Shown here: in pieces, positions 1 through 64,000 of the stretch
Layout: each line of letters begins with the position of its first letter
Numbering within the stretch: the stretch's first letter is position 1
Virus record (IMG/VR): IMGVR_UViG_3300021963_000034
Coordinates: 89,556 to 153,555 of that record
DNA length: 64,000 nucleotides
Reading direction: 5' to 3' (one strand)
Source: a virus
Notes under the pieces: model-generated
The model's database searches: none
What the model was told of the DNA's origin: nothing
Seen by the model: only the letters and a program-made list of their open reading frames with translations
Made by a program: the position numbers and the translations under genes

Positions 1-555
1 TATACAATCATCTTTGATGAGTGTTATGGAAAGCAGAAAGATACATTTCTCAAAAATGAGAATGCAGTAACTATTAATTGTGGTAAAGAAAGTGAAAGTT
101 TCTGTAAGACACTGGACCACATTCTTTCACAAGACTTTGATGATGATACAATCATTTATTTCCTTGAAGATGATTATGTACATCGTCCAAACTGGGATAG
201 AGCCCTCATAGATGGATTTACTCTACCTGTTCAGTATGTAACCTTATATGATCACGGAGATAAGTATCAGGAGATGTATAAGGACTTTATGACGAAAGTT
301 CTTGCAACAAAATATTCTCACTGGATGCCAACTCCATCAACTACAAATACCTTTGCAATGAAGTTCAAGACACTCAAAGAAGATAAAGAAGTTCATAAAC
401 ACTTCTCAACTGGTTTTGAACCTTCCGCAGATCACGGTAAATTTTTAGAACTACATAAGAGAGGAAGAAATTTAATTTCAAGTATTCCTGGTTATTCTAC
501 ACACGCACATAAAGACTTTTTATCACCTTGTATTGATTGGAGCACATATCTATGA
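1..555 (+). CDS. GT-A fold glycosyltransferase-like protein (5' truncated by window)
   Basis: Frame 1 is open from base 1 (YTIIFDECYG...IIYFLEDDYVHRPNW...) into the tracked 274..555 ORF; FLEDD is a DxD-like motif. Confidence 0.65.
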   Translation, partial: YTIIFDECYGKQKDTFLKNENAVTINCGKESESFCKTLDHILSQDFDDDTIIYFLEDDYVHRPNWDRALIDGFTLPVQYVTLYDHGDKYQEMYKDFMTKVLATKYSHWMPTPSTTNTFAMKFKTLKEDKEVHKHFSTGFEPSADHGKFLELHKRGRNLISSIPGYSTHAHKDFLSPCIDWSTYL

Positions 556-1517
556 GAGTAACACTATATGCTATTGCAAAGAACGAAGAAAAGAATATTA
601 AAAAATTTCTTAAAAACTCAAAGAAGTTTGACGATGTAGTTGTAGTTGATACTGGAAGCACAGACAACACCGTTCAACTACTCAAAGATGCTGGCATTAA
701 AGTCTATGAGCATCCACAAACAAGAGAAGAGTTTGATTTTTCAGTAGCACGAAATCAGGCACTTTCTTATGTAGAAACTGATTGGGCTTTTGCACTTGAC
801 TTTAATGAAGATGTAGATGAGTTTTATCCAGAAGGATTTGGTGTAATTGCGGATGAGTTCACTACTTTTAATCATTTGAGATTTGATGATAATGGAAAGG
901 ATGAACCAGTCCAATCAAATGAGGTTCACACAAGGTTTCATAGGACAAAGAATTATACTTGGATCAATGCAGTTCACGAAGTTCCAAACTTTGTTCCAAC
1001 AGAAGAATATTTAAATCCATCAAGTGTAGATACAACGATTAAGATTACTAAAAAAATTCATAAGACCATAGACAAAGAACTTTTTTACTTCTCAATTTGT
1101 GAAAGAGAACACAAGAAAGATCCATCCAACTGGTATTGGATTTGGTTTATTTTCAATCATTATTTTAATGTGAATAATACAGAGAAAGCACTTGAATATG
1201 GTCAAGAATTTTTGAATGTTTCTAAACCATATTTTGATAGTTTTAGAATCATTGCTTTTATTCGTTGCAGTCAAATTCTACTTTCTATCGGAGATACTCA
1301 AAGAGGAATGAATTATGCTTTCCATGCATTGAGTGAAGCAATGAATATGGGAGGACATCATTTAACCCAAGCCTTTAGTTATTTCTTTGAACTTTCTAAA
1401 ATGATGAATAATTCAGATTTAATTGTTTTTGCAACTGCATTCAATCCAGAAACTTTAACATCTGAAGAAAGAATAAAAGCAATTAAAAATTTATATAATA
1501 ATATTGAAAGGGATTGA
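552..1517 (+). CDS. GT2-family glycosyltransferase with C-terminal TPR-like helices
   Basis: AIAKNEE, VVVDTGSTDNT, DFSVARNQAL, WAFALDFNE motifs; ATG at 552 overlaps the upstream TGA. Confidence 0.85.
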   Translation: MRVTLYAIAKNEEKNIKKFLKNSKKFDDVVVVDTGSTDNTVQLLKDAGIKVYEHPQTREEFDFSVARNQALSYVETDWAFALDFNEDVDEFYPEGFGVIADEFTTFNHLRFDDNGKDEPVQSNEVHTRFHRTKNYTWINAVHEVPNFVPTEEYLNPSSVDTTIKITKKIHKTIDKELFYFSICEREHKKDPSNWYWIWFIFNHYFNVNNTEKALEYGQEFLNVSKPYFDSFRIIAFIRCSQILLSIGDTQRGMNYAFHALSEAMNMGGHHLTQAFSYFFELSKMMNNSDLIVFATAFNPETLTSEERIKAIKNLYNNIERD

Positions 1518-1519
1518 AT

Positions 1520-2389
1520 ATGAAATCAATATGTTTTTTCACAAATGGTCATAATGGAGATATTGTTCACAGCAAATCTTTCATTCAAGAAATAACAAAA
1601 CAACTTGATATACCTTGTCTCTATCATCATCATAATAATTTTAAAGTTAGTCAAGATCTTTTAGCGATTTCAACACAAATTGCTCCAAATAATTATTATG
1701 ATAAGTTCATAGAAACTCCAAGTATTTTTTTCGTTAACACTTGGTTATGGCCATATCTGCTTGATAAATCTTTTGAAGATGTAAATCTCGAAACCAACTA
1801 TGCGATTTATAAAAATATTTGTGAGGTTATAAATTCTAAGTTTAATACAAATATAAAATTAAAAGAAATTGAAAATTACTTTCCTTTTATAAATTTTGAT
1901 TTAGTTCAAAGAGAAAATATAAATGACTATGTTTTAAATAATAAAAATAAGAAAGTTTTATTGTGTAATGGTCCTTGTTTATCTGGACAATCTTCTTATA
2001 ATGAAGATATGTCATCTATTATTGAAAATCTATCTCTGGAATATAAAAATATTACATTTATAGCAACTCAAAAATTTAATACTACCACAAATAATATTCA
2101 TTTTACTGATGATATTATTAAAATAAAAGGGTGTGACTTGAATGAAATTGGATATCTATCTACTTTTTGTAGTTTGATTGTTGGTAAAAATTCAGGACCA
2201 TTTTGTTATTCTACAACCAAAGATAATTATAATGATCCCGATAAAATTTTTTATGCATTTGGGCAAAGGAAGGGTGATTGTTTTCATGGAAATATCAAAA
2301 TAAAAGCAAAATTTTATTTTGATGGAGCATCTAATGATGTTATGTTGTATAATTCTATAAATTCTATTATCGAAAAAAATTTAATATGA
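1520..2389 (+). CDS. putative GT-B fold glycosyltransferase-like protein
   Basis: N-terminal GHNGDIV and C-terminal LIVGKNSGPF resemble GT9-like motifs; very AT-rich. Confidence 0.45.
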   Translation: MKSICFFTNGHNGDIVHSKSFIQEITKQLDIPCLYHHHNNFKVSQDLLAISTQIAPNNYYDKFIETPSIFFVNTWLWPYLLDKSFEDVNLETNYAIYKNICEVINSKFNTNIKLKEIENYFPFINFDLVQRENINDYVLNNKNKKVLLCNGPCLSGQSSYNEDMSSIIENLSLEYKNITFIATQKFNTTTNNIHFTDDIIKIKGCDLNEIGYLSTFCSLIVGKNSGPFCYSTTKDNYNDPDKIFYAFGQRKGDCFHGNIKIKAKFYFDGASNDVMLYNSINSIIEKNLI

Positions 2390-2745
2390 AAATTTCAATC
2401 CCAGTATCAGTAGGTGAACTGTTTGATAAGATTTCTATTTTAGAAATCAAAGCATTTCTCACAGACGATGAATATGTTCATAAGGAACTTGAAGACCTAA
2501 ATCAAATCAAAATATTGGCAAGCACTCAATATACTTTGGAGTACGAAGTTCAATTGAAAAAGGTCAACGAAAAATTATGGAAGATTGAGGACAAACTCAG
2601 AAAACTGGAAAAAGAACAACGGTTTGATGATGAATTTATAGAACTTGCTCGTAGTGTTTATATTACAAATGATGAGCGGGCAAGGATTAAATCAAAAATT
2701 AATGAAATAACTAACTCACCTTATAGAGAAATTAAATTGTATTGA
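2386..2745 (+). CDS. DUF6165-like protein
   Basis: IPVSVGELFDKISILEIK...LWKIED...FIELARSVYITNDERARIK. Confidence 0.75.
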   Translation: MKISIPVSVGELFDKISILEIKAFLTDDEYVHKELEDLNQIKILASTQYTLEYEVQLKKVNEKLWKIEDKLRKLEKEQRFDDEFIELARSVYITNDERARIKSKINEITNSPYREIKLY

Positions 2746-2747
2746 TT

Positions 2748-2915
2748 ATGAAACGTGCTCTTATTACTGGTGGTGCTGGATTTATTGCACATCACTTAAA
2801 TGGTGACAAAATGAAGCAACTGGGTTGGGTTCCTGCAAAATCTGTAAGAGAACGCATCACCAAAGTCGTAAAGTGGACTCTTGAAAATGAAAGGTGGATT
2901 ACAAACTTAAGTTAA
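2748..2915 (+). pseudogene. internally deleted NAD-dependent NDP-sugar epimerase/dehydratase (RfbB-like)
   Basis: 55-codon ORF MKRALITGGAGFIAHH|LNGDKMKQLGWVPAKSVRERITKVVKWTLENERW: Rossmann N-terminus fused to the typical C-terminus. Confidence 0.8.
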
Positions 2916-2918
2916 AAG

Positions 2919-2925
2919 ATAAATA
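2919..2925 (+). promoter_or_regulatory. T4-type late promoter (ATAAATA)
   Basis: gATAAATActtaaaa about 20 bp upstream of ATG 2946. Confidence 0.6.
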
Positions 2926-2945
2926 CTTAAAAATACCCAAGAAAA

Positions 2946-3281
2946 ATGGCAGTTGCTGAGATTACAAATATAGTCATTGAGAAGGGAACTCACTTTGAGG
3001 CAACTTTTAATCTTTTTGATCCTGACCAATCTGCTTCAGTTTTAACTGGACTCACAACAACTTATGCATCTATTCGTAAACACGTAACATCCACTTCTTA
3101 TGAAGAATTTGCAAAAACAATTACTTCTGGTAATGGAACCATAAAATTAACATTAACACCAGAACAAACTGCTAACCTGAGTCAGGGAAGAAATTATTTT
3201 GATGTTGTGCTTACTTTGAATGGAAAGAGAATTAAAGTTATAAAAGGTACTGCCATGGTAGAGGAGAGTGTATCAGTATGA
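2946..3281 (+). CDS. small virion/tail-associated structural protein
   Basis: NIVIEKGTHFEATFNL...GRNYFDVVL...GTAMV beta-sandwich pattern; late promoter; precedes fibre genes. Confidence 0.55.
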   Translation: MAVAEITNIVIEKGTHFEATFNLFDPDQSASVLTGLTTTYASIRKHVTSTSYEEFAKTITSGNGTIKLTLTPEQTANLSQGRNYFDVVLTLNGKRIKVIKGTAMVEESVSV

Positions 3282-3583
3282 CTTATAACGTCAAGTTATC
3301 TCAACAAAATTACAAAGTAAGTCTTTCATCTAAGATAGAGATCATGCCACAAAATTTAAACGAATTAACCGATGTAGAAATTAGTGGTAATAAAGATAAG
3401 TATGTTCTAATGTATGATGCTGCTTCTGGTAAGTGGAAGGATGTAAATCCAGATGAGGTCTTTAATGCAGCAGCATCTACAGAAACAACACAACCAGGTT
3501 TTGTTGGTTATGCAACTGCCTTCCTAGATCGTGTAGATGTTGACCTAGATAATAAAATTAATCTTGATGGTGGAACATTTTAA
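3278..3583 (+). CDS. tail-fibre-associated hypothetical protein
   Basis: LNELTDV...YVLMYDAASGKW and terminal LDGGTF typical of fibre modules. Confidence 0.55.
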   Translation: MTYNVKLSQQNYKVSLSSKIEIMPQNLNELTDVEISGNKDKYVLMYDAASGKWKDVNPDEVFNAAASTETTQPGFVGYATAFLDRVDVDLDNKINLDGGTF

Positions 3584-3628
3584 GTATTCTAAATAATATT
3601 AATTAGGAAACTGCATAAAGGTATTCGG

Positions 3629-6457
3629 ATGGCTTCACCAATCTTACAGTTTAAGCGTGGTAATATTGGGGCAGCGGCAACTATTCCTGCTCTTCGTCCA
3701 GGTGAACCTGCATTAACACTTGACAAATATGATTTATTCGTAGGACTTAATACTTCTGTTCAAGGAAATAAATTCTTCGGTTCTCATCGTTATTGGGGAA
3801 GAGAAGATTCAAGCACTTCCCTCCGTTTAAATCTTGTCGATAAAGACGGAACAAATCACATTTCTTTCAAAGCACCAAATACACTTTCTGGAATTACAAC
3901 TTATACATTTCCAGAAAATCCTCTTGGTTCATATTTTTTAAAAACAAATCCAAACGGCGAACTTAGTTGGTCTAATCAATTTCCAAGCGTATCTGTATCT
4001 GGAGTTGTAACAGCATCAAACTATTATGGCGAAGGTGGTGCATTAACTCTAGGAACTCCAACTGATTCGAGTATTACTAATAGTGGAGCACTTAATACAT
4101 TCACTACATCAACAAAAATAGTTGATAGTATTGATGACTTGAATGAACTTGCGTTCAATATTATAAAAAATACTGCAGTTACAAATGTAGATTTTTCTGC
4201 TAATACTGTCGCAGGAGGTTCTCCACTGGCAGTTACATTAACTGTTACTAGTTCTGGAAATCCTAATCGCTATGATGTTGATTGGGGAGATGGAACTACA
4301 ACTTCAGACTATAATTCTTCTTCTATTCCACATACATATAGCAATTCCAGTGGTGGATTATATTCAATTACACTGACTGCAAAAAATAACACAGGTGTAG
4401 GCGCAGGAAGTTCATTTACAACCTCCAAGTCCGACTACATTACTTTATATACACCAAATCCTGTAGTTGGATTTTCGTTGTATAGAAATTCTAGTGGTGG
4501 AAGTGCTCTCTCAGGAAATGACCTATATGTGGTTGAGGGGCAATCTTTATACTTAGATAACAATACAACAAATACAAACGGCGCAACTGTCAACTATACG
4601 ATGAGTTGGGGCGATGGATCATCAAATGATTCAATTGCAAATGATTCCGCTTCTGGTGGTGCGGGAGCGGGAGCAGCAAGACTTCAGCATACTTGGAGTC
4701 AAGGAACAAATAGTTCAACTACTACAGATACACTTACACTAACTCTAAACGCACATAATACTGCAAATCCAGGTGTTATTCCTGCTACAGGTACAGTAGC
4801 ACTCAAAGTTTATGATGATGCTCCAGCAGCACCTAATGGATTAAGCAGCAAAACTCTACCAAATGTTACTAGCGTAGGTACAAGTCCAAAACTTGCTTAT
4901 GGGTTTACCGATAATACTGGTGGTGCAGTTTTAAGTGCAGGAAATGATGTCAATCGTGTAACAAGTGGAAGTGCAGAAGCAGGTCCAATTAGTACATTTG
5001 CTTATAATGCAAATAGTGGAACTCTTACTGCAAATGTAAATGGTTCTTCAGATGGTTCAACAACATTAACAAGTGGCGATGATTCTGGAACTTATACAAG
5101 TCTGGTAATTACATCTGAAAGCGATTATCAGTTACTAGATTCAACAGGAGCAACAACTACCTTTGCTGCAAGTACCTACTATCCCGGATTATACAAAGGA
5201 TTTAAAGCAAAAGTTTCTAAGTTGGTTTCAAATCTGAATACTGGTTTAAACAGTATGCAGTTACTTCATAGTGTTACTGGTAACACTAACACTGTAGAAT
5301 TTGTTAAAGATGATATAACAGCAACACCTACGGTTAGTGTTGCTAGTGCTACTTTATCCGAAAACGTTGCTGGTACTTATCGTTATATTTCAGGTGTTCC
5401 ATATTATAATACAGGATCTCCAAGTTTAACACTCTCTGGAGTAACAGTTACAAATCTAGTTGGGCAAACTTATACCAATCAGTTAAATATTGTAGAAGTT
5501 GATAGTGGTACAAATCAAGAAGGAACTTCTAGTGCTGGCACAACTGATAGTGATTACACCTACTCGCAGATAAATGGTTCTTCGAGTATGCTGACTGGTG
5601 GAATTCCAAATGCAAATACTGGAACTTCATCTGCATATACATTAGGTAACTTAACTGTTCCTATCACATCTTCAAGTGTGAGAACAATTGACAGAGTGAA
5701 AGTTCGTGCTAGAAATGTAAACGGAATTAGTGGATATGCCAGCGATGTTGCTACTAATATTCAAGTTCACACTGCAGCACAGAGTGGAATTAGTGAAATT
5801 GCAATTTCCGTTTCTAGTAGTCTAGGTAATGGAACTTATACTGACAACGGTAAGAGAATTTATGATTTTGGACCTGGAATTACTACGGATACTCCGTCAT
5901 ATAATAGTTCAACTAATTTCTATACCAATAACCCATACTCTGAAGGTTCTGCACCTACAGGAATTACTACAACTAGAGAAGCAGTTGTAAGACTTGGAAA
6001 TATTACTCACAACCAGGTAAATTATTCAACTGGATATCTACCCATTGGTCCAAATTTTTCATCTAACAGAAGTGGAACCCAATATTTTACTTTTGCATTT
6101 AGAAGACAAGCAGTTGCTAACATTAATGTTAATATTACATCTTCTGGTATTACTGGACTTTGGATTGCTGCACCTGGTACAAGTATAGATAGTACTAGCA
6201 CTCTTAATGGTTGGTTAAGAGCGGATACGGTTTATGCAGGTTCGGGTGTACCTGGCGCAAATACTGGAGCAGGTGGTAATGGTAGTAATGGTTGTGCGGA
6301 TACCCCTGGTGATGTTATATCTTCTGGAACCTCTTTGAGTGGAAGTTATACTTTAACCCTTGGTAGTGAAAACTTAAGTAATGCTACTGGTAATGTTCTT
6401 TTAGTCAGAATCGCACTCGCTTCTGGTCAATCAGTAACAAGCCTTAGCATAACATAA
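3629..6457 (+). CDS. PKD-domain virion/tail-fibre protein
   Basis: N-terminal ILQFKRG...LRPGEPAL fibre attachment motif; two PKD-like repeats (DWGDG...HTY, SWGDG...HTW); S/T/G rich. Confidence 0.75.
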   Translation: MASPILQFKRGNIGAAATIPALRPGEPALTLDKYDLFVGLNTSVQGNKFFGSHRYWGREDSSTSLRLNLVDKDGTNHISFKAPNTLSGITTYTFPENPLGSYFLKTNPNGELSWSNQFPSVSVSGVVTASNYYGEGGALTLGTPTDSSITNSGALNTFTTSTKIVDSIDDLNELAFNIIKNTAVTNVDFSANTVAGGSPLAVTLTVTSSGNPNRYDVDWGDGTTTSDYNSSSIPHTYSNSSGGLYSITLTAKNNTGVGAGSSFTTSKSDYITLYTPNPVVGFSLYRNSSGGSALSGNDLYVVEGQSLYLDNNTTNTNGATVNYTMSWGDGSSNDSIANDSASGGAGAGAARLQHTWSQGTNSSTTTDTLTLTLNAHNTANPGVIPATGTVALKVYDDAPAAPNGLSSKTLPNVTSVGTSPKLAYGFTDNTGGAVLSAGNDVNRVTSGSAEAGPISTFAYNANSGTLTANVNGSSDGSTTLTSGDDSGTYTSLVITSESDYQLLDSTGATTTFAASTYYPGLYKGFKAKVSKLVSNLNTGLNSMQLLHSVTGNTNTVEFVKDDITATPTVSVASATLSENVAGTYRYISGVPYYNTGSPSLTLSGVTVTNLVGQTYTNQLNIVEVDSGTNQEGTSSAGTTDSDYTYSQINGSSSMLTGGIPNANTGTSSAYTLGNLTVPITSSSVRTIDRVKVRARNVNGISGYASDVATNIQVHTAAQSGISEIAISVSSSLGNGTYTDNGKRIYDFGPGITTDTPSYNSSTNFYTNNPYSEGSAPTGITTTREAVVRLGNITHNQVNYSTGYLPIGPNFSSNRSGTQYFTFAFRRQAVANINVNITSSGITGLWIAAPGTSIDSTSTLNGWLRADTVYAGSGVPGANTGAGGNGSNGCADTPGDVISSGTSLSGSYTLTLGSENLSNATGNVLLVRIALASGQSVTSLSIT

Positions 6458-6473
6458 GGAGAATTTAGACAAA

Positions 6474-9400
6474 ATGGCAATCACAGACACTCAAAAGGTT
6501 GATTATCTCTGGAAGAAAATTGGTTATGGTAGGGCAAAAACTGATACCGGCACCCTAAAACCAGCAACTAACGAATCCATAGCGAGTCCACTACTTCTCC
6601 GTGGAGATAAAATTTGGGCTCAATCGGATTTAGTGCCTGGAGTAATTCCGGGAAGTACTTCTGGAGTTGTTACAGTATATCCTACAACAAATCCAGTAGA
6701 ATGTACTGTAGATATTACTTCATCCGTTAATAGAACCTGGAAAACAAATATTACGGATTGGATTCCACCAGAAATTGGTTCTACTTACTTAGTAAAAGTA
6801 TATTTACACACTCCAGGTAATGCTGCAACTGCTGCTTCTAGTGGAACTCAAATATATGGCGCAGGCTCTGGAAATGATGATGAATGGTTCTTTGATTATC
6901 AGTCAGGAACACTAAACTTTATCGGCGCAAACTTACCAAGTGGAATTTCTGGTAAGAGTGTCTATGTTAGTGGTGCAGTTTATACTGGTATTTTAGGTGT
7001 TTCTGTTCCCGGTTCTCAAGCATCATTTACGGATTTATTTGTAACTGGGATCTCAACACTTACTGGATTACTTGATGCTAATGGTGGCGCAGAGATTAAA
7101 AATATAAGAATTGGCGTATCTACAAATAATGAAATTGATACTTCTGTCGGAAATCTGATATTAGATTCTGCCACAGGATTTACTGCAATTGATGATGCAT
7201 TAAATGTATCAGGAATCTCCACATTTGTTGGAGTTGGTACATTCTTAAGTGACCTTTATGTTGGAGGAAACTTCGGAGTACAAGGTTACAGTGAATTTGT
7301 TGGTGTTGTAACCTTTAAGAGTGGATTAATTAATCTTGGAGATGACACTGGAGATAATATTAATGTTGGTGGTGAGTTTACTTCAGGGTTATATCCAAAT
7401 GCATCAAATACTTATGATTTAGGTGATGGTACAAGGCAGTGGAGACATACAAGTTTTGCTGGTATAGGTACATTTGATGGTGGAATAGACGCAAGTAATA
7501 TAAGAATTGGCGCTGATGATACAAATAAGATTACAACCTCATCAGGAAATCTTATTCTTGACCCTGCAGGTAGCGTAATTATTCAAGATAATACTATCAT
7601 TCAGAATGATTTAACGGTAAATGGTAATGTAACTATTGGCGGAACTACCGTTACATTGTTGGGACAAGATGTTTATATTGAAAACAAAGATATTGTTCTC
7701 GGATATACAACTTCAATCACACCATCCGATACCACAGCAAATCATGCTGGTGTATCTATTGCATCAACAGTAGGAACTCCACTTGCTTCATTTGCTGCTT
7801 CTGGAATCAACACACTTCCAGATACTTATAAGCAAATGATGTGGTTCAAGAGTGGAACTCTTGGATTCTCAACTGATGCATTTGCCTTTAACTATGGTGT
7901 TGCGATTGGCACCACTCAAATGGCAAATGGTGTCCGTCTTGCTGTTGGTTCAGGTGTTACCGTAAGTGATACTTCAGTAAGTGCAACAACTTTCTATGGT
8001 TCTTTAGTTGGTAACGTATCCTCTGCAGACCAGATTAAGACTATTACTGCATCAAATAATAATGCAAATTATTATTTGACATTCGTAGATGCAAATAATG
8101 GTTCTGCAACAAATGAATCAATTTATACTGATGATGCAATTTATTATAATCCAAACACCAATAAACTCACTACACAACATGCTGAGTTCACTGGTAATGT
8201 ATTGGTAAGTGGAATTACTACCCTTGCAGGAAATATAAACTTAGGTGATGCTGGAGGAGATGTAATAACTGTTGTTGGAGTTACAACATTTACAACATCC
8301 AATGTTTATATTAATAATCAACTCAATGTTGGCACCATCCAAATGGGTGGAAGTGCCACAATTACTGGAGATGATGTATCTGCAAGACATTTAAATCTTT
8401 CAGGTATTACTACGGTTGCTGGTTTAATTGATGGTAATGGTGGCGCAAATATTTCTGGTGGAGAAGCAATACTTTCATCTGCAACAGTTTCGGATTTAAC
8501 TTCTGGAAGAGTTATTCTTGCAGGAACTTCTGGATCACTTGAAGATAGTTCAAATCTCACCTTCAGTTCAGGTGGTTTAATCGTTGGTTCTGGTGGAATT
8601 AATGTAACAGGAGTTTCAACATTCTCCACTGATTTAGTTGTTGGTGGTGATATTCGTCTTAATGGAAATGATATTAAAGCAAGTGACGGAAGTACAAATA
8701 TTACATTAACTTCCAATACATTAACTACATTTGCTGGTGATATTAAAGTTACTGGTATTGCAACAATTGGAACTGGAGTTGGTGTTACTCAATTCTCATC
8801 TGCAGTTGGTTCTGGAACTTCAACTTCATCAGTTCCCACATCATCTGCAATCATTGATTATGTTGATGCAGAAATTGGAGCAATTAATCTAACTCTTGGA
8901 CTAAATGCTGATAGTGGTGGTCCAAGCACACTCAATACATCACAAACTTTAGTTATCAGTGGAACTGCTAATGAAGTTGAAACCTCAGTATCTTCACAAA
9001 CAATTACTGTTGGTCTTCCCAACGCAGTTGTTGTTGGAACTTCTTTAAGTGCTCCAACTATAAAAACTACCACTATTCAGTCGTCTAATACAGGTGCAAC
9101 TGCAATTACCATTGCTGCGAATGATGTTACGATTGCCGATGACTTAACAGTTCAGGGTAACTTATATGTAAATGGAAGTACAACCCAAGTTAATACTGCT
9201 TCCCTTACTGTAGAAGATCGTACCATTCAACTTGGTATTGTTGATGGTGCAGCACCATCAACTGCAACAACTTGGGACCTTGGAGTTCTCTTCAACTATT
9301 ATACTGATAGCGCAAAGCAATCTGCAGTTGTATGGGAACACGGAGACGGAAGATTTAAGTTTGGTTCTGTAATCAGTGATGGTGGTGGAACTGGAGTTAA

Positions 9401-9548
9401 TAATCCACAAATCACAGTTTCTACTTTTGCTCCTATTGAAATCGGTTCACTTTGGGTAAATGATTGTGCTGGACAATCTCAAGTTATTTCTTGTACTGGT
9501 TCCACAAGATACTTAGAGAACATTACTATTGATGCTGGTGTCTTTTAA
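6474..9548 (+). CDS. long tail fibre-like protein
   Basis: G/S/T-rich beta repeats (VSGISTF, VGVVTF), LTVQGNLYVNGSTTQVNT module, terminal IDAGVF. Confidence 0.75.
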   Translation: MAITDTQKVDYLWKKIGYGRAKTDTGTLKPATNESIASPLLLRGDKIWAQSDLVPGVIPGSTSGVVTVYPTTNPVECTVDITSSVNRTWKTNITDWIPPEIGSTYLVKVYLHTPGNAATAASSGTQIYGAGSGNDDEWFFDYQSGTLNFIGANLPSGISGKSVYVSGAVYTGILGVSVPGSQASFTDLFVTGISTLTGLLDANGGAEIKNIRIGVSTNNEIDTSVGNLILDSATGFTAIDDALNVSGISTFVGVGTFLSDLYVGGNFGVQGYSEFVGVVTFKSGLINLGDDTGDNINVGGEFTSGLYPNASNTYDLGDGTRQWRHTSFAGIGTFDGGIDASNIRIGADDTNKITTSSGNLILDPAGSVIIQDNTIIQNDLTVNGNVTIGGTTVTLLGQDVYIENKDIVLGYTTSITPSDTTANHAGVSIASTVGTPLASFAASGINTLPDTYKQMMWFKSGTLGFSTDAFAFNYGVAIGTTQMANGVRLAVGSGVTVSDTSVSATTFYGSLVGNVSSADQIKTITASNNNANYYLTFVDANNGSATNESIYTDDAIYYNPNTNKLTTQHAEFTGNVLVSGITTLAGNINLGDAGGDVITVVGVTTFTTSNVYINNQLNVGTIQMGGSATITGDDVSARHLNLSGITTVAGLIDGNGGANISGGEAILSSATVSDLTSGRVILAGTSGSLEDSSNLTFSSGGLIVGSGGINVTGVSTFSTDLVVGGDIRLNGNDIKASDGSTNITLTSNTLTTFAGDIKVTGIATIGTGVGVTQFSSAVGSGTSTSSVPTSSAIIDYVDAEIGAINLTLGLNADSGGPSTLNTSQTLVISGTANEVETSVSSQTITVGLPNAVVVGTSLSAPTIKTTTIQSSNTGATAITIAANDVTIADDLTVQGNLYVNGSTTQVNTASLTVEDRTIQLGIVDGAAPSTATTWDLGVLFNYYTDSAKQSAVVWEHGDGRFKFGSVISDGGGTGVNNPQITVSTFAPIEIGSLWVNDCAGQSQVISCTGSTRYLENITIDAGVF

Positions 9549-9568
9549 AGAATAATTTTATAATTCAT

Positions 9569-9600
9569 AAATACACCCAGGAAACTGGGTGTATTTTTTT
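9569..9600 (+). terminator. hairpin plus T-tract overlapping a late promoter
   Basis: aaatacacccag-gaaa-ctgggtgtattt followed by a T run; ATAAATA at the 5' side. Confidence 0.65.
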
Positions 9601-9789
9601 ATGTCTGAAGATGACTTAAAAGCAGTACTTGCAAAATATCAACAAAAGGCATTTGATTTGTTTAATCGAAATATTGTATTGGAAACTCAAGTAGAAACAC
9701 TTACAGCAACTGTTAATGCTTTAAGTATTGAATTAGAAAAATTAAGAAAACCAAAAAGAAGTTCAAAAGTAGAGGCAGATTTTTCATAA
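9601..9789 (+). CDS. small coiled-coil protein (possible fibre assembly factor)
   Basis: heptad pattern LETQVETLTATVNALSIELEKL; lies between fibre genes. Confidence 0.55.
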   Translation: MSEDDLKAVLAKYQQKAFDLFNRNIVLETQVETLTATVNALSIELEKLRKPKRSSKVEADFS

Positions 9790-9843
9790 ATACCTAAGAT
9801 TCTTATATAAGAATCTTTAAGGTCCCTACCAGTATGCGAATAA

Positions 9844-12800
9844 ATGGCTGATCCTATCATAAAAGTTAAAAGGTCTACAGTTCAGGGTAAAACACCCACG
9901 ATTGAACAGTTAGGTCTTGGAGAAATAGCCATTAACCATTATGATGCAAAACTGTTTATTCGCCAAGATACTTTAGGTGTAGGAATAGGAACCACTGTAG
10001 TTCAAATTGGAGTTCAAGGACTACAGGGTATTCAAGGTACTACTGGACCTCAAGGAACTACAGGATCTCAGGGTATTACTGGAACTCAAGGATCTACAGG
10101 TATTCAAGGTGCTACTGGGGCTCAGGGCACTATAGGATCTCAAGGCACTACAGGAACTCAAGGGTCTACAGGTACTCAAGGGACAACTGGTTCTCAGGGC
10201 ACTACTGGTTCACAAGGAACCACTGGAACTCAAGGAACCACCGGAACTCAAGGAACTACTGGAACTCAAGGAACTACAGGAAGTCAAGGTGCCACAGGAG
10301 CACAAGGGACATCAGCAGCAACTTCTATTACAAACAATACCGACAATTATGTAGTTACTGCAACAGGAAATGGTTCAACGCCATTTAATGGAGAAGCAAA
10401 CTTTACATTTGATGGAACAACGGTAAAAGCACCGATTTTAGAATCAACTCAATCTTCTGGTGATGAGGGTGGAGAACTTAAATTAAATAAGGCATCTACT
10501 AACACCACATTAAATACTGGAATTACCCTTGATGTTTATCAAAATAAACTTAGATTATTTGAAACTGGAGGAACTAATAGAGGTGGTTATTGGGATATAG
10601 CATCATTAGGTGCTGGTGTTGCAACTAATCTTTTAGCAGGAGGTGCTCAAGGTGCTACTGGTTCACAAGGAACCATAGGATCTCAGGGCACTACCGGAAC
10701 TCAAGGATCTACAGGTACTCAAGGTGCTATTGGTTCGCAAGGAACTACAGGTGCTCAAGGCGCTACAGGTTCTCAAGGAACCACAGGATCTCAGGGCACT
10801 ACTGGATCACAAGGATCTACAGGTGCTCAAGGCGCTACTGGATCACAAGGAACTACAGGATCTCAGGGCACTACCGGAACTCAAGGATCTACAGGTACTC
10901 AAGGATCTACAGGTGCTCAAGGCGCTACTGGATCACAAGGAACTACAGGATCTCAGGGCACTACCGGAACTCAAGGAACTACTGGAGCACAAGGTACTGA
11001 AGGATCTCAAGGTATTCAAGGCACTACCGGCCCAGTAGCAGGTTCTGCAAATCAAGTTGTTTATAAAGATGGGTCAAATAATCCAACAGGTTCTACCAAT
11101 CTGACTTTTAACGGAACAGAATTAGTTACTCATACATTAACTGTTCTCAACAATACGGATATCAATGGAAATTTAAATGTTGATGGAACAATTACTATTG
11201 GTGGAACATCAGCACAACTCAACACTCAACAACTTACAGTAGTTGATGCTGACATTGTTCTTGGTATTGGTACTTCATTCTCACCAAGCGATGCAACAGC
11301 GAGTCATGGTGGCATTGCAATTGCATCCACAGAAGGAACTCCACTTGTAAGTCTTGCTATTGGTGGAGAAACCAACCCAGACACATATAAGAAAATTATG
11401 TGGTTTAGGGGTGGCGATATTGGTGCCGGATATACTGATGCTTGGTTAAGTAACTATGCAATTGGCATTGGTTCAACACAATTGCCAAATGGTGTAAGAC
11501 TTGCTGCTGGTGGAATGCAAGTAACCGACACAACTTTAAGTATTCCACAACTAAATGTAACAAATTCATCTACTTTCCAAGGAAATGTATTTTTTGGTGA
11601 TAATGATAGGGCATATTTTGGTGACAGTTCCGATCTTGCTATTTTCCACAATCCAGTCAGCGGTAATAGTGTAATTTCTGCACTTAATGATGGAATACTA
11701 AGCATTAACGCCATAACACATACATTCAGGAGTCAGACTGGATCCGAAACTAAAGCAGTATTTTATTCTGATAGTTCAGTAGATCTTTACTATGATAATG
11801 TAAAAAGATTTGCAACGGCTGGAACTGGTGCAACTGTCTTTGGTACTTTGCATTCTCAGCAACTAAATTTATCTGGAGTTTCCACTTTTAGTGGAACTTT
11901 AGAACTTAATGCCGGATTAAGAGATATCTATAATAATGTAGGTGTTGCTGGTTCTATTCTAGTTTCTACTGGTGTTGGAGTGAGTTGGACTACTCCATTT
12001 GCTGCAGGTATTCAGGGACTTCAAGGAACCACTGGAACTCAAGGTGCTACAGGAACTCAAGGAACCACAGGTACTCAAGGTACAACAGGAACTCAAGGAA
12101 CCACAGGTACTCAAGGTGCTACAGGTGCTCAAGGCACTACAGGATCTCAAGGTACGGAAGGAACTCAAGGAACCACAGGTACTCAAGGTGCTACAGGTAC
12201 TCAAGGTACAACAGGAACTCAAGGAACCACAGGTACTCAAGGTGCTACAGGTACTCAAGGTACAACAGGAACTCAAGGAACCACAGGTACTCAAGGAACC
12301 ACAGGTACTCAAGGTGCTACAGGATCTCAGGGTACTACTGGAACTCAAGGAACCACAGGTACTCAAGGTGCTACAGGATCTCAGGGTACTACTGGAACTC
12401 AGGGTACTACTGGAACTCAAGGTGCTACAGGTTCTCAAGGAACCACAGGGGCAGGAACTCAAGGAACTACAGGAACTCAAGGAACTACAGGAACTCAAGG
12501 AACTGCAGGAACTCAAGGAACTTCAGGTGTTAATTATGACAAGTCAATTGCGTCATATACCGCAACATCTGGACAGACTAATTTTTCAGTAACTTATACG
12601 GTTGGATTTATTGACGTATTTTTAAATGGTGTCAGACTTTCAGAATCGGAATACACTGCATCAAATGGAACTTCTGTGGTATTGGCAGTAGGTGCAGTAT
12701 TAGGTGATGTTATTGATATTATTTCATACAATGGTGGAACCTTAGGTGCTCAAGGTACTCAGGGCGTCCAAGGTGCTGCAGGATCAGGTGCTCAAGGAAC

Positions 12801-14166
12801 AACAGGAAGTGGTGGAAGCGGTGGTGCTCCATATGCATTTAGTTCAACAACTACTGATGCGGATCCCGGAAATGGAATTTTAAGGTATGATAGTGGAACA
12901 ATTGGGTCTGTCAGTTTTATATACATTGATAATAATGACAGCAACTCAAATGTTCAGACAACTTGGTATGATACTTGGGATGATTCAACATCTTCATCCC
13001 AAAAAGGTTACTTAATTGTACAAGGAGCAACTTCAGGAAGCACTCTTATTAATATCTGGAGTATTACAGGTTCAGTCATTGCAGCATCTGGATACTATAA
13101 AATTCCAGTATCGCATATATCAGGTTCTTTACCTTCAAATGGTGCATCTGTAGCAGTTCAATTCTCAAGAACTGGTAATCAAGGAGTACAGGGAACCACA
13201 GGAACGCAAGGCACCACTGGAGCACAAGGAACTACAGGTGCTCAAGGCACCACTGGAGCACAAGGAACTGCAGGTGCTCAAGGCACTACTGGAACACAAG
13301 GAACCACAGGTACTCAAGGTACTACTGGAGCGCAAGTAACTGCTAAAACATATACAATCACTGTTCCATCAGGGACAGGCGGAGGTTTTTATATTGATAG
13401 TGTACAAAAGGATACAATCTATCTAATTCGCGGACAGAAGTATATTTTCGACCAGTCTGCTGCTAGCAACTCAGGACATCCAATTCTTTTAGCAACAACG
13501 GTTGATGGAACATCTTATAGCACTGGATGGTCTTACTCGGGAACTGCTGGTTCAAATGGATTAGGGACATTTACTGTTCCATATGATGCACCAAATACAC
13601 TTTATTATAAGTGCCAAAACCATAGCGGAATGGGTGGAACGATTATAATTAAAGATTTAACTGCAAATTCTCTTCAAGGTATTCAGGGTGCATCAGGAAG
13701 TTCTGGTAGTTCATCCATCACCAATGATACTACTACAAATAGCACAAGATATCCACTATTTTCCGATGTTTCCACAGGAACACCTACAGCAACTTATGCT
13801 TCAAGTACTAAATTAAACTTCAATCCGTCCACAGGAACATTATCAGCAACCGTATTTACTTCACTATCTGATAGAACACAAAAAACTGATATTCAATTAA
13901 TTGAAAACGCACTTGATTTGGTATCACAAATGGAAGGTGTAAGGTATAAGTGGAAGGATAATCACAATCAACCATCAATTGGTGTGATTGCACAAGATAT
14001 TGAAAAAGTAATTCCAGAAGTCGTTGTTGAAAATGAAAATGGTCTTAAGTCAGTTTCTTATGGGAATATTGTTGGAGTTTTGATTGAAGCAATTAAAGAG
14101 CAGCAGAAGTCGATTAAAAATTTACAAGAAAAAATTAATTATCTTGAAGATAATCTAAATACTTAA
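9844..14166 (+). CDS. collagen-like tail fibre with C-terminal peptidase S74 intramolecular chaperone
   Basis: IKVKRS...LGLGEIAIN N-terminus; five G-X-Y blocks; SLSDRTQKTDI...IGVIAQDIEKVIPEVV...VSYGNIVGVLIEAIKEQQ C-terminus. Confidence 0.85.
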   Translation: MADPIIKVKRSTVQGKTPTIEQLGLGEIAINHYDAKLFIRQDTLGVGIGTTVVQIGVQGLQGIQGTTGPQGTTGSQGITGTQGSTGIQGATGAQGTIGSQGTTGTQGSTGTQGTTGSQGTTGSQGTTGTQGTTGTQGTTGTQGTTGSQGATGAQGTSAATSITNNTDNYVVTATGNGSTPFNGEANFTFDGTTVKAPILESTQSSGDEGGELKLNKASTNTTLNTGITLDVYQNKLRLFETGGTNRGGYWDIASLGAGVATNLLAGGAQGATGSQGTIGSQGTTGTQGSTGTQGAIGSQGTTGAQGATGSQGTTGSQGTTGSQGSTGAQGATGSQGTTGSQGTTGTQGSTGTQGSTGAQGATGSQGTTGSQGTTGTQGTTGAQGTEGSQGIQGTTGPVAGSANQVVYKDGSNNPTGSTNLTFNGTELVTHTLTVLNNTDINGNLNVDGTITIGGTSAQLNTQQLTVVDADIVLGIGTSFSPSDATASHGGIAIASTEGTPLVSLAIGGETNPDTYKKIMWFRGGDIGAGYTDAWLSNYAIGIGSTQLPNGVRLAAGGMQVTDTTLSIPQLNVTNSSTFQGNVFFGDNDRAYFGDSSDLAIFHNPVSGNSVISALNDGILSINAITHTFRSQTGSETKAVFYSDSSVDLYYDNVKRFATAGTGATVFGTLHSQQLNLSGVSTFSGTLELNAGLRDIYNNVGVAGSILVSTGVGVSWTTPFAAGIQGLQGTTGTQGATGTQGTTGTQGTTGTQGTTGTQGATGAQGTTGSQGTEGTQGTTGTQGATGTQGTTGTQGTTGTQGATGTQGTTGTQGTTGTQGTTGTQGATGSQGTTGTQGTTGTQGATGSQGTTGTQGTTGTQGATGSQGTTGAGTQGTTGTQGTTGTQGTAGTQGTSGVNYDKSIASYTATSGQTNFSVTYTVGFIDVFLNGVRLSESEYTASNGTSVVLAVGAVLGDVIDIISYNGGTLGAQGTQGVQGAAGSGAQGTTGSGGSGGAPYAFSSTTTDADPGNGILRYDSGTIGSVSFIYIDNNDSNSNVQTTWYDTWDDSTSSSQKGYLIVQGATSGSTLINIWSITGSVIAASGYYKIPVSHISGSLPSNGASVAVQFSRTGNQGVQGTTGTQGTTGAQGTTGAQGTTGAQGTAGAQGTTGTQGTTGTQGTTGAQVTAKTYTITVPSGTGGGFYIDSVQKDTIYLIRGQKYIFDQSAASNSGHPILLATTVDGTSYSTGWSYSGTAGSNGLGTFTVPYDAPNTLYYKCQNHSGMGGTIIIKDLTANSLQGIQGASGSSGSSSITNDTTTNSTRYPLFSDVSTGTPTATYASSTKLNFNPSTGTLSATVFTSLSDRTQKTDIQLIENALDLVSQMEGVRYKWKDNHNQPSIGVIAQDIEKVIPEVVVENENGLKSVSYGNIVGVLIEAIKEQQKSIKNLQEKINYLEDNLNT
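10009..10310 (+). repeat. collagen-like (GTQGTT)n repeat block 1
   Basis: 18-bp period, GGAACTCAAGGAAC-like units. Confidence 0.9.
10642..11032 (+). repeat. collagen-like repeat block 2, containing a 78-bp exact duplication (10810-10887 = 10900-10977)
   Basis: direct comparison of the two segments. Confidence 0.9.
12007..12530 (+). repeat. collagen-like repeat block 3 (longest)
   Basis: near-perfect ACAGGTACTCAAGG units. Confidence 0.9.
13174..13335 (+). repeat. collagen-like repeat block near the C-terminal domains
   Basis: (GAQGTT)n. Confidence 0.85.
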
Positions 14167-14180
14167 AACTATAGAAAATA

Positions 14181-14627
14181 ATGGGAAAGTCAAGACAAAC
14201 ATCTAGTTTAGTTTCCAACGAACATATTTCTATAGATATAGTTAATAGTAGAGTTGGCATAGGAACCACAAATCCAACATCTAAGTTGACAGTTATTGGT
14301 GATACTAGAATAACTGGAATATTAACTGTAGGGTCAAGTTCGATTACGCTTGATGGGAATAATAATCAAGTTAATGTAGGAACTGGTATTACTTTACACC
14401 ATACAAATGGTATTCAGGTAGGTTCTAGTAGAATACATTCAACCGGAATTGAATCTCAAAATTTGATCATTAATGGTGAAACATTATCTGGTGCTGGTGT
14501 TACTTATATTACTGCCGGAAGTGGTATTTCTATCGACCAATCTACAGGAAATGTTACAATAACTGCTGCTGGTGGTGGCGGCATTTCAGAATCACAAGCA
14601 ATTGCATATGCAATTGCACTTGGTTAG
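14181..14627 (+). CDS. short tail-fibre-like protein
   Basis: RVGIGTTNPTSKLTV motif, AGSGISIDQSTGNVTI, terminal AIAYAIALG; TAAATA at 14157. Confidence 0.65.
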   Translation: MGKSRQTSSLVSNEHISIDIVNSRVGIGTTNPTSKLTVIGDTRITGILTVGSSSITLDGNNNQVNVGTGITLHHTNGIQVGSSRIHSTGIESQNLIINGETLSGAGVTYITAGSGISIDQSTGNVTITAAGGGGISESQAIAYAIALG

Positions 14628-14677
14628 TTTATTCTAATCAAAACTATAAATACTAAAAAGATAAGAACTATAAAATA

Positions 14678-17600
14678 ATGGCAAAGAAGCTTGTTTATAA
14701 TTATACATTTAATCCAGGTGCTTCTGGTGTTGGTAATATTGTAATTGAAGGAAATTATCCTGAGAGAACATTCCTTGTAATTACAAACACTACCGATAAT
14801 ATTATTATTTACAACTTTGCAGCTGCTGGATATGGTGGAACAACTACCTACAGTACTGTTACAGACCATACGACATTATATTTTGATTATAATACTTCTG
14901 CAATGGATTCTACGGACTCCCTGCAAATTTTCTTAGATGTTCAAGAAGACAGAATAGATTTCTCAGAAACTTATATAGACCCGGTAAGCAAACTTAGAGT
15001 TTCTGAACCACAGAACCTCATTGATACTGACTTTGAATATGGATTACAACCCACAAAGTGGGAAACTGTTGAGTTAGTAAATAATATTCCATCTTTTTAT
15101 GCCAATAGCGCGGACTATACGATTGCAAATATTGTAAAAGTAGAAACTGTTGCAGGATCAGAGAACGTAACAGTAACTACTGGAGATGCTCATAATTTAG
15201 TTGTTGGTGCTCCAATTGATGTTCAGGGTGTATCATCAAGAACTGCCGAAGGTAAGTTTTTGATTACTGCTGTCCCTACGACAACCACTTTTGTTTACAA
15301 GTCTAAGGGAATACAGGCATCCACTGGTGTAATTAATGGTGCTTATACCACTATTACTCCTGGTCAGTTTTATGCTGGGTCGGAAATTAATATTGACGAA
15401 TCAAAAGGTGTTGCGACTGATGGATTAACAAATTCATCACTTTCAATAGAGACTGCATATTCACACGGATTTGATCCTGGAACAAGTGTTTATATCACAA
15501 ATACTCTTGGTAGAGAAAGATATAATCTAACAGTTGGATTAGGATCTACTGCACCTGATGGTAGACCTTATGTGGATTATGATGAAACACTTCCAATTAA
15601 TTTATCTATAGATCCAAGTTTAACAGAAACAAAGGAGATGACCGGAACTTATGCATTTAAGTTCTCATCATCTGCGGTTAATACAACTGATAATACCATC
15701 ACCTGGACAAATCACCAACTTCAAGCAGGTGATGTTCTTCTTTATGTTCCACCATCAGGCGATACTCATATTGGAGGTCTACAAAGATTCCAGATTTATT
15801 ATGTGAAGTCTGCACCAACTGCAAATACAATTACTTTATGCGAAACGACAAATGGAGATTATACTAATAATGCTACTATTGACATAACATCACAAGGAAC
15901 TTCTAATTATGGAAGACATCAATTAATTCTTGGTTATGAAATTAGTTATGCAACAAAGAATGCTAATAATTATGAGTCATTTTTTTATACAAGAAGATGG
16001 TGGAATGGATCTGGTTCTGGAAGAGATTTATACACTTATGAATTAGATCCAGTAAGTGGTAGATATGGATATCACGGTCTTGGAAAAGCATATCCTTCAA
16101 GAATAATCACTGCCCAAAAAAGCGGTGGAACTACTATAAGTAATACTATTCACGCTGCTCCAACATATTCAACTCGTGATAATGCAAACTTCACTTTTGG
16201 AAAATCTGGAACAACTCCTGATGGATATGATTTCATAGAAGATTTTCAAAGATTTGAAACTTATTATTATCAAAATAATTATTATAATTATTGGTATTTC
16301 TATAATCCGGGATATTTTGTTGCTCCATATGTGAATGGATTTGATTATAGCAATTCTGCATCACAAACTTATACTGCGGGTACTACCTTCATTTTCTTAT
16401 TGAAAAAAGATACCGAATCTGATAGTTTTTACATTTCTAATCACGGATTAGCAAACAATTCATTAGCAACTTTAACAACTAGTAGTGGAAGTTCTCCATC
16501 ATATAGAACTGAAACTGGTACATTTTATGGTACAACTCCAACAACAGCAACTTTGGCAGGAGTATCGACATCAACTATTAGCGTATTAAATTCAAACAGA
16601 ATTAGATTTGCTGGAACTTCTAGATTAGATTCTGCAGCAGGTTCTTATACTTTGACCGGAAGTTTAAATAATCCAACCGCAAATAGTATTTACTTAGGTG
16701 TTAATAATTTCACTAATAATCAAACTGTTTTTATATCTGCTGGTTCTGGCGGTGGATTACCAACCACTACAAGTGGAGTTGCTCAACCAAGTTTAAGCAC
16801 TATTGATGTGGTTTATAATTCCGTTAAAACTGCACTGAATAGTATTAAAACTACAATGGGTGCCGATACTTGGGATATGATTTTAACTGGAAGTAATCAT
16901 CAAAATCCAATAACGCCAAATTACAATATAGTCAGTAATGGTATTCAATATTTTAACTATCAAAGAAGTTCTTTATATTTGACTAGGTATTCTCCTTCGA
17001 CTGGATATAATTCTACTACTTTAAATTTACCAATAAGTGGTTTTGCAAATGGTCAATCATATGATTTTGCAACTGGTAGTGCAATTGCCGGACGTGGATA
17101 TAATATGATTGCAACTCCTTTTGTTTCAAATACCACAGTACCATATTTGATTGATTTGTTTCAAATTCCTTATGAAGCAGGAGTTCAATTTAGTGAGTTA
17201 TATTATAATAATTGGTTTATATACAATTATGCATTATCTGGAACCCAAGATAATAGAAATGATTCTTATACAAATTGGATTTCTTTATCAAATGGTTGGA
17301 GATATCATTATGACACCAATTATATTGCACCACAGAGTCTTAATGGTTTTCATGGTCATATTTGTATGGTTGTCATTATTGATAACTCTAATTGGTCTGG
17401 ATATTATTCCACGCCAAGTCCCAACATCTACTTCCCAGGAGGTCAATATATGGCTCCATATACTTTTGGGTATATGGGACAAAGATATGTTGCCAATGTT
17501 ATTATTCCAGTAAAAGCGGGAACTACTACAACCAAATATGGTGCTTCTGGTTCTACATTAACCAATGCACAAATCGCGTCTAACATTGCAACAGAAATTT

Positions 17601-20302
17601 CAAATGCTCTTGTAAATCCTTCTTTCTCTGGACAAACAAACCAACAAGCAAAAGTTGATGTTGTTAATGGAAATAGAATTAGATTAAAATCTTCTACAAA
17701 TACCGTATATGATTTTACAGGATTTGGAACTGCACCAATAAGTTTAGAGACCGATGAAATTATCGGTGCATTAGATGGGTATTATAATGTAACTTCAACG
17801 ACACCAACCACTGCAAATATTCTCTTGAATAGAGAAGTTCCTAAGAGAGTTCTTGGTCTTACAAGTTCTAATTTTACTTCTGTTGGTGGTGTTGTTTATA
17901 TCAATTACTCCGGACATAAACTTAAATTAACACAACAAGTTGTATTTAATCAAACTACCTCACAAAATACTATTTCCGGATTAACAAGTGGAACAACATA
18001 TTATGCTGTTCCTGCAGGACCAAGTTATTTTTCTCTTGCATCAACTAAGCAGGATGCGGCAGGTGGAAATGTTATTAGTATTGGAACTACAACGACAGGA
18101 ACCTTTAATTTTACAGTTCCTTCAGTTTCTGGAATTGCATCTGGACCAGGAACAGTTGGTATCACATCTGATCTTAGAACTATTACTGGAACTGGAACTT
18201 TATTCAAGAGATTTTTCAAGTCCGGTGATACAATCCAAATAGAAGATACTACAACCACACCATCTTCTTATAAAAATCTTATAGTTTCTTCTGTCATTGA
18301 TGACACTATTATTACAGTGCAAGATACTCCTGGTATTACACTTGCTTCTACGCCACATTTTATTAGTACTAAAGTTAATGTAAGACCTGATGGAACAAAC
18401 TTACATCGTCCTTTTGATGGTGGTGTTGAAATTACGGCAGGTACTTCGCCAAATAGTGTTATTACTAGACAAACTCGTAAGTATTTCCGTTATCAGTCTG
18501 GTAAAGGTATTCAGTGTTCTCTTGCAATTAACTTTAACCCATCAAGAGTTGCAACTTCTGCTGTTGGCGTGGGTACAACTGCAACTATCACAACAAAATA
18601 TCCTCACGGACTATCCACTAGTAATAGAGTGACTATTAAGGGATCTACTGATACCGCTTATAATGGAACATTCAATATTATTTCTAGCACTCCTTTTACA
18701 TTCAAATATAATATGTTATCAACTCCCGCATCATCGGTTGCTGATGGTATTATTGAATATAATATTGACAGTTGGGCAAATAGTGTTATTCGTGCTGGAT
18801 TATTTGACTATCAGAATGGTTTCTTCTTTGAGTTTGATGGATCTACTTTATATGCAGTAAGGAGATCTTCTGTTCAACAATTACCAGGAACAGCATCAGT
18901 TCAAAAAGGTTCTAATATTGTTTATGGTACGGACACAAACTTTGATGGTCAACTTTCGGTTGGAGGATATGTTGTTATTCGTGGTGGGTCTTATAAGATA
19001 ACCAGACTGGTAAGTAATAGTGAAATGCACATTCAACCAGCATATAGAGGTTTGAGTGCAAGCGATATCATTATCACCAAAACTATTGATACAAGAGTTC
19101 CACAAACACAGTGGAATATTGATAAGGCAGATGGAACCGGACCATCAGGATTTGTTCTGGACAAAACTAAAATTCAGATGGCATATCTTGACTATTCTTG
19201 GTACGGTGCTGGTAAGATCCGTTTTGGATTTAAGGATACTTATGGTCATGTTAAGTATATGCACGAGTTTAGACACAATAACCGTCTAGAAGAAGCATAT
19301 ATGAGATCTGGTAATATTCCTGGTCGTTATGAGATTGAAAACATTGGAACACCAACTTATATTCCATCACTATTCCACTGGGGAACCTCTGTTATTATGG
19401 ATGGTAGATTTGACGATGATAAAGCATATCTCTTTACTGCATCTTCAAATTCTTTGATCTTCACGAACGGTGCATCAGTTACTGCAACCACAAATGCAAG
19501 TTCTGCTTTAACCAGTCAATACAACTTTCAATTTAGAAATTATGATTGGTATGTGAGACTTGCTTTCCCTATTGCTGATGCTGCTAAGTTTAGTACGGGA
19601 ACTAAACTTTATGCAACAGGATCTTTAAATGGTCAAGAAGTTGCATATACCCAATATTCTGGATCCACTTTTTATGTGTTTATCTTTATCCAAAGATCTT
19701 CCTCTGCACCAGCGGTTTATCCAACTGTAAATACTTCAACTGTTGTTAATATTGGTGCTCCTTCAACTGGCGGAACAGTGGTTGATCTTACAAAGGATAT
19801 TCCTCTAATTAGTATTCGTCTTGCACCTTCTGTTGATAATAACCTTACTGGTGCTGTTGGACAAAGGGAGATTATTAACCGAATGCAGTTGCAGTTGAAG
19901 TCACTGGGTATGACACTTTCTCACGATTGTGAAGTTGATCTTATTCTGAATGGATCTATTAGTAACTTAGATTTTACTTCGGTAAACAATCCTTCGCTTT
20001 CTCAACTTATTAAACACAGTACAGGTGATAAAGTTATTGGTGGAACCACTATTTTCTCTCTGAGAGCTTCTGGTGGTTCTGCGGGTATTAGCACTTCATC
20101 AAAGAGATTATCTAATACTACGGACTTTGATCTTTCCCAGATTACTGACTTGGGCAATTGTATACTTGGTGGTGATGGTGTATATCCAAATGGACCCGAC
20201 CTTCTTACTATTGCAATTAAACCAGTTGATACCTCGGAAATTAACGCAACTTCACCGCTTACAGTTTCTTCTAGAATTACCTGGACAGAATCTCAGGCAT
20301 AA
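14678..20302 (+). CDS. large virion structural protein
   Basis: 1874 aa; repeated T..AH.L..G..V.I.G beta domains; LIDTDFEYGLQPTKWE and RQTRKYFRYQSGKG motifs; TATAAATA at 14645. Confidence 0.75.
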   Translation: MAKKLVYNYTFNPGASGVGNIVIEGNYPERTFLVITNTTDNIIIYNFAAAGYGGTTTYSTVTDHTTLYFDYNTSAMDSTDSLQIFLDVQEDRIDFSETYIDPVSKLRVSEPQNLIDTDFEYGLQPTKWETVELVNNIPSFYANSADYTIANIVKVETVAGSENVTVTTGDAHNLVVGAPIDVQGVSSRTAEGKFLITAVPTTTTFVYKSKGIQASTGVINGAYTTITPGQFYAGSEINIDESKGVATDGLTNSSLSIETAYSHGFDPGTSVYITNTLGRERYNLTVGLGSTAPDGRPYVDYDETLPINLSIDPSLTETKEMTGTYAFKFSSSAVNTTDNTITWTNHQLQAGDVLLYVPPSGDTHIGGLQRFQIYYVKSAPTANTITLCETTNGDYTNNATIDITSQGTSNYGRHQLILGYEISYATKNANNYESFFYTRRWWNGSGSGRDLYTYELDPVSGRYGYHGLGKAYPSRIITAQKSGGTTISNTIHAAPTYSTRDNANFTFGKSGTTPDGYDFIEDFQRFETYYYQNNYYNYWYFYNPGYFVAPYVNGFDYSNSASQTYTAGTTFIFLLKKDTESDSFYISNHGLANNSLATLTTSSGSSPSYRTETGTFYGTTPTTATLAGVSTSTISVLNSNRIRFAGTSRLDSAAGSYTLTGSLNNPTANSIYLGVNNFTNNQTVFISAGSGGGLPTTTSGVAQPSLSTIDVVYNSVKTALNSIKTTMGADTWDMILTGSNHQNPITPNYNIVSNGIQYFNYQRSSLYLTRYSPSTGYNSTTLNLPISGFANGQSYDFATGSAIAGRGYNMIATPFVSNTTVPYLIDLFQIPYEAGVQFSELYYNNWFIYNYALSGTQDNRNDSYTNWISLSNGWRYHYDTNYIAPQSLNGFHGHICMVVIIDNSNWSGYYSTPSPNIYFPGGQYMAPYTFGYMGQRYVANVIIPVKAGTTTTKYGASGSTLTNAQIASNIATEISNALVNPSFSGQTNQQAKVDVVNGNRIRLKSSTNTVYDFTGFGTAPISLETDEIIGALDGYYNVTSTTPTTANILLNREVPKRVLGLTSSNFTSVGGVVYINYSGHKLKLTQQVVFNQTTSQNTISGLTSGTTYYAVPAGPSYFSLASTKQDAAGGNVISIGTTTTGTFNFTVPSVSGIASGPGTVGITSDLRTITGTGTLFKRFFKSGDTIQIEDTTTTPSSYKNLIVSSVIDDTIITVQDTPGITLASTPHFISTKVNVRPDGTNLHRPFDGGVEITAGTSPNSVITRQTRKYFRYQSGKGIQCSLAINFNPSRVATSAVGVGTTATITTKYPHGLSTSNRVTIKGSTDTAYNGTFNIISSTPFTFKYNMLSTPASSVADGIIEYNIDSWANSVIRAGLFDYQNGFFFEFDGSTLYAVRRSSVQQLPGTASVQKGSNIVYGTDTNFDGQLSVGGYVVIRGGSYKITRLVSNSEMHIQPAYRGLSASDIIITKTIDTRVPQTQWNIDKADGTGPSGFVLDKTKIQMAYLDYSWYGAGKIRFGFKDTYGHVKYMHEFRHNNRLEEAYMRSGNIPGRYEIENIGTPTYIPSLFHWGTSVIMDGRFDDDKAYLFTASSNSLIFTNGASVTATTNASSALTSQYNFQFRNYDWYVRLAFPIADAAKFSTGTKLYATGSLNGQEVAYTQYSGSTFYVFIFIQRSSSAPAVYPTVNTSTVVNIGAPSTGGTVVDLTKDIPLISIRLAPSVDNNLTGAVGQREIINRMQLQLKSLGMTLSHDCEVDLILNGSISNLDFTSVNNPSLSQLIKHSTGDKVIGGTTIFSLRASGGSAGISTSSKRLSNTTDFDLSQITDLGNCILGGDGVYPNGPDLLTIAIKPVDTSEINATSPLTVSSRITWTESQA

Positions 20303-20350
20303 TAAAGGCAAAATAAATACTAAAAAGATTAGTGTGATTTGATTAATTAA

Positions 20351-21325
20351 ATGAACTTTGTAAAACTTGCCCTTGAAAATGGTGGGAAAGTAAAACCATT
20401 ACTTATAAACCCACAAGATTTATCGGGACCATCTCTCACAAACCCATCAGTCCTTGTAGTAAACGGCAAGATAATAGTAAATATCAGAAATGTCAACTAT
20501 ACGCTTTATCATGCAGAATTGAATAGATTTGAACATCTTTGGGGTCCATTGTCATATATTCATCCAGAGAATGATATGCACTTAAGGACCACAAATTATA
20601 TTGCGGAACTTGATGAAAATTTAGAGGTAGTTTATTCTACTAAAATAGATACCTCCAAATTTGATACATATAAACCACAATGGGAATTTGTTGGTTTAGA
20701 AGACTGCAGATTAATTAACTGGGATGATCGTATTTACATTTGCGGAGTAAGGAGAGATTTAGATACAAAAGGAACTGGAAGGATGGAACTTTCGGAACTT
20801 GAATTTACAGATTCAGAAGTCAAAGAAGTATCTAGATACCGTATTCCAGGACCACCACCAGATAATGAATACTGTATGAAAAATTGCACTCCTATCGAGG
20901 GCAAACCATTCCATCTAATGAAATGGACAAATCCAACATGTTTAATGAAGTTTGATCCTAATGGTGGAGAAACTAAAGTTTTTGAGACTAATTCAAAAAC
21001 TGAAGGAATGAATGATATGAGGGGCGGATCTCAAGTTATTAAATGGAAAAATGGATATCTAACATTAATTCACGAGACTGAATTATATAATAGTGAGCAA
21101 GGAAGAAAAAACGCAACATATCGTCACCGATTTGTTTACTGGGATAAAGACTTTAAAAATCAAAAGTTTTCAAAGTTATTTTCATTTTTGAATATGAAAA
21201 TAGAATTCTGTTGTGGTCTTGCAGCATATCAAGATGATTTTTTAATTACCTTTGGAGCACAAGATAACGCCGCATATATTTTAAAAGTTTCTCAATCTTT
21301 GGTGGAGGATTTTATCAATGAATGA
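20351..21325 (+). CDS. GH43/GH130-like five-bladed beta-propeller glycosidase-like protein
   Basis: TNPSVLV, GLEDCRLINW, MKNCTP, MRGGSQV, IEFCCGL, ITFGAQD blade motifs. Confidence 0.65.
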   Translation: MNFVKLALENGGKVKPLLINPQDLSGPSLTNPSVLVVNGKIIVNIRNVNYTLYHAELNRFEHLWGPLSYIHPENDMHLRTTNYIAELDENLEVVYSTKIDTSKFDTYKPQWEFVGLEDCRLINWDDRIYICGVRRDLDTKGTGRMELSELEFTDSEVKEVSRYRIPGPPPDNEYCMKNCTPIEGKPFHLMKWTNPTCLMKFDPNGGETKVFETNSKTEGMNDMRGGSQVIKWKNGYLTLIHETELYNSEQGRKNATYRHRFVYWDKDFKNQKFSKLFSFLNMKIEFCCGLAAYQDDFLITFGAQDNAAYILKVSQSLVEDFINE

Positions 21326-23159
21326 ACTACTTGAATTTAGTTTAGATACCGAGAACGCAGAAAAAAATTATATTCTTGCTAAGTGGTATGAAAACGAAGG
21401 TCATACTGCTCCTGCTCATACTTATTATTTGAGGGCAGCAGAAAGAGCAGAAAATGATAATCTTGCATATCAAGCACTCATAAGAGCATCATTCTGTTAT
21501 AAATCACAGGGTTCAAGAGATGGTACAGAAAAAGTTCTTCTTGAGAACGCACTCAATCTTCTTCCACAAAGACCAGAAGCATATTATTTTCTTTCTTTGT
21601 TATATGAAAGAAAACAAGAATGGCAAAATTCTTACACATATGCAAATCTAGGTCTTCAACAAACTATAGACGATGTACTAGATCTTCCAGAGTTCAAAGG
21701 AAAATATCTACTCATCTTCCAGAAAGCAGTTTCTGCTTGGTGGTGGGGAAGAGGAATGGAATCCAGAAAACTTTTTCATTCTTTAGTTGACGATTATTGG
21801 AATGAAATGGATGAAACTCACAAAAGATCAGTAGAAGATAATATAACTCGTCTTGGTTCAGGTCCAGAATCTCAAGCATTTCATACTTACACAAAAGAAG
21901 ATTACTCAAAACTAAGATTTAAGTTTGATAACTCATCCATCATTGAGAGAAACTATTCTCAAGTTTATCAAGATATGTTTATTCTTTCAATGCTCAATGG
22001 AAAAAAGAATGGAACATTCCTTGAGATTGGTGGTGCCGATCCATTTAAGGGTAATAATACTGCTCTACTTGAAAAGACTTTTGGTTGGACTGGTGTTTCT
22101 ATTGAGTATGATGAAAAATTTATAAACAACTATAGAAATAATAGAACTGCAAAACTACTTCATGATAATGCACTGACAATTAATTATGAAAAACTACTAG
22201 AAGAAAACTTTGAAGGAAATATTATTGATTATCTGCAGTTAGATATCGAACCAGCAAAAAATACTTATGAGTGTATGTTGAGAGTTCCTTTTGACAAATA
22301 CAAATTTGCAGTGATTACTTATGAACATGATTATTATGTAGATGTCACAAGATCTTTTCGAGAAAAATCAAGAGAATTTCTAACAAGTAAAGGTTATATT
22401 TTAGTGGCGAATGATTTGTCACCAGATGGAAAGTCTAATTTTGAAGATTGGTGGGTACATCCAGATCTAGTTGATGAAAATATTATCAATAAGATGAAAT
22501 CAATTATTGAAGGGACTCATCATGCAAAAGAATATATTTTAAGTTCATCGGGAGAAGAACCAGATTTTTTTAAATTAAGTGTAAACTCCAAACCAACTTC
22601 TTGGATTGTAGATAATTTTTACGAAAATCCCAATCAAGTTAGAGAGTTTGCACTTAACCAAGATTATGTTGAAGGTGGATTTGGTAGAGGATTTATTGGT
22701 AGGCGCACAGAACAGCAATTTTTATTTCCAGGTCTCAAAGAAAGATTTGAAGAGATTATGGGAAGAAAAATTATTAAGTGGGAAGACTATGGAATGAATG
22801 GTCGTTTTCAAATTGCTTGGTCTGGCGAACCATTAGTATATCACTGCGATAGTCAAAAATGGGGAGGGATGATATATCTTACTCCAGATGCTCCGTATGA
22901 ATGTGGGACTACACTATATGCCCACAAGCAAACAAGAGCAAGAACTTATTTTGATGAAGGATGGGATGCTTCTTGGAAAGATGTTCCTGGAGATTGTCAC
23001 TTAGATGGAACACCATTTGAACCAGTTGATGTTCTTGGAAATGTTTATAACCGTTTAGTTATTTTTGACGCAAGCGCAATTCATTCAGCATCGAAATATT
23101 TTGGAACTGTCAAAGAAAATGCAAGATTTTGGCAAATGTTCTTTTTTGACACTGAGTAG
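21318..23159 (+). CDS. TPR + FkbM-family methyltransferase + 2OG-Fe(II) oxygenase (DUF6445-like) fusion
   Basis: TPR (PQRPEAYYFLS); YSQVYQD...GTFLEIGGADP...IDYLQLDIE; IVDNFYENP...HCD...GMIYLTP...YNRLVIFD...HSA. Confidence 0.75.
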   Translation: MNELLEFSLDTENAEKNYILAKWYENEGHTAPAHTYYLRAAERAENDNLAYQALIRASFCYKSQGSRDGTEKVLLENALNLLPQRPEAYYFLSLLYERKQEWQNSYTYANLGLQQTIDDVLDLPEFKGKYLLIFQKAVSAWWWGRGMESRKLFHSLVDDYWNEMDETHKRSVEDNITRLGSGPESQAFHTYTKEDYSKLRFKFDNSSIIERNYSQVYQDMFILSMLNGKKNGTFLEIGGADPFKGNNTALLEKTFGWTGVSIEYDEKFINNYRNNRTAKLLHDNALTINYEKLLEENFEGNIIDYLQLDIEPAKNTYECMLRVPFDKYKFAVITYEHDYYVDVTRSFREKSREFLTSKGYILVANDLSPDGKSNFEDWWVHPDLVDENIINKMKSIIEGTHHAKEYILSSSGEEPDFFKLSVNSKPTSWIVDNFYENPNQVREFALNQDYVEGGFGRGFIGRRTEQQFLFPGLKERFEEIMGRKIIKWEDYGMNGRFQIAWSGEPLVYHCDSQKWGGMIYLTPDAPYECGTTLYAHKQTRARTYFDEGWDASWKDVPGDCHLDGTPFEPVDVLGNVYNRLVIFDASAIHSASKYFGTVKENARFWQMFFFDTE

Positions 23160-23214
23160 ACACTTCAGAAACTGTCCTAAGACCCTCCAGAATCGCTCTG
23201 GAGGGTCTTATAGT
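23157..23214 (+). promoter_or_regulatory. palindrome-promoter element #1 with a 14-bp stem hairpin
   Basis: TAGACA-cttcagaaac-TGTCCT; taagaccctccaga/tctggagggtctta hairpin; TATAGT 30 bp after the right arm. Confidence 0.7.
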
Positions 23215-23340
23215 ATGCACATACCGCTCAAGACTAATGAGGTATTCCAATTTAGACCGACTTATTTTTGTTGGTTCTTTTTTATGGTTTATTCACTGGA
23301 TTACAAAAGTATCTGAGGTAACACTAAACGCACTATTCTG

Positions 23341-23796
23341 ATGTTTACATTATACACCAGTGGTTACAACTATAGCAAGCGTCGTTGTACTGATGCTACA
23401 AATTGGTTCATTCAAAAGTATCTTCCACGACACAAAATTGAAATCACTGTAAATCATCGTGGTCTCGCAAGAGAAGGAGTTTATGGTTGGTGTAGTGTGG
23501 TTGATTGTAACTATCGCCCTCGTGAGTTTGAGATTGAACTACATAATCAAATGAACTCCGATCTTTATCTCCAGACCCTCTTCCACGAACTCTATCACGT
23601 TTATCAACACGTTATGGGTAATCTGAAGGATAAGCACGGCAAACGTCTCTGGAAGGGCATAGACCATACGGAGACGGACTATTCTGAACAACCTTGGGAA
23701 GTAGAAGCACATCAAGTTGAAGAACAACTCTACAATGAATACCTAGGACTGAATGACTTTGTATATTCTTTCCCTAACCGCTTGACACAACCCTGA
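23341..23796 (+). CDS. putative zinc metallopeptidase (HExxH)
   Basis: TLFHELYHVYQ...PWEVEA. Confidence 0.7.
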   Translation: MFTLYTSGYNYSKRRCTDATNWFIQKYLPRHKIEITVNHRGLAREGVYGWCSVVDCNYRPREFEIELHNQMNSDLYLQTLFHELYHVYQHVMGNLKDKHGKRLWKGIDHTETDYSEQPWEVEAHQVEEQLYNEYLGLNDFVYSFPNRLTQP

Positions 23797-23810
23797 AAAC
23801 TCTGTACAAT
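23782..23810 (+). promoter_or_regulatory. sigma70-type promoter
   Basis: TTGACA-N17-TACAAT upstream of ORF 23835. Confidence 0.75.
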
Positions 23811-23834
23811 GACCTTTGTGGAGGTTGAAAACCT

Positions 23835-24053
23835 ATGAACTCTATGAAAACATCGAAAACTAAAAAACAATTTGTGAATGTGACTCCATTGAGTTCTAAA
23901 GCAAAGAATCGTTTTATAAATCAAATGGATTCTCTACATGCTATGGAAGTAGAGCAGGAAACTGATACTCAACTTTTTGTTGTTTCTATCAATCGTCGCT
24001 ACTGCTTTTGGATTCCAAAAGTTGGTAATGAACATTGGGATATTGTAAAATGA
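23835..24053 (+). CDS. hypothetical protein (paralog of 59226..59414)
   Basis: V.P.S.KAKNRF.N.M...VEQ...F..S.N...FW shared. Confidence 0.65.
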   Translation: MNSMKTSKTKKQFVNVTPLSSKAKNRFINQMDSLHAMEVEQETDTQLFVVSINRRYCFWIPKVGNEHWDIVK

Positions 24054-24361
24054 TTGGATTGATTGCTGGTCTTACATGTGGAATCAGCACTTTTTATGGT
24101 GTTGGTGATGGTTTTCATGGTCAACGTACTGCTAATGGAGAACGTTTTGATGCTTATCGTTGGACTGCTGCTCACCCTTACCTTCCCATGGGAAGTAAAA
24201 TTAGAGTCACAAACCAAGATAACGGAAAACAAGTCATTGTTCGTGTAAATGATCGTGGACCTTATTCTCATGCTGACTTAGATCTATCTTATGCTGCTTT
24301 TGCTCATATTGAATCTGTAAAAAAAGGAAACGCTGTCGTTTGTTGGAGGGTTGTTGGATGA
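24050..24361 (+). CDS. rlpA: RlpA-like lytic transglycosylase (double-psi beta-barrel)
   Basis: FHGQRTANGERFD...TAAHPYLPMGSKIRVTN...VIVRVNDRGPY...LDLS. Confidence 0.85.
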   Translation: MIGLIAGLTCGISTFYGVGDGFHGQRTANGERFDAYRWTAAHPYLPMGSKIRVTNQDNGKQVIVRVNDRGPYSHADLDLSYAAFAHIESVKKGNAVVCWRVVG

Positions 24362-24732
24362 AAAAACTGATTATTCTTGCTACACTTATTTTCTCTTCTC
24401 CCGTATTTGCGCAGGAAACATATCGTCCATTTCGATATGAAACTCCATGTATGATTGAACAAGGTATTCAAACCTACCCCGATGTATGTGTTGTGATTGA
24501 AACCCGTGAAAAGGGTGGAGCACTTCGAACTCGCAACATTTATTCTAATAAACATAGTCTGACTATCAAAGGACGATTTGATAAAGAAAAAGGATACCTG
24601 ACATGGGATTCTTATAATAAATTTGAATACAAGTGGGACTATAAAGTTGGTGGTTCTGGTGGTGTTGATGGTCTTGGTGCATGGACTTATGTAATGCCTG
24701 GATTCCTTGTTCAAAATGTAAGTTGGGATTAA
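24358..24732 (+). CDS. exported hypothetical protein
   Basis: signal peptide MKKLIILATLIFSSPVFA. Confidence 0.6.
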   Translation: MKKLIILATLIFSSPVFAQETYRPFRYETPCMIEQGIQTYPDVCVVIETREKGGALRTRNIYSNKHSLTIKGRFDKEKGYLTWDSYNKFEYKWDYKVGGSGGVDGLGAWTYVMPGFLVQNVSWD

Positions 24733-24739
24733 TTTTTAT

Positions 24740-25129
24740 ATGAAAACTGTGTTTAAAAATAAACTATACAAAAACTCCGCTATTGAAATCCGAAGATCTG
24801 ATAAAGATGAAGGAGGGTGGGGAGTTTTTGCTCGCAGAAACATTAAAAAACATTCTATTTTGGAGCAATCTCCTGTGATTGTTGTTGACATTGAAAGAAT
24901 ATCTCAAATCTCACAATGTTACAAATATTCCTATGGATTTGATCAAGAAAATGTAATGATTGGAATGGGATTTGCTGGATTTTATAATCATTCTCCTAAT
25001 CCAAATGCAGAATGGAGAGATGATCGTGTTAATATGATCATGGAACATTATGCTTGCAGAGATATTCTCGCTGGAGAAGAAATTTGTATTAACTATGGTG
25101 AAGAGAACGTTGACTTTGAGGTTAAATAG
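24740..25129 (+). CDS. SET-domain protein-lysine methyltransferase
   Basis: GWGVFA...FYNHSPNPNA...RDILAGEEICINYG. Confidence 0.85.
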   Translation: MKTVFKNKLYKNSAIEIRRSDKDEGGWGVFARRNIKKHSILEQSPVIVVDIERISQISQCYKYSYGFDQENVMIGMGFAGFYNHSPNPNAEWRDDRVNMIMEHYACRDILAGEEICINYGEENVDFEVK

Positions 25130-25481
25130 TAAATAGAATAGGAGAAAACTATGGTTGTTCTATTTGCATCAACCATTATTTCTTGTAGTGATGCATTGAC
25201 ACTTATCAATCGTCTCACCAGAGTTGTGGGATTAACTGAAGTTCAAAGAACTGAAATAGTACAAGAAATCCGCAAAGTTGTTCCTTCCTGTCCCGTTAAA
25301 GTGGTGAAAAAATGAACGAAGAATCTCAAGTTGAAAAGTGGAATCGCGGATTGACCCTTTTTGAAGAAAGTGTTCTCAAACCAGATCCTGAACTTCGTAA
25401 CTGTGCTCATAACCAAAAGTGCTATAATGAGCTTATGGCAGTTCGTGAGCAGGTCCTACAATATATCAAGACTCTAAGACA

Positions 25482-25721
25482 ATGAGTTCTACATACATAT
25501 ACTTTATTATTTTCTTTTGTATTGCTTACTTGATCATTACTGATCAATCAGTAGCAAGAGGATTTTATATGCTAACTCAACTTGCAAGAGTACAATACGA
25601 AAAGACAAAGTGGTGGATTCTACATAATCCAGCAAATCCGATTGTAAAGTATTTGATGTGGAGACGCTCAAATCAACTTGCAAAGGAGTTGATGAAAGAG
25701 TTAGAATCAAGAAATAAATAA
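25482..25721 (+). CDS. hypothetical membrane protein
   Basis: N-terminal hydrophobic helix. Confidence 0.55.
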   Translation: MSSTYIYFIIFFCIAYLIITDQSVARGFYMLTQLARVQYEKTKWWILHNPANPIVKYLMWRRSNQLAKELMKELESRNK

Positions 25722-25741
25722 TCATTATCTGAATAATACAT

Positions 25742-26059
25742 ATGCTCTCCACGCAGTATCGGTTGAGATTAGAAGAGATTTGCAATAAAATTGTAAGTGG
25801 CGAATCAGTAGAACTATCAGAAATGATATGGGCAGAAAAACTTGCAAAGGCAAATCGTTCTGCTGCAACAATGCTGAGACAAGCAAGACGCCGTGCTGCA
25901 AATCCAGAAATGACCGAAGACAGTTTGGATGGATTCTTAAATGCTTTAGATTTAGGTGATCCAGACCCATCAAATCATCGTAGTAGATTTGCGGGCGCTG
26001 ATGATATTATTGATTTCTTTACTGGAGACAAACCTGAAGATTGGAAACAAAGAGACTGA
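25742..26059 (+). CDS. conserved cyanophage-type hypothetical protein
   Basis: MLSTQYRLRLEEIC...LDLGDPDPSNH; ATAAATA upstream. Confidence 0.65.
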   Translation: MLSTQYRLRLEEICNKIVSGESVELSEMIWAEKLAKANRSAATMLRQARRRAANPEMTEDSLDGFLNALDLGDPDPSNHRSRFAGADDIIDFFTGDKPEDWKQRD

Positions 26060-26280
26060 TGAAATACTTATTTTTGCTTTTGCCATTTGCAACTCTTCCC
26101 GCAAGTGCTATTACTTGGAAAGAGTTTTGGGAACCTTTTGAACCAAGAGTTTATTATAGAGAACCAATCTGCACTGAGGTTGTTTATCGTGAAGAATATG
26201 TACCAGGAAATAGGTGGAGACCTGGATATGTAAGGTACTGGCAAGAAAGAGTAAGAGTTCCCTGTTCAATCTATAATTAA
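26059..26280 (+). CDS. exported hypothetical protein
   Basis: MKYLFLLLPFATLPASA signal; C...REEYVPG...GYV...VPC. Confidence 0.6.
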   Translation: MKYLFLLLPFATLPASAITWKEFWEPFEPRVYYREPICTEVVYREEYVPGNRWRPGYVRYWQERVRVPCSIYN

Positions 26281-26389
26281 GTTGTATTAAGCAATCCACA
26301 TAAACCTCCTAGATAGTGGTAGAATAGTAAGGTCATAAAAATGAACTGAAAACTCTTTATTATGATATTCTTTGTGCGTGGAGGTCATT

Positions 26390-26563
26390 ATGCACAATTT
26401 AATTTCTTACAATCAACTTGCTGGGTGGAAAAAAATAGGGAATACGTTAGATGAGTTTATAGACCAGCACGAAATTATGAATTCCTACTTTGAATGTCTG
26501 ACTGAATGTGATGAGGATACACAGAGTTGTAGAAAAATATGTAGAAAACTTTTGACTACATAG
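26390..26563 (+). CDS. small Cys-rich cyanobacteria-like protein
   Basis: GGAGG SD; MHNLISYNQLAGW...YFECLTECD...CRKIC. Confidence 0.65.
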   Translation: MHNLISYNQLAGWKKIGNTLDEFIDQHEIMNSYFECLTECDEDTQSCRKICRKLLTT

Positions 26564-26619
26564 ACTAGTTGAAAATCTGTCCACCTGCCCTTGACTTTCG
26601 CGGTCAAGGGTTTTATAGT
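26561..26619 (+). promoter_or_regulatory. palindrome-promoter element #2
   Basis: TAGACT-N11-TGTCCA; cccttgac/gtcaaggg hairpin; TTGACT-N17-TATAGT. Confidence 0.7.
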
Positions 26620-26642
26620 ATGTACATACAAATCCAAAAGCA

Positions 26643-27197
26643 ATGACCTACACTGCAAAACTCAAAGTTTCTTTTGATACTGAATGGACTCCAAGTTATT
26701 CGTCTGGAATTTATGACGATGAAACTCTTCCTGAGGAGCATTATACCTTTGAGATTCCTTGCGAAGACATTAACACCATTCAACTCTTCCGTTTCTTTGG
26801 AACTGTTGCCCGCACGATGGGACATAATGAAATTGGTATTATGAAAGGTGCTTGTTCACTTGCATTTAATGATATGCGAAGTGAAGAAGATATGCGTAAG
26901 ATTTCGGAAGAGTTTGAACTGATGATGGCAGAGGATTATTCTAAAGAACTCCGTAGGTTGGAAGATGAGATTTATGATCTGAAAGCAAAACTGTCACGCT
27001 GTCAGCAACCTGATAATCCTCAATATACTGAAGAAGAAATGGATGCGATGACCTATCAAGAATGGAATGGTCTAACTCCTGGTTCTCCTGAAGCAGTTGA
27101 GAAGGGTTGTAAGTGTCCTGTAATGGATAATGAAGAAATGCCCGAAGAGAGGAAATGGGTAAATGCTGATTGTCCTATTCACGGTAAAGCAAAATGA
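26643..27197 (+). CDS. hypothetical protein with C-terminal Cys/His motif
   Basis: PGSPEAVEKGCKCPVMDN...CPIHG. Confidence 0.65.
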   Translation: MTYTAKLKVSFDTEWTPSYSSGIYDDETLPEEHYTFEIPCEDINTIQLFRFFGTVARTMGHNEIGIMKGACSLAFNDMRSEEDMRKISEEFELMMAEDYSKELRRLEDEIYDLKAKLSRCQQPDNPQYTEEEMDAMTYQEWNGLTPGSPEAVEKGCKCPVMDNEEMPEERKWVNADCPIHGKAK

Positions 27198-29271
27198 CTG
27201 AACGAGCACAAGAGTTTATGAACGCAGTATGGGAGCACCGAAACAATGGTGCTGATACTGAAGAAAAGTTAGTTGCTGCTATTCTTTGTCTTGCTGCAGA
27301 AAAAGTGCAGTTCTTTACGGCTCAAGATGGCAGAATTGTTTTGGATAAAAATGATATGTTGCAACTTGCAGAGGAACTTAATCAATGAACCTGATTAATT
27401 TTAAGCATCGTGAAGACTTTGGACATGAGTGGTATGTCCAAGTTCTCACTGTGAAGGATTGGACTTTGCTTCAAGCATCCGTAAGTTGGAATGATTATCC
27501 TGGTTGGCCTTATATTCAAATCAAATCAGGTACTGGTTCCACATTGAGTATTATGTTCTGGGCATATAAGTTTGGTTTTGATATTGGTATTATTGAACGC
27601 ACTTGGAGGTGGGATAGGTGTGATGACTGGCAAGAAACTGGAGATGGAGTATGAGTGTGGAAAAAGTAAAGTTTGTAAGTATCACCAGAACTATTGATGA
27701 CCGCAAAGGTATTCATTATCTTGATGCTATTGATGAGAATGGACATCACTGGGTAGCAGAAATGGATAATAAACAAGAGAAATGGTTAGTGTATACTAAA
27801 CTGTGGACTAGAGACCCCCAACATCCTTATGACTTATGAAAAACTACCGCATCAAAAAAGTAACAGACGGACACTCAACCAGATATTACCCACAGCACAA
27901 AAGATTTGGATTGTTTTGGTGTAATCTATTTGTAGACGAATATAGGGATGGTGATTATTCTACATTTGAAGAAGCACAGTGGCACCTTTGTAACTATTTG
28001 AGAGAACCTGTGATAGAATATTTGTCCTTTGATTGTGATTGTGGAGAAAACTGATGACTGAATGTGTGTCTGACCCTACAACTTGGATTGATGTTGCCCA
28101 ACTTGCAGTTTTTATGGTTCCTGTTTCTATTTTTCTTTGGAGAGTATCACAATAATGACCGACCTTAAACTCTGTAAGGATTGTAAGCACTACAAGAAAG
28201 ATTGGAATGCTCGTTTTACTGGATTTGGAGATACTCTTGATACTTGCCATAATCCAGTATTGAGTGAAAATCTGGTGACTGGAAAAGTCAAAGGTGGTCG
28301 TTTTTGTGATATGATGAGAAAGGAATGGGGTAAATGTGGTCCTGATGGTAAGTATTGGGAGGCACGATAATGTATAATGACGACGATAGCACACCATCAT
28401 TTTTTATTCTTATTGCTATCACTGCTATATTCTTTGTGGGTTATGGTATTGGATTTACTATGGGAGAACAATTCTCACAACAAGAAACAATCAATTTTTG
28501 TGTAGAAAAACCTGCTGATTGTAAAACCAAGTATGATTATTTCAAACTGGAGGCACGGAAATGAGTTCTTATATTTCGTGTTATAATCAGGAAACAAGAG
28601 AACTGGAACACTACAAGGTTTCTTATGATGTTTCTGTGTATATCCAACAACTGGAAAATGAAATCAAGTATGGTTCTGGTGGTGTGAAACGACTTTATCC
28701 TTTTAGATTTGGAGATGCACGGAAATAATGAAAGTTTATGATTACCGAATTGTAGAAGACCTTAATTTAAAAACTTTGAAACCTTATTTTTACATTCAAT
28801 CTTATAGTATTAAGGACCAAAAGTATTTCCTTTATTCAGATGCTACATTCCAAACACTTCAAGAAGCACAAGAAGCAATACGACTACTGAGAAAATACAA
28901 CGAACCTGTGTATCATTATGTTGAGGATTGAAATGATTGAAACTAAACCAATTACGAACAGAAGACCAACAAAAGAAGATGCTAATGGATTTGGGTTAGT
29001 TCAGTATTATCGTAATGATTTTGGTGTGTGGGGATATGATTACTGGTATAATGTAAAAACGGATGGTTGGGCACACACATCAAATTGGAGACCTCAAAAT
29101 GATTGAAATTGAAAAGCAGTATAAACTCACACTCACAGAAGACCAAGCACGACAACTTTATGAACTTTTACGAACTGAAAAAGATTGTGGTGGATTGGGA
29201 AGTGATGGAAGATTGTCTGATTTGAGAACAATACATAATGAACTGAGAGTACTCTTTGATAATGGAATACG

Positions 29272-29829
29272 ATGATTGAACCACAAGGAACGCTAAAAAT
29301 AGGACCATCAGGGTATAAACTGGACCCAAAGAAACTTGCGAAAGCACCTCAACACATTACTCCTTATTTGTTTCTTGGTGCATTTTATTACACCGAAGAT
29401 TATGAGTATTTTGATAAAATCAAACCATACTTGGATATTCCAGAGAAACCTAAAACTTTGGATGAAATCAAACAAGAGTTTGATGAGAAGATTGATAAAC
29501 TGATTGAGACAACAAAGTGGAATTTTGCCGTATCCAAAGAGAGATCTGAATATCATTACGACAAAAAGTTTAGTAGGATTATTCAGGACTTTGAGTATGC
29601 AAAAGAGAATGGAAACTTTCCACTCAAACTAAAACTTACTTATGGAACTGGATTGAGTGCTGGTTCTTATGTAGAAAACTCTTTTGTAATCAAACAGGGA
29701 AATACTCATAAAGGTTATTATACGATTGGAAACCAACGATATTTCAGGTATTATATGAATGATAAACCGAATGTGATTGTTCGTTTCTTTATGAAAACTT
29801 GTCTTGGTTTTGTGTGGGTTGATGAATGA
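29272..29829 (+). CDS. hypothetical protein
   Basis: 185-aa ORF coupled at both ends. Confidence 0.6.
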   Translation: MIEPQGTLKIGPSGYKLDPKKLAKAPQHITPYLFLGAFYYTEDYEYFDKIKPYLDIPEKPKTLDEIKQEFDEKIDKLIETTKWNFAVSKERSEYHYDKKFSRIIQDFEYAKENGNFPLKLKLTYGTGLSAGSYVENSFVIKQGNTHKGYYTIGNQRYFRYYMNDKPNVIVRFFMKTCLGFVWVDE

Positions 29830-30045
29830 TGAAACTCACTAAACTAATTTTTGATTACTGGAAAATCTGGATGAGAGTTCCAGTAGAAACTAATATCTTT
29901 GGTTCTTATGATGAAGGACTTGGATTTTATGATTGGTATTGTATGACCTTCTGGTATGCTCTCAATCACGATTGGTATAAGATGAATAATAAAATGTATG
30001 CTTATACTGGTTGTGAAGACCCTTATGTAGAACCCAGAGATTTTG

Positions 30046-30104
30046 AGGACACTTGAAGAACTGGCACACTCCTCCTTGTGGTGGGGTGTGTTTGGTTGTA
30101 TAAT
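30046..30104 (+). promoter_or_regulatory. palindrome-promoter element #3
   Basis: AGGACA-cttgaagaac-TGGCAC; TATAAT 31 bp downstream; upstream stop lies in the spacer. Confidence 0.75.
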
Positions 30105-30340
30105 AATCTTGTAAGCAACCAACCGATGAATTACAAACTAATTCTTCACAGAGCAAAAATCGTTGTCTATGTGAGCATTACTCTTGTTCTACTCGCAATT
30201 GACTCAGTTTGGAAGGGTATTCGTTGGTTCTTTGAGTATCAAGTTTATGCCTTCACAGGTCTGTTTTATGAACCTTATCAGAACACAAGGTATTATTGTC
30301 GCAAGTATCTGAACCCTAAAACTTTGAAGTGGAATGACCG

Positions 30341-30526
30341 ATGACCTACACAATCACAAAGCAAATTACAATTCACAACGACAAGGATGGTTGGGAATTT
30401 GTCTTCACAACTGATGAATATGGAACTGTAGGTGTTCAGGGCACTAATGGACCAACATTTCAAACCACACACATTCCCAAAGATTGTATTCCATACTTTA
30501 TTCATGCTCTGGAGCAACTGAAATGA
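30341..30526 (+). CDS. hypothetical protein (paralog of 57930..58115)
   Basis: MTYTITK.I.I..D.DG..F.FT.DEYGTV.V...NGP..QT.HIPKDCI. Confidence 0.7.
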   Translation: MTYTITKQITIHNDKDGWEFVFTTDEYGTVGVQGTNGPTFQTTHIPKDCIPYFIHALEQLK

Positions 30527-31516
30527 CTAACAAGGAACAACTACATCAAAATTTCCTAAAAGATTTCAAAGAACTTCTGGAGAAGTATGACGCAATCTTT
30601 CAAGTTTCTGATATTATTGATGGTTGTGTTCCCAGTATTGTCTTTCCTTCTTATTATGATTATGAGAATGATAGATTAGCAAGAGAATACAGCATTCTTG
30701 AAATTCCTAATTACATCAATTCACACCGATGATTACCGCAACCGAACTGCTAGAGTTTCTCACCAAAGCACAGAAAGTTTCTCCTTGTGGAGCAACCTTT
30801 CGTCAAATAGATGGAGGTTATTACATCACTCTCTATTGTGATTGGTATGATGATGGTATATATCACAAACAAAGTGTTTTTATTGATAACAAAGGTAATT
30901 CCACTTGGGATACTGGGGATTATGATTTTGGGACGATGAGTGGTATTTTAGATGAGATGGTTGAGAGAGAAAAACAGAAAGAAATCAAAGAACAAAAACG
31001 ACAAGAACTGATTGCTCGTTTGACTGATGAAGAAAAGGATTTGTTAGGTGTAAAATGACTAAAATCAAATCTAAATTCAAAGAAAATCCATTTCATATTG
31101 TAAGTAAAGAGCATTTGGTTGAAGTGTGGTTAGGAGAACCTAATGATGCTGAGAGTGATTACATTCTCTCTATTGATAAATTTTGGTTGCCTGAATTGAT
31201 TACCAAACTTAAAGAAGTAAGATTATGACTGACCGAATTCAAGTAAAAGAAACCAAAAGAGTTTATTGGGAATTTGAAGGTTCCCTTGAAGATATTATTT
31301 CCAAACTTCAATCTGCATTAGATGAAGGTTGGGAAGGTATTGATATGGAATACGAACAATATGACGGTTATCAAGAGTATTATCTCTACAAGCATCGTCC
31401 CGAAACCGACAAAGAGTATGCGAAACGAATGAAAGAACGGGAAAAGAAAAAAGCAGCAGAACTCAAAGCAAAAGAACGCAGACGCAAAGAGTATGAGAAA
31501 CTGAAAAAGGAGTTTG

Positions 31517-31575
31517 GGGACACTTGATGAACTGGCACACAGAGGGTTCCACCACCCTCTGTTTCGTTGTATAAT
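31517..31575 (+). promoter_or_regulatory. palindrome-promoter element #4
   Basis: GGGACA-cttgatgaac-TGGCAC; acagagggt/accctctgt hairpin; TATAAT. Confidence 0.75.
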
Positions 31576-32732
31576 AACCTCATACACAACAGAGGTTCTT
31601 CCAAATGGGTCTTGATATGTTCCTTTATGCTGACCTTTCTCCACAAGCACAAGTAATTGTAGATGCTTATGAGAACACTACTGATAAGTATAAAGCACTT
31701 GCTGATGTTCTTCGTGCTCTTGCAAAACAAAGCACTTTTGCCGACACTAGAGTTGGTGTAACGGAAAAGGTGGTTCTTGTTGATGACATTCTCAAAATCG
31801 CAACTGAACTGGAGCAAATCTGATGGACTACGAAACTGAAATCATAGATGGACGCAAAGCAGTTGTCCGTCATTTCTTCAAGGCACACGAAATCCAAGTT
31901 GGTTCTCGTTGGGCACGAGCAGATGGTTCCAAAGGTTATGTGACTGTTGAAGGTTTCAATACTTATGGATCTACAAACCCTTGGATTGAAGTTGTGTATT
32001 CTTGGGAACTAAATGGAGAGAAATTTATTCACGAAAAGGATGTTTTTATCTTTCAGTCAAAGTATTGTTTGATTGTGGAGGACTGATGCCTGACGACCAT
32101 TATCAATCAGAAAAACTGATTACTAAATCACTTCTATCATACAAAGGTCTTATTCCATCAATCAATTTCAACGAGGATGAATACTCTCTCTATCTCCAAT
32201 ATGCTTCTGTTGTTGAGTTAGAGAGGGATGTTATATGTGAGGCAACTTATGTGGAGATTATGAAAACTCTTATTTACGAGAAAGTGAAATGACTGACGAA
32301 CAAATCCTAAAACTTGCTGAAACCTGTGAGTTTGACAGACACCACAGCAAAATAACACTTACAACTTACTGGGAATGTGATGAAATAGACCTCTTGAAGT
32401 TTGCCCAAGAAATTCGTAAGAAAACGATTGATGAAATCCTCACTACATTAGAAGAAGTTCCTAATCCAGAAGCAAACCGAACAGCAATCAATCGTATTAG
32501 GAGTATTTGATGATGACTGACGAACAAAAACTCACACTTCTTCTCAAAGTTCTCAAAGAATACGCAGAGAAGGAACACTGCTACAATAGGTATGGTGATG
32601 ATTTCAATCCAAATGATTATACTAGTGGTGATGTTGCCTTTGAGGTAGGTGCTGATTATGGTGAGATTACCTTTGCCCGCACACTTTTAGAACAGATTGG
32701 TGTAGAATTTGAACATCCTGTGATGAAAGAAA

Positions 32733-33569
32733 ATGACTGACCTTAAATTCACATCACCAAGTGGAGAAACTACCCTAAAAGTTGAAGATACTGGTAGAAT
32801 AGGAACAGTAGCACCTAAAACACAACTACACATTAAAATGGATGAACCTGTGAAATACGAAACTCCTATGACTGCGATTGAAGATATTGAGGCACAAATC
32901 AAAGTGCTTCAAAGTAAGTTGGAATTTTATAAGGAGTTGGAACGAACAAAAACTCCTTGCGAAGAAGCATATAAAAGAGTTTATGGTAATTATCCTACGA
33001 CTCATATTACTGATGGATGTTGGGACAGTCCAACTTGGATGCACTTTGTGAATGGATATAAGTCCGCACAAAAGGATTATAAGGTGGGAGAGTTTCAAGA
33101 AACTGTACAAGAACGAGGAGAACGACTTCATAAGGATGTGGAAAGAACTGTTCGTGAGAGTGTGAAATGGTGTGAAGAGCATCCAGATACAGACCCATTA
33201 GATTGGTTGAAACCACAGACACCAGAGCAAACCGAACAATCACTCAAAGAGGCATTTAGAGAGGCACAACAAACGGAAAAGTGGAAAGAACTTCAAAGAA
33301 AGATTGATGAAGAAGATAATGATAAGAACTTCAAGAACTCTCTTGACCTTATCAAAGAATGGGGTGAGAAGAATAAACCACCCACTCTAAAAGAACTCTT
33401 GTGGGAATGGTGGGAAGACATCTTTACTGTGGATGCTGATTTAGATGCTGATGCTTCTATTGATGTTCTTGTAGATATTATTGATAAAAAGTTTATTCCA
33501 CCTTCAAGTGAAAAGAATGGGTATGAATGGGAAAAGTGCTTGAAAATTATGAGGGATAAATTGAGGTAG
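32733..33569 (+). CDS. hypothetical, apparently chimeric protein
   Basis: 278-aa ORF; fibre-like N-terminal peptide followed by acidic helical segments. Confidence 0.55.
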   Translation: MTDLKFTSPSGETTLKVEDTGRIGTVAPKTQLHIKMDEPVKYETPMTAIEDIEAQIKVLQSKLEFYKELERTKTPCEEAYKRVYGNYPTTHITDGCWDSPTWMHFVNGYKSAQKDYKVGEFQETVQERGERLHKDVERTVRESVKWCEEHPDTDPLDWLKPQTPEQTEQSLKEAFREAQQTEKWKELQRKIDEEDNDKNFKNSLDLIKEWGEKNKPPTLKELLWEWWEDIFTVDADLDADASIDVLVDIIDKKFIPPSSEKNGYEWEKCLKIMRDKLR

Positions 33570-33582
33570 TATAAATACAAAT

Positions 33583-33640
33583 GTCTATAGAACCCGCAAT
33601 CTCTACAGATAAGATTAGGTGCTTTAGGGCACCTTTTCTA
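33583..33640 (+). ncRNA. putative late small RNA complementary to the HNH endonuclease leader
   Basis: TATAAATA 33570-77; CTATAGAACCCGCA complementary to TGCGGGTTTAATAG (33654-67); terminator aggtgct-ttag-ggcacct-ttt; second TATAAATA 33642-49. Confidence 0.45.
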
Positions 33641-33674
33641 TTATAAATAGAAGTGCGGGTTTAATAGAATAGAA

Positions 33675-34379
33675 ATGAACTATCTAAAGGTTTATTGTAA
33701 TCTTATCAGGAAAGCAGAGAACAGAACTCCTCCTGAAGGTTATACAGAAAATCACCATACATTTCCAAAAAGTATTTTTGGAAAGAATAATAGAATTGTC
33801 GTGCTTACTGGAAGAGAACATTACATAGCACACGCATTACTTGAAAAAGCATTTATAAAGAGATATGGATTGAATAATATAAAAACGCAAAAAATGATAA
33901 AAGCATTTTGGTGTATGAATAATCAAAAGACAAAAAATACATATTTGAATTCTCATTTATATGAAAGTTCAAGAATAAGATTTATTGAAAATATAAAAGG
34001 AGAAAATCACTACTGGTATGGAAAAAAACATTCCCAAAAAACAAGAGAAAGAATGAAAGAAGCACAAAAAGGTGAAAATCATCCAATGTATGGTAAAACT
34101 CATACTGAAGAGACAAGAGAAAAAATGAGTAAATCTCATTTAGGAAAACCATCATCAAAGGGAATGTTGGGTAAAAAACAAACTGAAGAAGCAAAACAAA
34201 AAATAAGAGAAAGTAAAGAAGTCAAATCTTTTTCAGTAATAAGTCCTACTGGTGAAATAATTCATTCTAAAAATACTAAACAATTTTGTAGAGATAATAA
34301 TTTAGATAAAGGGCACTTTTCTCAAGTTTTGAACGGAAAACGACCAATTCATAAAGGATTTCGTCTCTATACTGGATAA
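33675..34379 (+). CDS. free-standing HNH homing endonuclease with NUMOD3 repeats
   Basis: YTENHHTFPKS...NRIVVLTGREHYIAHALL; GENHYWYGKKHS, GENHPMYGKTHT repeats. Confidence 0.85.
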   Translation: MNYLKVYCNLIRKAENRTPPEGYTENHHTFPKSIFGKNNRIVVLTGREHYIAHALLEKAFIKRYGLNNIKTQKMIKAFWCMNNQKTKNTYLNSHLYESSRIRFIENIKGENHYWYGKKHSQKTRERMKEAQKGENHPMYGKTHTEETREKMSKSHLGKPSSKGMLGKKQTEEAKQKIRESKEVKSFSVISPTGEIIHSKNTKQFCRDNNLDKGHFSQVLNGKRPIHKGFRLYTG

Positions 34380-34437
34380 GGACACTTGAAGAACCGTCAC
34401 AGAGGCACTTGAAAACGGGTGCTCTTTCTGGTATGAT
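34379..34437 (+). promoter_or_regulatory. palindrome-promoter element #5
   Basis: AGGACA-cttgaagaac-CGTCAC; TTGAAA-N17-TATGAT. Confidence 0.75.
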
Positions 34438-34460
34438 ACTCTTATACACAAAGACATCTC

Positions 34461-34637
34461 ATGTCCGAAAACCTTTTAGTGTTTTGTTTTGGTTGTTTGC
34501 TTACCTCAAATGGGTTATTATTAATGTCATCAGACCATTGTAAAAAAGAGAAAATCAAACAAGAACGAAATGATGCTATTGTTTTTTGTGTAGAAAATCC
34601 AACCAAGTGTAAGACCGAATACCTGAAATTACGATAA
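34461..34637 (+). CDS. small membrane protein (paralog of 28370..28564), not in ORF track
   Basis: IVFCVENPTKCKTEY vs INFCVEKPADCKTKY. Confidence 0.6.
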   Translation: MSENLLVFCFGCLLTSNGLLLMSSDHCKKEKIKQERNDAIVFCVENPTKCKTEYLKLR

Positions 34638-35015
34638 TGCCATTCTTTCCAGATTGCTATGATGAGTGGGGTCTTTATAAGATTACTTATGATGGAGACC
34701 ACAAACTATATGAAATGCTATTTGAGGGCACAGAAGAAGAGTGCCGTCAATATGCTTATGACAACTACACAGATAAAGAACAGGGTGATATGTGTTTGAT
34801 GGACTGGGAAGCAAGGGAGTGGAGTGTATGACTGACCGAAACTTCAAGAAAGAACTGAATTACTATGTCTATAATGACCCAGAGTATAGTGAAGATATTG
34901 AAACAATTGATTATGATTGTCTGATTGGTATTATCACCGAGTTGTGTGATAGAATTGAAAAACTTGAGGACAAAGTAGATGAACTTAACCCTAACCCGAG
35001 ATGGAGTTTGGATTG

Positions 35016-35750
35016 ATGACTGAACACAATCTGCCAGACAAGGATGATGCTCCTTGGTTAAATACACAATACGATGGTTTTATGACTCACGAGGAAATGT
35101 TGGAACTTGCTGCACAACGAGAAGCAGATAATAAAGCATTAGAAGCATTAGACAAACTCTATGATGAGAATGGTGATGCTCTTCAACAACTTGCTGCGAT
35201 TGAAAGAGAGGAACTACTTGAAAAAATGAATTCACAAGCAATTCAAACTGCTATTGCTGGTATTGATAAGTATTCCGATGCTCTCAAAGAACTTCGTAAG
35301 ATTGAACATGAAGAACTGATTGAAGAACTGCAAGCAAAGAAGAAAGAAAACTTTCAACTAGTTGCTGATGCTTGTATGAAAGAATATGAGCAAAAGTATC
35401 ATCGTGATGTATTCCCAGTAGATGAATATTGGGTGTATATGGTTGCTGAATACTTTGGCACTGGTGAAGGTCAAACTGTGTGTATTATGATGACACAGGC
35501 AGTTCCTAGTCATGCGGAAGATTTTGAAACCTCTAACAATAGGTATGTTCCTTGTACAACCAAAGAATATCGTGCAGTGCGTGAGTTTCATGAACAATTT
35601 GGTACTTGGTATCTTCATGGTCTCAGATTTCTCACTAAAGAAGATTTCTTTAGTGAATATTCATACTACATTCCTCCAGCAATGATGAAACTTCTCAATA
35701 GGAGTTGCTTCAAAGACTTCTACACCCGTGTTCATTACAATTTCTCATAA
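35016..35750 (+). CDS. hypothetical protein (coiled-coil N-terminus)
   Basis: about 244-aa ORF in a coupled array. Confidence 0.6.
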   Translation: MTEHNLPDKDDAPWLNTQYDGFMTHEEMLELAAQREADNKALEALDKLYDENGDALQQLAAIEREELLEKMNSQAIQTAIAGIDKYSDALKELRKIEHEELIEELQAKKKENFQLVADACMKEYEQKYHRDVFPVDEYWVYMVAEYFGTGEGQTVCIMMTQAVPSHAEDFETSNNRYVPCTTKEYRAVREFHEQFGTWYLHGLRFLTKEDFFSEYSYYIPPAMMKLLNRSCFKDFYTRVHYNFS

Positions 35751-36310
35751 TGGATTTCACAAAACGCCAACTGGTTCTATTGACAACGGCACTTACTCTG
35801 TTCTATGATGAGATTGCAAAGACCGCAAAACCAGAGTTCAAAGCAGAAGTAATGGAACTTGCACAGATGGTTCAGGATGCTTATGAGAACGCAGAATGAG
35901 TAGATTTCAAGAAAATCCAGACGAAATTGTACTTCAAGACATTCAAATGTTTCATCTTGAAAGTATGAATGAACGCACCTTATGGGTTGGTGTGTATACT
36001 GAAGACGATAAAATCTATCACTTGAATATTTCTGCGGATGGTGATAAACTGAGGTACTATTGGAGTGATGAGACGCCATGAGGTTTGAAAATCCAACAAA
36101 ATGGGAAATCTTCCTTGATGGTTTCCATAACTTCTGGAACTGCCTGGATTGTTATAATGATGGTGATACTTGGGGATACGATGAGTTCTGGGAAGGATTA
36201 AATCTTGGGTTTTATATGATGGAAATTTATGACTATGATGACCCATTTAATCCATCTGTTTTGAGTAAGCAAAGGAAAAGGTTGTATGGAATTTATGAAT
36301 AAATAGTCGT

Positions 36311-36365
36311 ACCTAATTTGGTGGTTCTTTTTAGGTTGGGATAAAGCACCTTCGGGTGCTTTTCC
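36311..36365 (+). ncRNA. putative late small RNA complementary to the GIY-YIG-like endonuclease leader
   Basis: AATAAATA 36298-305; CTAATTTGGTGGTT (36313-26) is the exact reverse complement of AACCACCAAATTAG (36381-94); terminator aaagcacc-ttcg-ggtgcttt; second TATAAATA 36368-75. Confidence 0.5.
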
Positions 36366-36403
36366 TGTATAAATACTAATAACCACCAAATTAGAGTAGA
36401 TCT

Positions 36404-37123
36404 ATGAAAGACCCTAACAGGTTTTATACTTACGCATACCTGCGAGAAGATAGAACACCTTACTATGTTGGTAAAGGTGAAGGAAGAAGATTGTATAAAA
36501 AAGGAAAGTGTGAAGTTAAACCTCCAAAAGATAAATCAAGAGTAATCTTTTTAAAAGAAAATCTAACAGAAGAAGAAGCATTTAAGCACGAAATCTATAT
36601 GATTGATGTGCTTGGTAGAAAAGATGTTGGAACTGGAATATTAAGAAATAGAACTAATGGTGGTGATGGATTAAGTGGATATGTTCCCACACCAGAAACT
36701 ATTCTAAAATTAAAAAATAGAGAGTGTAGTGAAAAAACAAGAGAAAAAATAAGAAAATCAAACAAAAAAGTTTGGGAAAATGAAGAATTAAGAAAAAGAA
36801 TGAGTGATATGAAGAAAGGAATACCTATTCCAGAAGAAAGAAAGAAAAAGATTTCTCTGGGGCATATGGGTAAAGTTGTGAGTGAAGAAACAAAACAAAA
36901 ATTGAGAGAGTATAATGTAAAATATTTGTATGAAATAAAAGACACACAAGGGAACATTTACACAACAGATAATCTCAATTATTTCTGTAAAATGAATGGA
37001 CTTGATACTGCTGCGATGCAGAGAGTTTGTTATGGAAAACAAAAATCACACACTCCAAAAAGAAAAGATAGAGTTCCTAATGTAGTGGGGTGGACGGTTC
37101 GCATACTGGAACATATCACTTGA
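36404..37123 (+). CDS. free-standing GIY-YIG-like homing endonuclease with NUMOD3 repeats
   Basis: FYTYAYLREDRTPYYVGKG..RR...EAFKHE...LRNRTNGGDG; SEKTREKI, SEETKQKL repeats. Confidence 0.8.
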   Translation: MKDPNRFYTYAYLREDRTPYYVGKGEGRRLYKKGKCEVKPPKDKSRVIFLKENLTEEEAFKHEIYMIDVLGRKDVGTGILRNRTNGGDGLSGYVPTPETILKLKNRECSEKTREKIRKSNKKVWENEELRKRMSDMKKGIPIPEERKKKISLGHMGKVVSEETKQKLREYNVKYLYEIKDTQGNIYTTDNLNYFCKMNGLDTAAMQRVCYGKQKSHTPKRKDRVPNVVGWTVRILEHIT

Positions 37124-37148
37124 TTATGTGTTCTGCCTGTGTTATGAT
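37091..37148 (+). promoter_or_regulatory. degenerate palindrome-promoter element #6
   Basis: TGGACG-N10-TGGAAC; TTGATT-N17-TATGAT at the conserved 30-bp offset. Confidence 0.55.
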
Positions 37149-39406
37149 ACTTTCATAGATAAAAACAAAAATGAACTTTCTACGGTCATTATGGTACAAG
37201 TTTCAAGAGTGGAGATATGAAAGAAAATGTCTCAAACATCTTGGTATAAAACCTACAAAAATGTATGTAAGTAAAGAAGCATATGATGCTCTTGTAGAAG
37301 CAATCAACAATCCACCAGACCCTGAGAAAGTAGAAAGACTTAGGGAAATTATGAATAAAAAAGCACCTTGGGATGAACTTTGGGATGAAAAATGAATAAA
37401 GGTATTTTTATTTTTGTTATTGGCATTTCCATAGTTATGTTTGGTTTGAATGTTGGTATGAGTCACATAGAATCACGACCATCACCACCAGAGACAAGGT
37501 TTGAAGTGATTGATACTTACAAAGGTTGTGATGTAGTACAATATCTTCCTGAATATTCTGGTAGATATTATTTCTTTCTGCACTGCAAATGAACGAGAAA
37601 TCTAAAATATACTATAATGTCTGGTGTTGTGCATATCAACGCAGAGGACTATATAAAGGAACTGATAGGGAACACAGAGAGCACGAAACTGTGCGTATGT
37701 GTCTTGATATGAAAGATGTAAAGTTTCATCAGTTTGATACAGAAAAACCGCATTATCTCTAATGACTTGGATCGATTACTACATTAACCACTGCTGGTTT
37801 ACTGGTTGGCAAAACATTCGCGGATCATTTCGTATCTGGCGTGATTTGATGACTGGAAACTATAAGGACTATGCACTAATGTGGTATGACGACCCTTATG
37901 AAGAATGTTTGTCTTGGTTCTGGTCGCAACTGGGCGAAGATGATACTCTATCTAAAGAGTTCTTAGAACATTTGCAACAAATGGCAGAAGATGTAAAGAC
38001 TGGTAAAGTTAAAACAATTCCATTTACTCAAGAAATGATTGATAAACTTGATGACCTTGTTGGTGATATTGAAGTGGATTTAAATAAAAAGTTACCTAAT
38101 GAAGACATTACCTGATAAAAACGAATTGCGTATTATGTGGACTGTTGCTACTTCATCCGCAATTGAATCTAGACAACCTGCATACGAAATCTTTGCTAAT
38201 CTATTGTATAATGACCTAAGCGATAAAGAATTTCCTATTAAACTTGGAGAAGGATGATGGGCATGTTTGACTATTTGAGGTCTTCCTATGATCTTGGAGA
38301 ACAATTCACAAATGTAGAACTACACACCAAAGATATTGAAGACGAAATAGGTGGCACAATGTCTCACTATTGGTTAGACCCTCACGGATATTTGTATTGT
38401 ATTGATTATTCATATACTGCAGACTTTGTTGAGATTAAGGAGGGTGATGATGAATATAATCCTACACACTTGTGGTGTAACTTTAAATGGGTTCCTAACG
38501 GCAATCACGGAAAAATCAGTCCTTGTATGCTTACCAAATATGTTGAGGTTTATCCTCCAACTTGGGATGGACAGTGGGAAGATTGGCCCCGTTGCAAAAT
38601 CCACTTCAAGTATGGTAGACTTATGGACTATGAGTTTGGAACACGATGATTTCTACTGAACTATTTCCTTATGATAAGTTTGGATTTAGACTAGAGTTTG
38701 GTGAGAAAAAGAACCCTACCGTCTGTTGGTTTGAGTGCCAAGAACACCTTGACAAATACCTAGAAAGGTATAAAATGGATATGAGAACTATTAAGATTGA
38801 TTATCGTGATGAACCCGTTGTCGTCAGTAAAAAACACAAGAGAAGTGTGGAACAAAAACCTAAACCAAAAGGTGACGGAGGTGCAAGTCCAGTTCGCAAA
38901 AGAAAACCCCGCGTGGATTCCACTAGAAACACTACTCGCTCTACAAAGTCTAAAAAATGATACAGGTAACTGAAAATGAAGACAAATCATTCACCATCAG
39001 TTGGGACGAAACTTCTCCTACGGAAAGTATTCTCAACACCTGGACTGAAGAAGACTTCATCAAAGTCATTATGGAACATCTTCAAAAACTGAAAGATAAT
39101 GAATGATAAAACAAAACTCATTCTTGCTCTAATGCAAATTGATAATCTTACTGAACTGCTAAAAGGAAATCAGTATCAAGACTTTCTATACAGTAAACTA
39201 ATCTCCACACGAATTGAACTACAAAGGCAACTGAATCATTATGAGTAAACAGTTTTATGACGACGATGCTTTTTATGTGGAGCAAAAAAGTTGGGGTACT
39301 TGGCAATCACATTATCCAGATGGAAAAGGTATTATCACATCACTAACTGAAGACCAATGCGTAACTGCTACTCGTTGGTATTTGAAAGCAAAACAAGAAG
39401 GTGAGT

Positions 39407-39435
39407 TTGACAAATCACCCGATAAAACTTATGAT
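39407..39435 (+). promoter_or_regulatory. sigma70-type promoter (intragenic)
   Basis: TTGACA-N17-TATGAT. Confidence 0.55.
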
Positions 39436-40286
39436 TCAACTGTTGGAGGAAAACTATGACTATTCGCAATTTTGTAGATAAAAATGGAAACTCTTGGGAG
39501 TGGGAAGAGACTGCAGAAACTGTAAAAGCAGTTCAAGAACTTGCAAAGTTTGCAGGGAATTACAACGGACCTCTTTATGCACCACACCCAGACTTGAAAA
39601 ATGAACAATAAACCACTGACGCCTGAAGAAGTGCAGCAAGCAGCAGAACAATTCTTTCCTTTGTTTCGCATTGTTAATAGTCGTATGCCTACAAATGCCA
39701 CAACAGAAGACACGCTCAAGGTAATGGAGACTGTCTGTAATCTTGCACACAAACTTCGTGCAGAAGAAGAGAAGATTAAGTTTGGATTTAATAAAAATGA
39801 AAGTAAGATTGAATCCTAATCAACAATTTTGGGCAAATATCTTTCGCTGTGCTGTAGAAAGGTCTAACATTTACTTCCAAGAAAAAGACCTTGGCAGACA
39901 CGCAAGAGAGCACACAACTGTTGTATTGGCATTGCAAAAAGGAGAACAATTTTGGAAAGAACTACTGTAGAATATCCTTACCACGTTCTTGATAAAACTA
40001 CTCCCTGGTATGAGTGGTTATGTTATTGTGAGATTTGTCACAGTTTGCAAATAAAACCCAGCATGAATAGATTTCTTACATACAATAGATACTATAAATC
40101 TATTGTAAAAAATGAAACTTAATTTTTTTAAGTGGGTGTTTCAACCTACAGAAAAAGAAATTTATCAAGATATCAATCTATATTCAATCATTCTTGATAT
40201 GCAAGAACGCATTGAAAAACTAGAATCTGAAAATATAGAGTTGACAAATAGTTTGTATGAATTTGAAAACAGACTACAAGCACAGA

Positions 40287-40315
40287 TTGACAACATACAC
40301 CCTGTCGTTTACAAT
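40287..40315 (+). promoter_or_regulatory. sigma70-type promoter for ferredoxin
   Basis: TTGACA-N17-TACAAT, 23 bp upstream of the petF ATG. Confidence 0.7.
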
Positions 40316-40338
40316 TTACAAGACTTTACACTAGACAA

Positions 40339-40629
40339 ATGACCTACTCTGTTACTCTTCAATCCCCTGATGGCACCAAAAATACTTTTGAATGTGCCGA
40401 AGATCAATATATCCTTGAAGCAGCTGAAGAAGCTGGTATTGATCTACCTTCCAGTTGCCGTGCTGGCGCTTGCTCTGCTTGTGCGGGCAAACTTCTTAGC
40501 GGCACCGTAGATAACGAGGAGCAGTCGTTCCTTGATGATGATCAAGTTTCTGAAGGTTGGGTACTGACTTGTGTTGCATATCCAACCAGTGATTGTGTAA
40601 TTTTAACTGAGCAAGAGGAAAATCTTTGA
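40339..40629 (+). CDS. petF: plant-type [2Fe-2S] ferredoxin
   Basis: [16 protein letters not shown]...SFLDDDQ...[11 protein letters not shown]. Confidence 0.95.
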
Positions 40630-40802
40630 TGTATGAACTTGATGATTTTGAAAGAGCACTCGCACACTTTGGTACGAGGGTTGACATCATTATTGCACTT
40701 GAAATGGGTGGAAAAATTGATGCTCCTTCTGCATATAAAGAAATCAAAGCAGAACTCAAAGACCTCAAACGAGCAAAAAAACAGTACGCTAAGGATATGT
40801 GA
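40629..40802 (+). CDS. cyanobacteria-like small helical protein (DUF7219-like), not in ORF track
   Basis: [51 protein letters not shown]. Confidence 0.6.
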   Translation: MYELDDFERALAHFGTRVDIIIALEMGGKIDAPSAYKEIKAELKDLKRAKKQYAKDM

Positions 40803-40919
40803 TAAGTGTGGTGTTAAAAAACCTCTTAATGCTCACTATTTTCAACAAGTAAAATATTTTCGTGACGGTTTCTCTTATTACTGTCATGATTGTTCTAAAA
40901 CTAAACCAAGAGATTGATT

Positions 40920-41420
40920 ATGGATTTTGATTATAAAAAATATTCTCTTGAGAACCTTGAGAATTGGATGCACGATGCAATGTCTGCAGGTGAAGCAACT
41001 CCATATGAAATCTATGATGTTATTGTTAGTGTAGTGAAAGAAAATTATTACACATACAAACAAAAAGCATCTCAAGCATATGAACTTCTTGGACTTTTGA
41101 ATAGTGGTGTTGATAATAACAAATATCAGGATTATCTAAGTGAAATCTTGAGTTGTGATAAAGATGATCGTTCTCCCGAATGTCAAAGTGCTTGGGATGA
41201 CTTTTGGCAATCAAGTCACCAGGAATATTTGAATACTGAAGAAGATAAAATTGTAAAGTGGCAACTTCCTGTTCAAGTTGATGGATTGACCGGTGACTGT
41301 TATGTTAATTTTCCTGACGATCTGTTAGAAATAGCTAATTTGAAAGAAGGTGATCAATTAGAATGGGTTGACAATTATGATGGATCTTACACTCTAAAAA
41401 AGCATAATGTACACAATTAA
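40920..41420 (+). CDS. hypothetical protein with C-terminal AbrB/MazE-like DNA-binding domain
   Basis: YVNFPDDLLEIANLKEGDQLEWVDNYDGSYTLKK. Confidence 0.6.
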   Translation: MDFDYKKYSLENLENWMHDAMSAGEATPYEIYDVIVSVVKENYYTYKQKASQAYELLGLLNSGVDNNKYQDYLSEILSCDKDDRSPECQSAWDDFWQSSHQEYLNTEEDKIVKWQLPVQVDGLTGDCYVNFPDDLLEIANLKEGDQLEWVDNYDGSYTLKKHNVHN

Positions 41421-41584
41421 ACTTCTTGCACCTGCTGCTTTAATGATGTGTGTAGAAAGTGCATTATCTAACCGTGGATACTGTGCTCTTGACCAACCCA
41501 AACCATCTGTAGTAAGATACTATGAACCTGGTAAGTCCTGTTATGTCAACGGAACTTTTTATATTAAATGTGAGGATAGATTAA

Positions 41585-41815
41585 ATGGCTCTCTCTGAAA
41601 GTGTTGAAGAAAGTTTGAAAGAAGCAGAAGCAAATCTGAGAAATGCTCTTGCATACGCAGCGAGGCAGGAAAAACCTTTTATTTCTCGTGAGATTTCAGA
41701 AATCATTTGTCGTATTGATAGTATGATTAAGACTGATCAACTTCTTGATAAACTGGAAGATCGAATGAAAGGTTTTGGTGATGACAAAGGATCTTTTGGT
41801 TCTTTCTTTGGTTAA
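41585..41815 (+). CDS. conserved hypothetical protein
   Basis: MALSESVEESLKEAEANLRNALAYAARQEKP. Confidence 0.6.
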   Translation: MALSESVEESLKEAEANLRNALAYAARQEKPFISREISEIICRIDSMIKTDQLLDKLEDRMKGFGDDKGSFGSFFG

Positions 41816-41907
41816 GAAATTTTAATCAATCCAAAAGAAAATATTAAAGAACACGATAACCTCCTTAAATAGTGTTAGGATATAAGCATAATCACGGGAG
41901 CAAACCT

Positions 41908-42072
41908 ATGACCCTTCCTTCAAAGGGAAACAAAAAACTTACCGATGAAGAGTTTAAAGAGATGACTGCACTTAAAAATGTAATCAATCAACGCCCTGCT
42001 GCTGTAGTTCCTGAGAAGATGGAGCAATTTACTGAGTATCTTGTGCGAAGTTTGAGAGAGAAAGATGGATAA
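41908..42072 (+). CDS. small hypothetical protein
   Basis: GGGAG SD; EMTALKNVINQRPAAVVPEKMEQFTEYLVRSL. Confidence 0.6.
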   Translation: MTLPSKGNKKLTDEEFKEMTALKNVINQRPAAVVPEKMEQFTEYLVRSLREKDG

Positions 42073-42096
42073 TAAATAATTAAAAACTATATATCC

Positions 42097-42237
42097 ATGG
42101 CACAAGAAAAAACACTAAAAATTTCAGCAGTTGCTTATGAAATGTTGCAGGTGATTGCAGAAAAAAATAGACAAAGAGACCCTATAAAATACTTGGAACA
42201 ATTTATAAAACAACAATACAGTCGTATTAGAAACTGA
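42097..42237 (+). CDS. small ribbon-helix-helix-like protein, not in ORF track
   Basis: MAQEKTLKISAVAYEMLQVIAEKNRQRDPIKYLEQFIKQQY; AATAAATA at 42071. Confidence 0.5.
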   Translation: MAQEKTLKISAVAYEMLQVIAEKNRQRDPIKYLEQFIKQQYSRIRN

Positions 42238-42293
42238 AGACACTTTAAAAACTGTCACATGATCCTGCCATTGAGCAGGATTTTTGCTATTCT
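42237..42293 (+). promoter_or_regulatory. palindrome-promoter element #7
   Basis: AAGACA-ctttaaaaac-TGTCAC; atcctgc/gcaggat hairpin; TATTCT 29 bp downstream. Confidence 0.75.
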
Positions 42294-42314
42294 ACTTTCA
42301 TTGATTCCTACATC

Positions 42315-43535
42315 ATGGTTCTTTTTCGCCCACATCAAAATGAGTGTTTGGATCAAACCAAGATCCATTCTAAAGGCATTATCTGTGCTGCCACAGGTAC
42401 AGGCAAAACTCTTGTAGGTATTGGTGATACGATTCGTGAGTTTCTAAAAGAAACACCACAAACTGTTGTGGTTGTTGCTCCGCGACTTTTGCTAGCAAAT
42501 CAATTGTGTTCTGAGTATCTTGAGCATATCACTAATGCTTCTGTGTTTCATGTTCATTCAGGAGAAACACACCACTTTTCTTCTACAAAACCTGATGTTT
42601 TGTATAAGTGGTGGTTTCATACTAAGACTCATAAACTAATCTTTACCACCTATCATTCTCTTCATCGAGTGGTGGAATCAGGTATCAAAGTAGATACAAT
42701 TCACTTTGATGAAGCACATAATTCTGTGCAGAAGAACTTTTATCCTGCAACAGAACATTTCAGTCAGAAAGCAGATCGTTGCTACTTCTATACTGCAACA
42801 CCTAAGTATTCTTCAACACCAAAGAAACCTGGGATGAACAATACTCAAGTTTATGGTAACATCATTGCAAATGTTCCTGCTCCACGAATGGTGCGAGAAG
42901 GATACATTATTCCTCCTAAGATTGTTGCCAAGCAAGTATCTTTGGACAGCACTAATGTGTTTGAGCGTGACTGCAATCATCTACTAGAGAGTATTGATGA
43001 GGCAAATGTTTCTAAAGTTCTTGTTTGTGCCAAAGCAACCAAACAAATCACTAATCTGATCTCTCAAACTGGTTTCTGTCAAGAACTAGAGGATCGTGGA
43101 TATTCTTGGATGGTGATTACATCAAAGACTGGTGCAATTATTGATGGTAAAAAAGTAAATCGTGAAGATTTCTTTGATACTCTTCACAAATGGAGTGTTG
43201 ATGACTCTAAAAAGTTTGTTCTTCTCCATTATTCTATTCTTTCTGAAGGTATCAATGTATCTGGACTTGAAGCGGTAATTTTTATGCGATCTATGGACGC
43301 GATAGGAGTGTGCCAAACTATTGGGCGAGTTGTGCGACTCCATCATAAGGATTCTGCACGTCTTCGCTCTGGAGACTTGACACCTGGAAAGTTGGAAGAC
43401 TATCATAAGTCCTATGGTCTTGTGATCATTCCAACTTTCAACTCCGTGGGAATCTCTACAGTAAAGAAAATCCAAAACGTCGTTGACACTGTGTTTCAAC
43501 AAGGCGAACCTTGCATCTCTACTATTAAACGCTGA
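42315..43535 (+). CDS. SF2 DEAD/DEAH-box helicase
   Basis: FRPHQ, ATGTGKT, DEAH, YTATP, LSEGINV, QTIGRVVR. Confidence 0.9.
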   Translation: MVLFRPHQNECLDQTKIHSKGIICAATGTGKTLVGIGDTIREFLKETPQTVVVVAPRLLLANQLCSEYLEHITNASVFHVHSGETHHFSSTKPDVLYKWWFHTKTHKLIFTTYHSLHRVVESGIKVDTIHFDEAHNSVQKNFYPATEHFSQKADRCYFYTATPKYSSTPKKPGMNNTQVYGNIIANVPAPRMVREGYIIPPKIVAKQVSLDSTNVFERDCNHLLESIDEANVSKVLVCAKATKQITNLISQTGFCQELEDRGYSWMVITSKTGAIIDGKKVNREDFFDTLHKWSVDDSKKFVLLHYSILSEGINVSGLEAVIFMRSMDAIGVCQTIGRVVRLHHKDSARLRSGDLTPGKLEDYHKSYGLVIIPTFNSVGISTVKKIQNVVDTVFQQGEPCISTIKR

Positions 43536-43537
43536 TC

Positions 43538-44050
43538 ATGATTGACTTCAGAACTTTTGAACTGAATCGTCTGTCTAAACTTTTGTATAGTCTTCGTGAT
43601 TATACATCAAACAATTTACGCTTTCCAAAAGCAGGAGAACTTGTAGAAATTGCCTATGATGTCTATAGTAAAGGACAACTCAATCGCGTTAATCTTCCTG
43701 GTGTAGATTTGATTGGAACTGATGGTCACACTTATGAATCTAAGGTGACTCAGTTCAAGAATAAATCACAAATGGCAGTGCGCGATGTCATTCTTAAGAA
43801 CAGTCGTGCAAGTAGTTCTGTCAACGAAAAACTTGCAGACTTCTTTATTTTCACTGACATCAAACTTGGAAAAGCATGTTGCGTTCCTTCTAGTTTGATC
43901 TATAATGTGAAGTTCACGGGTGCTGTTCTTACAGGACATTGTGATCCTCATCCAGAATTCTTTTTTCTTGATAGTTATGCCAAAAAGTACAAAACAGACT
44001 ACTTCGCAGAAGCAGAAAAGTTCGACCACACCTACGTCGAAAGTTTCTGA
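43538..44050 (+). CDS. putative PD-(D/E)xK restriction-endonuclease-like nuclease
   Basis: GELVE...PGVDLIGTDGHTYESK motif. Confidence 0.55.
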   Translation: MIDFRTFELNRLSKLLYSLRDYTSNNLRFPKAGELVEIAYDVYSKGQLNRVNLPGVDLIGTDGHTYESKVTQFKNKSQMAVRDVILKNSRASSSVNEKLADFFIFTDIKLGKACCVPSSLIYNVKFTGAVLTGHCDPHPEFFFLDSYAKKYKTDYFAEAEKFDHTYVESF

Positions 44051-44178
44051 AGGATTTATAACTCAAGATAATTATGCTGTAGTGCCCTGGGGAAAAAGAT
44101 TTGTCATTATTTACAATGGAGAACAACTTACTGATGTAAGCACAAAACTCCAAGCAGAGAGGTTCATCAAACAGCACC

Positions 44179-44235
44179 GTGACAGTCCTCAAACTGGCAC
44201 AGTGTTTGTTTGATGGACCTTTTTTGATCTATAGT
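44179..44235 (+). promoter_or_regulatory. palindrome-promoter element #8
   Basis: GTGACA-gtcctcaaac-TGGCAC; TATAGT 29 bp downstream. Confidence 0.7.
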
Positions 44236-44257
44236 TACTTTGTTGTCAATCAATCAC

Positions 44258-46540
44258 ATGACCAACCTCGCAAACGACATCCTCATCTGGAATCGAATGG
44301 TATCTCATGCGATTCCATCGCATAAGAAGGGTGTTTTGTATTTGAATCAAGAAATCAAGGATATTGCTGAACAGTATCCTTGTGGATTTTATCAATTCAC
44401 AAAACTCAGTGCTTTTCTTAAAAAAGAACACAAGTGCGGTCAGACAGAAAAATATGCTGCTGATCGAGTTCATGAACAGCGCACTGCATCTGAACGCGAA
44501 GATTATTTGATTGTTGGTTGGATTCCTTCTGACCTTGCTAAGAATAAGTCTGAAGATCAACGTATTCTTCTTGAACTTCACAAACAGAAGAAATGCACCC
44601 TTGCTACAATCCTTGAATCTAGGACTTCAAAAGAGTGGGCAATTTTTCCTGAAAATAATCCCGAAGAAGTTTGGCGCGATTATCTTGGTAATAACGTCAA
44701 AAAGTTGGATCTTGGTCTGACTATTTGGCAACTTGAGGCAATGGATAATATCTTCTCTTTCCTTACGGAAAATAAGAGAAAAATCATGGCAGAACTTGCT
44801 GCGCGATTTGGTAAGACTCTTGAATATCTTGCCATGTTTCTTGCAGTTAAGCACAAGGTCATGGTTGTTGGAACTTATTATCTAACTGCTCTTACCTCTT
44901 TCAAAAAAGAAGTGCATCGTTACAATGAGTTTTCCAATTTTATTATTCTAGAACTCAATTCTGACACTTTCCAAGCAGACTTTAATCAAGGTCTGAAAGA
45001 AAATAAGAAGATTGTTGTTCTTGCTTCTCTCTGTGGCAATAAGGAAGTTGACCACACTGTGCGTAATCAAAATGCACAGTTTATTGAAACTTTTACTGAC
45101 AAAATTACTGTCATTGATGAAGCAGATTATGGAGCACACACTAAGAGTTGTGTACCCTTTGTCAATCGCATTGGTCACGGCGCACCTGTGATTCTTACCA
45201 CAGGAACCAATAGCGAACGTGCAAAAGGTGAGCACGATGACGTTGATGCTTTCTTCAAGATTACTTATCTTGACATGCTGATGAAAGCAGGTACAAAGGC
45301 AAAGATTAAGAATGATATTGTTAAGCAATTCAAGCGAGCATTTGAATATGAAAAGTGTCTGGCAAAGGTTAAATTTTATCGCTATGATTGGAGTCGTTTT
45401 GTTTCCAGTCTTACCGAACATGAAATGAAGTTCAATCCTTCATTCTCTAAAGCATCTGGGAGTGTCAAAAAAAATCAAGGATTCTGGACCGGACTTTATA
45501 AGTCATTTGTTGGCAGCAGTTCTATCATGGATGCCAATGATTACAGTCTCGCTAACTGTATTGAAGGTGATGCTAAGTCTGTCATTCAGTTTGTTAGTAT
45601 GGAAAACAAACAAATGAAACATCTTGAATCTATTGCGAAGGCAATTCTTGGAGAGTTTTATGATGTTCATATTATCAATGGTGATGTTGTTAAGGGTGAA
45701 GATGCTGAACAATTTGTAAATGATAAGATTCGCATTGCCGAACAAAATAACAAACAAGTATGGATCATCGCGTCTCAAATGTGTCAGCGGTCCTTCAGTG
45801 TTCCCGAGATCAATGTTGTTCTTCTCACTTATGATAACGGAGATGCTGGCGCTACCGTTCAGAAAATGAGTCGTGCTCTGACTGCTGGTAACAGCGAAAA
45901 AGTCGGTCACATTATCTCGATTTCGATTGATGGCACTAGGGACGACAAGATTTCTCCAATGATTCTGGATGCTGCACGACAAGTTGCAGACCATGAGGAT
46001 ATTGATATTCTCTCTGCTCTTCGCAAAGTCATCAAAACTCTTCCTATCTTTGAGATGGGTGAGGATGGATACAACATTCAACTGGAGGCAGACGATTATT
46101 CTAAGGAGATCTTTTCTTCCAGCAGTTCTCATCGGATTGTCATCAATAATGATCGTCTGATGTATGAAGGTTGTCTTGATTTCATTGATTTTGATGCTTC
46201 TACCGCAGAAAAAATGAAAGCAGTATCTGATTTCAAAAAGGGCAAAACTAACCTTGAACCATTGAACAAATCAAAGGGCAAACTGACTTCTGAGGAAAAT
46301 CAACTCATTGCTCAGCGACGCAACAAACTTACAAACATTCTTGATCGCACTTCCTATTGCATCAAAGAAGTTCGCAAGAACAAGGGTAAGATCAGTTACC
46401 AATCTTTTGTTGATATTCTCAACACAAACCGTTTTGTTGCTGATTCTATTGGTGTGACCGCTCAGGAGTTCGATATGTTGGTTCAAGATCGTTATATTGA
46501 TCTTTCTCTGTTCTCCATGTACGTTGAGTGTGACAGTTGA
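44258..46540 (+). CDS. SF2 helicase/ATPase with putative N-terminal GIY-YIG/T5orf172-like nuclease domain
   Basis: HKCGQT...DRVHEQ...EDQRI...EW; LAARFGKT, IDEAD, LTTGT, QRSFSVPEI, QKMSRALT. Confidence 0.7.
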   Translation: MTNLANDILIWNRMVSHAIPSHKKGVLYLNQEIKDIAEQYPCGFYQFTKLSAFLKKEHKCGQTEKYAADRVHEQRTASEREDYLIVGWIPSDLAKNKSEDQRILLELHKQKKCTLATILESRTSKEWAIFPENNPEEVWRDYLGNNVKKLDLGLTIWQLEAMDNIFSFLTENKRKIMAELAARFGKTLEYLAMFLAVKHKVMVVGTYYLTALTSFKKEVHRYNEFSNFIILELNSDTFQADFNQGLKENKKIVVLASLCGNKEVDHTVRNQNAQFIETFTDKITVIDEADYGAHTKSCVPFVNRIGHGAPVILTTGTNSERAKGEHDDVDAFFKITYLDMLMKAGTKAKIKNDIVKQFKRAFEYEKCLAKVKFYRYDWSRFVSSLTEHEMKFNPSFSKASGSVKKNQGFWTGLYKSFVGSSSIMDANDYSLANCIEGDAKSVIQFVSMENKQMKHLESIAKAILGEFYDVHIINGDVVKGEDAEQFVNDKIRIAEQNNKQVWIIASQMCQRSFSVPEINVVLLTYDNGDAGATVQKMSRALTAGNSEKVGHIISISIDGTRDDKISPMILDAARQVADHEDIDILSALRKVIKTLPIFEMGEDGYNIQLEADDYSKEIFSSSSSHRIVINNDRLMYEGCLDFIDFDASTAEKMKAVSDFKKGKTNLEPLNKSKGKLTSEENQLIAQRRNKLTNILDRTSYCIKEVRKNKGKISYQSFVDILNTNRFVADSIGVTAQEFDMLVQDRYIDLSLFSMYVECDS

Positions 46541-46588
46541 GTAGGTGACACATCATGTCTCAGGTTTCGATCTGAGGCATGATATTCT
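46530..46588 (+). promoter_or_regulatory. palindrome-promoter element #9
   Basis: GTGACA-gttgagtagg-TGACAC; atcatgtctcagg/tctgaggcatgat hairpin; TATTCT. Confidence 0.7.
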
Positions 46589-46609
46589 TTTTTAGTAATC
46601 AACTTCATC

Positions 46610-47494
46610 ATGACTGCCCTCACTACAGAACAATTCAAAGATTACTTTCAAATCAAAGGTAATACAGTCATTCTTTCTCCACAGGTTGCAATGATTGCAA
46701 GTCTTTGTGGGTATGGCGATTTTGATTATCAACCACCATCTAAAGATCAAACCACAGTATCATCCACTCAGTATGACACTGTTTTGATTGATGTTGTAGA
46801 TAAAGACAAGTTTCCAGGTTTTGCTGGTGGGATGCTTCATTCATTTCGATACTTGACTTATGCACTCGACTTCTTGGGTGGCAATGGGACTTTGATTGGC
46901 AAATTTCCATCATTGCTACTCAATAAGGCAATAAATTTTCCAAACTCCGCACATCTCAATTCCAAGGGTCATACAGAATCAATACACCTTTTTGAAGATC
47001 ACTTTTTTATAAAGATTGTAAAAAATACCAGTAACAGAAAGACTACAGTTTTCTATGAAAATGGAAATGAGGTAGAAGTTCAGACTAAGTACCCTATTCT
47101 TCATCACTACAATCAAGAATACTATGATTATCTCCGTAGCGTAGACTTGACAACATCATGTGCCCGAACCACTATTGACGGTAAGGGTGATAAAGTAGCA
47201 GAACAACTTGCTATTCGATCAAAACGAACTGATTTCGATAAAGTTTTGTTTGTTCCCTCCAACGGAAACAAACCTAAAGCATATACTTTTGATGAGGTAA
47301 AAGACAAAAACAGCGGTGGTGATGCTTTCTTTGCGGAATCTGCAGAGCAGCGCGACCAGTACATTAAAATCCTTCAAAATCCTAAAGTTGTAGATCTGAT
47401 CAAGGAAATGTGCTATAATAACTATACTAGCATGAAACTAGATCATAAAAAGTACATCTTCAATGAGCGCATCTTCTCCTTCGCAAATGCTTAA
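46610..47494 (+). CDS. degenerate DNA-methyltransferase-like protein
   Basis: YDTVLID...RYLTYALDFLGGNGTLIGKFPSLL resembles the post-motif-IV region of amino-MTases, but there is no NPPY/DPPY. Confidence 0.35.
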   Translation: MTALTTEQFKDYFQIKGNTVILSPQVAMIASLCGYGDFDYQPPSKDQTTVSSTQYDTVLIDVVDKDKFPGFAGGMLHSFRYLTYALDFLGGNGTLIGKFPSLLLNKAINFPNSAHLNSKGHTESIHLFEDHFFIKIVKNTSNRKTTVFYENGNEVEVQTKYPILHHYNQEYYDYLRSVDLTTSCARTTIDGKGDKVAEQLAIRSKRTDFDKVLFVPSNGNKPKAYTFDEVKDKNSGGDAFFAESAEQRDQYIKILQNPKVVDLIKEMCYNNYTSMKLDHKKYIFNERIFSFANA

Positions 47495-48137
47495 TCCTCT
47501 TCTGAATTTGTTTGTCTCCAGTGATCTTGATGTATCTAATGCTAATGTAAAAGATTTCATTGTTCAACCATGCACAATGAGAGAAATCAAAGAGTTTGTT
47601 GTGCATTGGCATTACTCTCATAATCTTAGAGGTATGATGTGTTCTCATGCCTTCAAGATGACATATCAAGATTCAATCATTGGTGCCATGATTTATGGTA
47701 GACCAGCGATGGCAAACGCATGGAAAAAATATGCGGATGAACAAGACGATTTGTTAGAACTTCGTAGACTTTGTTGTATTGATAATACTCCAAGAAATAC
47801 AGAGTCTTATTTTATTGGTAAGACTTTGCGATGGTTGAAAAAGAATACTAATCTTAAAGTTATTGTATCATATGCAGATCCTCATTATGGACATGCGGGT
47901 ACAATTTATAAAGCATCAAACTTTGAATATCGAGGACAAACTTCTTCAGGAAAGGTAATTTCATACAAAGGAAGACTCTTTCATGATAAGTGTATTCGTG
48001 ATGGAAAGAAAAAAGATGAGAATGGTAATCAAATACTTGATAAGTATGCTATTGAATTGAGAGAAGCATTAAAAACTGGAGAGGCGCAATGGATTGAAAC
48101 TCCAGGTAAGCACATTTATGTTTATGAACTGCGGTGA
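47487..48137 (+). CDS. mom: Mom-family (GNAT) adenine-modification protein
   Basis: WHYSH...IGAMIYG...LELRRLC...PRNTESYFIGKTLRWL...IVSYADP..GH.GTIYKASNF. Confidence 0.8.
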   Translation: MLNPLLNLFVSSDLDVSNANVKDFIVQPCTMREIKEFVVHWHYSHNLRGMMCSHAFKMTYQDSIIGAMIYGRPAMANAWKKYADEQDDLLELRRLCCIDNTPRNTESYFIGKTLRWLKKNTNLKVIVSYADPHYGHAGTIYKASNFEYRGQTSSGKVISYKGRLFHDKCIRDGKKKDENGNQILDKYAIELREALKTGEAQWIETPGKHIYVYELR

Positions 48138-48191
48138 CACTTGAGGAACTGGCACACTGACCCGCACGAGGGACGCCAGATGCAGTATCTT
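48134..48191 (+). promoter_or_regulatory. palindrome-promoter element #10
   Basis: GTGACA-cttgaggaac-TGGCAC; TATCTT 30 bp downstream; mom stop in the left arm. Confidence 0.75.
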
Positions 48192-48249
48192 ATGTTCATG
48201 AGGCACACAGGTTGCCTCAAAACCACACAACCCACTTTTAAGTAGACTC

Positions 48250-48678
48250 ATGGCAACCCGAGCACGAATCGGTATCGAACTCAAAAACGGTTCTGTACTC
48301 TCTGTGTATCACCACTGGAATGGTTATCCCGAATGGTTGGGTCGTATTCTGAATACTCATTACAACACTCGTGCCCTTGCTGCCGAACTGATTGATGGTG
48401 GTGATATGAGTTCCTGCTGGACTGAAGACCGCTGGAACTATGATGAATCATCTTTTAAAGTTGAAGAGTATGGTCCTCAGTATTATGTGCGCGAGAGTGA
48501 TGGAGAGTGTCCTCCTCGCCTTGATGTTGACCTTGCAGAGTATCTGCTCCATGAGAATGGTCAAGAGTATCATTATCTCTTCCGCAATGGTGAATGGGTG
48601 TGCTACAATATGCACGAGTTTGATGATAGCAAACTCCCTGAAGTTGTTGAAATTCCCTCTGCTGCCCTTGCTGTTTGA
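48250..48678 (+). CDS. conserved phage protein (YxHx(D/N)GYP family)
   Basis: MATRARIG...SVYHHWNGYPEWLG. Confidence 0.7.
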   Translation: MATRARIGIELKNGSVLSVYHHWNGYPEWLGRILNTHYNTRALAAELIDGGDMSSCWTEDRWNYDESSFKVEEYGPQYYVRESDGECPPRLDVDLAEYLLHENGQEYHYLFRNGEWVCYNMHEFDDSKLPEVVEIPSAALAV

Positions 48679-49105
48679 TTATTATGGAAACTACTGAACT
48701 GATTAAAGACTATTACGACACGCAACCTGTCATGATGGAATTCACAGTTGAAGAGCATGATCTACTGAATTCTATTCTATGCCATGCTATTGATGCAATG
48801 GATCTTGCAATTTCTTGTGTTTATGACCTTCCGAAAGATTCTGAGGTCCGTCAACGTTATGAAATGCTTGAACATATGAAAAACCATTCTTATTCACTTT
48901 GGGCACAACGATTCGGTAACTGATTTATGAAAATCTTCACTGTTGCCTTTTTTGTACTTGTCCTTGCTACTGCTGGTCTATTCTTTGAAGCGTGGTTGCT
49001 TGGACTGATTCTGTCTTGGTTCAACGTATCTTTGACCTTCTGGCAGAACTTTGCTATTATCTTTCTTGCTAACGCTATTTTCAAAAACACTGGAGTATCT
49101 GCAAA

Positions 49106-49423
49106 ATGAAACCAATTCTTGCTATCGTGGGTAGTGTGATTGGGTTTGGTGCTCTTGTTTGGGGAGTTGCCTACCATGAACTCATCTTCACTTCATTCTT
49201 TGCTCCAAAGTTTGAGAATGTTCGCAGGAATACCTTTGAACAATCAAAGTCATTCCGAACTGGTGCAGTTCAAGAACTGCAGAATATGCAGTTTGAATAT
49301 ATTAAAGCATCACCCGAACATAAGGCAGCATTGGCAGATGTAATTCGGCATCGTGCTGTCGAAGTTCCTGCTGATGCTATGCCTTCTGACCTTCAATCTT
49401 TTATCTCTAATCTCCCTAACTGA
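49106..49423 (+). CDS. membrane-anchored hypothetical protein
   Basis: N-terminal TM; FAPKFENVRRNTFEQSKS. Confidence 0.6.
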   Translation: MKPILAIVGSVIGFGALVWGVAYHELIFTSFFAPKFENVRRNTFEQSKSFRTGAVQELQNMQFEYIKASPEHKAALADVIRHRAVEVPADAMPSDLQSFISNLPN

Positions 49424-49425
49424 TT

Positions 49426-49911
49426 ATGAAATCCATTGTTTCTGTTGCTGCAATCGCACTTCTGGGTGTAACTCTTGTTGGTTGTGATGATTTTAGTAGT
49501 TCTGATGATAAACAACGTAGGCAACAAGAACAAATTCTTAAAGAAGGCACAGCACAAACTGGTATGCCTGCAATCAAGAACTTCCGTGAACGCAAACTGA
49601 TGAAACAAATCATTGAGATGCGTGACCAAGATGGTCTGGTGACTTATACTTACACTGTTCCCGAAACTACTGGTCGTCCAGTGTTCCTGTGTAATTCTAT
49701 TGGTTATGGTCTGCCTGCTGCTACTCAATATACCAATCCTCAAAAGTATGAGATGAGTGGTGCAACTCTACCACAAGCAGACCCTAATGGTTTGTTCTCT
49801 CCCAGTAGTGCTGAAGGAACTTGGGTGATGTGTACTGACCCTAGTGGTAGTGGTAAGACCCGTCCTGTGTATGTTGAACCTCGTATTATTGTTTCTCCCT
49901 TTAAACTCTGA
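49426..49911 (+). CDS. lipoprotein
   Basis: lipobox LVGC; SIGYGLP...QADPNGLFS...GTWV. Confidence 0.7.
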   Translation: MKSIVSVAAIALLGVTLVGCDDFSSSDDKQRRQQEQILKEGTAQTGMPAIKNFRERKLMKQIIEMRDQDGLVTYTYTVPETTGRPVFLCNSIGYGLPAATQYTNPQKYEMSGATLPQADPNGLFSPSSAEGTWVMCTDPSGSGKTRPVYVEPRIIVSPFKL

Positions 49912-49913
49912 TT

Positions 49914-50333
49914 ATGACTAAACAAAACGGATTTATTGACCCTGCTGCAGTTGTTGTAGTTGGTGGTGTGATTTTGCTAGGTGCTATCATCTTTATTGGT
50001 GGTCCGCAGTATAATGTGTGGCAGCAATCTCTTGCTGGTAAGGCAGAACTACAAAAAGCAGAATATACTCGTCAGGTGGCAGTGTTGGAAGCACAAGCAA
50101 AGAAAGATTCTGCATCGCAACTTGCTGATGCTGAAATCATCCGTGCTCAGGGTGTTGCTAAGGCAAACCAAATCATTGGCGAGAGTTTGAGAGATAATCC
50201 TGCTTATCTACAATATCTCTGGATTACTGAGGGTGAAAAGGATTCAAACCGCACAGTTTATATGATTCCTAGTAATGGTGGTGCTCCTGTACCAACTTTT
50301 GATATTCAACAACCACCTCCTGTCAAAAAATGA
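49914..50333 (+). CDS. SPFH/band-7-like membrane protein (short)
   Basis: TM then GKAELQKAE...AEIIRAQGVAKANQIIGESL...YLQYLWI. Confidence 0.6.
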   Translation: MTKQNGFIDPAAVVVVGGVILLGAIIFIGGPQYNVWQQSLAGKAELQKAEYTRQVAVLEAQAKKDSASQLADAEIIRAQGVAKANQIIGESLRDNPAYLQYLWITEGEKDSNRTVYMIPSNGGAPVPTFDIQQPPPVKK

Positions 50334-50670
50334 ACAAAAAACACATTATTGCTGGATTGATTGGTTTTGCAGTCATTCTTGGTTGGAATATCTTTCTAAT
50401 CCAGCGTGATGATGCACTCCATAAAGCATACTATCGTCAACAAGCAACTCAACACCTAAAATGATCCCAAAACGACTCCGCGACCTTATTAAACAAGCAG
50501 AAATGGACAAAGTGGCAGAAGAGTTCTGGAAAGAAGTTGAACGCGAAGCAGCAAAACTTGAGGTTCCTGTTGACTATTACTTAGCCGAATTTTACTGATG
50601 ACTTTTATTCTTGGTATGGGACTTGGTATCCTTTTGACTATTGGCACTTCTCTTATAGTTGCTGCTGATA

Positions 50671-50699
50671 TTGACAATGACGACGACTAATCTTAAACT
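50671..50699 (+). promoter_or_regulatory. sigma70-type promoter
   Basis: TTGACA-N17-TAAACT. Confidence 0.65.
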
Positions 50700-50722
50700 T
50701 AAGAGGTAACTTACACAAACAA

Positions 50723-51901
50723 ATGGCACAAAAATTTCTTTACATTCTTGACTACTTCGTACCAGTTTGGCAATCGGAGTATGGTGGTTTGCTCAATGTC
50801 ATTGCAGAAAATGACGATGAATGTTTTGATATTGTTGTAGAATGGGACAATGAAACCTGGACAGAACATTATAGCAAATTGCGAGAGAATGTAATCAAGG
50901 CACCACGATTTGCTCTAACAGAAAATGAACAATCCCGAGTGGTGGAGGCATTTACAACCTGATGACTCACCATGTTGCTCACACCAATAAAATGGTGTTT
51001 GATTTGAAGAAACAGTATCAAGATCGCATTGAACAACTGCAAAGTAAAATTGCAGAACAAGAACACGAAATCTCACAACTGCAAAAACAAATTGAGTATA
51101 TGTCGCGAGACAAGTTCTATGACTGTTGAAGTTCCACCTCTACCCTATTCTCCTCCCGAAGGTTATTACTATGAATGTGAAGACTTCAAGCGAAATGTGG
51201 TCAGTATTTGGTTATGCAACACTCGCAAGTTTGTCTATAATGGTGGCGCTGCTACTAGGACCATTCACTCCTTCTACAACACCAAAACCAGAGAGTATTT
51301 CGCCCCCATCAATAGTAAAACCATCGGTGCTCGTGTAGACATCAACGAGACAAGAAACTACACTTCAATGCCTATTAAATACCAAGGAGTCGAAAAGTTC
51401 TTTGTATGATCTACGAACCCAAAGTCAATGACTATGTTTTTTGGAACGATGGCAAAGGTGTTGCAGGTTGGGTTTATTTTAAGTGTAAGGAATACATTAC
51501 CATTGAGATTTCAGTTAGACCAAAAGATGAAATAAACTATCAATGTTGTAGTTTGCACCGAAATGAGAGAGTATTGGTTCTGTGCTATAATAAACAATGG
51601 AAACAACTGGAGTATGTAACGTCGCGTGAATCTGTTTATGAAGAAGAAAACTGCTTGGAGATGGTGGGCGAAAGCGTTGGGTGAAAAAGCAAGTAAATGT
51701 GATAAAGAATCGGATAAGGTAGCACTTATCCGAACTTTTATTTTTGCAACGTATTTGATTACTAATGCTTTTATTGTTGCTGGTGTGATTCGTCACTGGA
51801 ATGATGAGACTAAGATAGAAGTATATGTTGAAACTTCTAATATGCCAGAATATCAAACTCCACCTATGAAAGTATCAAATAGATCTTTTGAGTTTGAGTA
51901 A
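50723..51901 (+). other. operon of small hypothetical ORFs (50723, 50962, 51119, 51406, 51638)
   Basis: overlapping start/stop codons. Confidence 0.6.
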
Positions 51902-51930
51902 AACTAAATATCTAAAAAAGTATAAGTAAA

Positions 51931-52179
51931 ATGCTAACATTTAGAGAGTTCTACGAAATCTGTGAAGGAAAGAAACCAGATACTCCACCCCAAGCAGTTC
52001 CTGGAACTTATAAGAGAGACAGTGAAGGAACTATTTCTTATACTCTTCAGAGTTATGATGGACCATTGGGTAAACCAAAAAAGAAAGAAATTGATAATCT
52101 AGTTGTAAAGCGTAGTGGTGGAAAAGCAGTTACGGATCGACTCAAAAAGTTAGCAAAATCATCTAAAAAGATTGAATAG
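51931..52179 (+). CDS. putative internal head protein
   Basis: MLTFREFYEICE capsid-targeting-like N-terminus; TAAATA at 51905. Confidence 0.55.
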   Translation: MLTFREFYEICEGKKPDTPPQAVPGTYKRDSEGTISYTLQSYDGPLGKPKKKEIDNLVVKRSGGKAVTDRLKKLAKSSKKIE

Positions 52180-52256
52180 CAAACTCTACCTATGAGAGCA
52201 GTAAATAAACCTTTTGAATTTGAGTGATAATAAATAACTAAAAAGCATTTGTAGAG

Positions 52257-53864
52257 ATGAATTCGAGGGAATATAGGGAACTAATCCAGGCATGTCAAAA
52301 TGTCTATGAGCAAAAGATTGGTGTTCCTCTAGATAAACCAACTGATGATGCCGCAGCAAGAAAACTGCAGCAAATGATTCCTAAAGGTGAAAAGGTTTAT
52401 GTTCCTAAGAGTGGATTGCAAAAAGCACATTATGAACCAGAGGGTAATTTAGTTGATGAGCAACAAGATCTTTTTGACATTGTAAAAAGTTATCTTCTTG
52501 ATGAAGGTTATGTAACAACCGAAGAAGAAGCACTCTATATGATGTCAAATATGAGTGAAGAAACAATACGAAATATTATTGAAGCAGCGGTACAACCAAG
52601 TTTAATTACTTCAAAAGGAAAAGCGCAGAACTTTACCAAACCAAATAGAGTTCCTTTTACTTCTAGCACACCAGTTTCAACACGTTCAACCACACAAGCA
52701 AAACCACCAAATAGACCATCTGGAGGATTTGGCAATAAACCTGCTGGACAATTAAAACTAGATCTCAATAAACCATCAACAAAACCTGTTGCAATACAAC
52801 AAAGATCGCAACAGTTTAGAGATGTTCAAAGATTGAACAAAACAACTGGCGGTGGTGTGATGGGGACAACTAAACCAACAAATCTTGAACCAAGAGCACC
52901 AAAACCTGCTTGGAAACCAACAACAAAACCTGCAGCAACTTCTACAAAACCCACAACAACTGCAACGAAACCCGCAGCAAAACCCACAACAACTTCTACA
53001 AAACCAAATACTTATAGACCTGGTGCTACTGTTCGTGCAACTGGTCCTAATATGGATAAGTTCCCAGAACTTCAGAGATTTGCTAATCAAGCAAGAAAAG
53101 TTGCTGAACCAGTGTCTAAAGTTGCTGGTGCAGTTGCTGCATTAAGAAACATTACTCCTGCTGGTGTTGCTGCTGCTGTTATGGCACCAAGACCTACTGC
53201 AGATGGAACTTTAACAGCAGCATTAAAGAGAGGTGACTATAAACCAAAACAGGGTCCAGCAAATCCAGACCAAGGATTAACAAAATCACAATCATTTGAT
53301 AAAGCATTTGCTGCTGCCCGTAAATCAAATAAAACTGGATTCACTTGGAATAATAAAACATACAATACAAAGATGAAAGAATCAGTTGATGATTTTAATA
53401 TGATTCAAGATTATCTGATTTCTGAAGGATATGTTGATAATGCAAAAGCAGCAAGTGCTATTGTTGAAAATATGAGTGAAGATTGGTTAGATGTTGTTCT
53501 TGAAGATTTAGAAGAAAGAAGAAAGCAGTTGATGCAAAGACAAAGGCAACAAGTAACTGCATCACAAGAACGTGTCGCATCTTATCAACAAGCAAAAAGA
53601 AGAAAGCGTCAAAAAGCACAAGAAAAAGAGCAACTTAAGAATGAATTGAGAAAAGAATTGCGTCGTGAAGCAGTTGGTGATCCAATCAGTCCAAGCAGTG
53701 TATATAAGTTAAGTGATAAAGATGTTCAAAAAAATCTTCAATCTACGATGAAACCTGCTGGTCCTGCTCCAATGAAACCAGCAGCACCAAAACCAAAACA
53801 ACAATCATCTTCAGATAGATTTGTAAAAAGAATTGTAGGAAGCACTATGCTTTCTCCTCTCTGA
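52257..53864 (+). CDS. putative internal virion protein, basic, K/P/T low-complexity
   Basis: ATAAATA at 52230; duplicated YL..EGYV.....A.....NMSE motif; HYEPEG; FDKAFAAARK motif. Confidence 0.6.
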   Translation: MNSREYRELIQACQNVYEQKIGVPLDKPTDDAAARKLQQMIPKGEKVYVPKSGLQKAHYEPEGNLVDEQQDLFDIVKSYLLDEGYVTTEEEALYMMSNMSEETIRNIIEAAVQPSLITSKGKAQNFTKPNRVPFTSSTPVSTRSTTQAKPPNRPSGGFGNKPAGQLKLDLNKPSTKPVAIQQRSQQFRDVQRLNKTTGGGVMGTTKPTNLEPRAPKPAWKPTTKPAATSTKPTTTATKPAAKPTTTSTKPNTYRPGATVRATGPNMDKFPELQRFANQARKVAEPVSKVAGAVAALRNITPAGVAAAVMAPRPTADGTLTAALKRGDYKPKQGPANPDQGLTKSQSFDKAFAAARKSNKTGFTWNNKTYNTKMKESVDDFNMIQDYLISEGYVDNAKAASAIVENMSEDWLDVVLEDLEERRKQLMQRQRQQVTASQERVASYQQAKRRKRQKAQEKEQLKNELRKELRREAVGDPISPSSVYKLSDKDVQKNLQSTMKPAGPAPMKPAAPKPKQQSSSDRFVKRIVGSTMLSPL

Positions 53865-53883
53865 ATTAAAGTTACTTACTAAG

Positions 53884-53941
53884 TGGACACCTTGATAACT
53901 GTCCACTACCACTAAACAAGCACTCAAATCTCCTGTATATT
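53884..53941 (+). promoter_or_regulatory. palindrome-promoter element #11
   Basis: perfect AGTGGACA-N10-TGTCCACT; TATATT 30 bp downstream. Confidence 0.75.
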
Positions 53942-53966
53942 ACATTTGTTCAGTTGAAACACACCA

Positions 53967-54107
53967 ATGAACCACTTTGATGACATTCAAATTGAAGAGT
54001 CTGCTGGTTTTGACTTTGCAGAAGCATCCTATGAGGATCTCTTCGATGAAGTTGAAAATGAAGACAAAACCTTCAATGTTTTTCTGAACAGCAACTACGA
54101 TTATTGA
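53967..54107 (+). CDS. small very acidic protein, not in ORF track
   Basis: MNHFDDIQIEESAGFDFAEASYEDLFDEVENED. Confidence 0.6.
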   Translation: MNHFDDIQIEESAGFDFAEASYEDLFDEVENEDKTFNVFLNSNYDY

Positions 54108-54305
54108 TCATGACTGACACTGTAAATGTTCTGCCTCATCTGAACGAACTGAAAGAAACTTGGCGTCGTCAAGATTTTTCTTTCACTCGCCAACAACAGG
54201 AAGAATATGATCTTCTGCTTCAAGCACGGCGAGAAAGGGTAAAGTATTTCTATGACAATAATCTAGTCTGCAAAATTAGCAAATCTGCTCAAGATAAACT
54301 GAAAG

Positions 54306-54364
54306 AGGACAATTAAACAACTGTCACAAGGGAACTCACATGGTTCCCTTTTTTGCTTTATCAT
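54306..54364 (+). promoter_or_regulatory. palindrome-promoter element #12
   Basis: AGGACA-attaaacaac-TGTCAC; aagggaac/gttccctt hairpin plus T-tract; TATCAT. Confidence 0.75.
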
Positions 54365-54385
54365 GAACTTGTGAACAAAACACCA

Positions 54386-55282
54386 ATGCAAAACAAGCAC
54401 ATTGAGCATCCAGAAGACACAATCCTGACAGGTGATCTATCTGTGTTGGATTGGATGTATGAACCTGATAGTTTTATCAGCGTCAAGATGGATGGATCTC
54501 CTGCTATTGTGTGGGGTCGTAATCCTGCCAATGGTAAGTTCTTCGTTGGTACTAAATCTGTTTTCAACAAAGTAAAGATTAAGATCAATCATTCTCATGA
54601 AGAAATTGATGCGAACCATGAAGGCAAAGTTGCGACTATTCTTCATGCTTGCTTTGATAGTCTACCTCGCACAAATCGTATCTATCAAGGTGATTTTATT
54701 GGTACTGGCGGGAGTGATACTTATCTCCCCAATACGATCACTTACAAGTTCAATGAGGTGATCGAGCAAAGTGTAATCATTTGTCCTCACACTGAATATA
54801 TCTGTGAGGATGATCTTCGCAATGCTGTTGCATATCCTCTTACCAAACAGTTTGCTGATACTCTTGATGTGAAGTGGGTGCAACCAGAAGCATATATCTG
54901 CCCAGATCGTGAAGATATTGAAGACTTCTGTAAGTTTGCTAAGCAAATGAGCACTCTTTGCACTTTTGTGAATGACAAACAAGCAGCAGAATTGAAAAAA
55001 GTTATCAATTCCTACATTCGTGAGGATAAGGAGGTGGATGAGCATGAAATTGCAGAAAATTATGATGTTGACATTAACTTGATACGATTGTGGAAGTTAG
55101 TTGAGTCTATCAAGATGGATTTGTTTTTCTTCATTGAATCTGACACTGATGTTACTTGTGAGATTGATGGTAAGTTTAGCGATCACGAAGGGTATGTCAT
55201 GACAAACCAACATGGAACTTACAAGATTGTTGATCGCAGTGAGTTTAGTAGATTGAATTTTACAATTCCAAAATCTTGGTAA
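54386..55282 (+). CDS. DUF6267-like protein (KxDG nucleotidyltransferase/ligase-like fold)
   Basis: HIEHPED...SVKMDGSPAIVWG...FVGTKSVFN...YQGDF...HEGYV...KIVDR. Confidence 0.7.
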   Translation: MQNKHIEHPEDTILTGDLSVLDWMYEPDSFISVKMDGSPAIVWGRNPANGKFFVGTKSVFNKVKIKINHSHEEIDANHEGKVATILHACFDSLPRTNRIYQGDFIGTGGSDTYLPNTITYKFNEVIEQSVIICPHTEYICEDDLRNAVAYPLTKQFADTLDVKWVQPEAYICPDREDIEDFCKFAKQMSTLCTFVNDKQAAELKKVINSYIREDKEVDEHEIAENYDVDINLIRLWKLVESIKMDLFFFIESDTDVTCEIDGKFSDHEGYVMTNQHGTYKIVDRSEFSRLNFTIPKSW

Positions 55283-55290
55283 CTCTAAAC

Positions 55291-55311
55291 ACCACCTTCG
55301 GGTGGTTTTTT
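55291..55311 (+). terminator. intrinsic terminator
   Basis: accacc-ttcg-ggtggt-ttttt, followed by late promoter AATAAATA. Confidence 0.8.
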
Positions 55312-55339
55312 AATAAATACTCAAAAAGTGTTTGTAGAA

Positions 55340-55753
55340 ATGGCAGCGAAGAAGAACCTTAAAACTTTCAGAGAGTTTATTGAGATCACAGAAGCAAAGA
55401 AACTAACACATAAGTTTCCTCTTTCTTCTGATGAACGTGAGACTGCAAGAAGAATTGGAAGAATGGCAGATTCTGATGCAAAACCAGAAAGACGACAGAC
55501 ATCAACACCAACCAGATCTGCAAGAAAAATAAGAAAATTTGATTTGTCTTCAATCGTAAAAGAAGGTGAAGAGCAAATCAATGAAATGCCCTATCAAATC
55601 TATGGTCCTGGTCCTCATGGTCCTAGTGATGCAGAACCACAACCATTAGGCAAACCATATAAGAACAAAAAGAGAGCAAAAACCAGAGCAGATAAGTTAG
55701 ATCAAGAAATTGGTGGTTATCGTCATTTTGTTCGCAAAGTGGATGAAAACTGA
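55340..55753 (+). CDS. putative internal head protein
   Basis: KTFREFIEITE motif; late promoter at 55312. Confidence 0.55.
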   Translation: MAAKKNLKTFREFIEITEAKKLTHKFPLSSDERETARRIGRMADSDAKPERRQTSTPTRSARKIRKFDLSSIVKEGEEQINEMPYQIYGPGPHGPSDAEPQPLGKPYKNKKRAKTRADKLDQEIGGYRHFVRKVDEN

Positions 55754-55773
55754 TGAAAACATTTAAGGAATGA
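55753..55773 (+). pseudogene. 6-codon remnant MKTFKE* truncated at element #13
   Basis: ATG AAA ACA TTT AAG GAA TGA; coupled to the upstream stop; TGA is the left arm of the element. Confidence 0.45.
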
Positions 55774-55826
55774 CACTTTGAAAACTGTCACATTTCTCTT
55801 CATGACTTTGTGTTTTATGATATAAT
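55770..55826 (+). promoter_or_regulatory. palindrome-promoter element #13
   Basis: ATGACA-ctttgaaaac-TGTCAC; TATAAT 29 bp downstream. Confidence 0.75.
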
Positions 55827-55844
55827 TGAGAAAATAATAAAATT

Positions 55845-56273
55845 ATGCAACTTAATCTCACTGCAATTAAAAAGGATTCTATCTGGGTTTTTGATCATGA
55901 ACATCAAAACACTGTAGAGGAACCATTATGCAATGGTACTGAACTTGTTTTGAATGAATACTTTGAGATTGATATGAGTCGATCTGCTAAAGAAGGAGAT
56001 CAACTCCGAATTAGTGTAAATACGGATCCTTTTGAACAATATGATACTGAACTTCAACTTCAAAAAATTGATGATGTGGGATCTGTTTATTTGGATACAG
56101 AACTCTATGAAGAAGTTTGGTTATGTCCTTGGTTACAATCTTATTTTGGAAATGTACCTGAAAAATTATATGTAAAGATTGATGCTGTTAATCCAGGTTT
56201 AGAACAATATAAGAAAACAATGCGAACAGGTGTAAATCCATTTTCTAAATACTTAAAAAAAGTATTTCAATGA
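55845..56273 (+). CDS. DUF6717-like protein
   Basis: WVFD...EPLCNG...WLCPWLQSYFGNVPEKLYV. Confidence 0.65.
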   Translation: MQLNLTAIKKDSIWVFDHEHQNTVEEPLCNGTELVLNEYFEIDMSRSAKEGDQLRISVNTDPFEQYDTELQLQKIDDVGSVYLDTELYEEVWLCPWLQSYFGNVPEKLYVKIDAVNPGLEQYKKTMRTGVNPFSKYLKKVFQ

Positions 56274-56998
56274 TTACCTTTAGAGAGTTCTTAGAATTAG
56301 CAGAAAGTTCTACTGGAGAACGTGGAAAGCGTAGATTAGCACCTAAAGGTCCAAAGGGAAGTAGATATGAAAGAACAGCACAAAGACATGATACTGTTGA
56401 TCGTGTTGCACTAAAAAAAGCAGGTTTTAAGCGTTCTTCTAATCAAGACTATTATCCACAAGATAATGTAACCTCTAGTTCTCCACATCATGACACTGTG
56501 ATTTCCACATATAAAAATCAAAGTGATTTTGCAAAGCATAATGTAAAAGGAAAACTCAAAAATGCAGGAAGAACTGCAACTGGAGCACCAAAGAAAAAAG
56601 TTGTTCCAACAGCAGAAAGAGTTAGACATCTTAAAGCATTAAGAAAACAGTTAGGTGGTGATAGAACATCAAGACAAGTTCATGATGTTTCGATTCATGC
56701 AAAAGATGATCAAGAACATCAAAAGAATGACCCAAAACAGTTAATTTCAAGAGGAAAAAGTTTTAAGAAAGAAGTTAAAGCAGTTCCATCTGCAACTAAA
56801 CAAGTTGGTGGAAAAGCAGGAGACAAAGTAGTAGGTAGACCTGCTGAAGTTCAATCAATGCCTGATAGTATGTCAGCGAGTCAAAAAGTTGCATTAAGAA
56901 AGAAAGGCGCAACAAAACGTGGAAAGATTTACAATAAAGAATTGGGTGGTTCTAAGACAAATCCTAAAACAGGATTAAACATTGGAAATCTTAAGTGA
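56270..56998 (+). CDS. putative internal head protein, very basic
   Basis: MITFREFLELAE; TAAATA at 56246. Confidence 0.6.
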   Translation: MITFREFLELAESSTGERGKRRLAPKGPKGSRYERTAQRHDTVDRVALKKAGFKRSSNQDYYPQDNVTSSSPHHDTVISTYKNQSDFAKHNVKGKLKNAGRTATGAPKKKVVPTAERVRHLKALRKQLGGDRTSRQVHDVSIHAKDDQEHQKNDPKQLISRGKSFKKEVKAVPSATKQVGGKAGDKVVGRPAEVQSMPDSMSASQKVALRKKGATKRGKIYNKELGGSKTNPKTGLNIGNLK

Positions 56999-57051
56999 CA
57001 CTTGAAGAACTGTCACATGGTATGAGCACAGTGCTCTAAATCGTGTATTGT
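56995..57051 (+). promoter_or_regulatory. palindrome-promoter element #14
   Basis: GTGACA-cttgaagaac-TGTCAC; gagcac-a-gtgctc; TATTGT. Confidence 0.8.
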
Positions 57052-57075
57052 ATCTGTGTTGAGACAAATCACTTC

Positions 57076-57429
57076 ATGACTGCAACTCAAACCATGATTC
57101 TGTTCGAGACTGGCAATGATCTCTCTGATGATTTCATGAAAGTTTGTTATCGTCGCATGAAGTCTGACAGTTTTGATGTGTATGAAATGATTGGAAACCC
57201 TAAGGTTTCTATCAAGCATCGTGCTCGTCGTGGACCTTCTGAACTGATTAAAGAAGATCCTATCGAGGGTAACACTTACGTTGCAGGAATTGCTTATGAT
57301 TCTTTTGATGTTTGGGTAGATTTTCAAGATCCTGATTCTAGCACTGGTCGTCCTGGTTGTTCCAAATGTGTTGGAGAGGATATTCGTACCTTTGCTGATG
57401 CTATCTCGATTGCACAAGAATATATTTAA
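57076..57429 (+). CDS. hypothetical protein (single-gene cassette)
   Basis: lies between elements #14 and #15. Confidence 0.6.
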   Translation: MTATQTMILFETGNDLSDDFMKVCYRRMKSDSFDVYEMIGNPKVSIKHRARRGPSELIKEDPIEGNTYVAGIAYDSFDVWVDFQDPDSSTGRPGCSKCVGEDIRTFADAISIAQEYI

Positions 57430-57440
57430 TGCGTAAAAGG

Positions 57441-57499
57441 TGGACAGTCTCTAAACTGTCCACCAGACCTTCCAGAATCGCCCACAGTGCCCTTATACT
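57441..57499 (+). promoter_or_regulatory. palindrome-promoter element #15
   Basis: perfect GGTGGACAG-N8-CTGTCCACC; TATACT. Confidence 0.75.
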
Positions 57500-57631
57500 G
57501 TATCTGTTGAGTCAAACTACCATCTGCTAATTGATTATGGCAACTGGTGTTTTCTTTCTGATTGGTTACTGTATGGGAGCAGGAAATGTTCTCCTGATTC
57601 AGTATTTGTCCCGTAAAGGTGTTATCTGATT

Positions 57632-57775
57632 ATGAAGTACGAAGTTCAACTCTACGTTGGTGGTAAAGTCTTTAAGGAAGAGGTTTATGCAAACTCTCCT
57701 AAAGATGCCCGCGAAACTGCGCAAGCACGAAACCCAACTGCAAAGATTGTCGGTGTAAATGGAGTGTTCAAATGA
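57632..57775 (+). CDS. small conserved cyanophage-type protein, not in ORF track
   Basis: MKYEVQLYVGGKVFKEEVYANSPKDARETAQARNPTAKIVGVN. Confidence 0.6.
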   Translation: MKYEVQLYVGGKVFKEEVYANSPKDARETAQARNPTAKIVGVNGVFK

Positions 57776-57929
57776 TTAAACCGATTGACAAACAACACTG
57801 GGAAGATCTGTATGCTCGTCTCCACGATGCTTATGTGGAGTGTATGAAGCACAATAATCCAACATATGAACAGAAGATAGCACAGGTTCTGGACCACATG
57901 ATTATCAACAAAAAGTATCTCTACATACG

Positions 57930-58987
57930 ATGACTTACACTATCACCAAACACATTAAAATTGAACACGATGAAGATGGTTTTAGTTTTGATTTCACTGC
58001 CGATGAGTATGGAACTGTGAGTGTGGAGGATGGTAATGGACCAGGATATCAAACTATTCACATTCCCAAAGATTGTATTCAACACTTTATTGATGTACTG
58101 GAGCAATTCAAATGAACTACCTTTGCTTCGTTGATGGTTTGTTAGAGTTTGCCAGCACTGACCCTTCTTCTTTCGCACACTATCAGTTAGTGTATGCTGA
58201 AGAGCACAAGAACGCTAATGTTCAGTATCTTACTCTAACTGACGAAGAATACGATGAAATGTTCCCTTATGAGGAGGATGAAGAATGACTTTACTTGAAA
58301 CTCTTGATTACTTTCTCACAGAAACAGCAGCAGATTTGGATGGTTTGTCTTGGGAAATCCGTGAGGAAACTAACTACGAAGACAATAATGTAGATGGTTT
58401 GAGTGAGATTTATGACTTCAATAAAGAACTTTATGATAATCTCAAACAAATCAAATCTATCATTGAGAATGTGAAATGAGTAGCACAATCCCTGACACTG
58501 AAATGACTTATGATGAACAAATCAAAGAAATGACTGTCACAAAGTCTCTCAAACTTCTGCGTGATGGGTTCAAGAATGAACTTGCCACTGCTCTATTCGC
58601 AGATGAGCGCACAACTGAACTCTTTGCCCAACTGATTAGTGAGTTTGTAGAGACAAACATTCCTGTGGTTGATGATGAGAACCAGATGGAACTTTCGATG
58701 ATGCTGTTGGAAACTCTTGACATTGTAGCACGATGACTTACTCTAACCTCTCAAAGATTCGCCCGAAGTTGAGGACAACTGGGCGTGTGTCGGGTAACTT
58801 TGGAAAGAATCGTGTGCAGGCAGGTTCATCACTCAATGAAATCGGTGGTGATGGTAACATAGGTGCTACACAGAATGAGTATCTAAATCGACTGTATTAT
58901 GCTTTTGATAACACTACCGACCCTAAACTTCGTCACTTCATTTATACTGAAATCAAAAAGATTCTCATTCAGCAAGGTAAATGGTGA
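57930..58987 (+). other. coupled small hypothetical ORFs (57930, 58112, 58285, 58476, 58733)
   Basis: ATGA overlaps. Confidence 0.65.
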
Positions 58988-59040
58988 CAGTTGAGGAACT
59001 GGCACACTAAATCTCCACGGTGTCAGTTTTCCTGTATTCT
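58984..59040 (+). promoter_or_regulatory. palindrome-promoter element #16
   Basis: GTGACA-gttgaggaac-TGGCAC; TATTCT. Confidence 0.8.
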
Positions 59041-60038
59041 ATAAGAGTCAAAGGATTTCAACCATGATCACTGACACCACACAAGATGCACAGATGCGTC
59101 GATCAATCAAAAACGCAATTCTGAACACTGATCTTCAAACTCTTCAACGTGTTGCTTATGAACAACAGTGTGAAATGTTTGGTTTGAATCCTGATTCTTG
59201 GAAACTATTTCCTGAGGAATGAACAATGAACACCGCATTTGTCTCTCCAAAATCTAAGAAAGCAAAAAACCGATTCTGTAACTTGATGCAATCCGAATCG
59301 GAGTGTATTGTTGAACAAAACAAAGGTGATCGTGTATTTTTGCGTTCACTGAATGGAAAAAACTTTTTCTGGGTTAATCTCAACAACGATTCTGATTGGA
59401 GCATTGAACTGTGACTGAAACTCAAGAACAACTGATTCGCAACATTGAACAACAACTTGAAAATCTAATGTTGTTGGATGAAGATCTTGCATGGGAGTAT
59501 GAATCTGCATTGTATTATGATTGCAATGATGATGAAGAACCACAACCCATTGTAGAAAACTTCACTCCTGAACTTCTATCTGAACTTGAAAAAGTTGTTT
59601 ATGACCGCGACAGCACAACTAAAACCATGAAACTCTACATTCTCAAAGAAGTTCTTTACGATTACACTGACGGCATGTGTATCATTGCTGCAGAATCTAT
59701 GCCTCAATGTGAACAGATTTTTATGGAAGAGTTTGGGTATTTTACTGATTGTAATGGTGAGAGAATAAAGGATGAAAAAACACAAAAAGAGTTCAACAAT
59801 GCCAAGGTGACTATTATTGAAAGTGTAGGACTTGATGAAGCAGGTATTGTTGAATATGTGTACGGTGGAGGTTAATTCAATGACTGATTATGGTTTTTAT
59901 TCTGTAGAAGAACTCACCGAACTTGATGATTCTGATTTATCTTTTGAGATTGCAGATACAGCACTGTTAAAGACACCAGAAGCAGATGAGTATTTGAATC
60001 AACTTATCAAAGAATTGCAGCGTCGAAACTGATAGCAT

Positions 60039-60082
60039 GTGACACAAGTACAAGTGGCACAGTGCTCAAAATCCTGTATTCT
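60039..60082 (+). promoter_or_regulatory. palindrome-promoter element #17 (13-bp internal deletion)
   Basis: GTGACA-caagtacaag-TGGCAC; TATTCT only 16 bp downstream. Confidence 0.7.
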
Positions 60083-60107
60083 TAAAGAGTCAAAGCAATT
60101 CAAGCAA

Positions 60108-60461
60108 ATGACTACCACTTTCGCTGATCAAGTTGCTCAACAAGATGCAAAGAACAGCATCCAACTTAACATTGTTAAGTATGGTCTGATGTTGTGTGAT
60201 GCACTGCAACAAGATGCTCCTAGTGGGTATCATTATTCTTTAGATTCTTCTGGTCGTAAGTATCACAAAGTGTTCATGCACATTGGTGATCGTCGTGACA
60301 GTATTCATGCTTTTATTGATAAGAAGACTGGTGGTGTGTATAAACCAGCAACTGTAAAAGCACCTGCAAAGATTGAAAGATTTAATCTTCTTCTGATTAA
60401 AGATCGTGAGTGGTTGTTTGAGAACGCAACTTGGCACGGTGGTTATCTCTATCTCCGCTGA
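60108..60461 (+). CDS. conserved phage protein
   Basis: GRKYHKV...SIHAFIDKKTGGVYKPATVKAPAK...WHGGYLY. Confidence 0.65.
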   Translation: MTTTFADQVAQQDAKNSIQLNIVKYGLMLCDALQQDAPSGYHYSLDSSGRKYHKVFMHIGDRRDSIHAFIDKKTGGVYKPATVKAPAKIERFNLLLIKDREWLFENATWHGGYLYLR

Positions 60462-60469
60462 TGTCAAGT

Positions 60470-60532
60470 GACTGTGTGCCAGTTCGATTTCTGGCACACA
60501 GTCCTCCCAAAGCACTCAAAATCATGTATTCT
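60470..60532 (+). promoter_or_regulatory. palindrome-promoter element #18 (13-8-13 perfect inverted repeat)
   Basis: GACTGTGTGCCAG-ttcgattt-CTGGCACACAGTC; TATTCT. Confidence 0.8.
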
Positions 60533-60557
60533 TAAGAAGTTCAAGGGATCGCACCCA

Positions 60558-61621
60558 ATGATCGAGTTTCCTACACTTCAGTCAAAGGATGGAACAATGC
60601 TCGTGGGATTTTATCCCATTGAAGATTGCTCCACTCACATTCTCAAGATTCTTTCTTGGAAAGGTGTTGATACAATCTCTCAGAAGTGCATCAGCAAGAA
60701 AGATGCAATCCGCGAGATTGATGAGAGAATCGCACTTGATTATGTCATCACTGGTGACAACATTGGTCTGGTTCAAGAGTACAACTTTATGCAAGGTGCA
60801 GTTTGATGACTAAAACCACTCTCACTTTTGAAGAACTGGATGCACTTCTGGCAGTTCTTGAATCTAGCGATTGGATTTACTTGACTGAACTTACAGAAGC
60901 AGACATTCCTGCTCTGTATGATAAACTCACTGAAATGAGGGATGAAGTCTGATGCAATTCCAAGTTACTGACATTGAGTTTGATTTCACTGGTGCTGAAG
61001 ATGAAATCTCTGTAGAAGAGATGAACGCAATCACTGAAGAAACAATCGGTCAGATTGTAGAAGCAGATGATGAAGAAGATCTAGTCGAAGAGATTACATC
61101 TTGGACTGGTTGGTGCATTAAGTCCATTGATTTCCGTCACATTCTGAAATGACTATTTCTCCTGAAAAGCAACGACAAATCGAAGAAAGTGTAGGGTTAA
61201 TTGGTGAAGCATTTGGTGCATTGATTGGTGGTCTAATTGCCGCTGCAATCATCGCAGGTGTGATGTATGCAATTCTCCACTTTTTGATTGGTTTGACGAT
61301 CACCTATTGGCAGGTATTTGGTGTGATTCTAATTCTTCATTACATCAAAAACTTTCTGAATAAATGATTTCTCTTCCTAACTTCACAAACAAAATGGAAC
61401 TTACTCAAGACCAATACGATAAACTGCTTGCACTCTACATCGAGTCGATTGTTGATGGTATGGACCTCGACTGTTTGGTACAATTTGCAAGTGAAACGAT
61501 TGAAGAGAATCTCCGCGAAACTTGCTCTGCACCTGATGAATTGATTGAAGAGATTTCACGCTTTTATGATGAAGAATATGTGAACGATATGATTGAAAGT
61601 GTAGTAAATGTAGACAGTTGA
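60558..61621 (+). other. coupled small hypothetical ORFs (60558, 60806, 60952, 61149, 61364)
   Basis: overlapping start/stop codons; several acidic. Confidence 0.65.
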
Positions 61622-61668
61622 GGAACTGGCACAAGGTCAGTAGCAACCACACCAAGATCCTGTATTCT
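61611..61668 (+). promoter_or_regulatory. palindrome-promoter element #19
   Basis: TAGACA-gttgaggaac-TGGCAC; TATTCT. Confidence 0.8.
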
Positions 61669-62028
61669 TAAGAAGTTCAAGGAACACCACTCAATGACTG
61701 ACATTACCAGCATCAAAGAGTTTTTCACAAATGAAGAATGGTATGCAATTTATGATGCAATGAGTGAGTTTCAAGATCATGGTGATGATGAAGCAGAATT
61801 GACTGATTCTGTGCAATCTAAAATCTCCAAACTGTTTCTGAACTGAATCATGCGTAGTTACTCTCCTGCTTGTGACATTGAAACGAAACAACTTGTTTGG
61901 AGTTGTTTTATGTTTGGTAAACAACTTGCACATAAGGACAAACCACAAGTTCATGATTCTGTGTTTCTTTCAGGTCTCTATTCAAGACGTTATGATGATG
62001 AAGTAAAGACTCCTACATTCTGATTCTT

Positions 62029-62059
62029 TTGTCCTGAAGTATGACAATAAACTGCTTCA
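62029..62059 (+). other. compact H-type RNA pseudoknot
   Basis: P1 TTGTC/GACAA, P2 TGAAGTA/TGCTTCA, loops of 1, 1 and 5 nt. Confidence 0.55.
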
Positions 62060-62087
62060 TTCACTCTCTTACTTTTTCTTTTTGATT

Positions 62088-62228
62088 ATGTCTAAGTCCG
62101 TGATGATTTCGCTTCTCAAGCAAGGTCAAACTGGTGATCAGATTCTGTCGATTCTTGATACTCTTGTGAGTGATAAAGATGCTGATATTGAGGGTGGTTA
62201 TGCTGCTCTGAGTGATGATGATTTTTGA
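62088..62228 (+). CDS. small hypothetical protein, not in ORF track
   Basis: MSKSVMISLLKQGQTGDQILSILDTLV...DDDF. Confidence 0.6.
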   Translation: MSKSVMISLLKQGQTGDQILSILDTLVSDKDADIEGGYAALSDDDF

Positions 62229-62245
62229 TTGGTAGATAATTCGAT

Positions 62246-62276
62246 AAAAAGAGGAGTTTAATACTCCTCTTTTTTT
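62246..62276. terminator. bidirectional intrinsic terminator
   Basis: aaaaagaggagt-ttaat-actcctcttttt-tt. Confidence 0.8.
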
Positions 62277-62444
62277 GTGTTTGTATGAAAAACAGTTTTT
62301 TCTGTAATTTCATTTGTGGTGCATGAGTCTTTTACATTACTGATGAAATGAAAGGTTTTTGAGGTTTTTGCTCTAGTGTCCATCAGGGTTCTCAGCGAGT
62401 CTCAAGTGCAACAGCAAAGCACACTACCACCACACTTCACCAAT

Positions 62445-62501
62445 GTGCCAATTCAAGTTCTGTCACAATCAATCACCACATTGCACAAAATCATATATTG
62501 T
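62445..62501 (+). promoter_or_regulatory. palindrome-promoter element #20
   Basis: GTGCCA-attcaagttc-TGTCAC; TATTGT. Confidence 0.75.
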
Positions 62502-62524
62502 ATTGATGTATTGATCATTCTTTG

Positions 62525-62992
62525 ATGATGACAAGAAGAAATGTTTGGTTAAAGTATGATGAATGGGAATCAATTTGTCAAGAACTTTCTCATGTAAAGT
62601 ATCATCCATTTGAACTTTCTAAAATGCAATTAAAAGAATGGAAGGATAGAATGAAGAAGTATCCCGAATCTTTTGATTCTTATTGTTTTGAGAGAGTGAG
62701 TATCTATTCTGTAGTTGAAGAATTGAAAAGTTCTAAACTGCAAAATGTTTTGTATAAAGAATACTATCGTTCTCAAGATATAATGGATGCAATGTCTTTT
62801 AATTGTACTTTTGCTGGATTTATTCTTAATCATGCAGAGAACGTGAATGAGAATACTACAACTGAAGAATGGGAGTCAAATAGAATTAAATTGGATAAAT
62901 GTATGAATGATAGTGATAAAAAAAGATGGTTTTGTGATGACATTGTAAAACTCTATGAAGAGCAGTGTGCCAATCATCAAACCGTCCACTAA
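62525..62992 (+). CDS. hypothetical protein (single-gene cassette)
   Basis: lies between elements #20 and #21; AT-rich. Confidence 0.6.
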   Translation: MMTRRNVWLKYDEWESICQELSHVKYHPFELSKMQLKEWKDRMKKYPESFDSYCFERVSIYSVVEELKSSKLQNVLYKEYYRSQDIMDAMSFNCTFAGFILNHAENVNENTTTEEWESNRIKLDKCMNDSDKKRWFCDDIVKLYEEQCANHQTVH

Positions 62993-63023
62993 ATCAACCA
63001 CTGGTGTCTAGAACCTGTATTCT
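62967..63023 (+). promoter_or_regulatory. palindrome-promoter element #21
   Basis: GTGCCA-atcatcaaac-CGTCCA; TATTCT. Confidence 0.7.
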
Positions 63024-63047
63024 TAAGAAGTTCAAGGGATTCTTCAA

Positions 63048-63627
63048 ATGACTTTCCAAGACGCACTGATCGCAACAGGTTATTTCTTTCAACCTGAATG
63101 TGGTGCATTTTGCAAGGAAGATTGCAACTGGAATCTTCATTCTTATGTTGAACAAACTGAAGGTACTTGGTCGTATGAAAAGTATGATCAAGATGGTCAA
63201 TTTGTGACTTCCAAAGTATTCTCTCTGAACTGATTATGAACTACTACAAAGTCACCCAAATTGAGTTTGATTTTGACTATGAAGATCTCACTGAAGAAGA
63301 ACAAAATGAGATCATTTCAGAAGCAACAAATTGTCTTTGGACTTCACCAACTGAAGAAGATCTAACAAATACAATTAGTGACAACATGGGTTGGTGCATT
63401 AAGTCTCTTCAATATGACATCATCCATGCTTAATTTCTGTTTGTTTGCATCTATTGTTCTTCGTTTTCACTTTCATCATGCTTGAACTTCTCATTGCTTC
63501 TACGATCATTGGTTCTACTGAAATTGCGCCAAATGTATTACAAATTGAGTATCTTACACCAAACAATTCAGTTGTAACTATTCTTGATAATGTTGAAATT
63601 AAAGGAGGACAAATAGACAATGATTGA
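63048..63627 (+). other. three small ORFs (63048, 63236, 63478)
   Basis: 63236 is a paralog of 60952. Confidence 0.6.
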
Positions 63628-63633
63628 AACTAA

Positions 63634-63690
63634 GTGCCAGTTGAAGAACTGTCACAATAAATGAGCACAGTGCTCAAAATGATGTATTCT
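63634..63690 (+). promoter_or_regulatory. palindrome-promoter element #22
   Basis: GTGCCA-gttgaagaac-TGTCAC; gagcac-a-gtgctc; TATTCT. Confidence 0.8.
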
Positions 63691-64000
63691 TAAAGAGTCG
63701 AAAACAACTCAACCGACATGTTTGCTGTTCTTCCTACTTCTCTGCCACAAGATGATGCAGAATGGTACACTGATTTAGAACAAGCGTATGATGTTGCATT
63801 TGATTGGAGTGTTGAACTTTCTGGTGAACGTGTCAACATTTATGAAGTTCGTGGTATGAACTTTATCAAACTAACTGAGGTGTTTGCATGAACACTTATC
63901 GTATGCTGATTGAGTATTGGGTTCCTGATGAAGATGAGAATCTTTATGAGGAAAAGATCATTCAATCGCGTTCATCATGTGGTAAGATTGCTGATGATTA

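Follow-up and report, generated by a model that had tools for sequence, protein, structure and literature searches.

We describe 22 co-oriented copies of a composite element, spread between positions 23157 and 63690 of a 64,000-nucleotide stretch of viral DNA (the window), which are probably the early-class promoter cassettes of a T4-like cyanophage, with a proposed dimeric factor, perhaps from the host, binding at the palindromic dyad that heads each of them. The promoter type itself, which T4-like cyanobacterial viruses place before small early-type genes, is most likely already known. The 9-mers of the dyad are shared with host Yfr2/Cyano-1 promoters and with the PlmA-bound site CGRE1, which makes host PlmA a testable candidate for its reader. 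The element is probably not a special boundary for gene swapping.

The contig that carries the window (153.5 kb, 72% complete) is, judged by its sequence, that of an uncultured T4-like cyanophage, Kyanoviridae-like and of a distant lineage. Its tail protein matches Kyanoviridae, with 48% identity to phages B3/B23, and the region studied here is syntenic with Syn9 gp55-gp93, where endonuclease V / minor coat is followed by small genes that include a helicase.

The initial annotation listed 22 co-oriented palindrome-promoter elements, and these are real: when a weight matrix built on the 22 sites was scanned over the whole contig, all its strong matches fell on coordinates given below, and one extra real copy, the 23rd, came up at contig position 34166, outside the window. 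The 22-bp dyad has the consensus GTGMCAGTT-N4-AACTGKCAC. Its two-fold symmetry stands, but the arms (GTGMCAGTT/AACTGKCAC, around a 4-nt centre) are 9 bp long and reach further inward than the 6-bp arms described earlier. The exact core GTGMCA-N10-TGKCAC occurs 8 times against 0.01 expected, and 21 times against 7.05 expected when up to two mismatches are allowed. Among the listed copies, 26561 is degenerate, 37091 and 62967 are weak, and 60039 has an aberrant spacing. The elements are as follows.

Element 1, 23157..23214, plus strand: dyad TAGACA..TGTCCT over the stop codon of the 613-aa gene, score 21.7; strong hairpin of -22.3 kcal/mol; -10 TATAGT, d = 30.
Element 2, 26561..26619, plus strand: degenerate dyad, a weak copy because its weight-matrix score is below 10; hairpin; -10 TATAGT; best -35-like hexamer TTGACT.
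Element 3, 30046..30104, plus strand: dyad (score 30.5), hairpin, -10 TATAAT.
Element 4, 31517..31575, plus strand: dyad (score 30.1), hairpin, -10 TATAAT.
Element 5, 34379..34437, plus strand: dyad (score 28.4), hairpin, -10 TATGAT; downstream half all but identical to the additional copy at contig position 34166.
Element 6, 37091..37148, plus strand: weak dyad with 6/9 arm mismatches, score 17.2; -10 TATGAT; stands at the head of a run of about 22 small genes.
Element 7, 42237..42293, plus strand: dyad score 26.1; predicted to drive the helicase gene 42315-43535; relatives keep the right half, the spacer and the -10, and their left half varies with the upstream gene.
Element 8, 44179..44235, plus strand: forms the left edge of the variable block with the 760-aa, 294-aa and Mom-like genes; homology to relatives stops at 44201-44210.
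Element 9, 46530..46588, plus strand: dyad, terminator-like hairpin (14-bp stem, -17.7 kcal/mol), -10 TATTCT.
Element 10, 48134..48191, plus strand: score 31.9; right border of the same variable block; homology to relatives picks up again at 48179-48250.
Element 11, 53884..53941, plus strand: TGGACA..TGTCCA variant, score 19.3; -10 TATATT.
Element 12, 54306..54364, plus strand: dyad, terminator-like hairpin, -10 TATCAT; precedes the DUF6267 gene.
Element 13, 55770..55826, plus strand: dyad (score 27.0), -10 TATAAT.
Element 14, 56995..57051, plus strand: near-perfect dyad GTGACACTTGAAGAACTGTCAC, score 31.8.
Element 15, 57441..57499, plus strand: TGGACA..TGTCCA variant, score 17.4; -10 TATACT; next called ORF from 57632.
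Element 16, 58984..59040, plus strand: dyad, -10 TATTCT, conserved leader TATTCTATAAGAGTCAAAG, which is also present in Syn9.
Element 17, 60039..60082, plus strand: atypical, with the dyad 16 nt before -10 TATTCT; leader family of Element 16.
Element 18, 60476..60532, plus strand: GTGCCA..TGGCAC, -10 TATTCT; leader family of Element 16.
Element 19, 61611..61668, plus strand: dyad (score 28.4), -10 TATTCT; leader family of Element 16.
Element 20, 62445..62499, plus strand: dyad; -10 either TATATT or TATTGT.
Element 21, 62967..63023, plus strand: weak dyad (score 15.0), -10 TATTCT; leader family of Element 16.
Element 22, 63634..63690, plus strand: near-perfect dyad (score 30.2), -10 TATTCT; leader family of Element 16.

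These data support reading each element as a candidate promoter in which a -10 box keeps a fixed spacing to a two-fold symmetric site centred near -53, and the -35 is weak if present at all. The earlier placement of the -10 box 29-31 bp past the right arm holds for 20 copies, counted as the start of a TATNNT hexamer; in copy 62445 the hexamer begins at 27, or at 29 when read as TATTGT, and 60039, at 16, is the exception. The observation that a -35 box is often absent is borne out by a best match averaging 3.3/6, with 5/6 reached by only two copies, and a scan for consensus sigma-70 promoters gave 58 sites against 57.6 in shuffled sequence, which is no excess. Hairpins of -9 to -22 kcal/mol followed by T-rich sequence occupy 10 of the 22 spacers, about half as had been noted, and the other 12 have none. 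An ORF does follow shortly in most copies, its start lying 18-29 nt past the -10, and the core TTGA[AGT]GAA is present in exactly 8 copies, the number previously counted. The dyad itself adjoins or overlaps the stop codon of the preceding gene. The structural module is free of copies, as claimed for the late genes, with no site scoring above 10.8 in window positions 1-23000; nearly all element-free spacers carry the late-type box TATAAATA instead.

The composite extends well beyond this contig. Genome scans found the dyad enriched and clustered in Syn9, B23 and S-SRM01, and it is present in more than 120 IMG/VR contigs. In independent IMG/VR contigs that hold the exact 22-mer, a TAnnnT hexamer lies at a distance of 26-33 nt (mode 30) to one side or both in 79 of 86 sites, against a control frequency of 20% per side. 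Across 138 related loci (1.35 Mb), a -10 follows at 27-32 nt in 277 of 298 dyads taken in the direction of the genes, but in only 45 of 214 taken from the opposite strand. In Syn9 the composite occurs across gp55-gp90, and the dyad, a spacer of about 30 nt, the -10 and the same leader precede gp55, gp61, gp68, gp73 and the helicase gp75. This oriented conservation argues for the promoter and dimer-site reading of the initial annotation.

A search of cyanobacterial genomes with the phage 22-mer matched about 12 loci, and in 5 of 11 that were checked a Cyano-1 RNA gene lies 42-43 nt downstream. Among 30 Cyano-1 genes chosen by Rfam score alone from 151 cyanobacterial genomes, 12 have a dyad that ends 40-42 nt before the RNA; no published description of the dyad at yfr2/Cyano-1 promoters outside the picocyanobacteria was found in the literature searched. 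Picocyanobacteria carry the same 9-mers everted, as AACTGKCAC-N-GTGMCAGTT, once per genome, and all eight exact everted sites stand just upstream of a Cyano-1 gene. This everted form is, by its sequence, CGRE1, which binds PMM1637/PlmA in pull-down and EMSA experiments in Prochlorococcus MED4 (Lambrecht et al. 2018, PMC6191309) and through which the host yfr2 small-RNA genes are induced, not repressed (PMC6191309). The reading head of PlmA is nearly the same in picocyanobacteria and Nostocales, PlmA is the sole GntR-type factor in the three picocyanobacterial genomes checked, and no GntR gene was found on the phage contig. PlmA also associates with the PII-PipX complex of nitrogen/carbon signalling. 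In the picocyanobacteria, the likely host group, hardly any strict inverted cores occur (3 sites in 2 of 41 sampled genomes, against 3 control matches), so the phage layout differs from a mere copy of the site in its own host. It is conceivable, though we would put the chance somewhat below even, that T4-like cyanophages open infection by offering host PlmA a rearranged yfr2 promoter site. In that case, how strongly early phage genes are transcribed would depend on the light and nitrogen state of the host. The literature searched contained nothing linking PlmA, CGRE1 or Yfr2 promoters to cyanophage promoters.

In the mechanism that we propose, each unit would consist of a 22-bp symmetric protein site from about -64 to about -43; some 30 bp of spacer, in which about half of the units accommodate the intrinsic-terminator hairpin that ends the preceding transcription unit; a -10 box TAT(A/T)NT; and a leader of 20-30 nt to the start codon. 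Host RNA polymerase would need a dimeric factor at the dyad, one already in the cell when the phage DNA enters; the rigid spacing between -10 and dyad, together with the weak or absent -35, fits such a pre-existing dimeric activator. The best candidate would be the host GntR-family regulator PlmA (PMM1637 homologue), because its known targets, the yfr2/Cyano-1 promoters, use the same 9-mers. We hold PlmA specifically as a tentative choice, with the balance tilted slightly against it, and a phage protein delivered with the virion could be the reader instead. The units would each stand before an operon of 1 to about 22 small genes, and would be promoters travelling with their downstream genes, not dedicated recombination sites.

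A symmetric site would suit any dimeric DNA-binding protein, and a single operator on all early promoters would permit their coordinated shut-off, so the dyad might instead be bound by an early or middle phage-encoded repressor. We consider this improbable: the site lies upstream of the -35 position with no overlap of the core promoter, the weak -35 points to dependence on an activator, and host small-RNA genes with this site at the same position are induced through it (PMC6191309). Activator and repressor roles at the dyad could nevertheless coexist. Far less probable still is a role in RNA, with the upstream message running into the dyad and gaining from it a 3' stabiliser, a terminator or a processing site. 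Its location at the 3' end of the upstream gene suits such a role, and a 9-bp stem with a 4-nt loop is feasible in perfect copies. The arms, however, differ at a mean of 3/9 positions, and bases are conserved rather than pairing, G3 and C5 being invariant in column counts over the copies. The co-variation of the arms that had been proposed finds no support on counting, as complementarity between symmetric columns never exceeds the prediction from column frequencies (all p >0.17), which leaves no compensatory variation. About half of the copies already have a separate G+C-rich hairpin behind the dyad, moreover, and host small-RNA starts are preceded by the same site.

The initial annotation also cast the elements as integron-like exchange boundaries, PeSL-like linkers at which gene cassettes would be exchanged, possibly via excised mini-circles. 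Several homology patterns are of the kind expected from this. Many relatives have other sequence in place of the block 44201-48179, which holds the 760-aa, 294-aa and Mom-like genes, with homology stopping just past dyad 44179 and returning at promoter 48134; many homology blocks begin at 42235-42250, 53880-53897 and 54302; and ahead of the helicase the right half-site is shared with some relatives whose left half differs, which places a junction inside the dyad. We mapped the ends of indels and replacements among 102 relatives and sorted them by junction type. Breakpoints are present at 13/18 element junctions, which are 16% of junctions yet hold 33% of junction breakpoints, but also at 50/85 tight junctions and 8/11 other spacers. 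Element junctions were not distinguishable from the remaining spacers of at least 40 bp (p = 0.84), nor from the non-element junctions taken together (p = 0.15), at a resolution that leaves out recent events because the nearest relatives share only ~80% DNA identity. Some 20% of the ends fall within genes, every unit brings a promoter of its own where integron cassettes do not, and the proposed search for a tyrosine recombinase gave no PF00589 match on the 153.5-kb contig (72% complete), with 14/14 control genomes matching. We therefore regard the linker reading as unlikely. For the promoter cassettes that we favour, a passive, PeSL-like role as short recombination homology is possible.

Among known systems, the PeSLs of RB49/phi1 and other T4-type phages (Arbiol et al. 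2010, PMC2839356) resemble these elements as repeated units of early promoter and terminator hairpin that separate small orphan genes of a hyperplastic region, some of them with the hairpin inside the promoter; a stable stem-loop terminator is present in 10/22 cassettes here. PeSLs, however, have a full sigma-70 -35/-10 pair and an AT-rich upstream part without a dyad, whereas here a -10 stands without a strong -35; PeSL recombination and mini-circles have been proven by experiment, and the breakpoints here lack specific enrichment. Integrons differ in having the tyrosine recombinase IntI beside the array (not seen on this 72% complete contig), promoterless cassettes served by one common promoter, where each unit here has its own -10, and an attC conserved in structure, where the phage dyad is conserved in sequence. 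Doron et al. 2016 (ISME J 10:1437) reportedly described a 'novel regulatory element' at early genes of the T4-like cyanophages Syn9 and P-TIM40. The window element is most likely, on sequence grounds, that same element: both are abundant and conserved upstream of small early-region genes in T4-like cyanophages, although this contig represents an uncultured distant lineage and the likeness was drawn through a direct scan of Syn9. CGRE1 shares with the phage dyad the 9-mers GTGMCAGTT and AACTGKCAC, a palindromic site of 21-22 nt, and a position upstream of a promoter with a -10, and is confined to a few promoters per genome. It is everted with a 1-nt centre, however, and the phage dyad, inverted with a 4-nt centre, does not match that 21-22-nt form in layout and register; CGRE1 ends 49-51 nt before the start of the RNA model and the phage dyad 40-42 nt before the start, which brings the centre of the phage dyad about 5-6 bp nearer to the start, and the evidence for PlmA binding concerns the everted MED4 form only. 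The yfr2/Cyano-1 (RF01701) promoters outside the picocyanobacteria, as in the Nostocales, are chromosomal small-RNA promoters of organisms that are no known hosts of this phage family, yet they are laid out in exactly the same way, with a dyad such as GTGACACTTCGACAAGTGACAC or GTGCAACTTGAAAAAGTGTCAC, a spacer of 28-30 nt, a -10, and an RNA that begins 40-42 nt past the dyad.

The repeats of the small-gene region are genuine, and the initial annotation had described them well: 8 exact matches to the pattern were found where 0.01 are expected, and a weight matrix places every strong site of the contig among the 22 positions already identified in the window (23157 to 63690), with one addition at contig 34166. 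This 23rd copy (contig 34166-34225, in the first 89 kb) has a hairpin and a -10 box almost identical to those of window copy 5 (34379). The symmetry is longer than had been described, GTGMCAGTT-N4-AACTGKCAC. Columns G3 and C5 of this dyad are invariant and A6, T8, T9, A14, A15, C16, T17, G18, and C20 nearly so, while the co-variation of the arms that had been proposed was absent on testing. In 20 or 21 of the 22 copies a TATNNT box begins 29 to 31 nt past the dyad, about half of the spacers (10) contain a strong hairpin from which T-rich sequence continues into the -10 box, the -35 box is weak or often missing, and a start codon lies 18 to 29 nt past the -10 box. The upstream gene ends with its stop codon next to, or overlapping, the dyad. 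Of the 22 copies, three are weak and one is irregularly spaced; weight-matrix matches at 38568 and 39727, which are intragenic and without a -10 box, were not counted. The Rfam gathering scan of the window was empty, and the elements are therefore not a known RNA family. The -10 box and leader, TATTCT(T/A)(A/T)AAGAGT(C/T)(A/G)AAG.., are conserved in six window copies and in phage Syn9, whose leader TATTCTATAAGAGTCAAAG is that of copies 16 to 19, 21, and 22; conservation therefore reaches beyond the promoter into the 5' untranslated region.

Conserved -10 box and leader
59035-59065, + strand, window
60077-60110, + strand, window
60527-60560, + strand, window
61663-61695, + strand, window
63018-63050, + strand, window
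63685-63720, + strand, window
NC_008296 near 48610, Syn9
NC_008296 near 53050, Syn9

The contig is linear, 153,555 bp long, and estimated to be 72% complete, with the window as its final 64 kb. Every gene called in the window lies on the + strand. Large structural-type genes (baseplate- and fibre-like, glycosyltransferase) fill 1 to 23 kb, one of which encodes a 613-aa protein that at its end matches minor coat protein and endonuclease V families, and from 23 kb on there are ~120 small open reading frames, few of them recognisable.

Genes of the small-gene region named in the text
33675-34379, + strand, free-standing homing-endonuclease-like gene (NUMOD3)
36404-37123, + strand, free-standing homing-endonuclease-like gene (phrog_314/HNH)
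42315-43535, + strand, helicase gene
47463-48137, + strand, Mom-like protein gene (PF25680, E = 2e-36)
54386-55282, + strand, DUF6267 protein gene

The order of Syn9 gp52 to gp93 is that of the window (endonuclease V/minor coat, small genes, helicase, small genes), and a tail protein encoded on the contig outside the window is 48% identical to that of Synechococcus phages B3/B23 and 30 to 40% identical to those of many Kyanoviridae. Because of its gene content, these tail-protein identities, and the Syn9-like gene order, we assign the contig to a divergent T4-like cyanophage. An 800-bp match to S-SRM01 was the sole megablast result among cultured phages, and no relatives above ~86 to 89% protein identity were found in IMG/VR or the metagenome scan.

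Comparative evidence supports the initial proposal that the element is a promoter with an upstream dimer site. Syn9, B23, and S-SRM01 show enrichment and clustering of the dyad core, and Syn9 carries the same composite ahead of gp55, gp61, gp68, gp73, the helicase gp75, and gp89/90. More than 120 IMG/VR contigs contain the exact 22-mer, and 79 of 86 exact sites have a TAnnnT hexamer 26 to 33 nt away on at least one side (mode 30). Across 138 related loci (1.35 Mb), the -10 box stands on the gene side of 277 of 298 dyads, as opposed to only 45 of 214 read on the opposite strand. The predicted role, a promoter with a dimer bound upstream, is well supported by these comparisons, and a promoter of this kind is already known. 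Doron et al. in 2016 reportedly described a novel regulatory element, abundant in T4-like cyanophages, by which early genes of Syn9 and P-TIM40 are controlled; we infer that the element here is the same. In more distant relatives, of ~61% identity (fetched loci L045, L050, L052-L064, and L067), the helicase gene is driven from another unit without an upstream dyad, in which a single half-site-like word, AAAGTGTCC or AACTGCAC, stands ~1 to 3 nt before the -10 box TATAGTAT. The full phage promoter and leader also occur on two short contigs of a bacterial MAG (L115 and L154; RFNU01000045.1 and RFNU01000194.1, isolate LLD_282 Lanier), which look like mis-binned cyanophage DNA.

The element had further been read as a cassette exchange boundary in an integron-like array, a reading that found no support. 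The comparison drew on 58 helicase loci and 80 DUF6267 loci, the nearest at ~80% DNA identity, and we counted as an event any indel or replacement between two neighbouring blocks of a collinear BLAST chain. The region is extremely mosaic, with 428 events in 102 relatives. Event ends were found at 13 of the 18 element junctions, at 8 of the 11 other spacers measuring at least 40 bp, and at 50 of the 85 tight junctions, of which many are ATGA overlaps; ~20% of the ends were intragenic. Element junctions, 16% of all junctions, account for 33% of the breakpoints that fall at junctions; across the 102 relatives they did not differ from other spacers (p = 0.84), nor significantly from all other junctions (p = 0.15), and the first data set, the helicase loci, agrees. 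No tyrosine recombinase or integrase was found on the contig, at its 72% completeness. Some event borders do fall in elements, for example those of the block encoding the 760-aa, 294-aa, and Mom-like proteins, and in some relatives the unit ahead of the helicase retains its right half-site, spacer, and -10 box next to a different left half; promoters therefore travel together with the genes that follow them, and a junction can lie within the dyad. The element is not a general exchange boundary. Genes in this lineage are gained and lost at almost any gene junction, and the gene-cassette or integron picture is not needed.

The two homing-endonuclease-like genes are an independent source of this mosaicism. 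Ahead of each stand a hairpin and a TATAAATA late-type box in place of a dyad promoter, and such boxes occupy most spacers that lack the element. The 5' part of the second gene (36404-37123) has matches at two or three places in single relatives (loci L055/L058/L060, and L035). Boxes of the T4 late-promoter type lie in dyad-free intergenic spacers of an otherwise early-type region.

(T/A)ATAAATA boxes, approximate positions
33560-33650, late-promoter-type box
36360-36380, late-promoter-type box
42065-42085, late-promoter-type box
52220-52240, late-promoter-type box
55300-55320, late-promoter-type box

The three-gene block at 44240-48137, between elements 8 and 10 (44179 and 48134), encodes the 760-aa and 294-aa proteins, both without a family match, and the Mom-like protein. 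Most relatives have 0.7 to 3.2 kb of other DNA in its place, and the block may be a DNA-modification module.

To our knowledge, T4-like cyanophages lack the MotA/AsiA switch of T4. A scan of the phage 22-mer over 185,579 species genomes returned 105 stretches, and about 12 of the 80 listed are cyanobacterial. At 5 of 11 cyanobacterial loci checked, a Cyano-1 (RF01701, Yfr2-type) RNA gene starts 42 to 43 nt past the dyad. Among the 30 best Cyano-1 genes, chosen by Rfam score alone from 151 cyanobacterial genomes, 12 have a dyad (score of at least 13.6) that ends 40 to 42 nt before the RNA, with a -10 box 28 to 30 nt past it; the geometry of these promoters is that of the phage. Four small genomes in the phylum sample yielded no Cyano-1. 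Three loci of Nostocales (L076, L077, and L112) have exact dyads, with a -10 box ~30 nt off, before sequences below the Rfam threshold for Cyano-1, which hints at a dyad regulon larger than yfr2 in filamentous cyanobacteria. The 22-mer pattern also recurs at many sites of one Allosphingosinicella MAG, where the copies often form tandem pairs spaced 23 bp apart (L082, L105, L117, L119, L121, and other DASYKV01 contigs), and many Acidobacteriaceae genomes have a single copy; these are probably unrelated families of repeats or operators.

The Cyano-1 promoters of picocyanobacteria carry the same 9-mers everted, AACTGKCAC-N-GTGMCAGTT. The exact everted site occurs once per genome in 8 of 41 picocyanobacterial genomes (control matches, 0), and all eight sites closely precede a Cyano-1 gene. 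The 41 genomes almost lack the strict inverted core (3 sites in 2 genomes versus 3 control matches), and two of its three sites lie in low-G+C stretches with a full phage-type promoter. High-G+C picocyanobacteria have a degenerate inverted layout with GTCC arms, as in phage copies 11 and 15 (53884 and 57441). In a single picocyanobacterial genome, two phage-type dyad promoters stand at a distance of 14 kb in stretches of 47 to 54% G+C (L361 and L362; G188:C1:114044 and 128297); they may mark an island of phage origin or extra PlmA-type targets.

CGRE1, the site in picocyanobacterial yfr2 promoters, is a palindrome of 21 to 22 nt flanked by GTTG and its inverse, is found nowhere else in the MED4 genome, and is bound by the GntR regulator PMM1637/PlmA (PMC6191309; PMC6778093). 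With the CGRE1 sequence rebuilt here from genomes, the everted picocyanobacterial site fits the published one. Picocyanobacteria and Nostocales share 78 to 79% identity in the PlmA-type winged-helix domain, and its recognition stretch is the same in both. We put PlmA as reader of the phage dyad somewhat short of an even chance, because the everted CGRE1 is the only layout for which its binding has been shown whereas the phage dyad is inverted, the centres of the two layouts are ~5 to 6 bp apart, the inverted core is nearly absent from picocyanobacteria, and their high-G+C members have the GTCC-arm layout. Another pre-existing host factor and a virion-delivered protein share the rest of the probability; a phage-encoded GntR regulator was rejected for this contig, on which no GntR gene was found. 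Early genes of generalist T4-like cyanophages are expressed even in resistant strains (PMC6708340). Such expression fits a universally conserved host reader without being proof of one.

T4-like cyanophages rank among the most abundant viruses of lakes and oceans, and the window extends the same rigid promoter to a further divergent lineage. The search for its reader is narrowed to a named host protein that is amenable to gel shift and knock-down. Both PlmA as a candidate and the resemblance to Yfr2 promoters go beyond the literature that we searched. Three points are new: the everted, not inverted, layout in the likely host group, the near-absence of the inverted core there, and the breakpoint statistics.

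Follow-up and report, generated by a model that had tools for sequence, protein, structure and literature searches.

The window analysed here, a stretch of 64,000 nucleotides within a 153.5-kb contig, belongs to a freshwater-type T4-like cyanophage. It contains two homing endonuclease genes (HEGs), and the same order of elements precedes both of them: late promoter P1, segment X, local hairpin H1, a terminator, late promoter P2, segment X' and the ATG. Module 1, in front of the HNH gene, spans 33570-33677 (+; about 108 bases), and module 2, in front of the GIY-YIG-like gene, spans 36298-36406 (+).

33570-33577 (+): P1 of module 1, late-promoter motif TATAAATA; adjoins the TAG stop (33567-33569) of an early-type upstream gene
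33583-33599 (+): X (5' arm) of module 1, GTCTATAGAACCCGCAA; begins at the predicted P1 transcript start
33583-33610 (+): H1 of module 1, local hairpin of the predicted short RNA from folding, with the X core in its loop
33617-33641 (+): intrinsic terminator of module 1, AGGTGC...GCACCT stem (GGTGC/GCACC hairpin at 33617-33634), then TTTTCTATT
33642-33649 (+): P2 of module 1, late promoter TATAAATA between X and X', 72 nt after P1
33653-33669 (+): X' (3' arm) of module 1, 5' end of the predicted late mRNA leader; 5 nt to the ATG
33675-34379 (+): HNH homing endonuclease gene, Mob-type, 234 aa; ATG at 33675
34404-34437 (+): hairpin and sigma-70-like early promoter 3' of the HNH gene (TTGAAA, 17 nt, TATGAT)
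36298-36305 (+): P1 of module 2, AATAAATA; overlaps the TAA stop of an upstream 74-aa ORF
36311-36336 (+): H1 hairpin of module 2, from folding
36312-36326 (+): X of module 2, CCTAATTTGGTGGTT; 14/14 complementary to X'
36338-36365 (+): terminator of module 2, AAAGCACC-TTCG-GGTGCTTT, then a short T tail
36368-36375 (+): P2 of module 2, TATAAATA, 70 nt after P1
36381-36394 (+): X' of module 2, AACCACCAAATTAG; 9 nt to the ATG
36404-37123 (+): GIY-YIG-like homing endonuclease gene, 239 aa, with NUMOD3-type C-terminal region; ATG at 36404
37120-37148 (+): sigma-70-like early promoter 3' of the GIY-YIG-like gene (TTGATT, 17 nt, TATGAT); its -35 element overlaps the HEG stop codon

The original prediction had described a series of promoter, X, terminator, promoter, X' and ATG at both loci, and all of these elements were found at the positions given for them. 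It had also assigned TATAAATA to both promoters of each module. This holds for P1 and P2 of module 1 and for P2 of module 2, but P1 of module 2 reads AATAAATA, which fits the late-promoter core of this phage, ATAAATA. The proposed pairing of X with X' is present at both loci; when G-U pairs are counted, it is longer than described, with 14-17 bp ending 5-9 nt before the ATG. The core of the module 2 terminator is a GCACC-TTCG-GGTGC hairpin at 36346-36359 followed by TTTT. As this tail is short, a simple terminator scan does not flag it.

The HNH gene product carries NUMOD3 repeats and an I-HmuI-like C-terminal domain (Pfam), matches PHROG 655 and leads in tblastn to MobD/MobE-like genes. The GIY-YIG-like product matches PHROG 15526 and 314. 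The residues Y8, Y10, Y20, G23, R29, E63 and N82 are invariant, and the protein model shows three strands at the N-terminus and then a helix; the matches to the GIY-YIG domain are weak (profile E = 0.04; Foldseek E = 0.3-1.7; Pfam below threshold). The two endonucleases had been called unrelated. This has to be corrected, since both share a C-terminal NUMOD3-type DNA-binding region (32% identity over 117 aa) and only the catalytic domains differ.

In the window, the + strand has 13 copies of ATAAATA and the - strand 0. Over the whole contig, there are 37 forward and 4 reverse copies, and the variant CTAAATA is found 14 times forward and 3 times reverse. Thus, the A and C variants are both strongly strand-biased in this genome, as expected of promoters. 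Tandem ATAAATA pairs occur twice in the 153.5-kb contig, and these are the two modules. Most of the ordinary late promoters in this phage do not have the T of TATAAATA, which makes the motif no guide to the relative strength of P1 and P2.

The module precedes HEG genes in about 210 other loci, and hundreds of loci show this architecture with compensatory changes. The HEG genes behind it belong to at least five N-terminal families. One left junction is reused by three HEG families, and the X allele of module 2 also precedes an HNH gene (locus L012). Covariance models matched the 153.5-kb contig twice in all, both times before HEG-like genes (2/2), and a search of Rfam with the modules returned noise alone and no family. 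Among isolate phages, S-SRM01 was the sole BLAST match. All six of its strong model matches (6/6) precede HEG-like genes; gp114, labelled "translation initiation factor 2", and gp091, labelled "hypothetical", both lie behind a module. The six S-SRM01 modules are mutually orthogonal; as a test of action in trans, this has no power, since alleles drawn at random from so large a set of X would differ anyway. The S-SRM01 genome paper contains no transcript analysis and no mention of promoters or terminators, and our literature search found no transcriptome for any phage carrying the module. S-PM2 has no module; its single weak model match is a plain terminator and late promoter before a structural gene. 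As the module precisely marks HEG insertions in cyanophage genomes, it aids their annotation.

P1 has the form [A/C]TAAATA in 140/140 modules found by HEG homology and in 70/70 modules sampled independently of HEG homology. The latter sample derives from a scan of metagenome contig ends as marks of predicted transcript starts. The ends fall at arbitrary places, and this use was rejected; the scan was reused as an independent replication for P1. At the variable position, A and C alone occur, and G or T is found in none of the modules. P2 is ATAAATA in 138/140 modules and lies 4 nt before X'. The invariant columns of the alignment are the two TAAATA cores, which are equally invariant in P1 and P2, and one T of the terminator tail, and nothing else.

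RNAalifold found no structure in a plain MAFFT alignment, in which the register differs between subgroups owing to indels. Realignment with newly built covariance models solved this problem. In the X:X' helix, compensatory changes are present in 17/17 pairs, and 95.7% of cells are paired, compared to 39-52% when the partners are slid. The original prediction had named covariation of X and X' in homologs as a check, and this came out strongly positive. The helix contains 72 G-U cells vs 21 A-C cells, and this excess argues for pairing in the + strand RNA and not in DNA. Across the loci, the duplex has 13-22 bp. It starts some 4 nt downstream of each promoter, and in most loci 0-6 nt separate its end from the ATG. 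The leaders contain no clear Shine-Dalgarno sequence; hence, the masked part is the leader and not a defined RBS.

Folding gave a concordant picture. For the read-through RNA, the predicted fold is the X:X' stem (z = -5.4 and -5.3), and 0/200 shuffles fold as well. In module 1, the X:X' duplex has -20.4 kcal/mol, and the P2 leader by itself shows no structure (-1.9 kcal/mol, z = 0.29). Mean duplex energies are -23.3 ± 2.2 kcal/mol for cognate and -10.8 ± 3.7 kcal/mol for non-cognate combinations. In the window, the net energy of pairing in trans after opening of H1 is -15.6/-14.6 kcal/mol for the cognate pairs and -2.3/-4.9 kcal/mol for the crossed pairs, which bears out the earlier claim that each X is specific to its own leader. 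H1, which is mutually exclusive with the X:X' helix, has compensatory changes in 7/7 pairs, with 79.7% of cells paired. In the terminator helix, 8/9 pairs covary. At the sequence level, the predicted short transcript is bounded by an intrinsic terminator with a GC-rich covarying stem and a T tract.

S-PM2 proved too divergent to serve as an empty-site reference, and closer HEG-less alleles from IMG/VR were used. In these alleles, the upstream gene is translationally coupled to the next gene via an ATGA overlap. Small genes around the HEGs carry sigma-70-like promoters, and together with the overlap, this supports that the HEG gene is embedded in an earlier-read transcription unit. P1 was not found in the HEG-less alleles, which indicates that P1 arrives with the cassette. 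An origin of P1 as a displaced late promoter of the downstream gene was ruled out, as the empty sites lack P1 and the downstream genes have early-type promoters. A sigma-70-like promoter is located at or past the HEG stop in 65/129 distinct loci, and the one after the module 1 HEG probably restarts early transcription of the downstream genes. A second type of module occurs before related HEGs, with X in a hairpin loop, X' at the ATG and no P1.

We propose that each module forms the 5' portion of a portable cassette that carries a homing endonuclease gene and has inserted into an early operon. Judging from the sequence and the T4/Aeh1 precedent, early transcripts from upstream would mostly end at the internal terminator. 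In the RNA that reads through, X would fold onto X', burying the leader from its start to a point 0-9 nt short of the ATG and leaving the nuclease untranslated. On the same grounds, the late promoter P2 would start at X' and yield an mRNA without X, which has an open leader and would be translated. A third step is suggested by the sequence only: P1 would start at X, and the terminator would end a 56-59-nt RNA consisting of H1, with the X core in its loop, and the terminator hairpin. This RNA would be made concurrently with the P2 mRNA and be perfectly matched to its 5' end. It would most likely pair with this mRNA in trans and lower late translation of the nuclease, acting as a copy-specific throttle. 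Early transcription of the downstream genes would be restarted from the sigma-70-like promoter with which the cassette ends on its 3' side.

By its predicted structure, the core of this cassette is the known T4/Aeh1 mechanism, a mask of the translation start with a late promoter nested inside. The novelty lies in the masking arm, which is equipped with a promoter motif of its own, a covarying hairpin and a terminator. Hence, all sequence marks of a separate, trans-capable small RNA of 56-59 nt are present. That the cassette combines the cis mask with a P1 antisense RNA repressing its own nuclease mRNA in trans is, in our judgement, an evenly balanced proposition. The wider claim, a family of same-strand antisense small-RNA genes that each carry their own address X and late in infection repress only the cognate nuclease mRNA in trans, is tentative, and we place it slightly below an even chance.

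The main alternative is that X:X' pairing matters on the read-through RNA alone, as in T4 I-TevI or Aeh1 mobE. The P1 product would then be non-regulatory, or P1 would interfere via occupancy of the DNA, with polymerases from P1 halting 5-10 nt before P2 and disturbing P2. We consider this a serious possibility, if probably not the right one. The read-through fold is strong, and almost all loci leave just a few nt between the end of the terminator tail and P2. Every relative studied by experiment (I-TevI, I-TevII, I-TevIII, segB and Aeh1 mobE) acts in cis (PMC2988022), and Dassa et al. 2009 (PMC2677866) interpret their hairpins as cis masks. The second module type manages without P1; thus, a dedicated promoter is not needed for control, which counts against a trans-acting RNA. 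Action in trans is further disfavoured by H1, which sequesters the first 5-7 nt of X and whose two innermost pairs are weak, and by the short T tail of the module 2 terminator. A repressor sharing promoter class and timing with its target also has no obvious logic beyond dampening. However, pairing in cis alone does not account for the invariance of P1 across more than 200 loci and its presence as part of the cassette, for the equal offsets of about 4 nt from P1 to X and from P2 to X' or for the covariation of H1, a competitor of the mask. Moreover, with a net pairing energy of -15 kcal/mol, the two RNAs would be hard to keep apart if expressed together.

X and X' might instead act as DNA, either as inverted protein-binding sites such as operators for autorepression by the nuclease or as repeats for recombination or mobility. 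I-TevI represses its own late promoter via an operator resembling its homing site (PMC2988022), and X and X' each lie directly downstream of a promoter. The module also recombines, being common to several HEG families and sharing a left junction among three. We regard such a role as improbable, since DNA-acting sites should show both mismatch types about equally, in contrast to the excess of G-U over A-C, and the covariation of H1 and terminator is typical of RNA. Nuclease operators in particular are disfavoured because X does not track the C-terminal domain: nucleases of different families that share an X have a C-terminal identity of 0.24, which equals background, and X is thus unlinked to the DNA-binding domain. 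There is likewise only a slim chance that the P1 RNA exists and serves another role, such as stabilisation or processing of the HEG mRNA (RNase III, 5'-end protection) or a different phage or host target. The duplex would include the extreme mRNA 5' end, and in Prochlorococcus, antisense RNA duplexes are reported to shield mRNA from RNase E during phage infection (PMC3113571). However, the duplex also covers the initiation region to 0-9 nt before the ATG, which predicts repression, and X varies freely provided that X' follows, which makes a conserved second target unlikely.

If the combination of cis mask and trans-acting RNA is correct, the P1 RNAs would be the first case of small RNAs that regulate homing endonucleases. 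Selfish nucleases would then carry their own cognate antisense repressor, portable and freely recombining between nuclease families, and dozens of naturally orthogonal RNA-leader pairs would be shared by recombination among at least five such families. Homing endonucleases need late, low-level expression that spares the carrier phage. To our knowledge, only cis-acting regulation (hairpins, autorepression) is known for those of phages. Even on a conservative reading, the modules are, as far as we know, among the best-covarying phage regulatory RNA modules without an Rfam family.

RBS-sequestering hairpins with a nested late promoter have been described in T-even phages and Aeh1 for I-TevI, I-TevII, I-TevIII, segB and mobE (review PMC2988022, where Gibb and Edgell, PMC1913452 and PMC2655525, are cited for these hairpins). 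As in the cyanophage modules, the selfish nuclease gene belongs to a unit transcribed early or in the middle period, long transcripts contain an arm further upstream that base-pairs with the region of translation initiation, and a late promoter of the TATAAATA type, situated between the two arms, produces a shorter late mRNA that can be translated. In the cyanophage, in contrast, the loop also holds an intrinsic terminator, and the upstream arm is equipped with a covarying local hairpin and an invariant late promoter motif of its own. Its arms are a free "address" varying between copies, and one module serves at least five nuclease families.

The original prediction knew of no such arrangement in the literature, which holds in part. 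Dassa et al. 2009 (PMC2677866) describe, at "fractured gene" loci, free-standing HEGs of cyanophage-like origin in ocean and lake metagenomes, with a hairpin in 15/16 HEG 5' UTRs, 10 of which enclosed the late-promoter motif TATAAATA. Two conserved motifs complementary on the stem are interpreted there as cis masks of the RBS or of translation. Their text mentions no upstream promoter, terminator, covariation statistics or separate RNA.

The lambda PR'-tR' 6S RNA and StxS (PMC7547250) resemble the predicted RNA in that a late promoter with an immediate terminator yields a short RNA able to regulate in trans. They differ in being by-products of antitermination with host targets, and are not antisense to a neighbouring gene. 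The likeness to a type I antitoxin, which had been suggested originally, extends to a predicted small RNA that would repress translation of an adjacent harmful protein. It goes no further, because the targets are site-specific nucleases of 234 and 239 aa and not a small toxic membrane peptide. There is also no sign of addiction or of a difference in RNA stability, both predicted RNAs being late phage transcripts; the module is not a type I toxin-antitoxin system.

In IS10/Tn10, RNA-OUT is said to be antisense to the 5' end of RNA-IN, and transcripts from outside promoters are reportedly subject to fold-back inhibition, findings attributed to Simons and Kleckner in 1983 and to Davis, Simons and Kleckner in 1985. 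The two systems share no homology. In both, one complementary segment would give two protections, a mask in cis on read-through transcripts and a small stem-loop RNA that pairs through its loop with the extreme 5' end and RBS of the enzyme mRNA. RNA-OUT comes from the opposite strand of the same DNA, whereas the antisense segment of the cyanophage lies upstream of its target on the same strand, as a separate inverted copy.

The source contig (153.5 kb, IMG/VR; CheckV completeness estimate 72%), whose final 64 kb form the window, belongs to a T4-like cyanomyovirus distantly related to S-PM2. For the module elements, the nearest isolate is the freshwater Synechococcus phage S-SRM01. All 13 copies of ATAAATA in the window lie on the coding strand. 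Across the whole contig, ATAAATA (37 forward/4 reverse) and CTAAATA (14/3) are strongly biased, whereas GTAAATA (18/13) and TTAAATA (18/15) lack such a bias. Ordinary ATAAATA copies stand 20-30 nt 5' of the ATG of late-type genes, and the motif is a credible late-promoter core for this phage. At 9567-9602, a perfect hairpin (CACCCAG-GAAA-CTGGGTG) comes directly after ATAAATA, and the T run behind it finishes at an ATG; this element could mark a further short late transcript or serve as an attenuator before a late gene.

Both modules were found exactly where they had been predicted (33570-33677 and 36298-36406), each before a homing endonuclease gene (HEG). The elements common to both, from 5' to 3', and the genes behind them are:

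P1, + strand: putative upstream late promoter, an ATAAATA-type motif overlapping or adjoining the preceding gene's stop codon
X, + strand: first complementary arm, 15-17 nt, beginning ~6 nt after P1
Terminator hairpin, + strand: GC-rich, with a T tail, 3' of X
P2, + strand: putative nested late promoter, a second TATAAATA, 72 or 70 nt from the first promoter
X', + strand: reverse complement of X, ~4 nt past P2
ATG, + strand: 5-9 nt 3' of X'
33675-34379, + strand: first gene, Mob-type HNH homing endonuclease with NUMOD3 repeats
36404-37123, + strand: second gene, homing-endonuclease-family protein (PHROG 314 + 15526)

The N-terminus of the second gene product carries GIY-YIG signature residues that are invariant among 25 homologues; in profile and fold comparisons it matches GIY-YIG domains only weakly, and the Pfam score is below threshold. 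The two nucleases had been called unrelated, which goes too far because a C-terminal DNA-binding region is common to both (32% identity over 117 aa). In the predicted fold of the read-through RNA, X pairs with X' and encloses the terminator hairpin (-35.5 and -38.8 kcal/mol; z = -5.4 and -5.3). Leaders predicted to start from P2 are unstructured.

By homology to the two window nucleases, we collected 160 IMG/VR loci. The signature of the type-2 module, a second HEG control design, is absent from 147 of these, and 140 of the 147 were parsed cleanly. P2 is present in 140/140, with P1 62-85 nt 5' of it in every case, reading [A/C]TAAATA (A in 94, C in 46). Three of the remaining seven loci also have both promoters and were dropped owing to a misassigned start codon. 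In an alignment of 72 non-redundant modules, columns without any variation are limited to the TAAATA cores of P1 and P2 and a single T in the terminator tail. An independent sample of metagenome contigs, selected solely by the terminator-P2 motif, had P1 in 70/70 true modules (A 57, C 13), a cognate duplex of -23.4 ± 2.4 kcal/mol, and an HEG-like ORF downstream in all 70; these ORFs represent five or six N-terminal families, and a few are truncated. Covariance-model matches in the whole window contig are confined to the two window modules, while S-SRM01 has six strong matches (at about 17.95, 48.43, 51.25, 55.96, 62.41 and 192.42 kb), each directly 5' of an HNH, NUMOD3 or GIY-like gene. The same model found no module in S-PM2, and Rfam has no family covering it. 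As a cassette, the module is widespread and specific to HEGs. It can persist beyond loss of the nuclease gene under its control, as in three metagenome contigs (L211, L239, L276) in which an intact module precedes a nuclease ORF reduced to 27-33 codons.

In seven loci (L016, L033, L087, L106, L119, L137, L141), a 12-13-nt insertion between the terminator and P2, just before P2, resembles an additional, degenerate copy of the promoter (TATTATAAACTCTT or TATTATAAAGTATT). In S-SRM01 (NC_070963), gp114 (62515-63273) is labelled "translation initiation factor 2" and is a NUMOD3 + GIY-like nuclease; gp091 (56059-56742), labelled "hypothetical", has the N-terminus MTSQSPRIY... of one module-linked HEG-like ORF family; and the annotated start of gp297 is 192466, while its true start is probably ~192520, directly after a module. 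These three entries are probable annotation errors.

P1 arrives with the cassette, since it is missing at empty sites and present in occupied alleles. We compared six occupied alleles (L181, L182, L185, L119, L004, L005) with L178-L180, L183, L184, and L186-L199. The gene at 32733-33569 has homologues at these loci, and their 3' end is the insertion site. In relatives without an HEG, the homologue ends ...CTACGATGA and overlaps the next gene, without P1; in occupied alleles, it ends TTGAGGTAG, with ATAAATA immediately after. The final codons also differ between the two allele types. The TTGAGGTAG/ATAAATA junction precedes three nuclease families, HNH (window, L004, L005), GIY-like (L119), and another GIY-like (L181, L182, L185), which indicates that the module recombines among nuclease genes. 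At L012, the X allele of the second window module stands before an HNH gene.

Both window HEGs end in or before a sigma-70-like promoter (34409-34437 and 37120-37148), and such a promoter lies at or after the HEG stop in 65/129 distinct loci. T4 HEGs also carry promoters for genes downstream (PMC2988022). At 34380-34460 and downstream in L194, L195, L004, and L005, we observed a recurring GGACACTT...GGCAC-hairpin...TATAATACTCTTATACACAAAGACA element. It lies between small early genes, joins a hairpin to a sigma-70-like promoter, and is similar to the promoter-early stem-loop cassettes found in T4-type phages.

The predicted covariation of X and X' was borne out. In a model-fitted alignment of 79 modules, compensatory changes occur at 17/17 X:X' pairs; 95.7% of cells are paired, compared with 39-52% for slid partners, and 0/500 shuffles match the observed values. 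Without alignment, cognate X:X' duplexes reach -23.3 ± 2.2 kcal/mol versus -10.8 ± 3.7 for non-cognate ones, and for 53/73 X arms the best partner is their own X'. G-U cells exceed A-C cells among helix mismatches (72 to 21), which fits a pairing in + strand RNA rather than in DNA. We also considered X/X' as nuclease operators. This is disfavoured because the X allele is unlinked to the DNA-binding domain: nucleases of different families behind one and the same X have a C-terminal identity of 0.24, which equals background.

In I-TevI, I-TevII, I-TevIII, segB, and Aeh1 mobE, the initiation region is masked on long transcripts, and a late promoter within the hairpin yields unmasked mRNA (PMC2988022). 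The module core is alike. An internal terminator would in addition shield the nuclease gene from early transcription. Judged from its sequence, the masking arm is packaged as a putative transcription unit of its own, with the invariant promoter, a covarying terminator, and the local hairpin H1, which holds the core of X in its loop. H1 competes with the mask and covaries at 7/7 pairs (79.7% of cells paired versus 43-60% in slid controls; two inner pairs are weak). The P1-to-X offset of ~4 nt equals that from P2 to X'.

The original prediction was a separate antisense RNA of ~55 nt acting in trans; the predicted RNAs are 59 and 56 nt. After opening of H1, net trans pairing with the own late mRNA is -15.6 and -14.6 kcal/mol, and that of crossed pairs is -2.3 and -4.9. 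Because the arm looks like a unit of its own and cognate pairing is predicted to be much stronger than crossed pairing, we prefer a dual mode that combines a cis-acting mask with a cognate antisense RNA active in trans, and give it an even chance of being correct. The main rival, a mask acting in cis only, is a serious if somewhat doubtful candidate: all experimental precedents work in cis, and the type-2 module shows X in a hairpin loop but has no P1. In type-2 modules, which lie ~90 nt 5' of the HEG start (L029, L039, L049, L054, L056, L122, L134, L149, L154, L161, L163), a conserved hairpin GGGCAGCAAC-[X]-GTTGCGTAAGTCCCAC with variable X in the loop is followed by ATAAATA and then by X' adjoining the ATG. 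These modules lack a fixed upstream promoter, and the T tail is missing in some copies.

The arrangement had been presented as unfamiliar from the literature, which holds only in part. Dassa et al. 2009 (PMC2677866) described hairpins that surround TATAAATA and have a pair of complementary motifs, located 5' of free-standing HEGs in cyanophage-like metagenome loci, and interpreted them as cis-acting masks. What is new relative to the text of that paper and to the T4/Aeh1 review (PMC2988022) is the masking arm as a putative transcription unit of its own: those accounts describe for the arm no promoter of its own, H1, or covarying terminator, whereas here the sequence marks of all three are present. 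Our literature search for a small-RNA regulator of a homing endonuclease found none. The module had also been likened to a type I antitoxin, but it does not belong to the type I toxin-antitoxin systems. Mechanistically, IS10 comes closest: a single complementary segment there has a dual use, in antisense control by RNA-OUT and in the fold-back inhibition of transcripts that come from outside.
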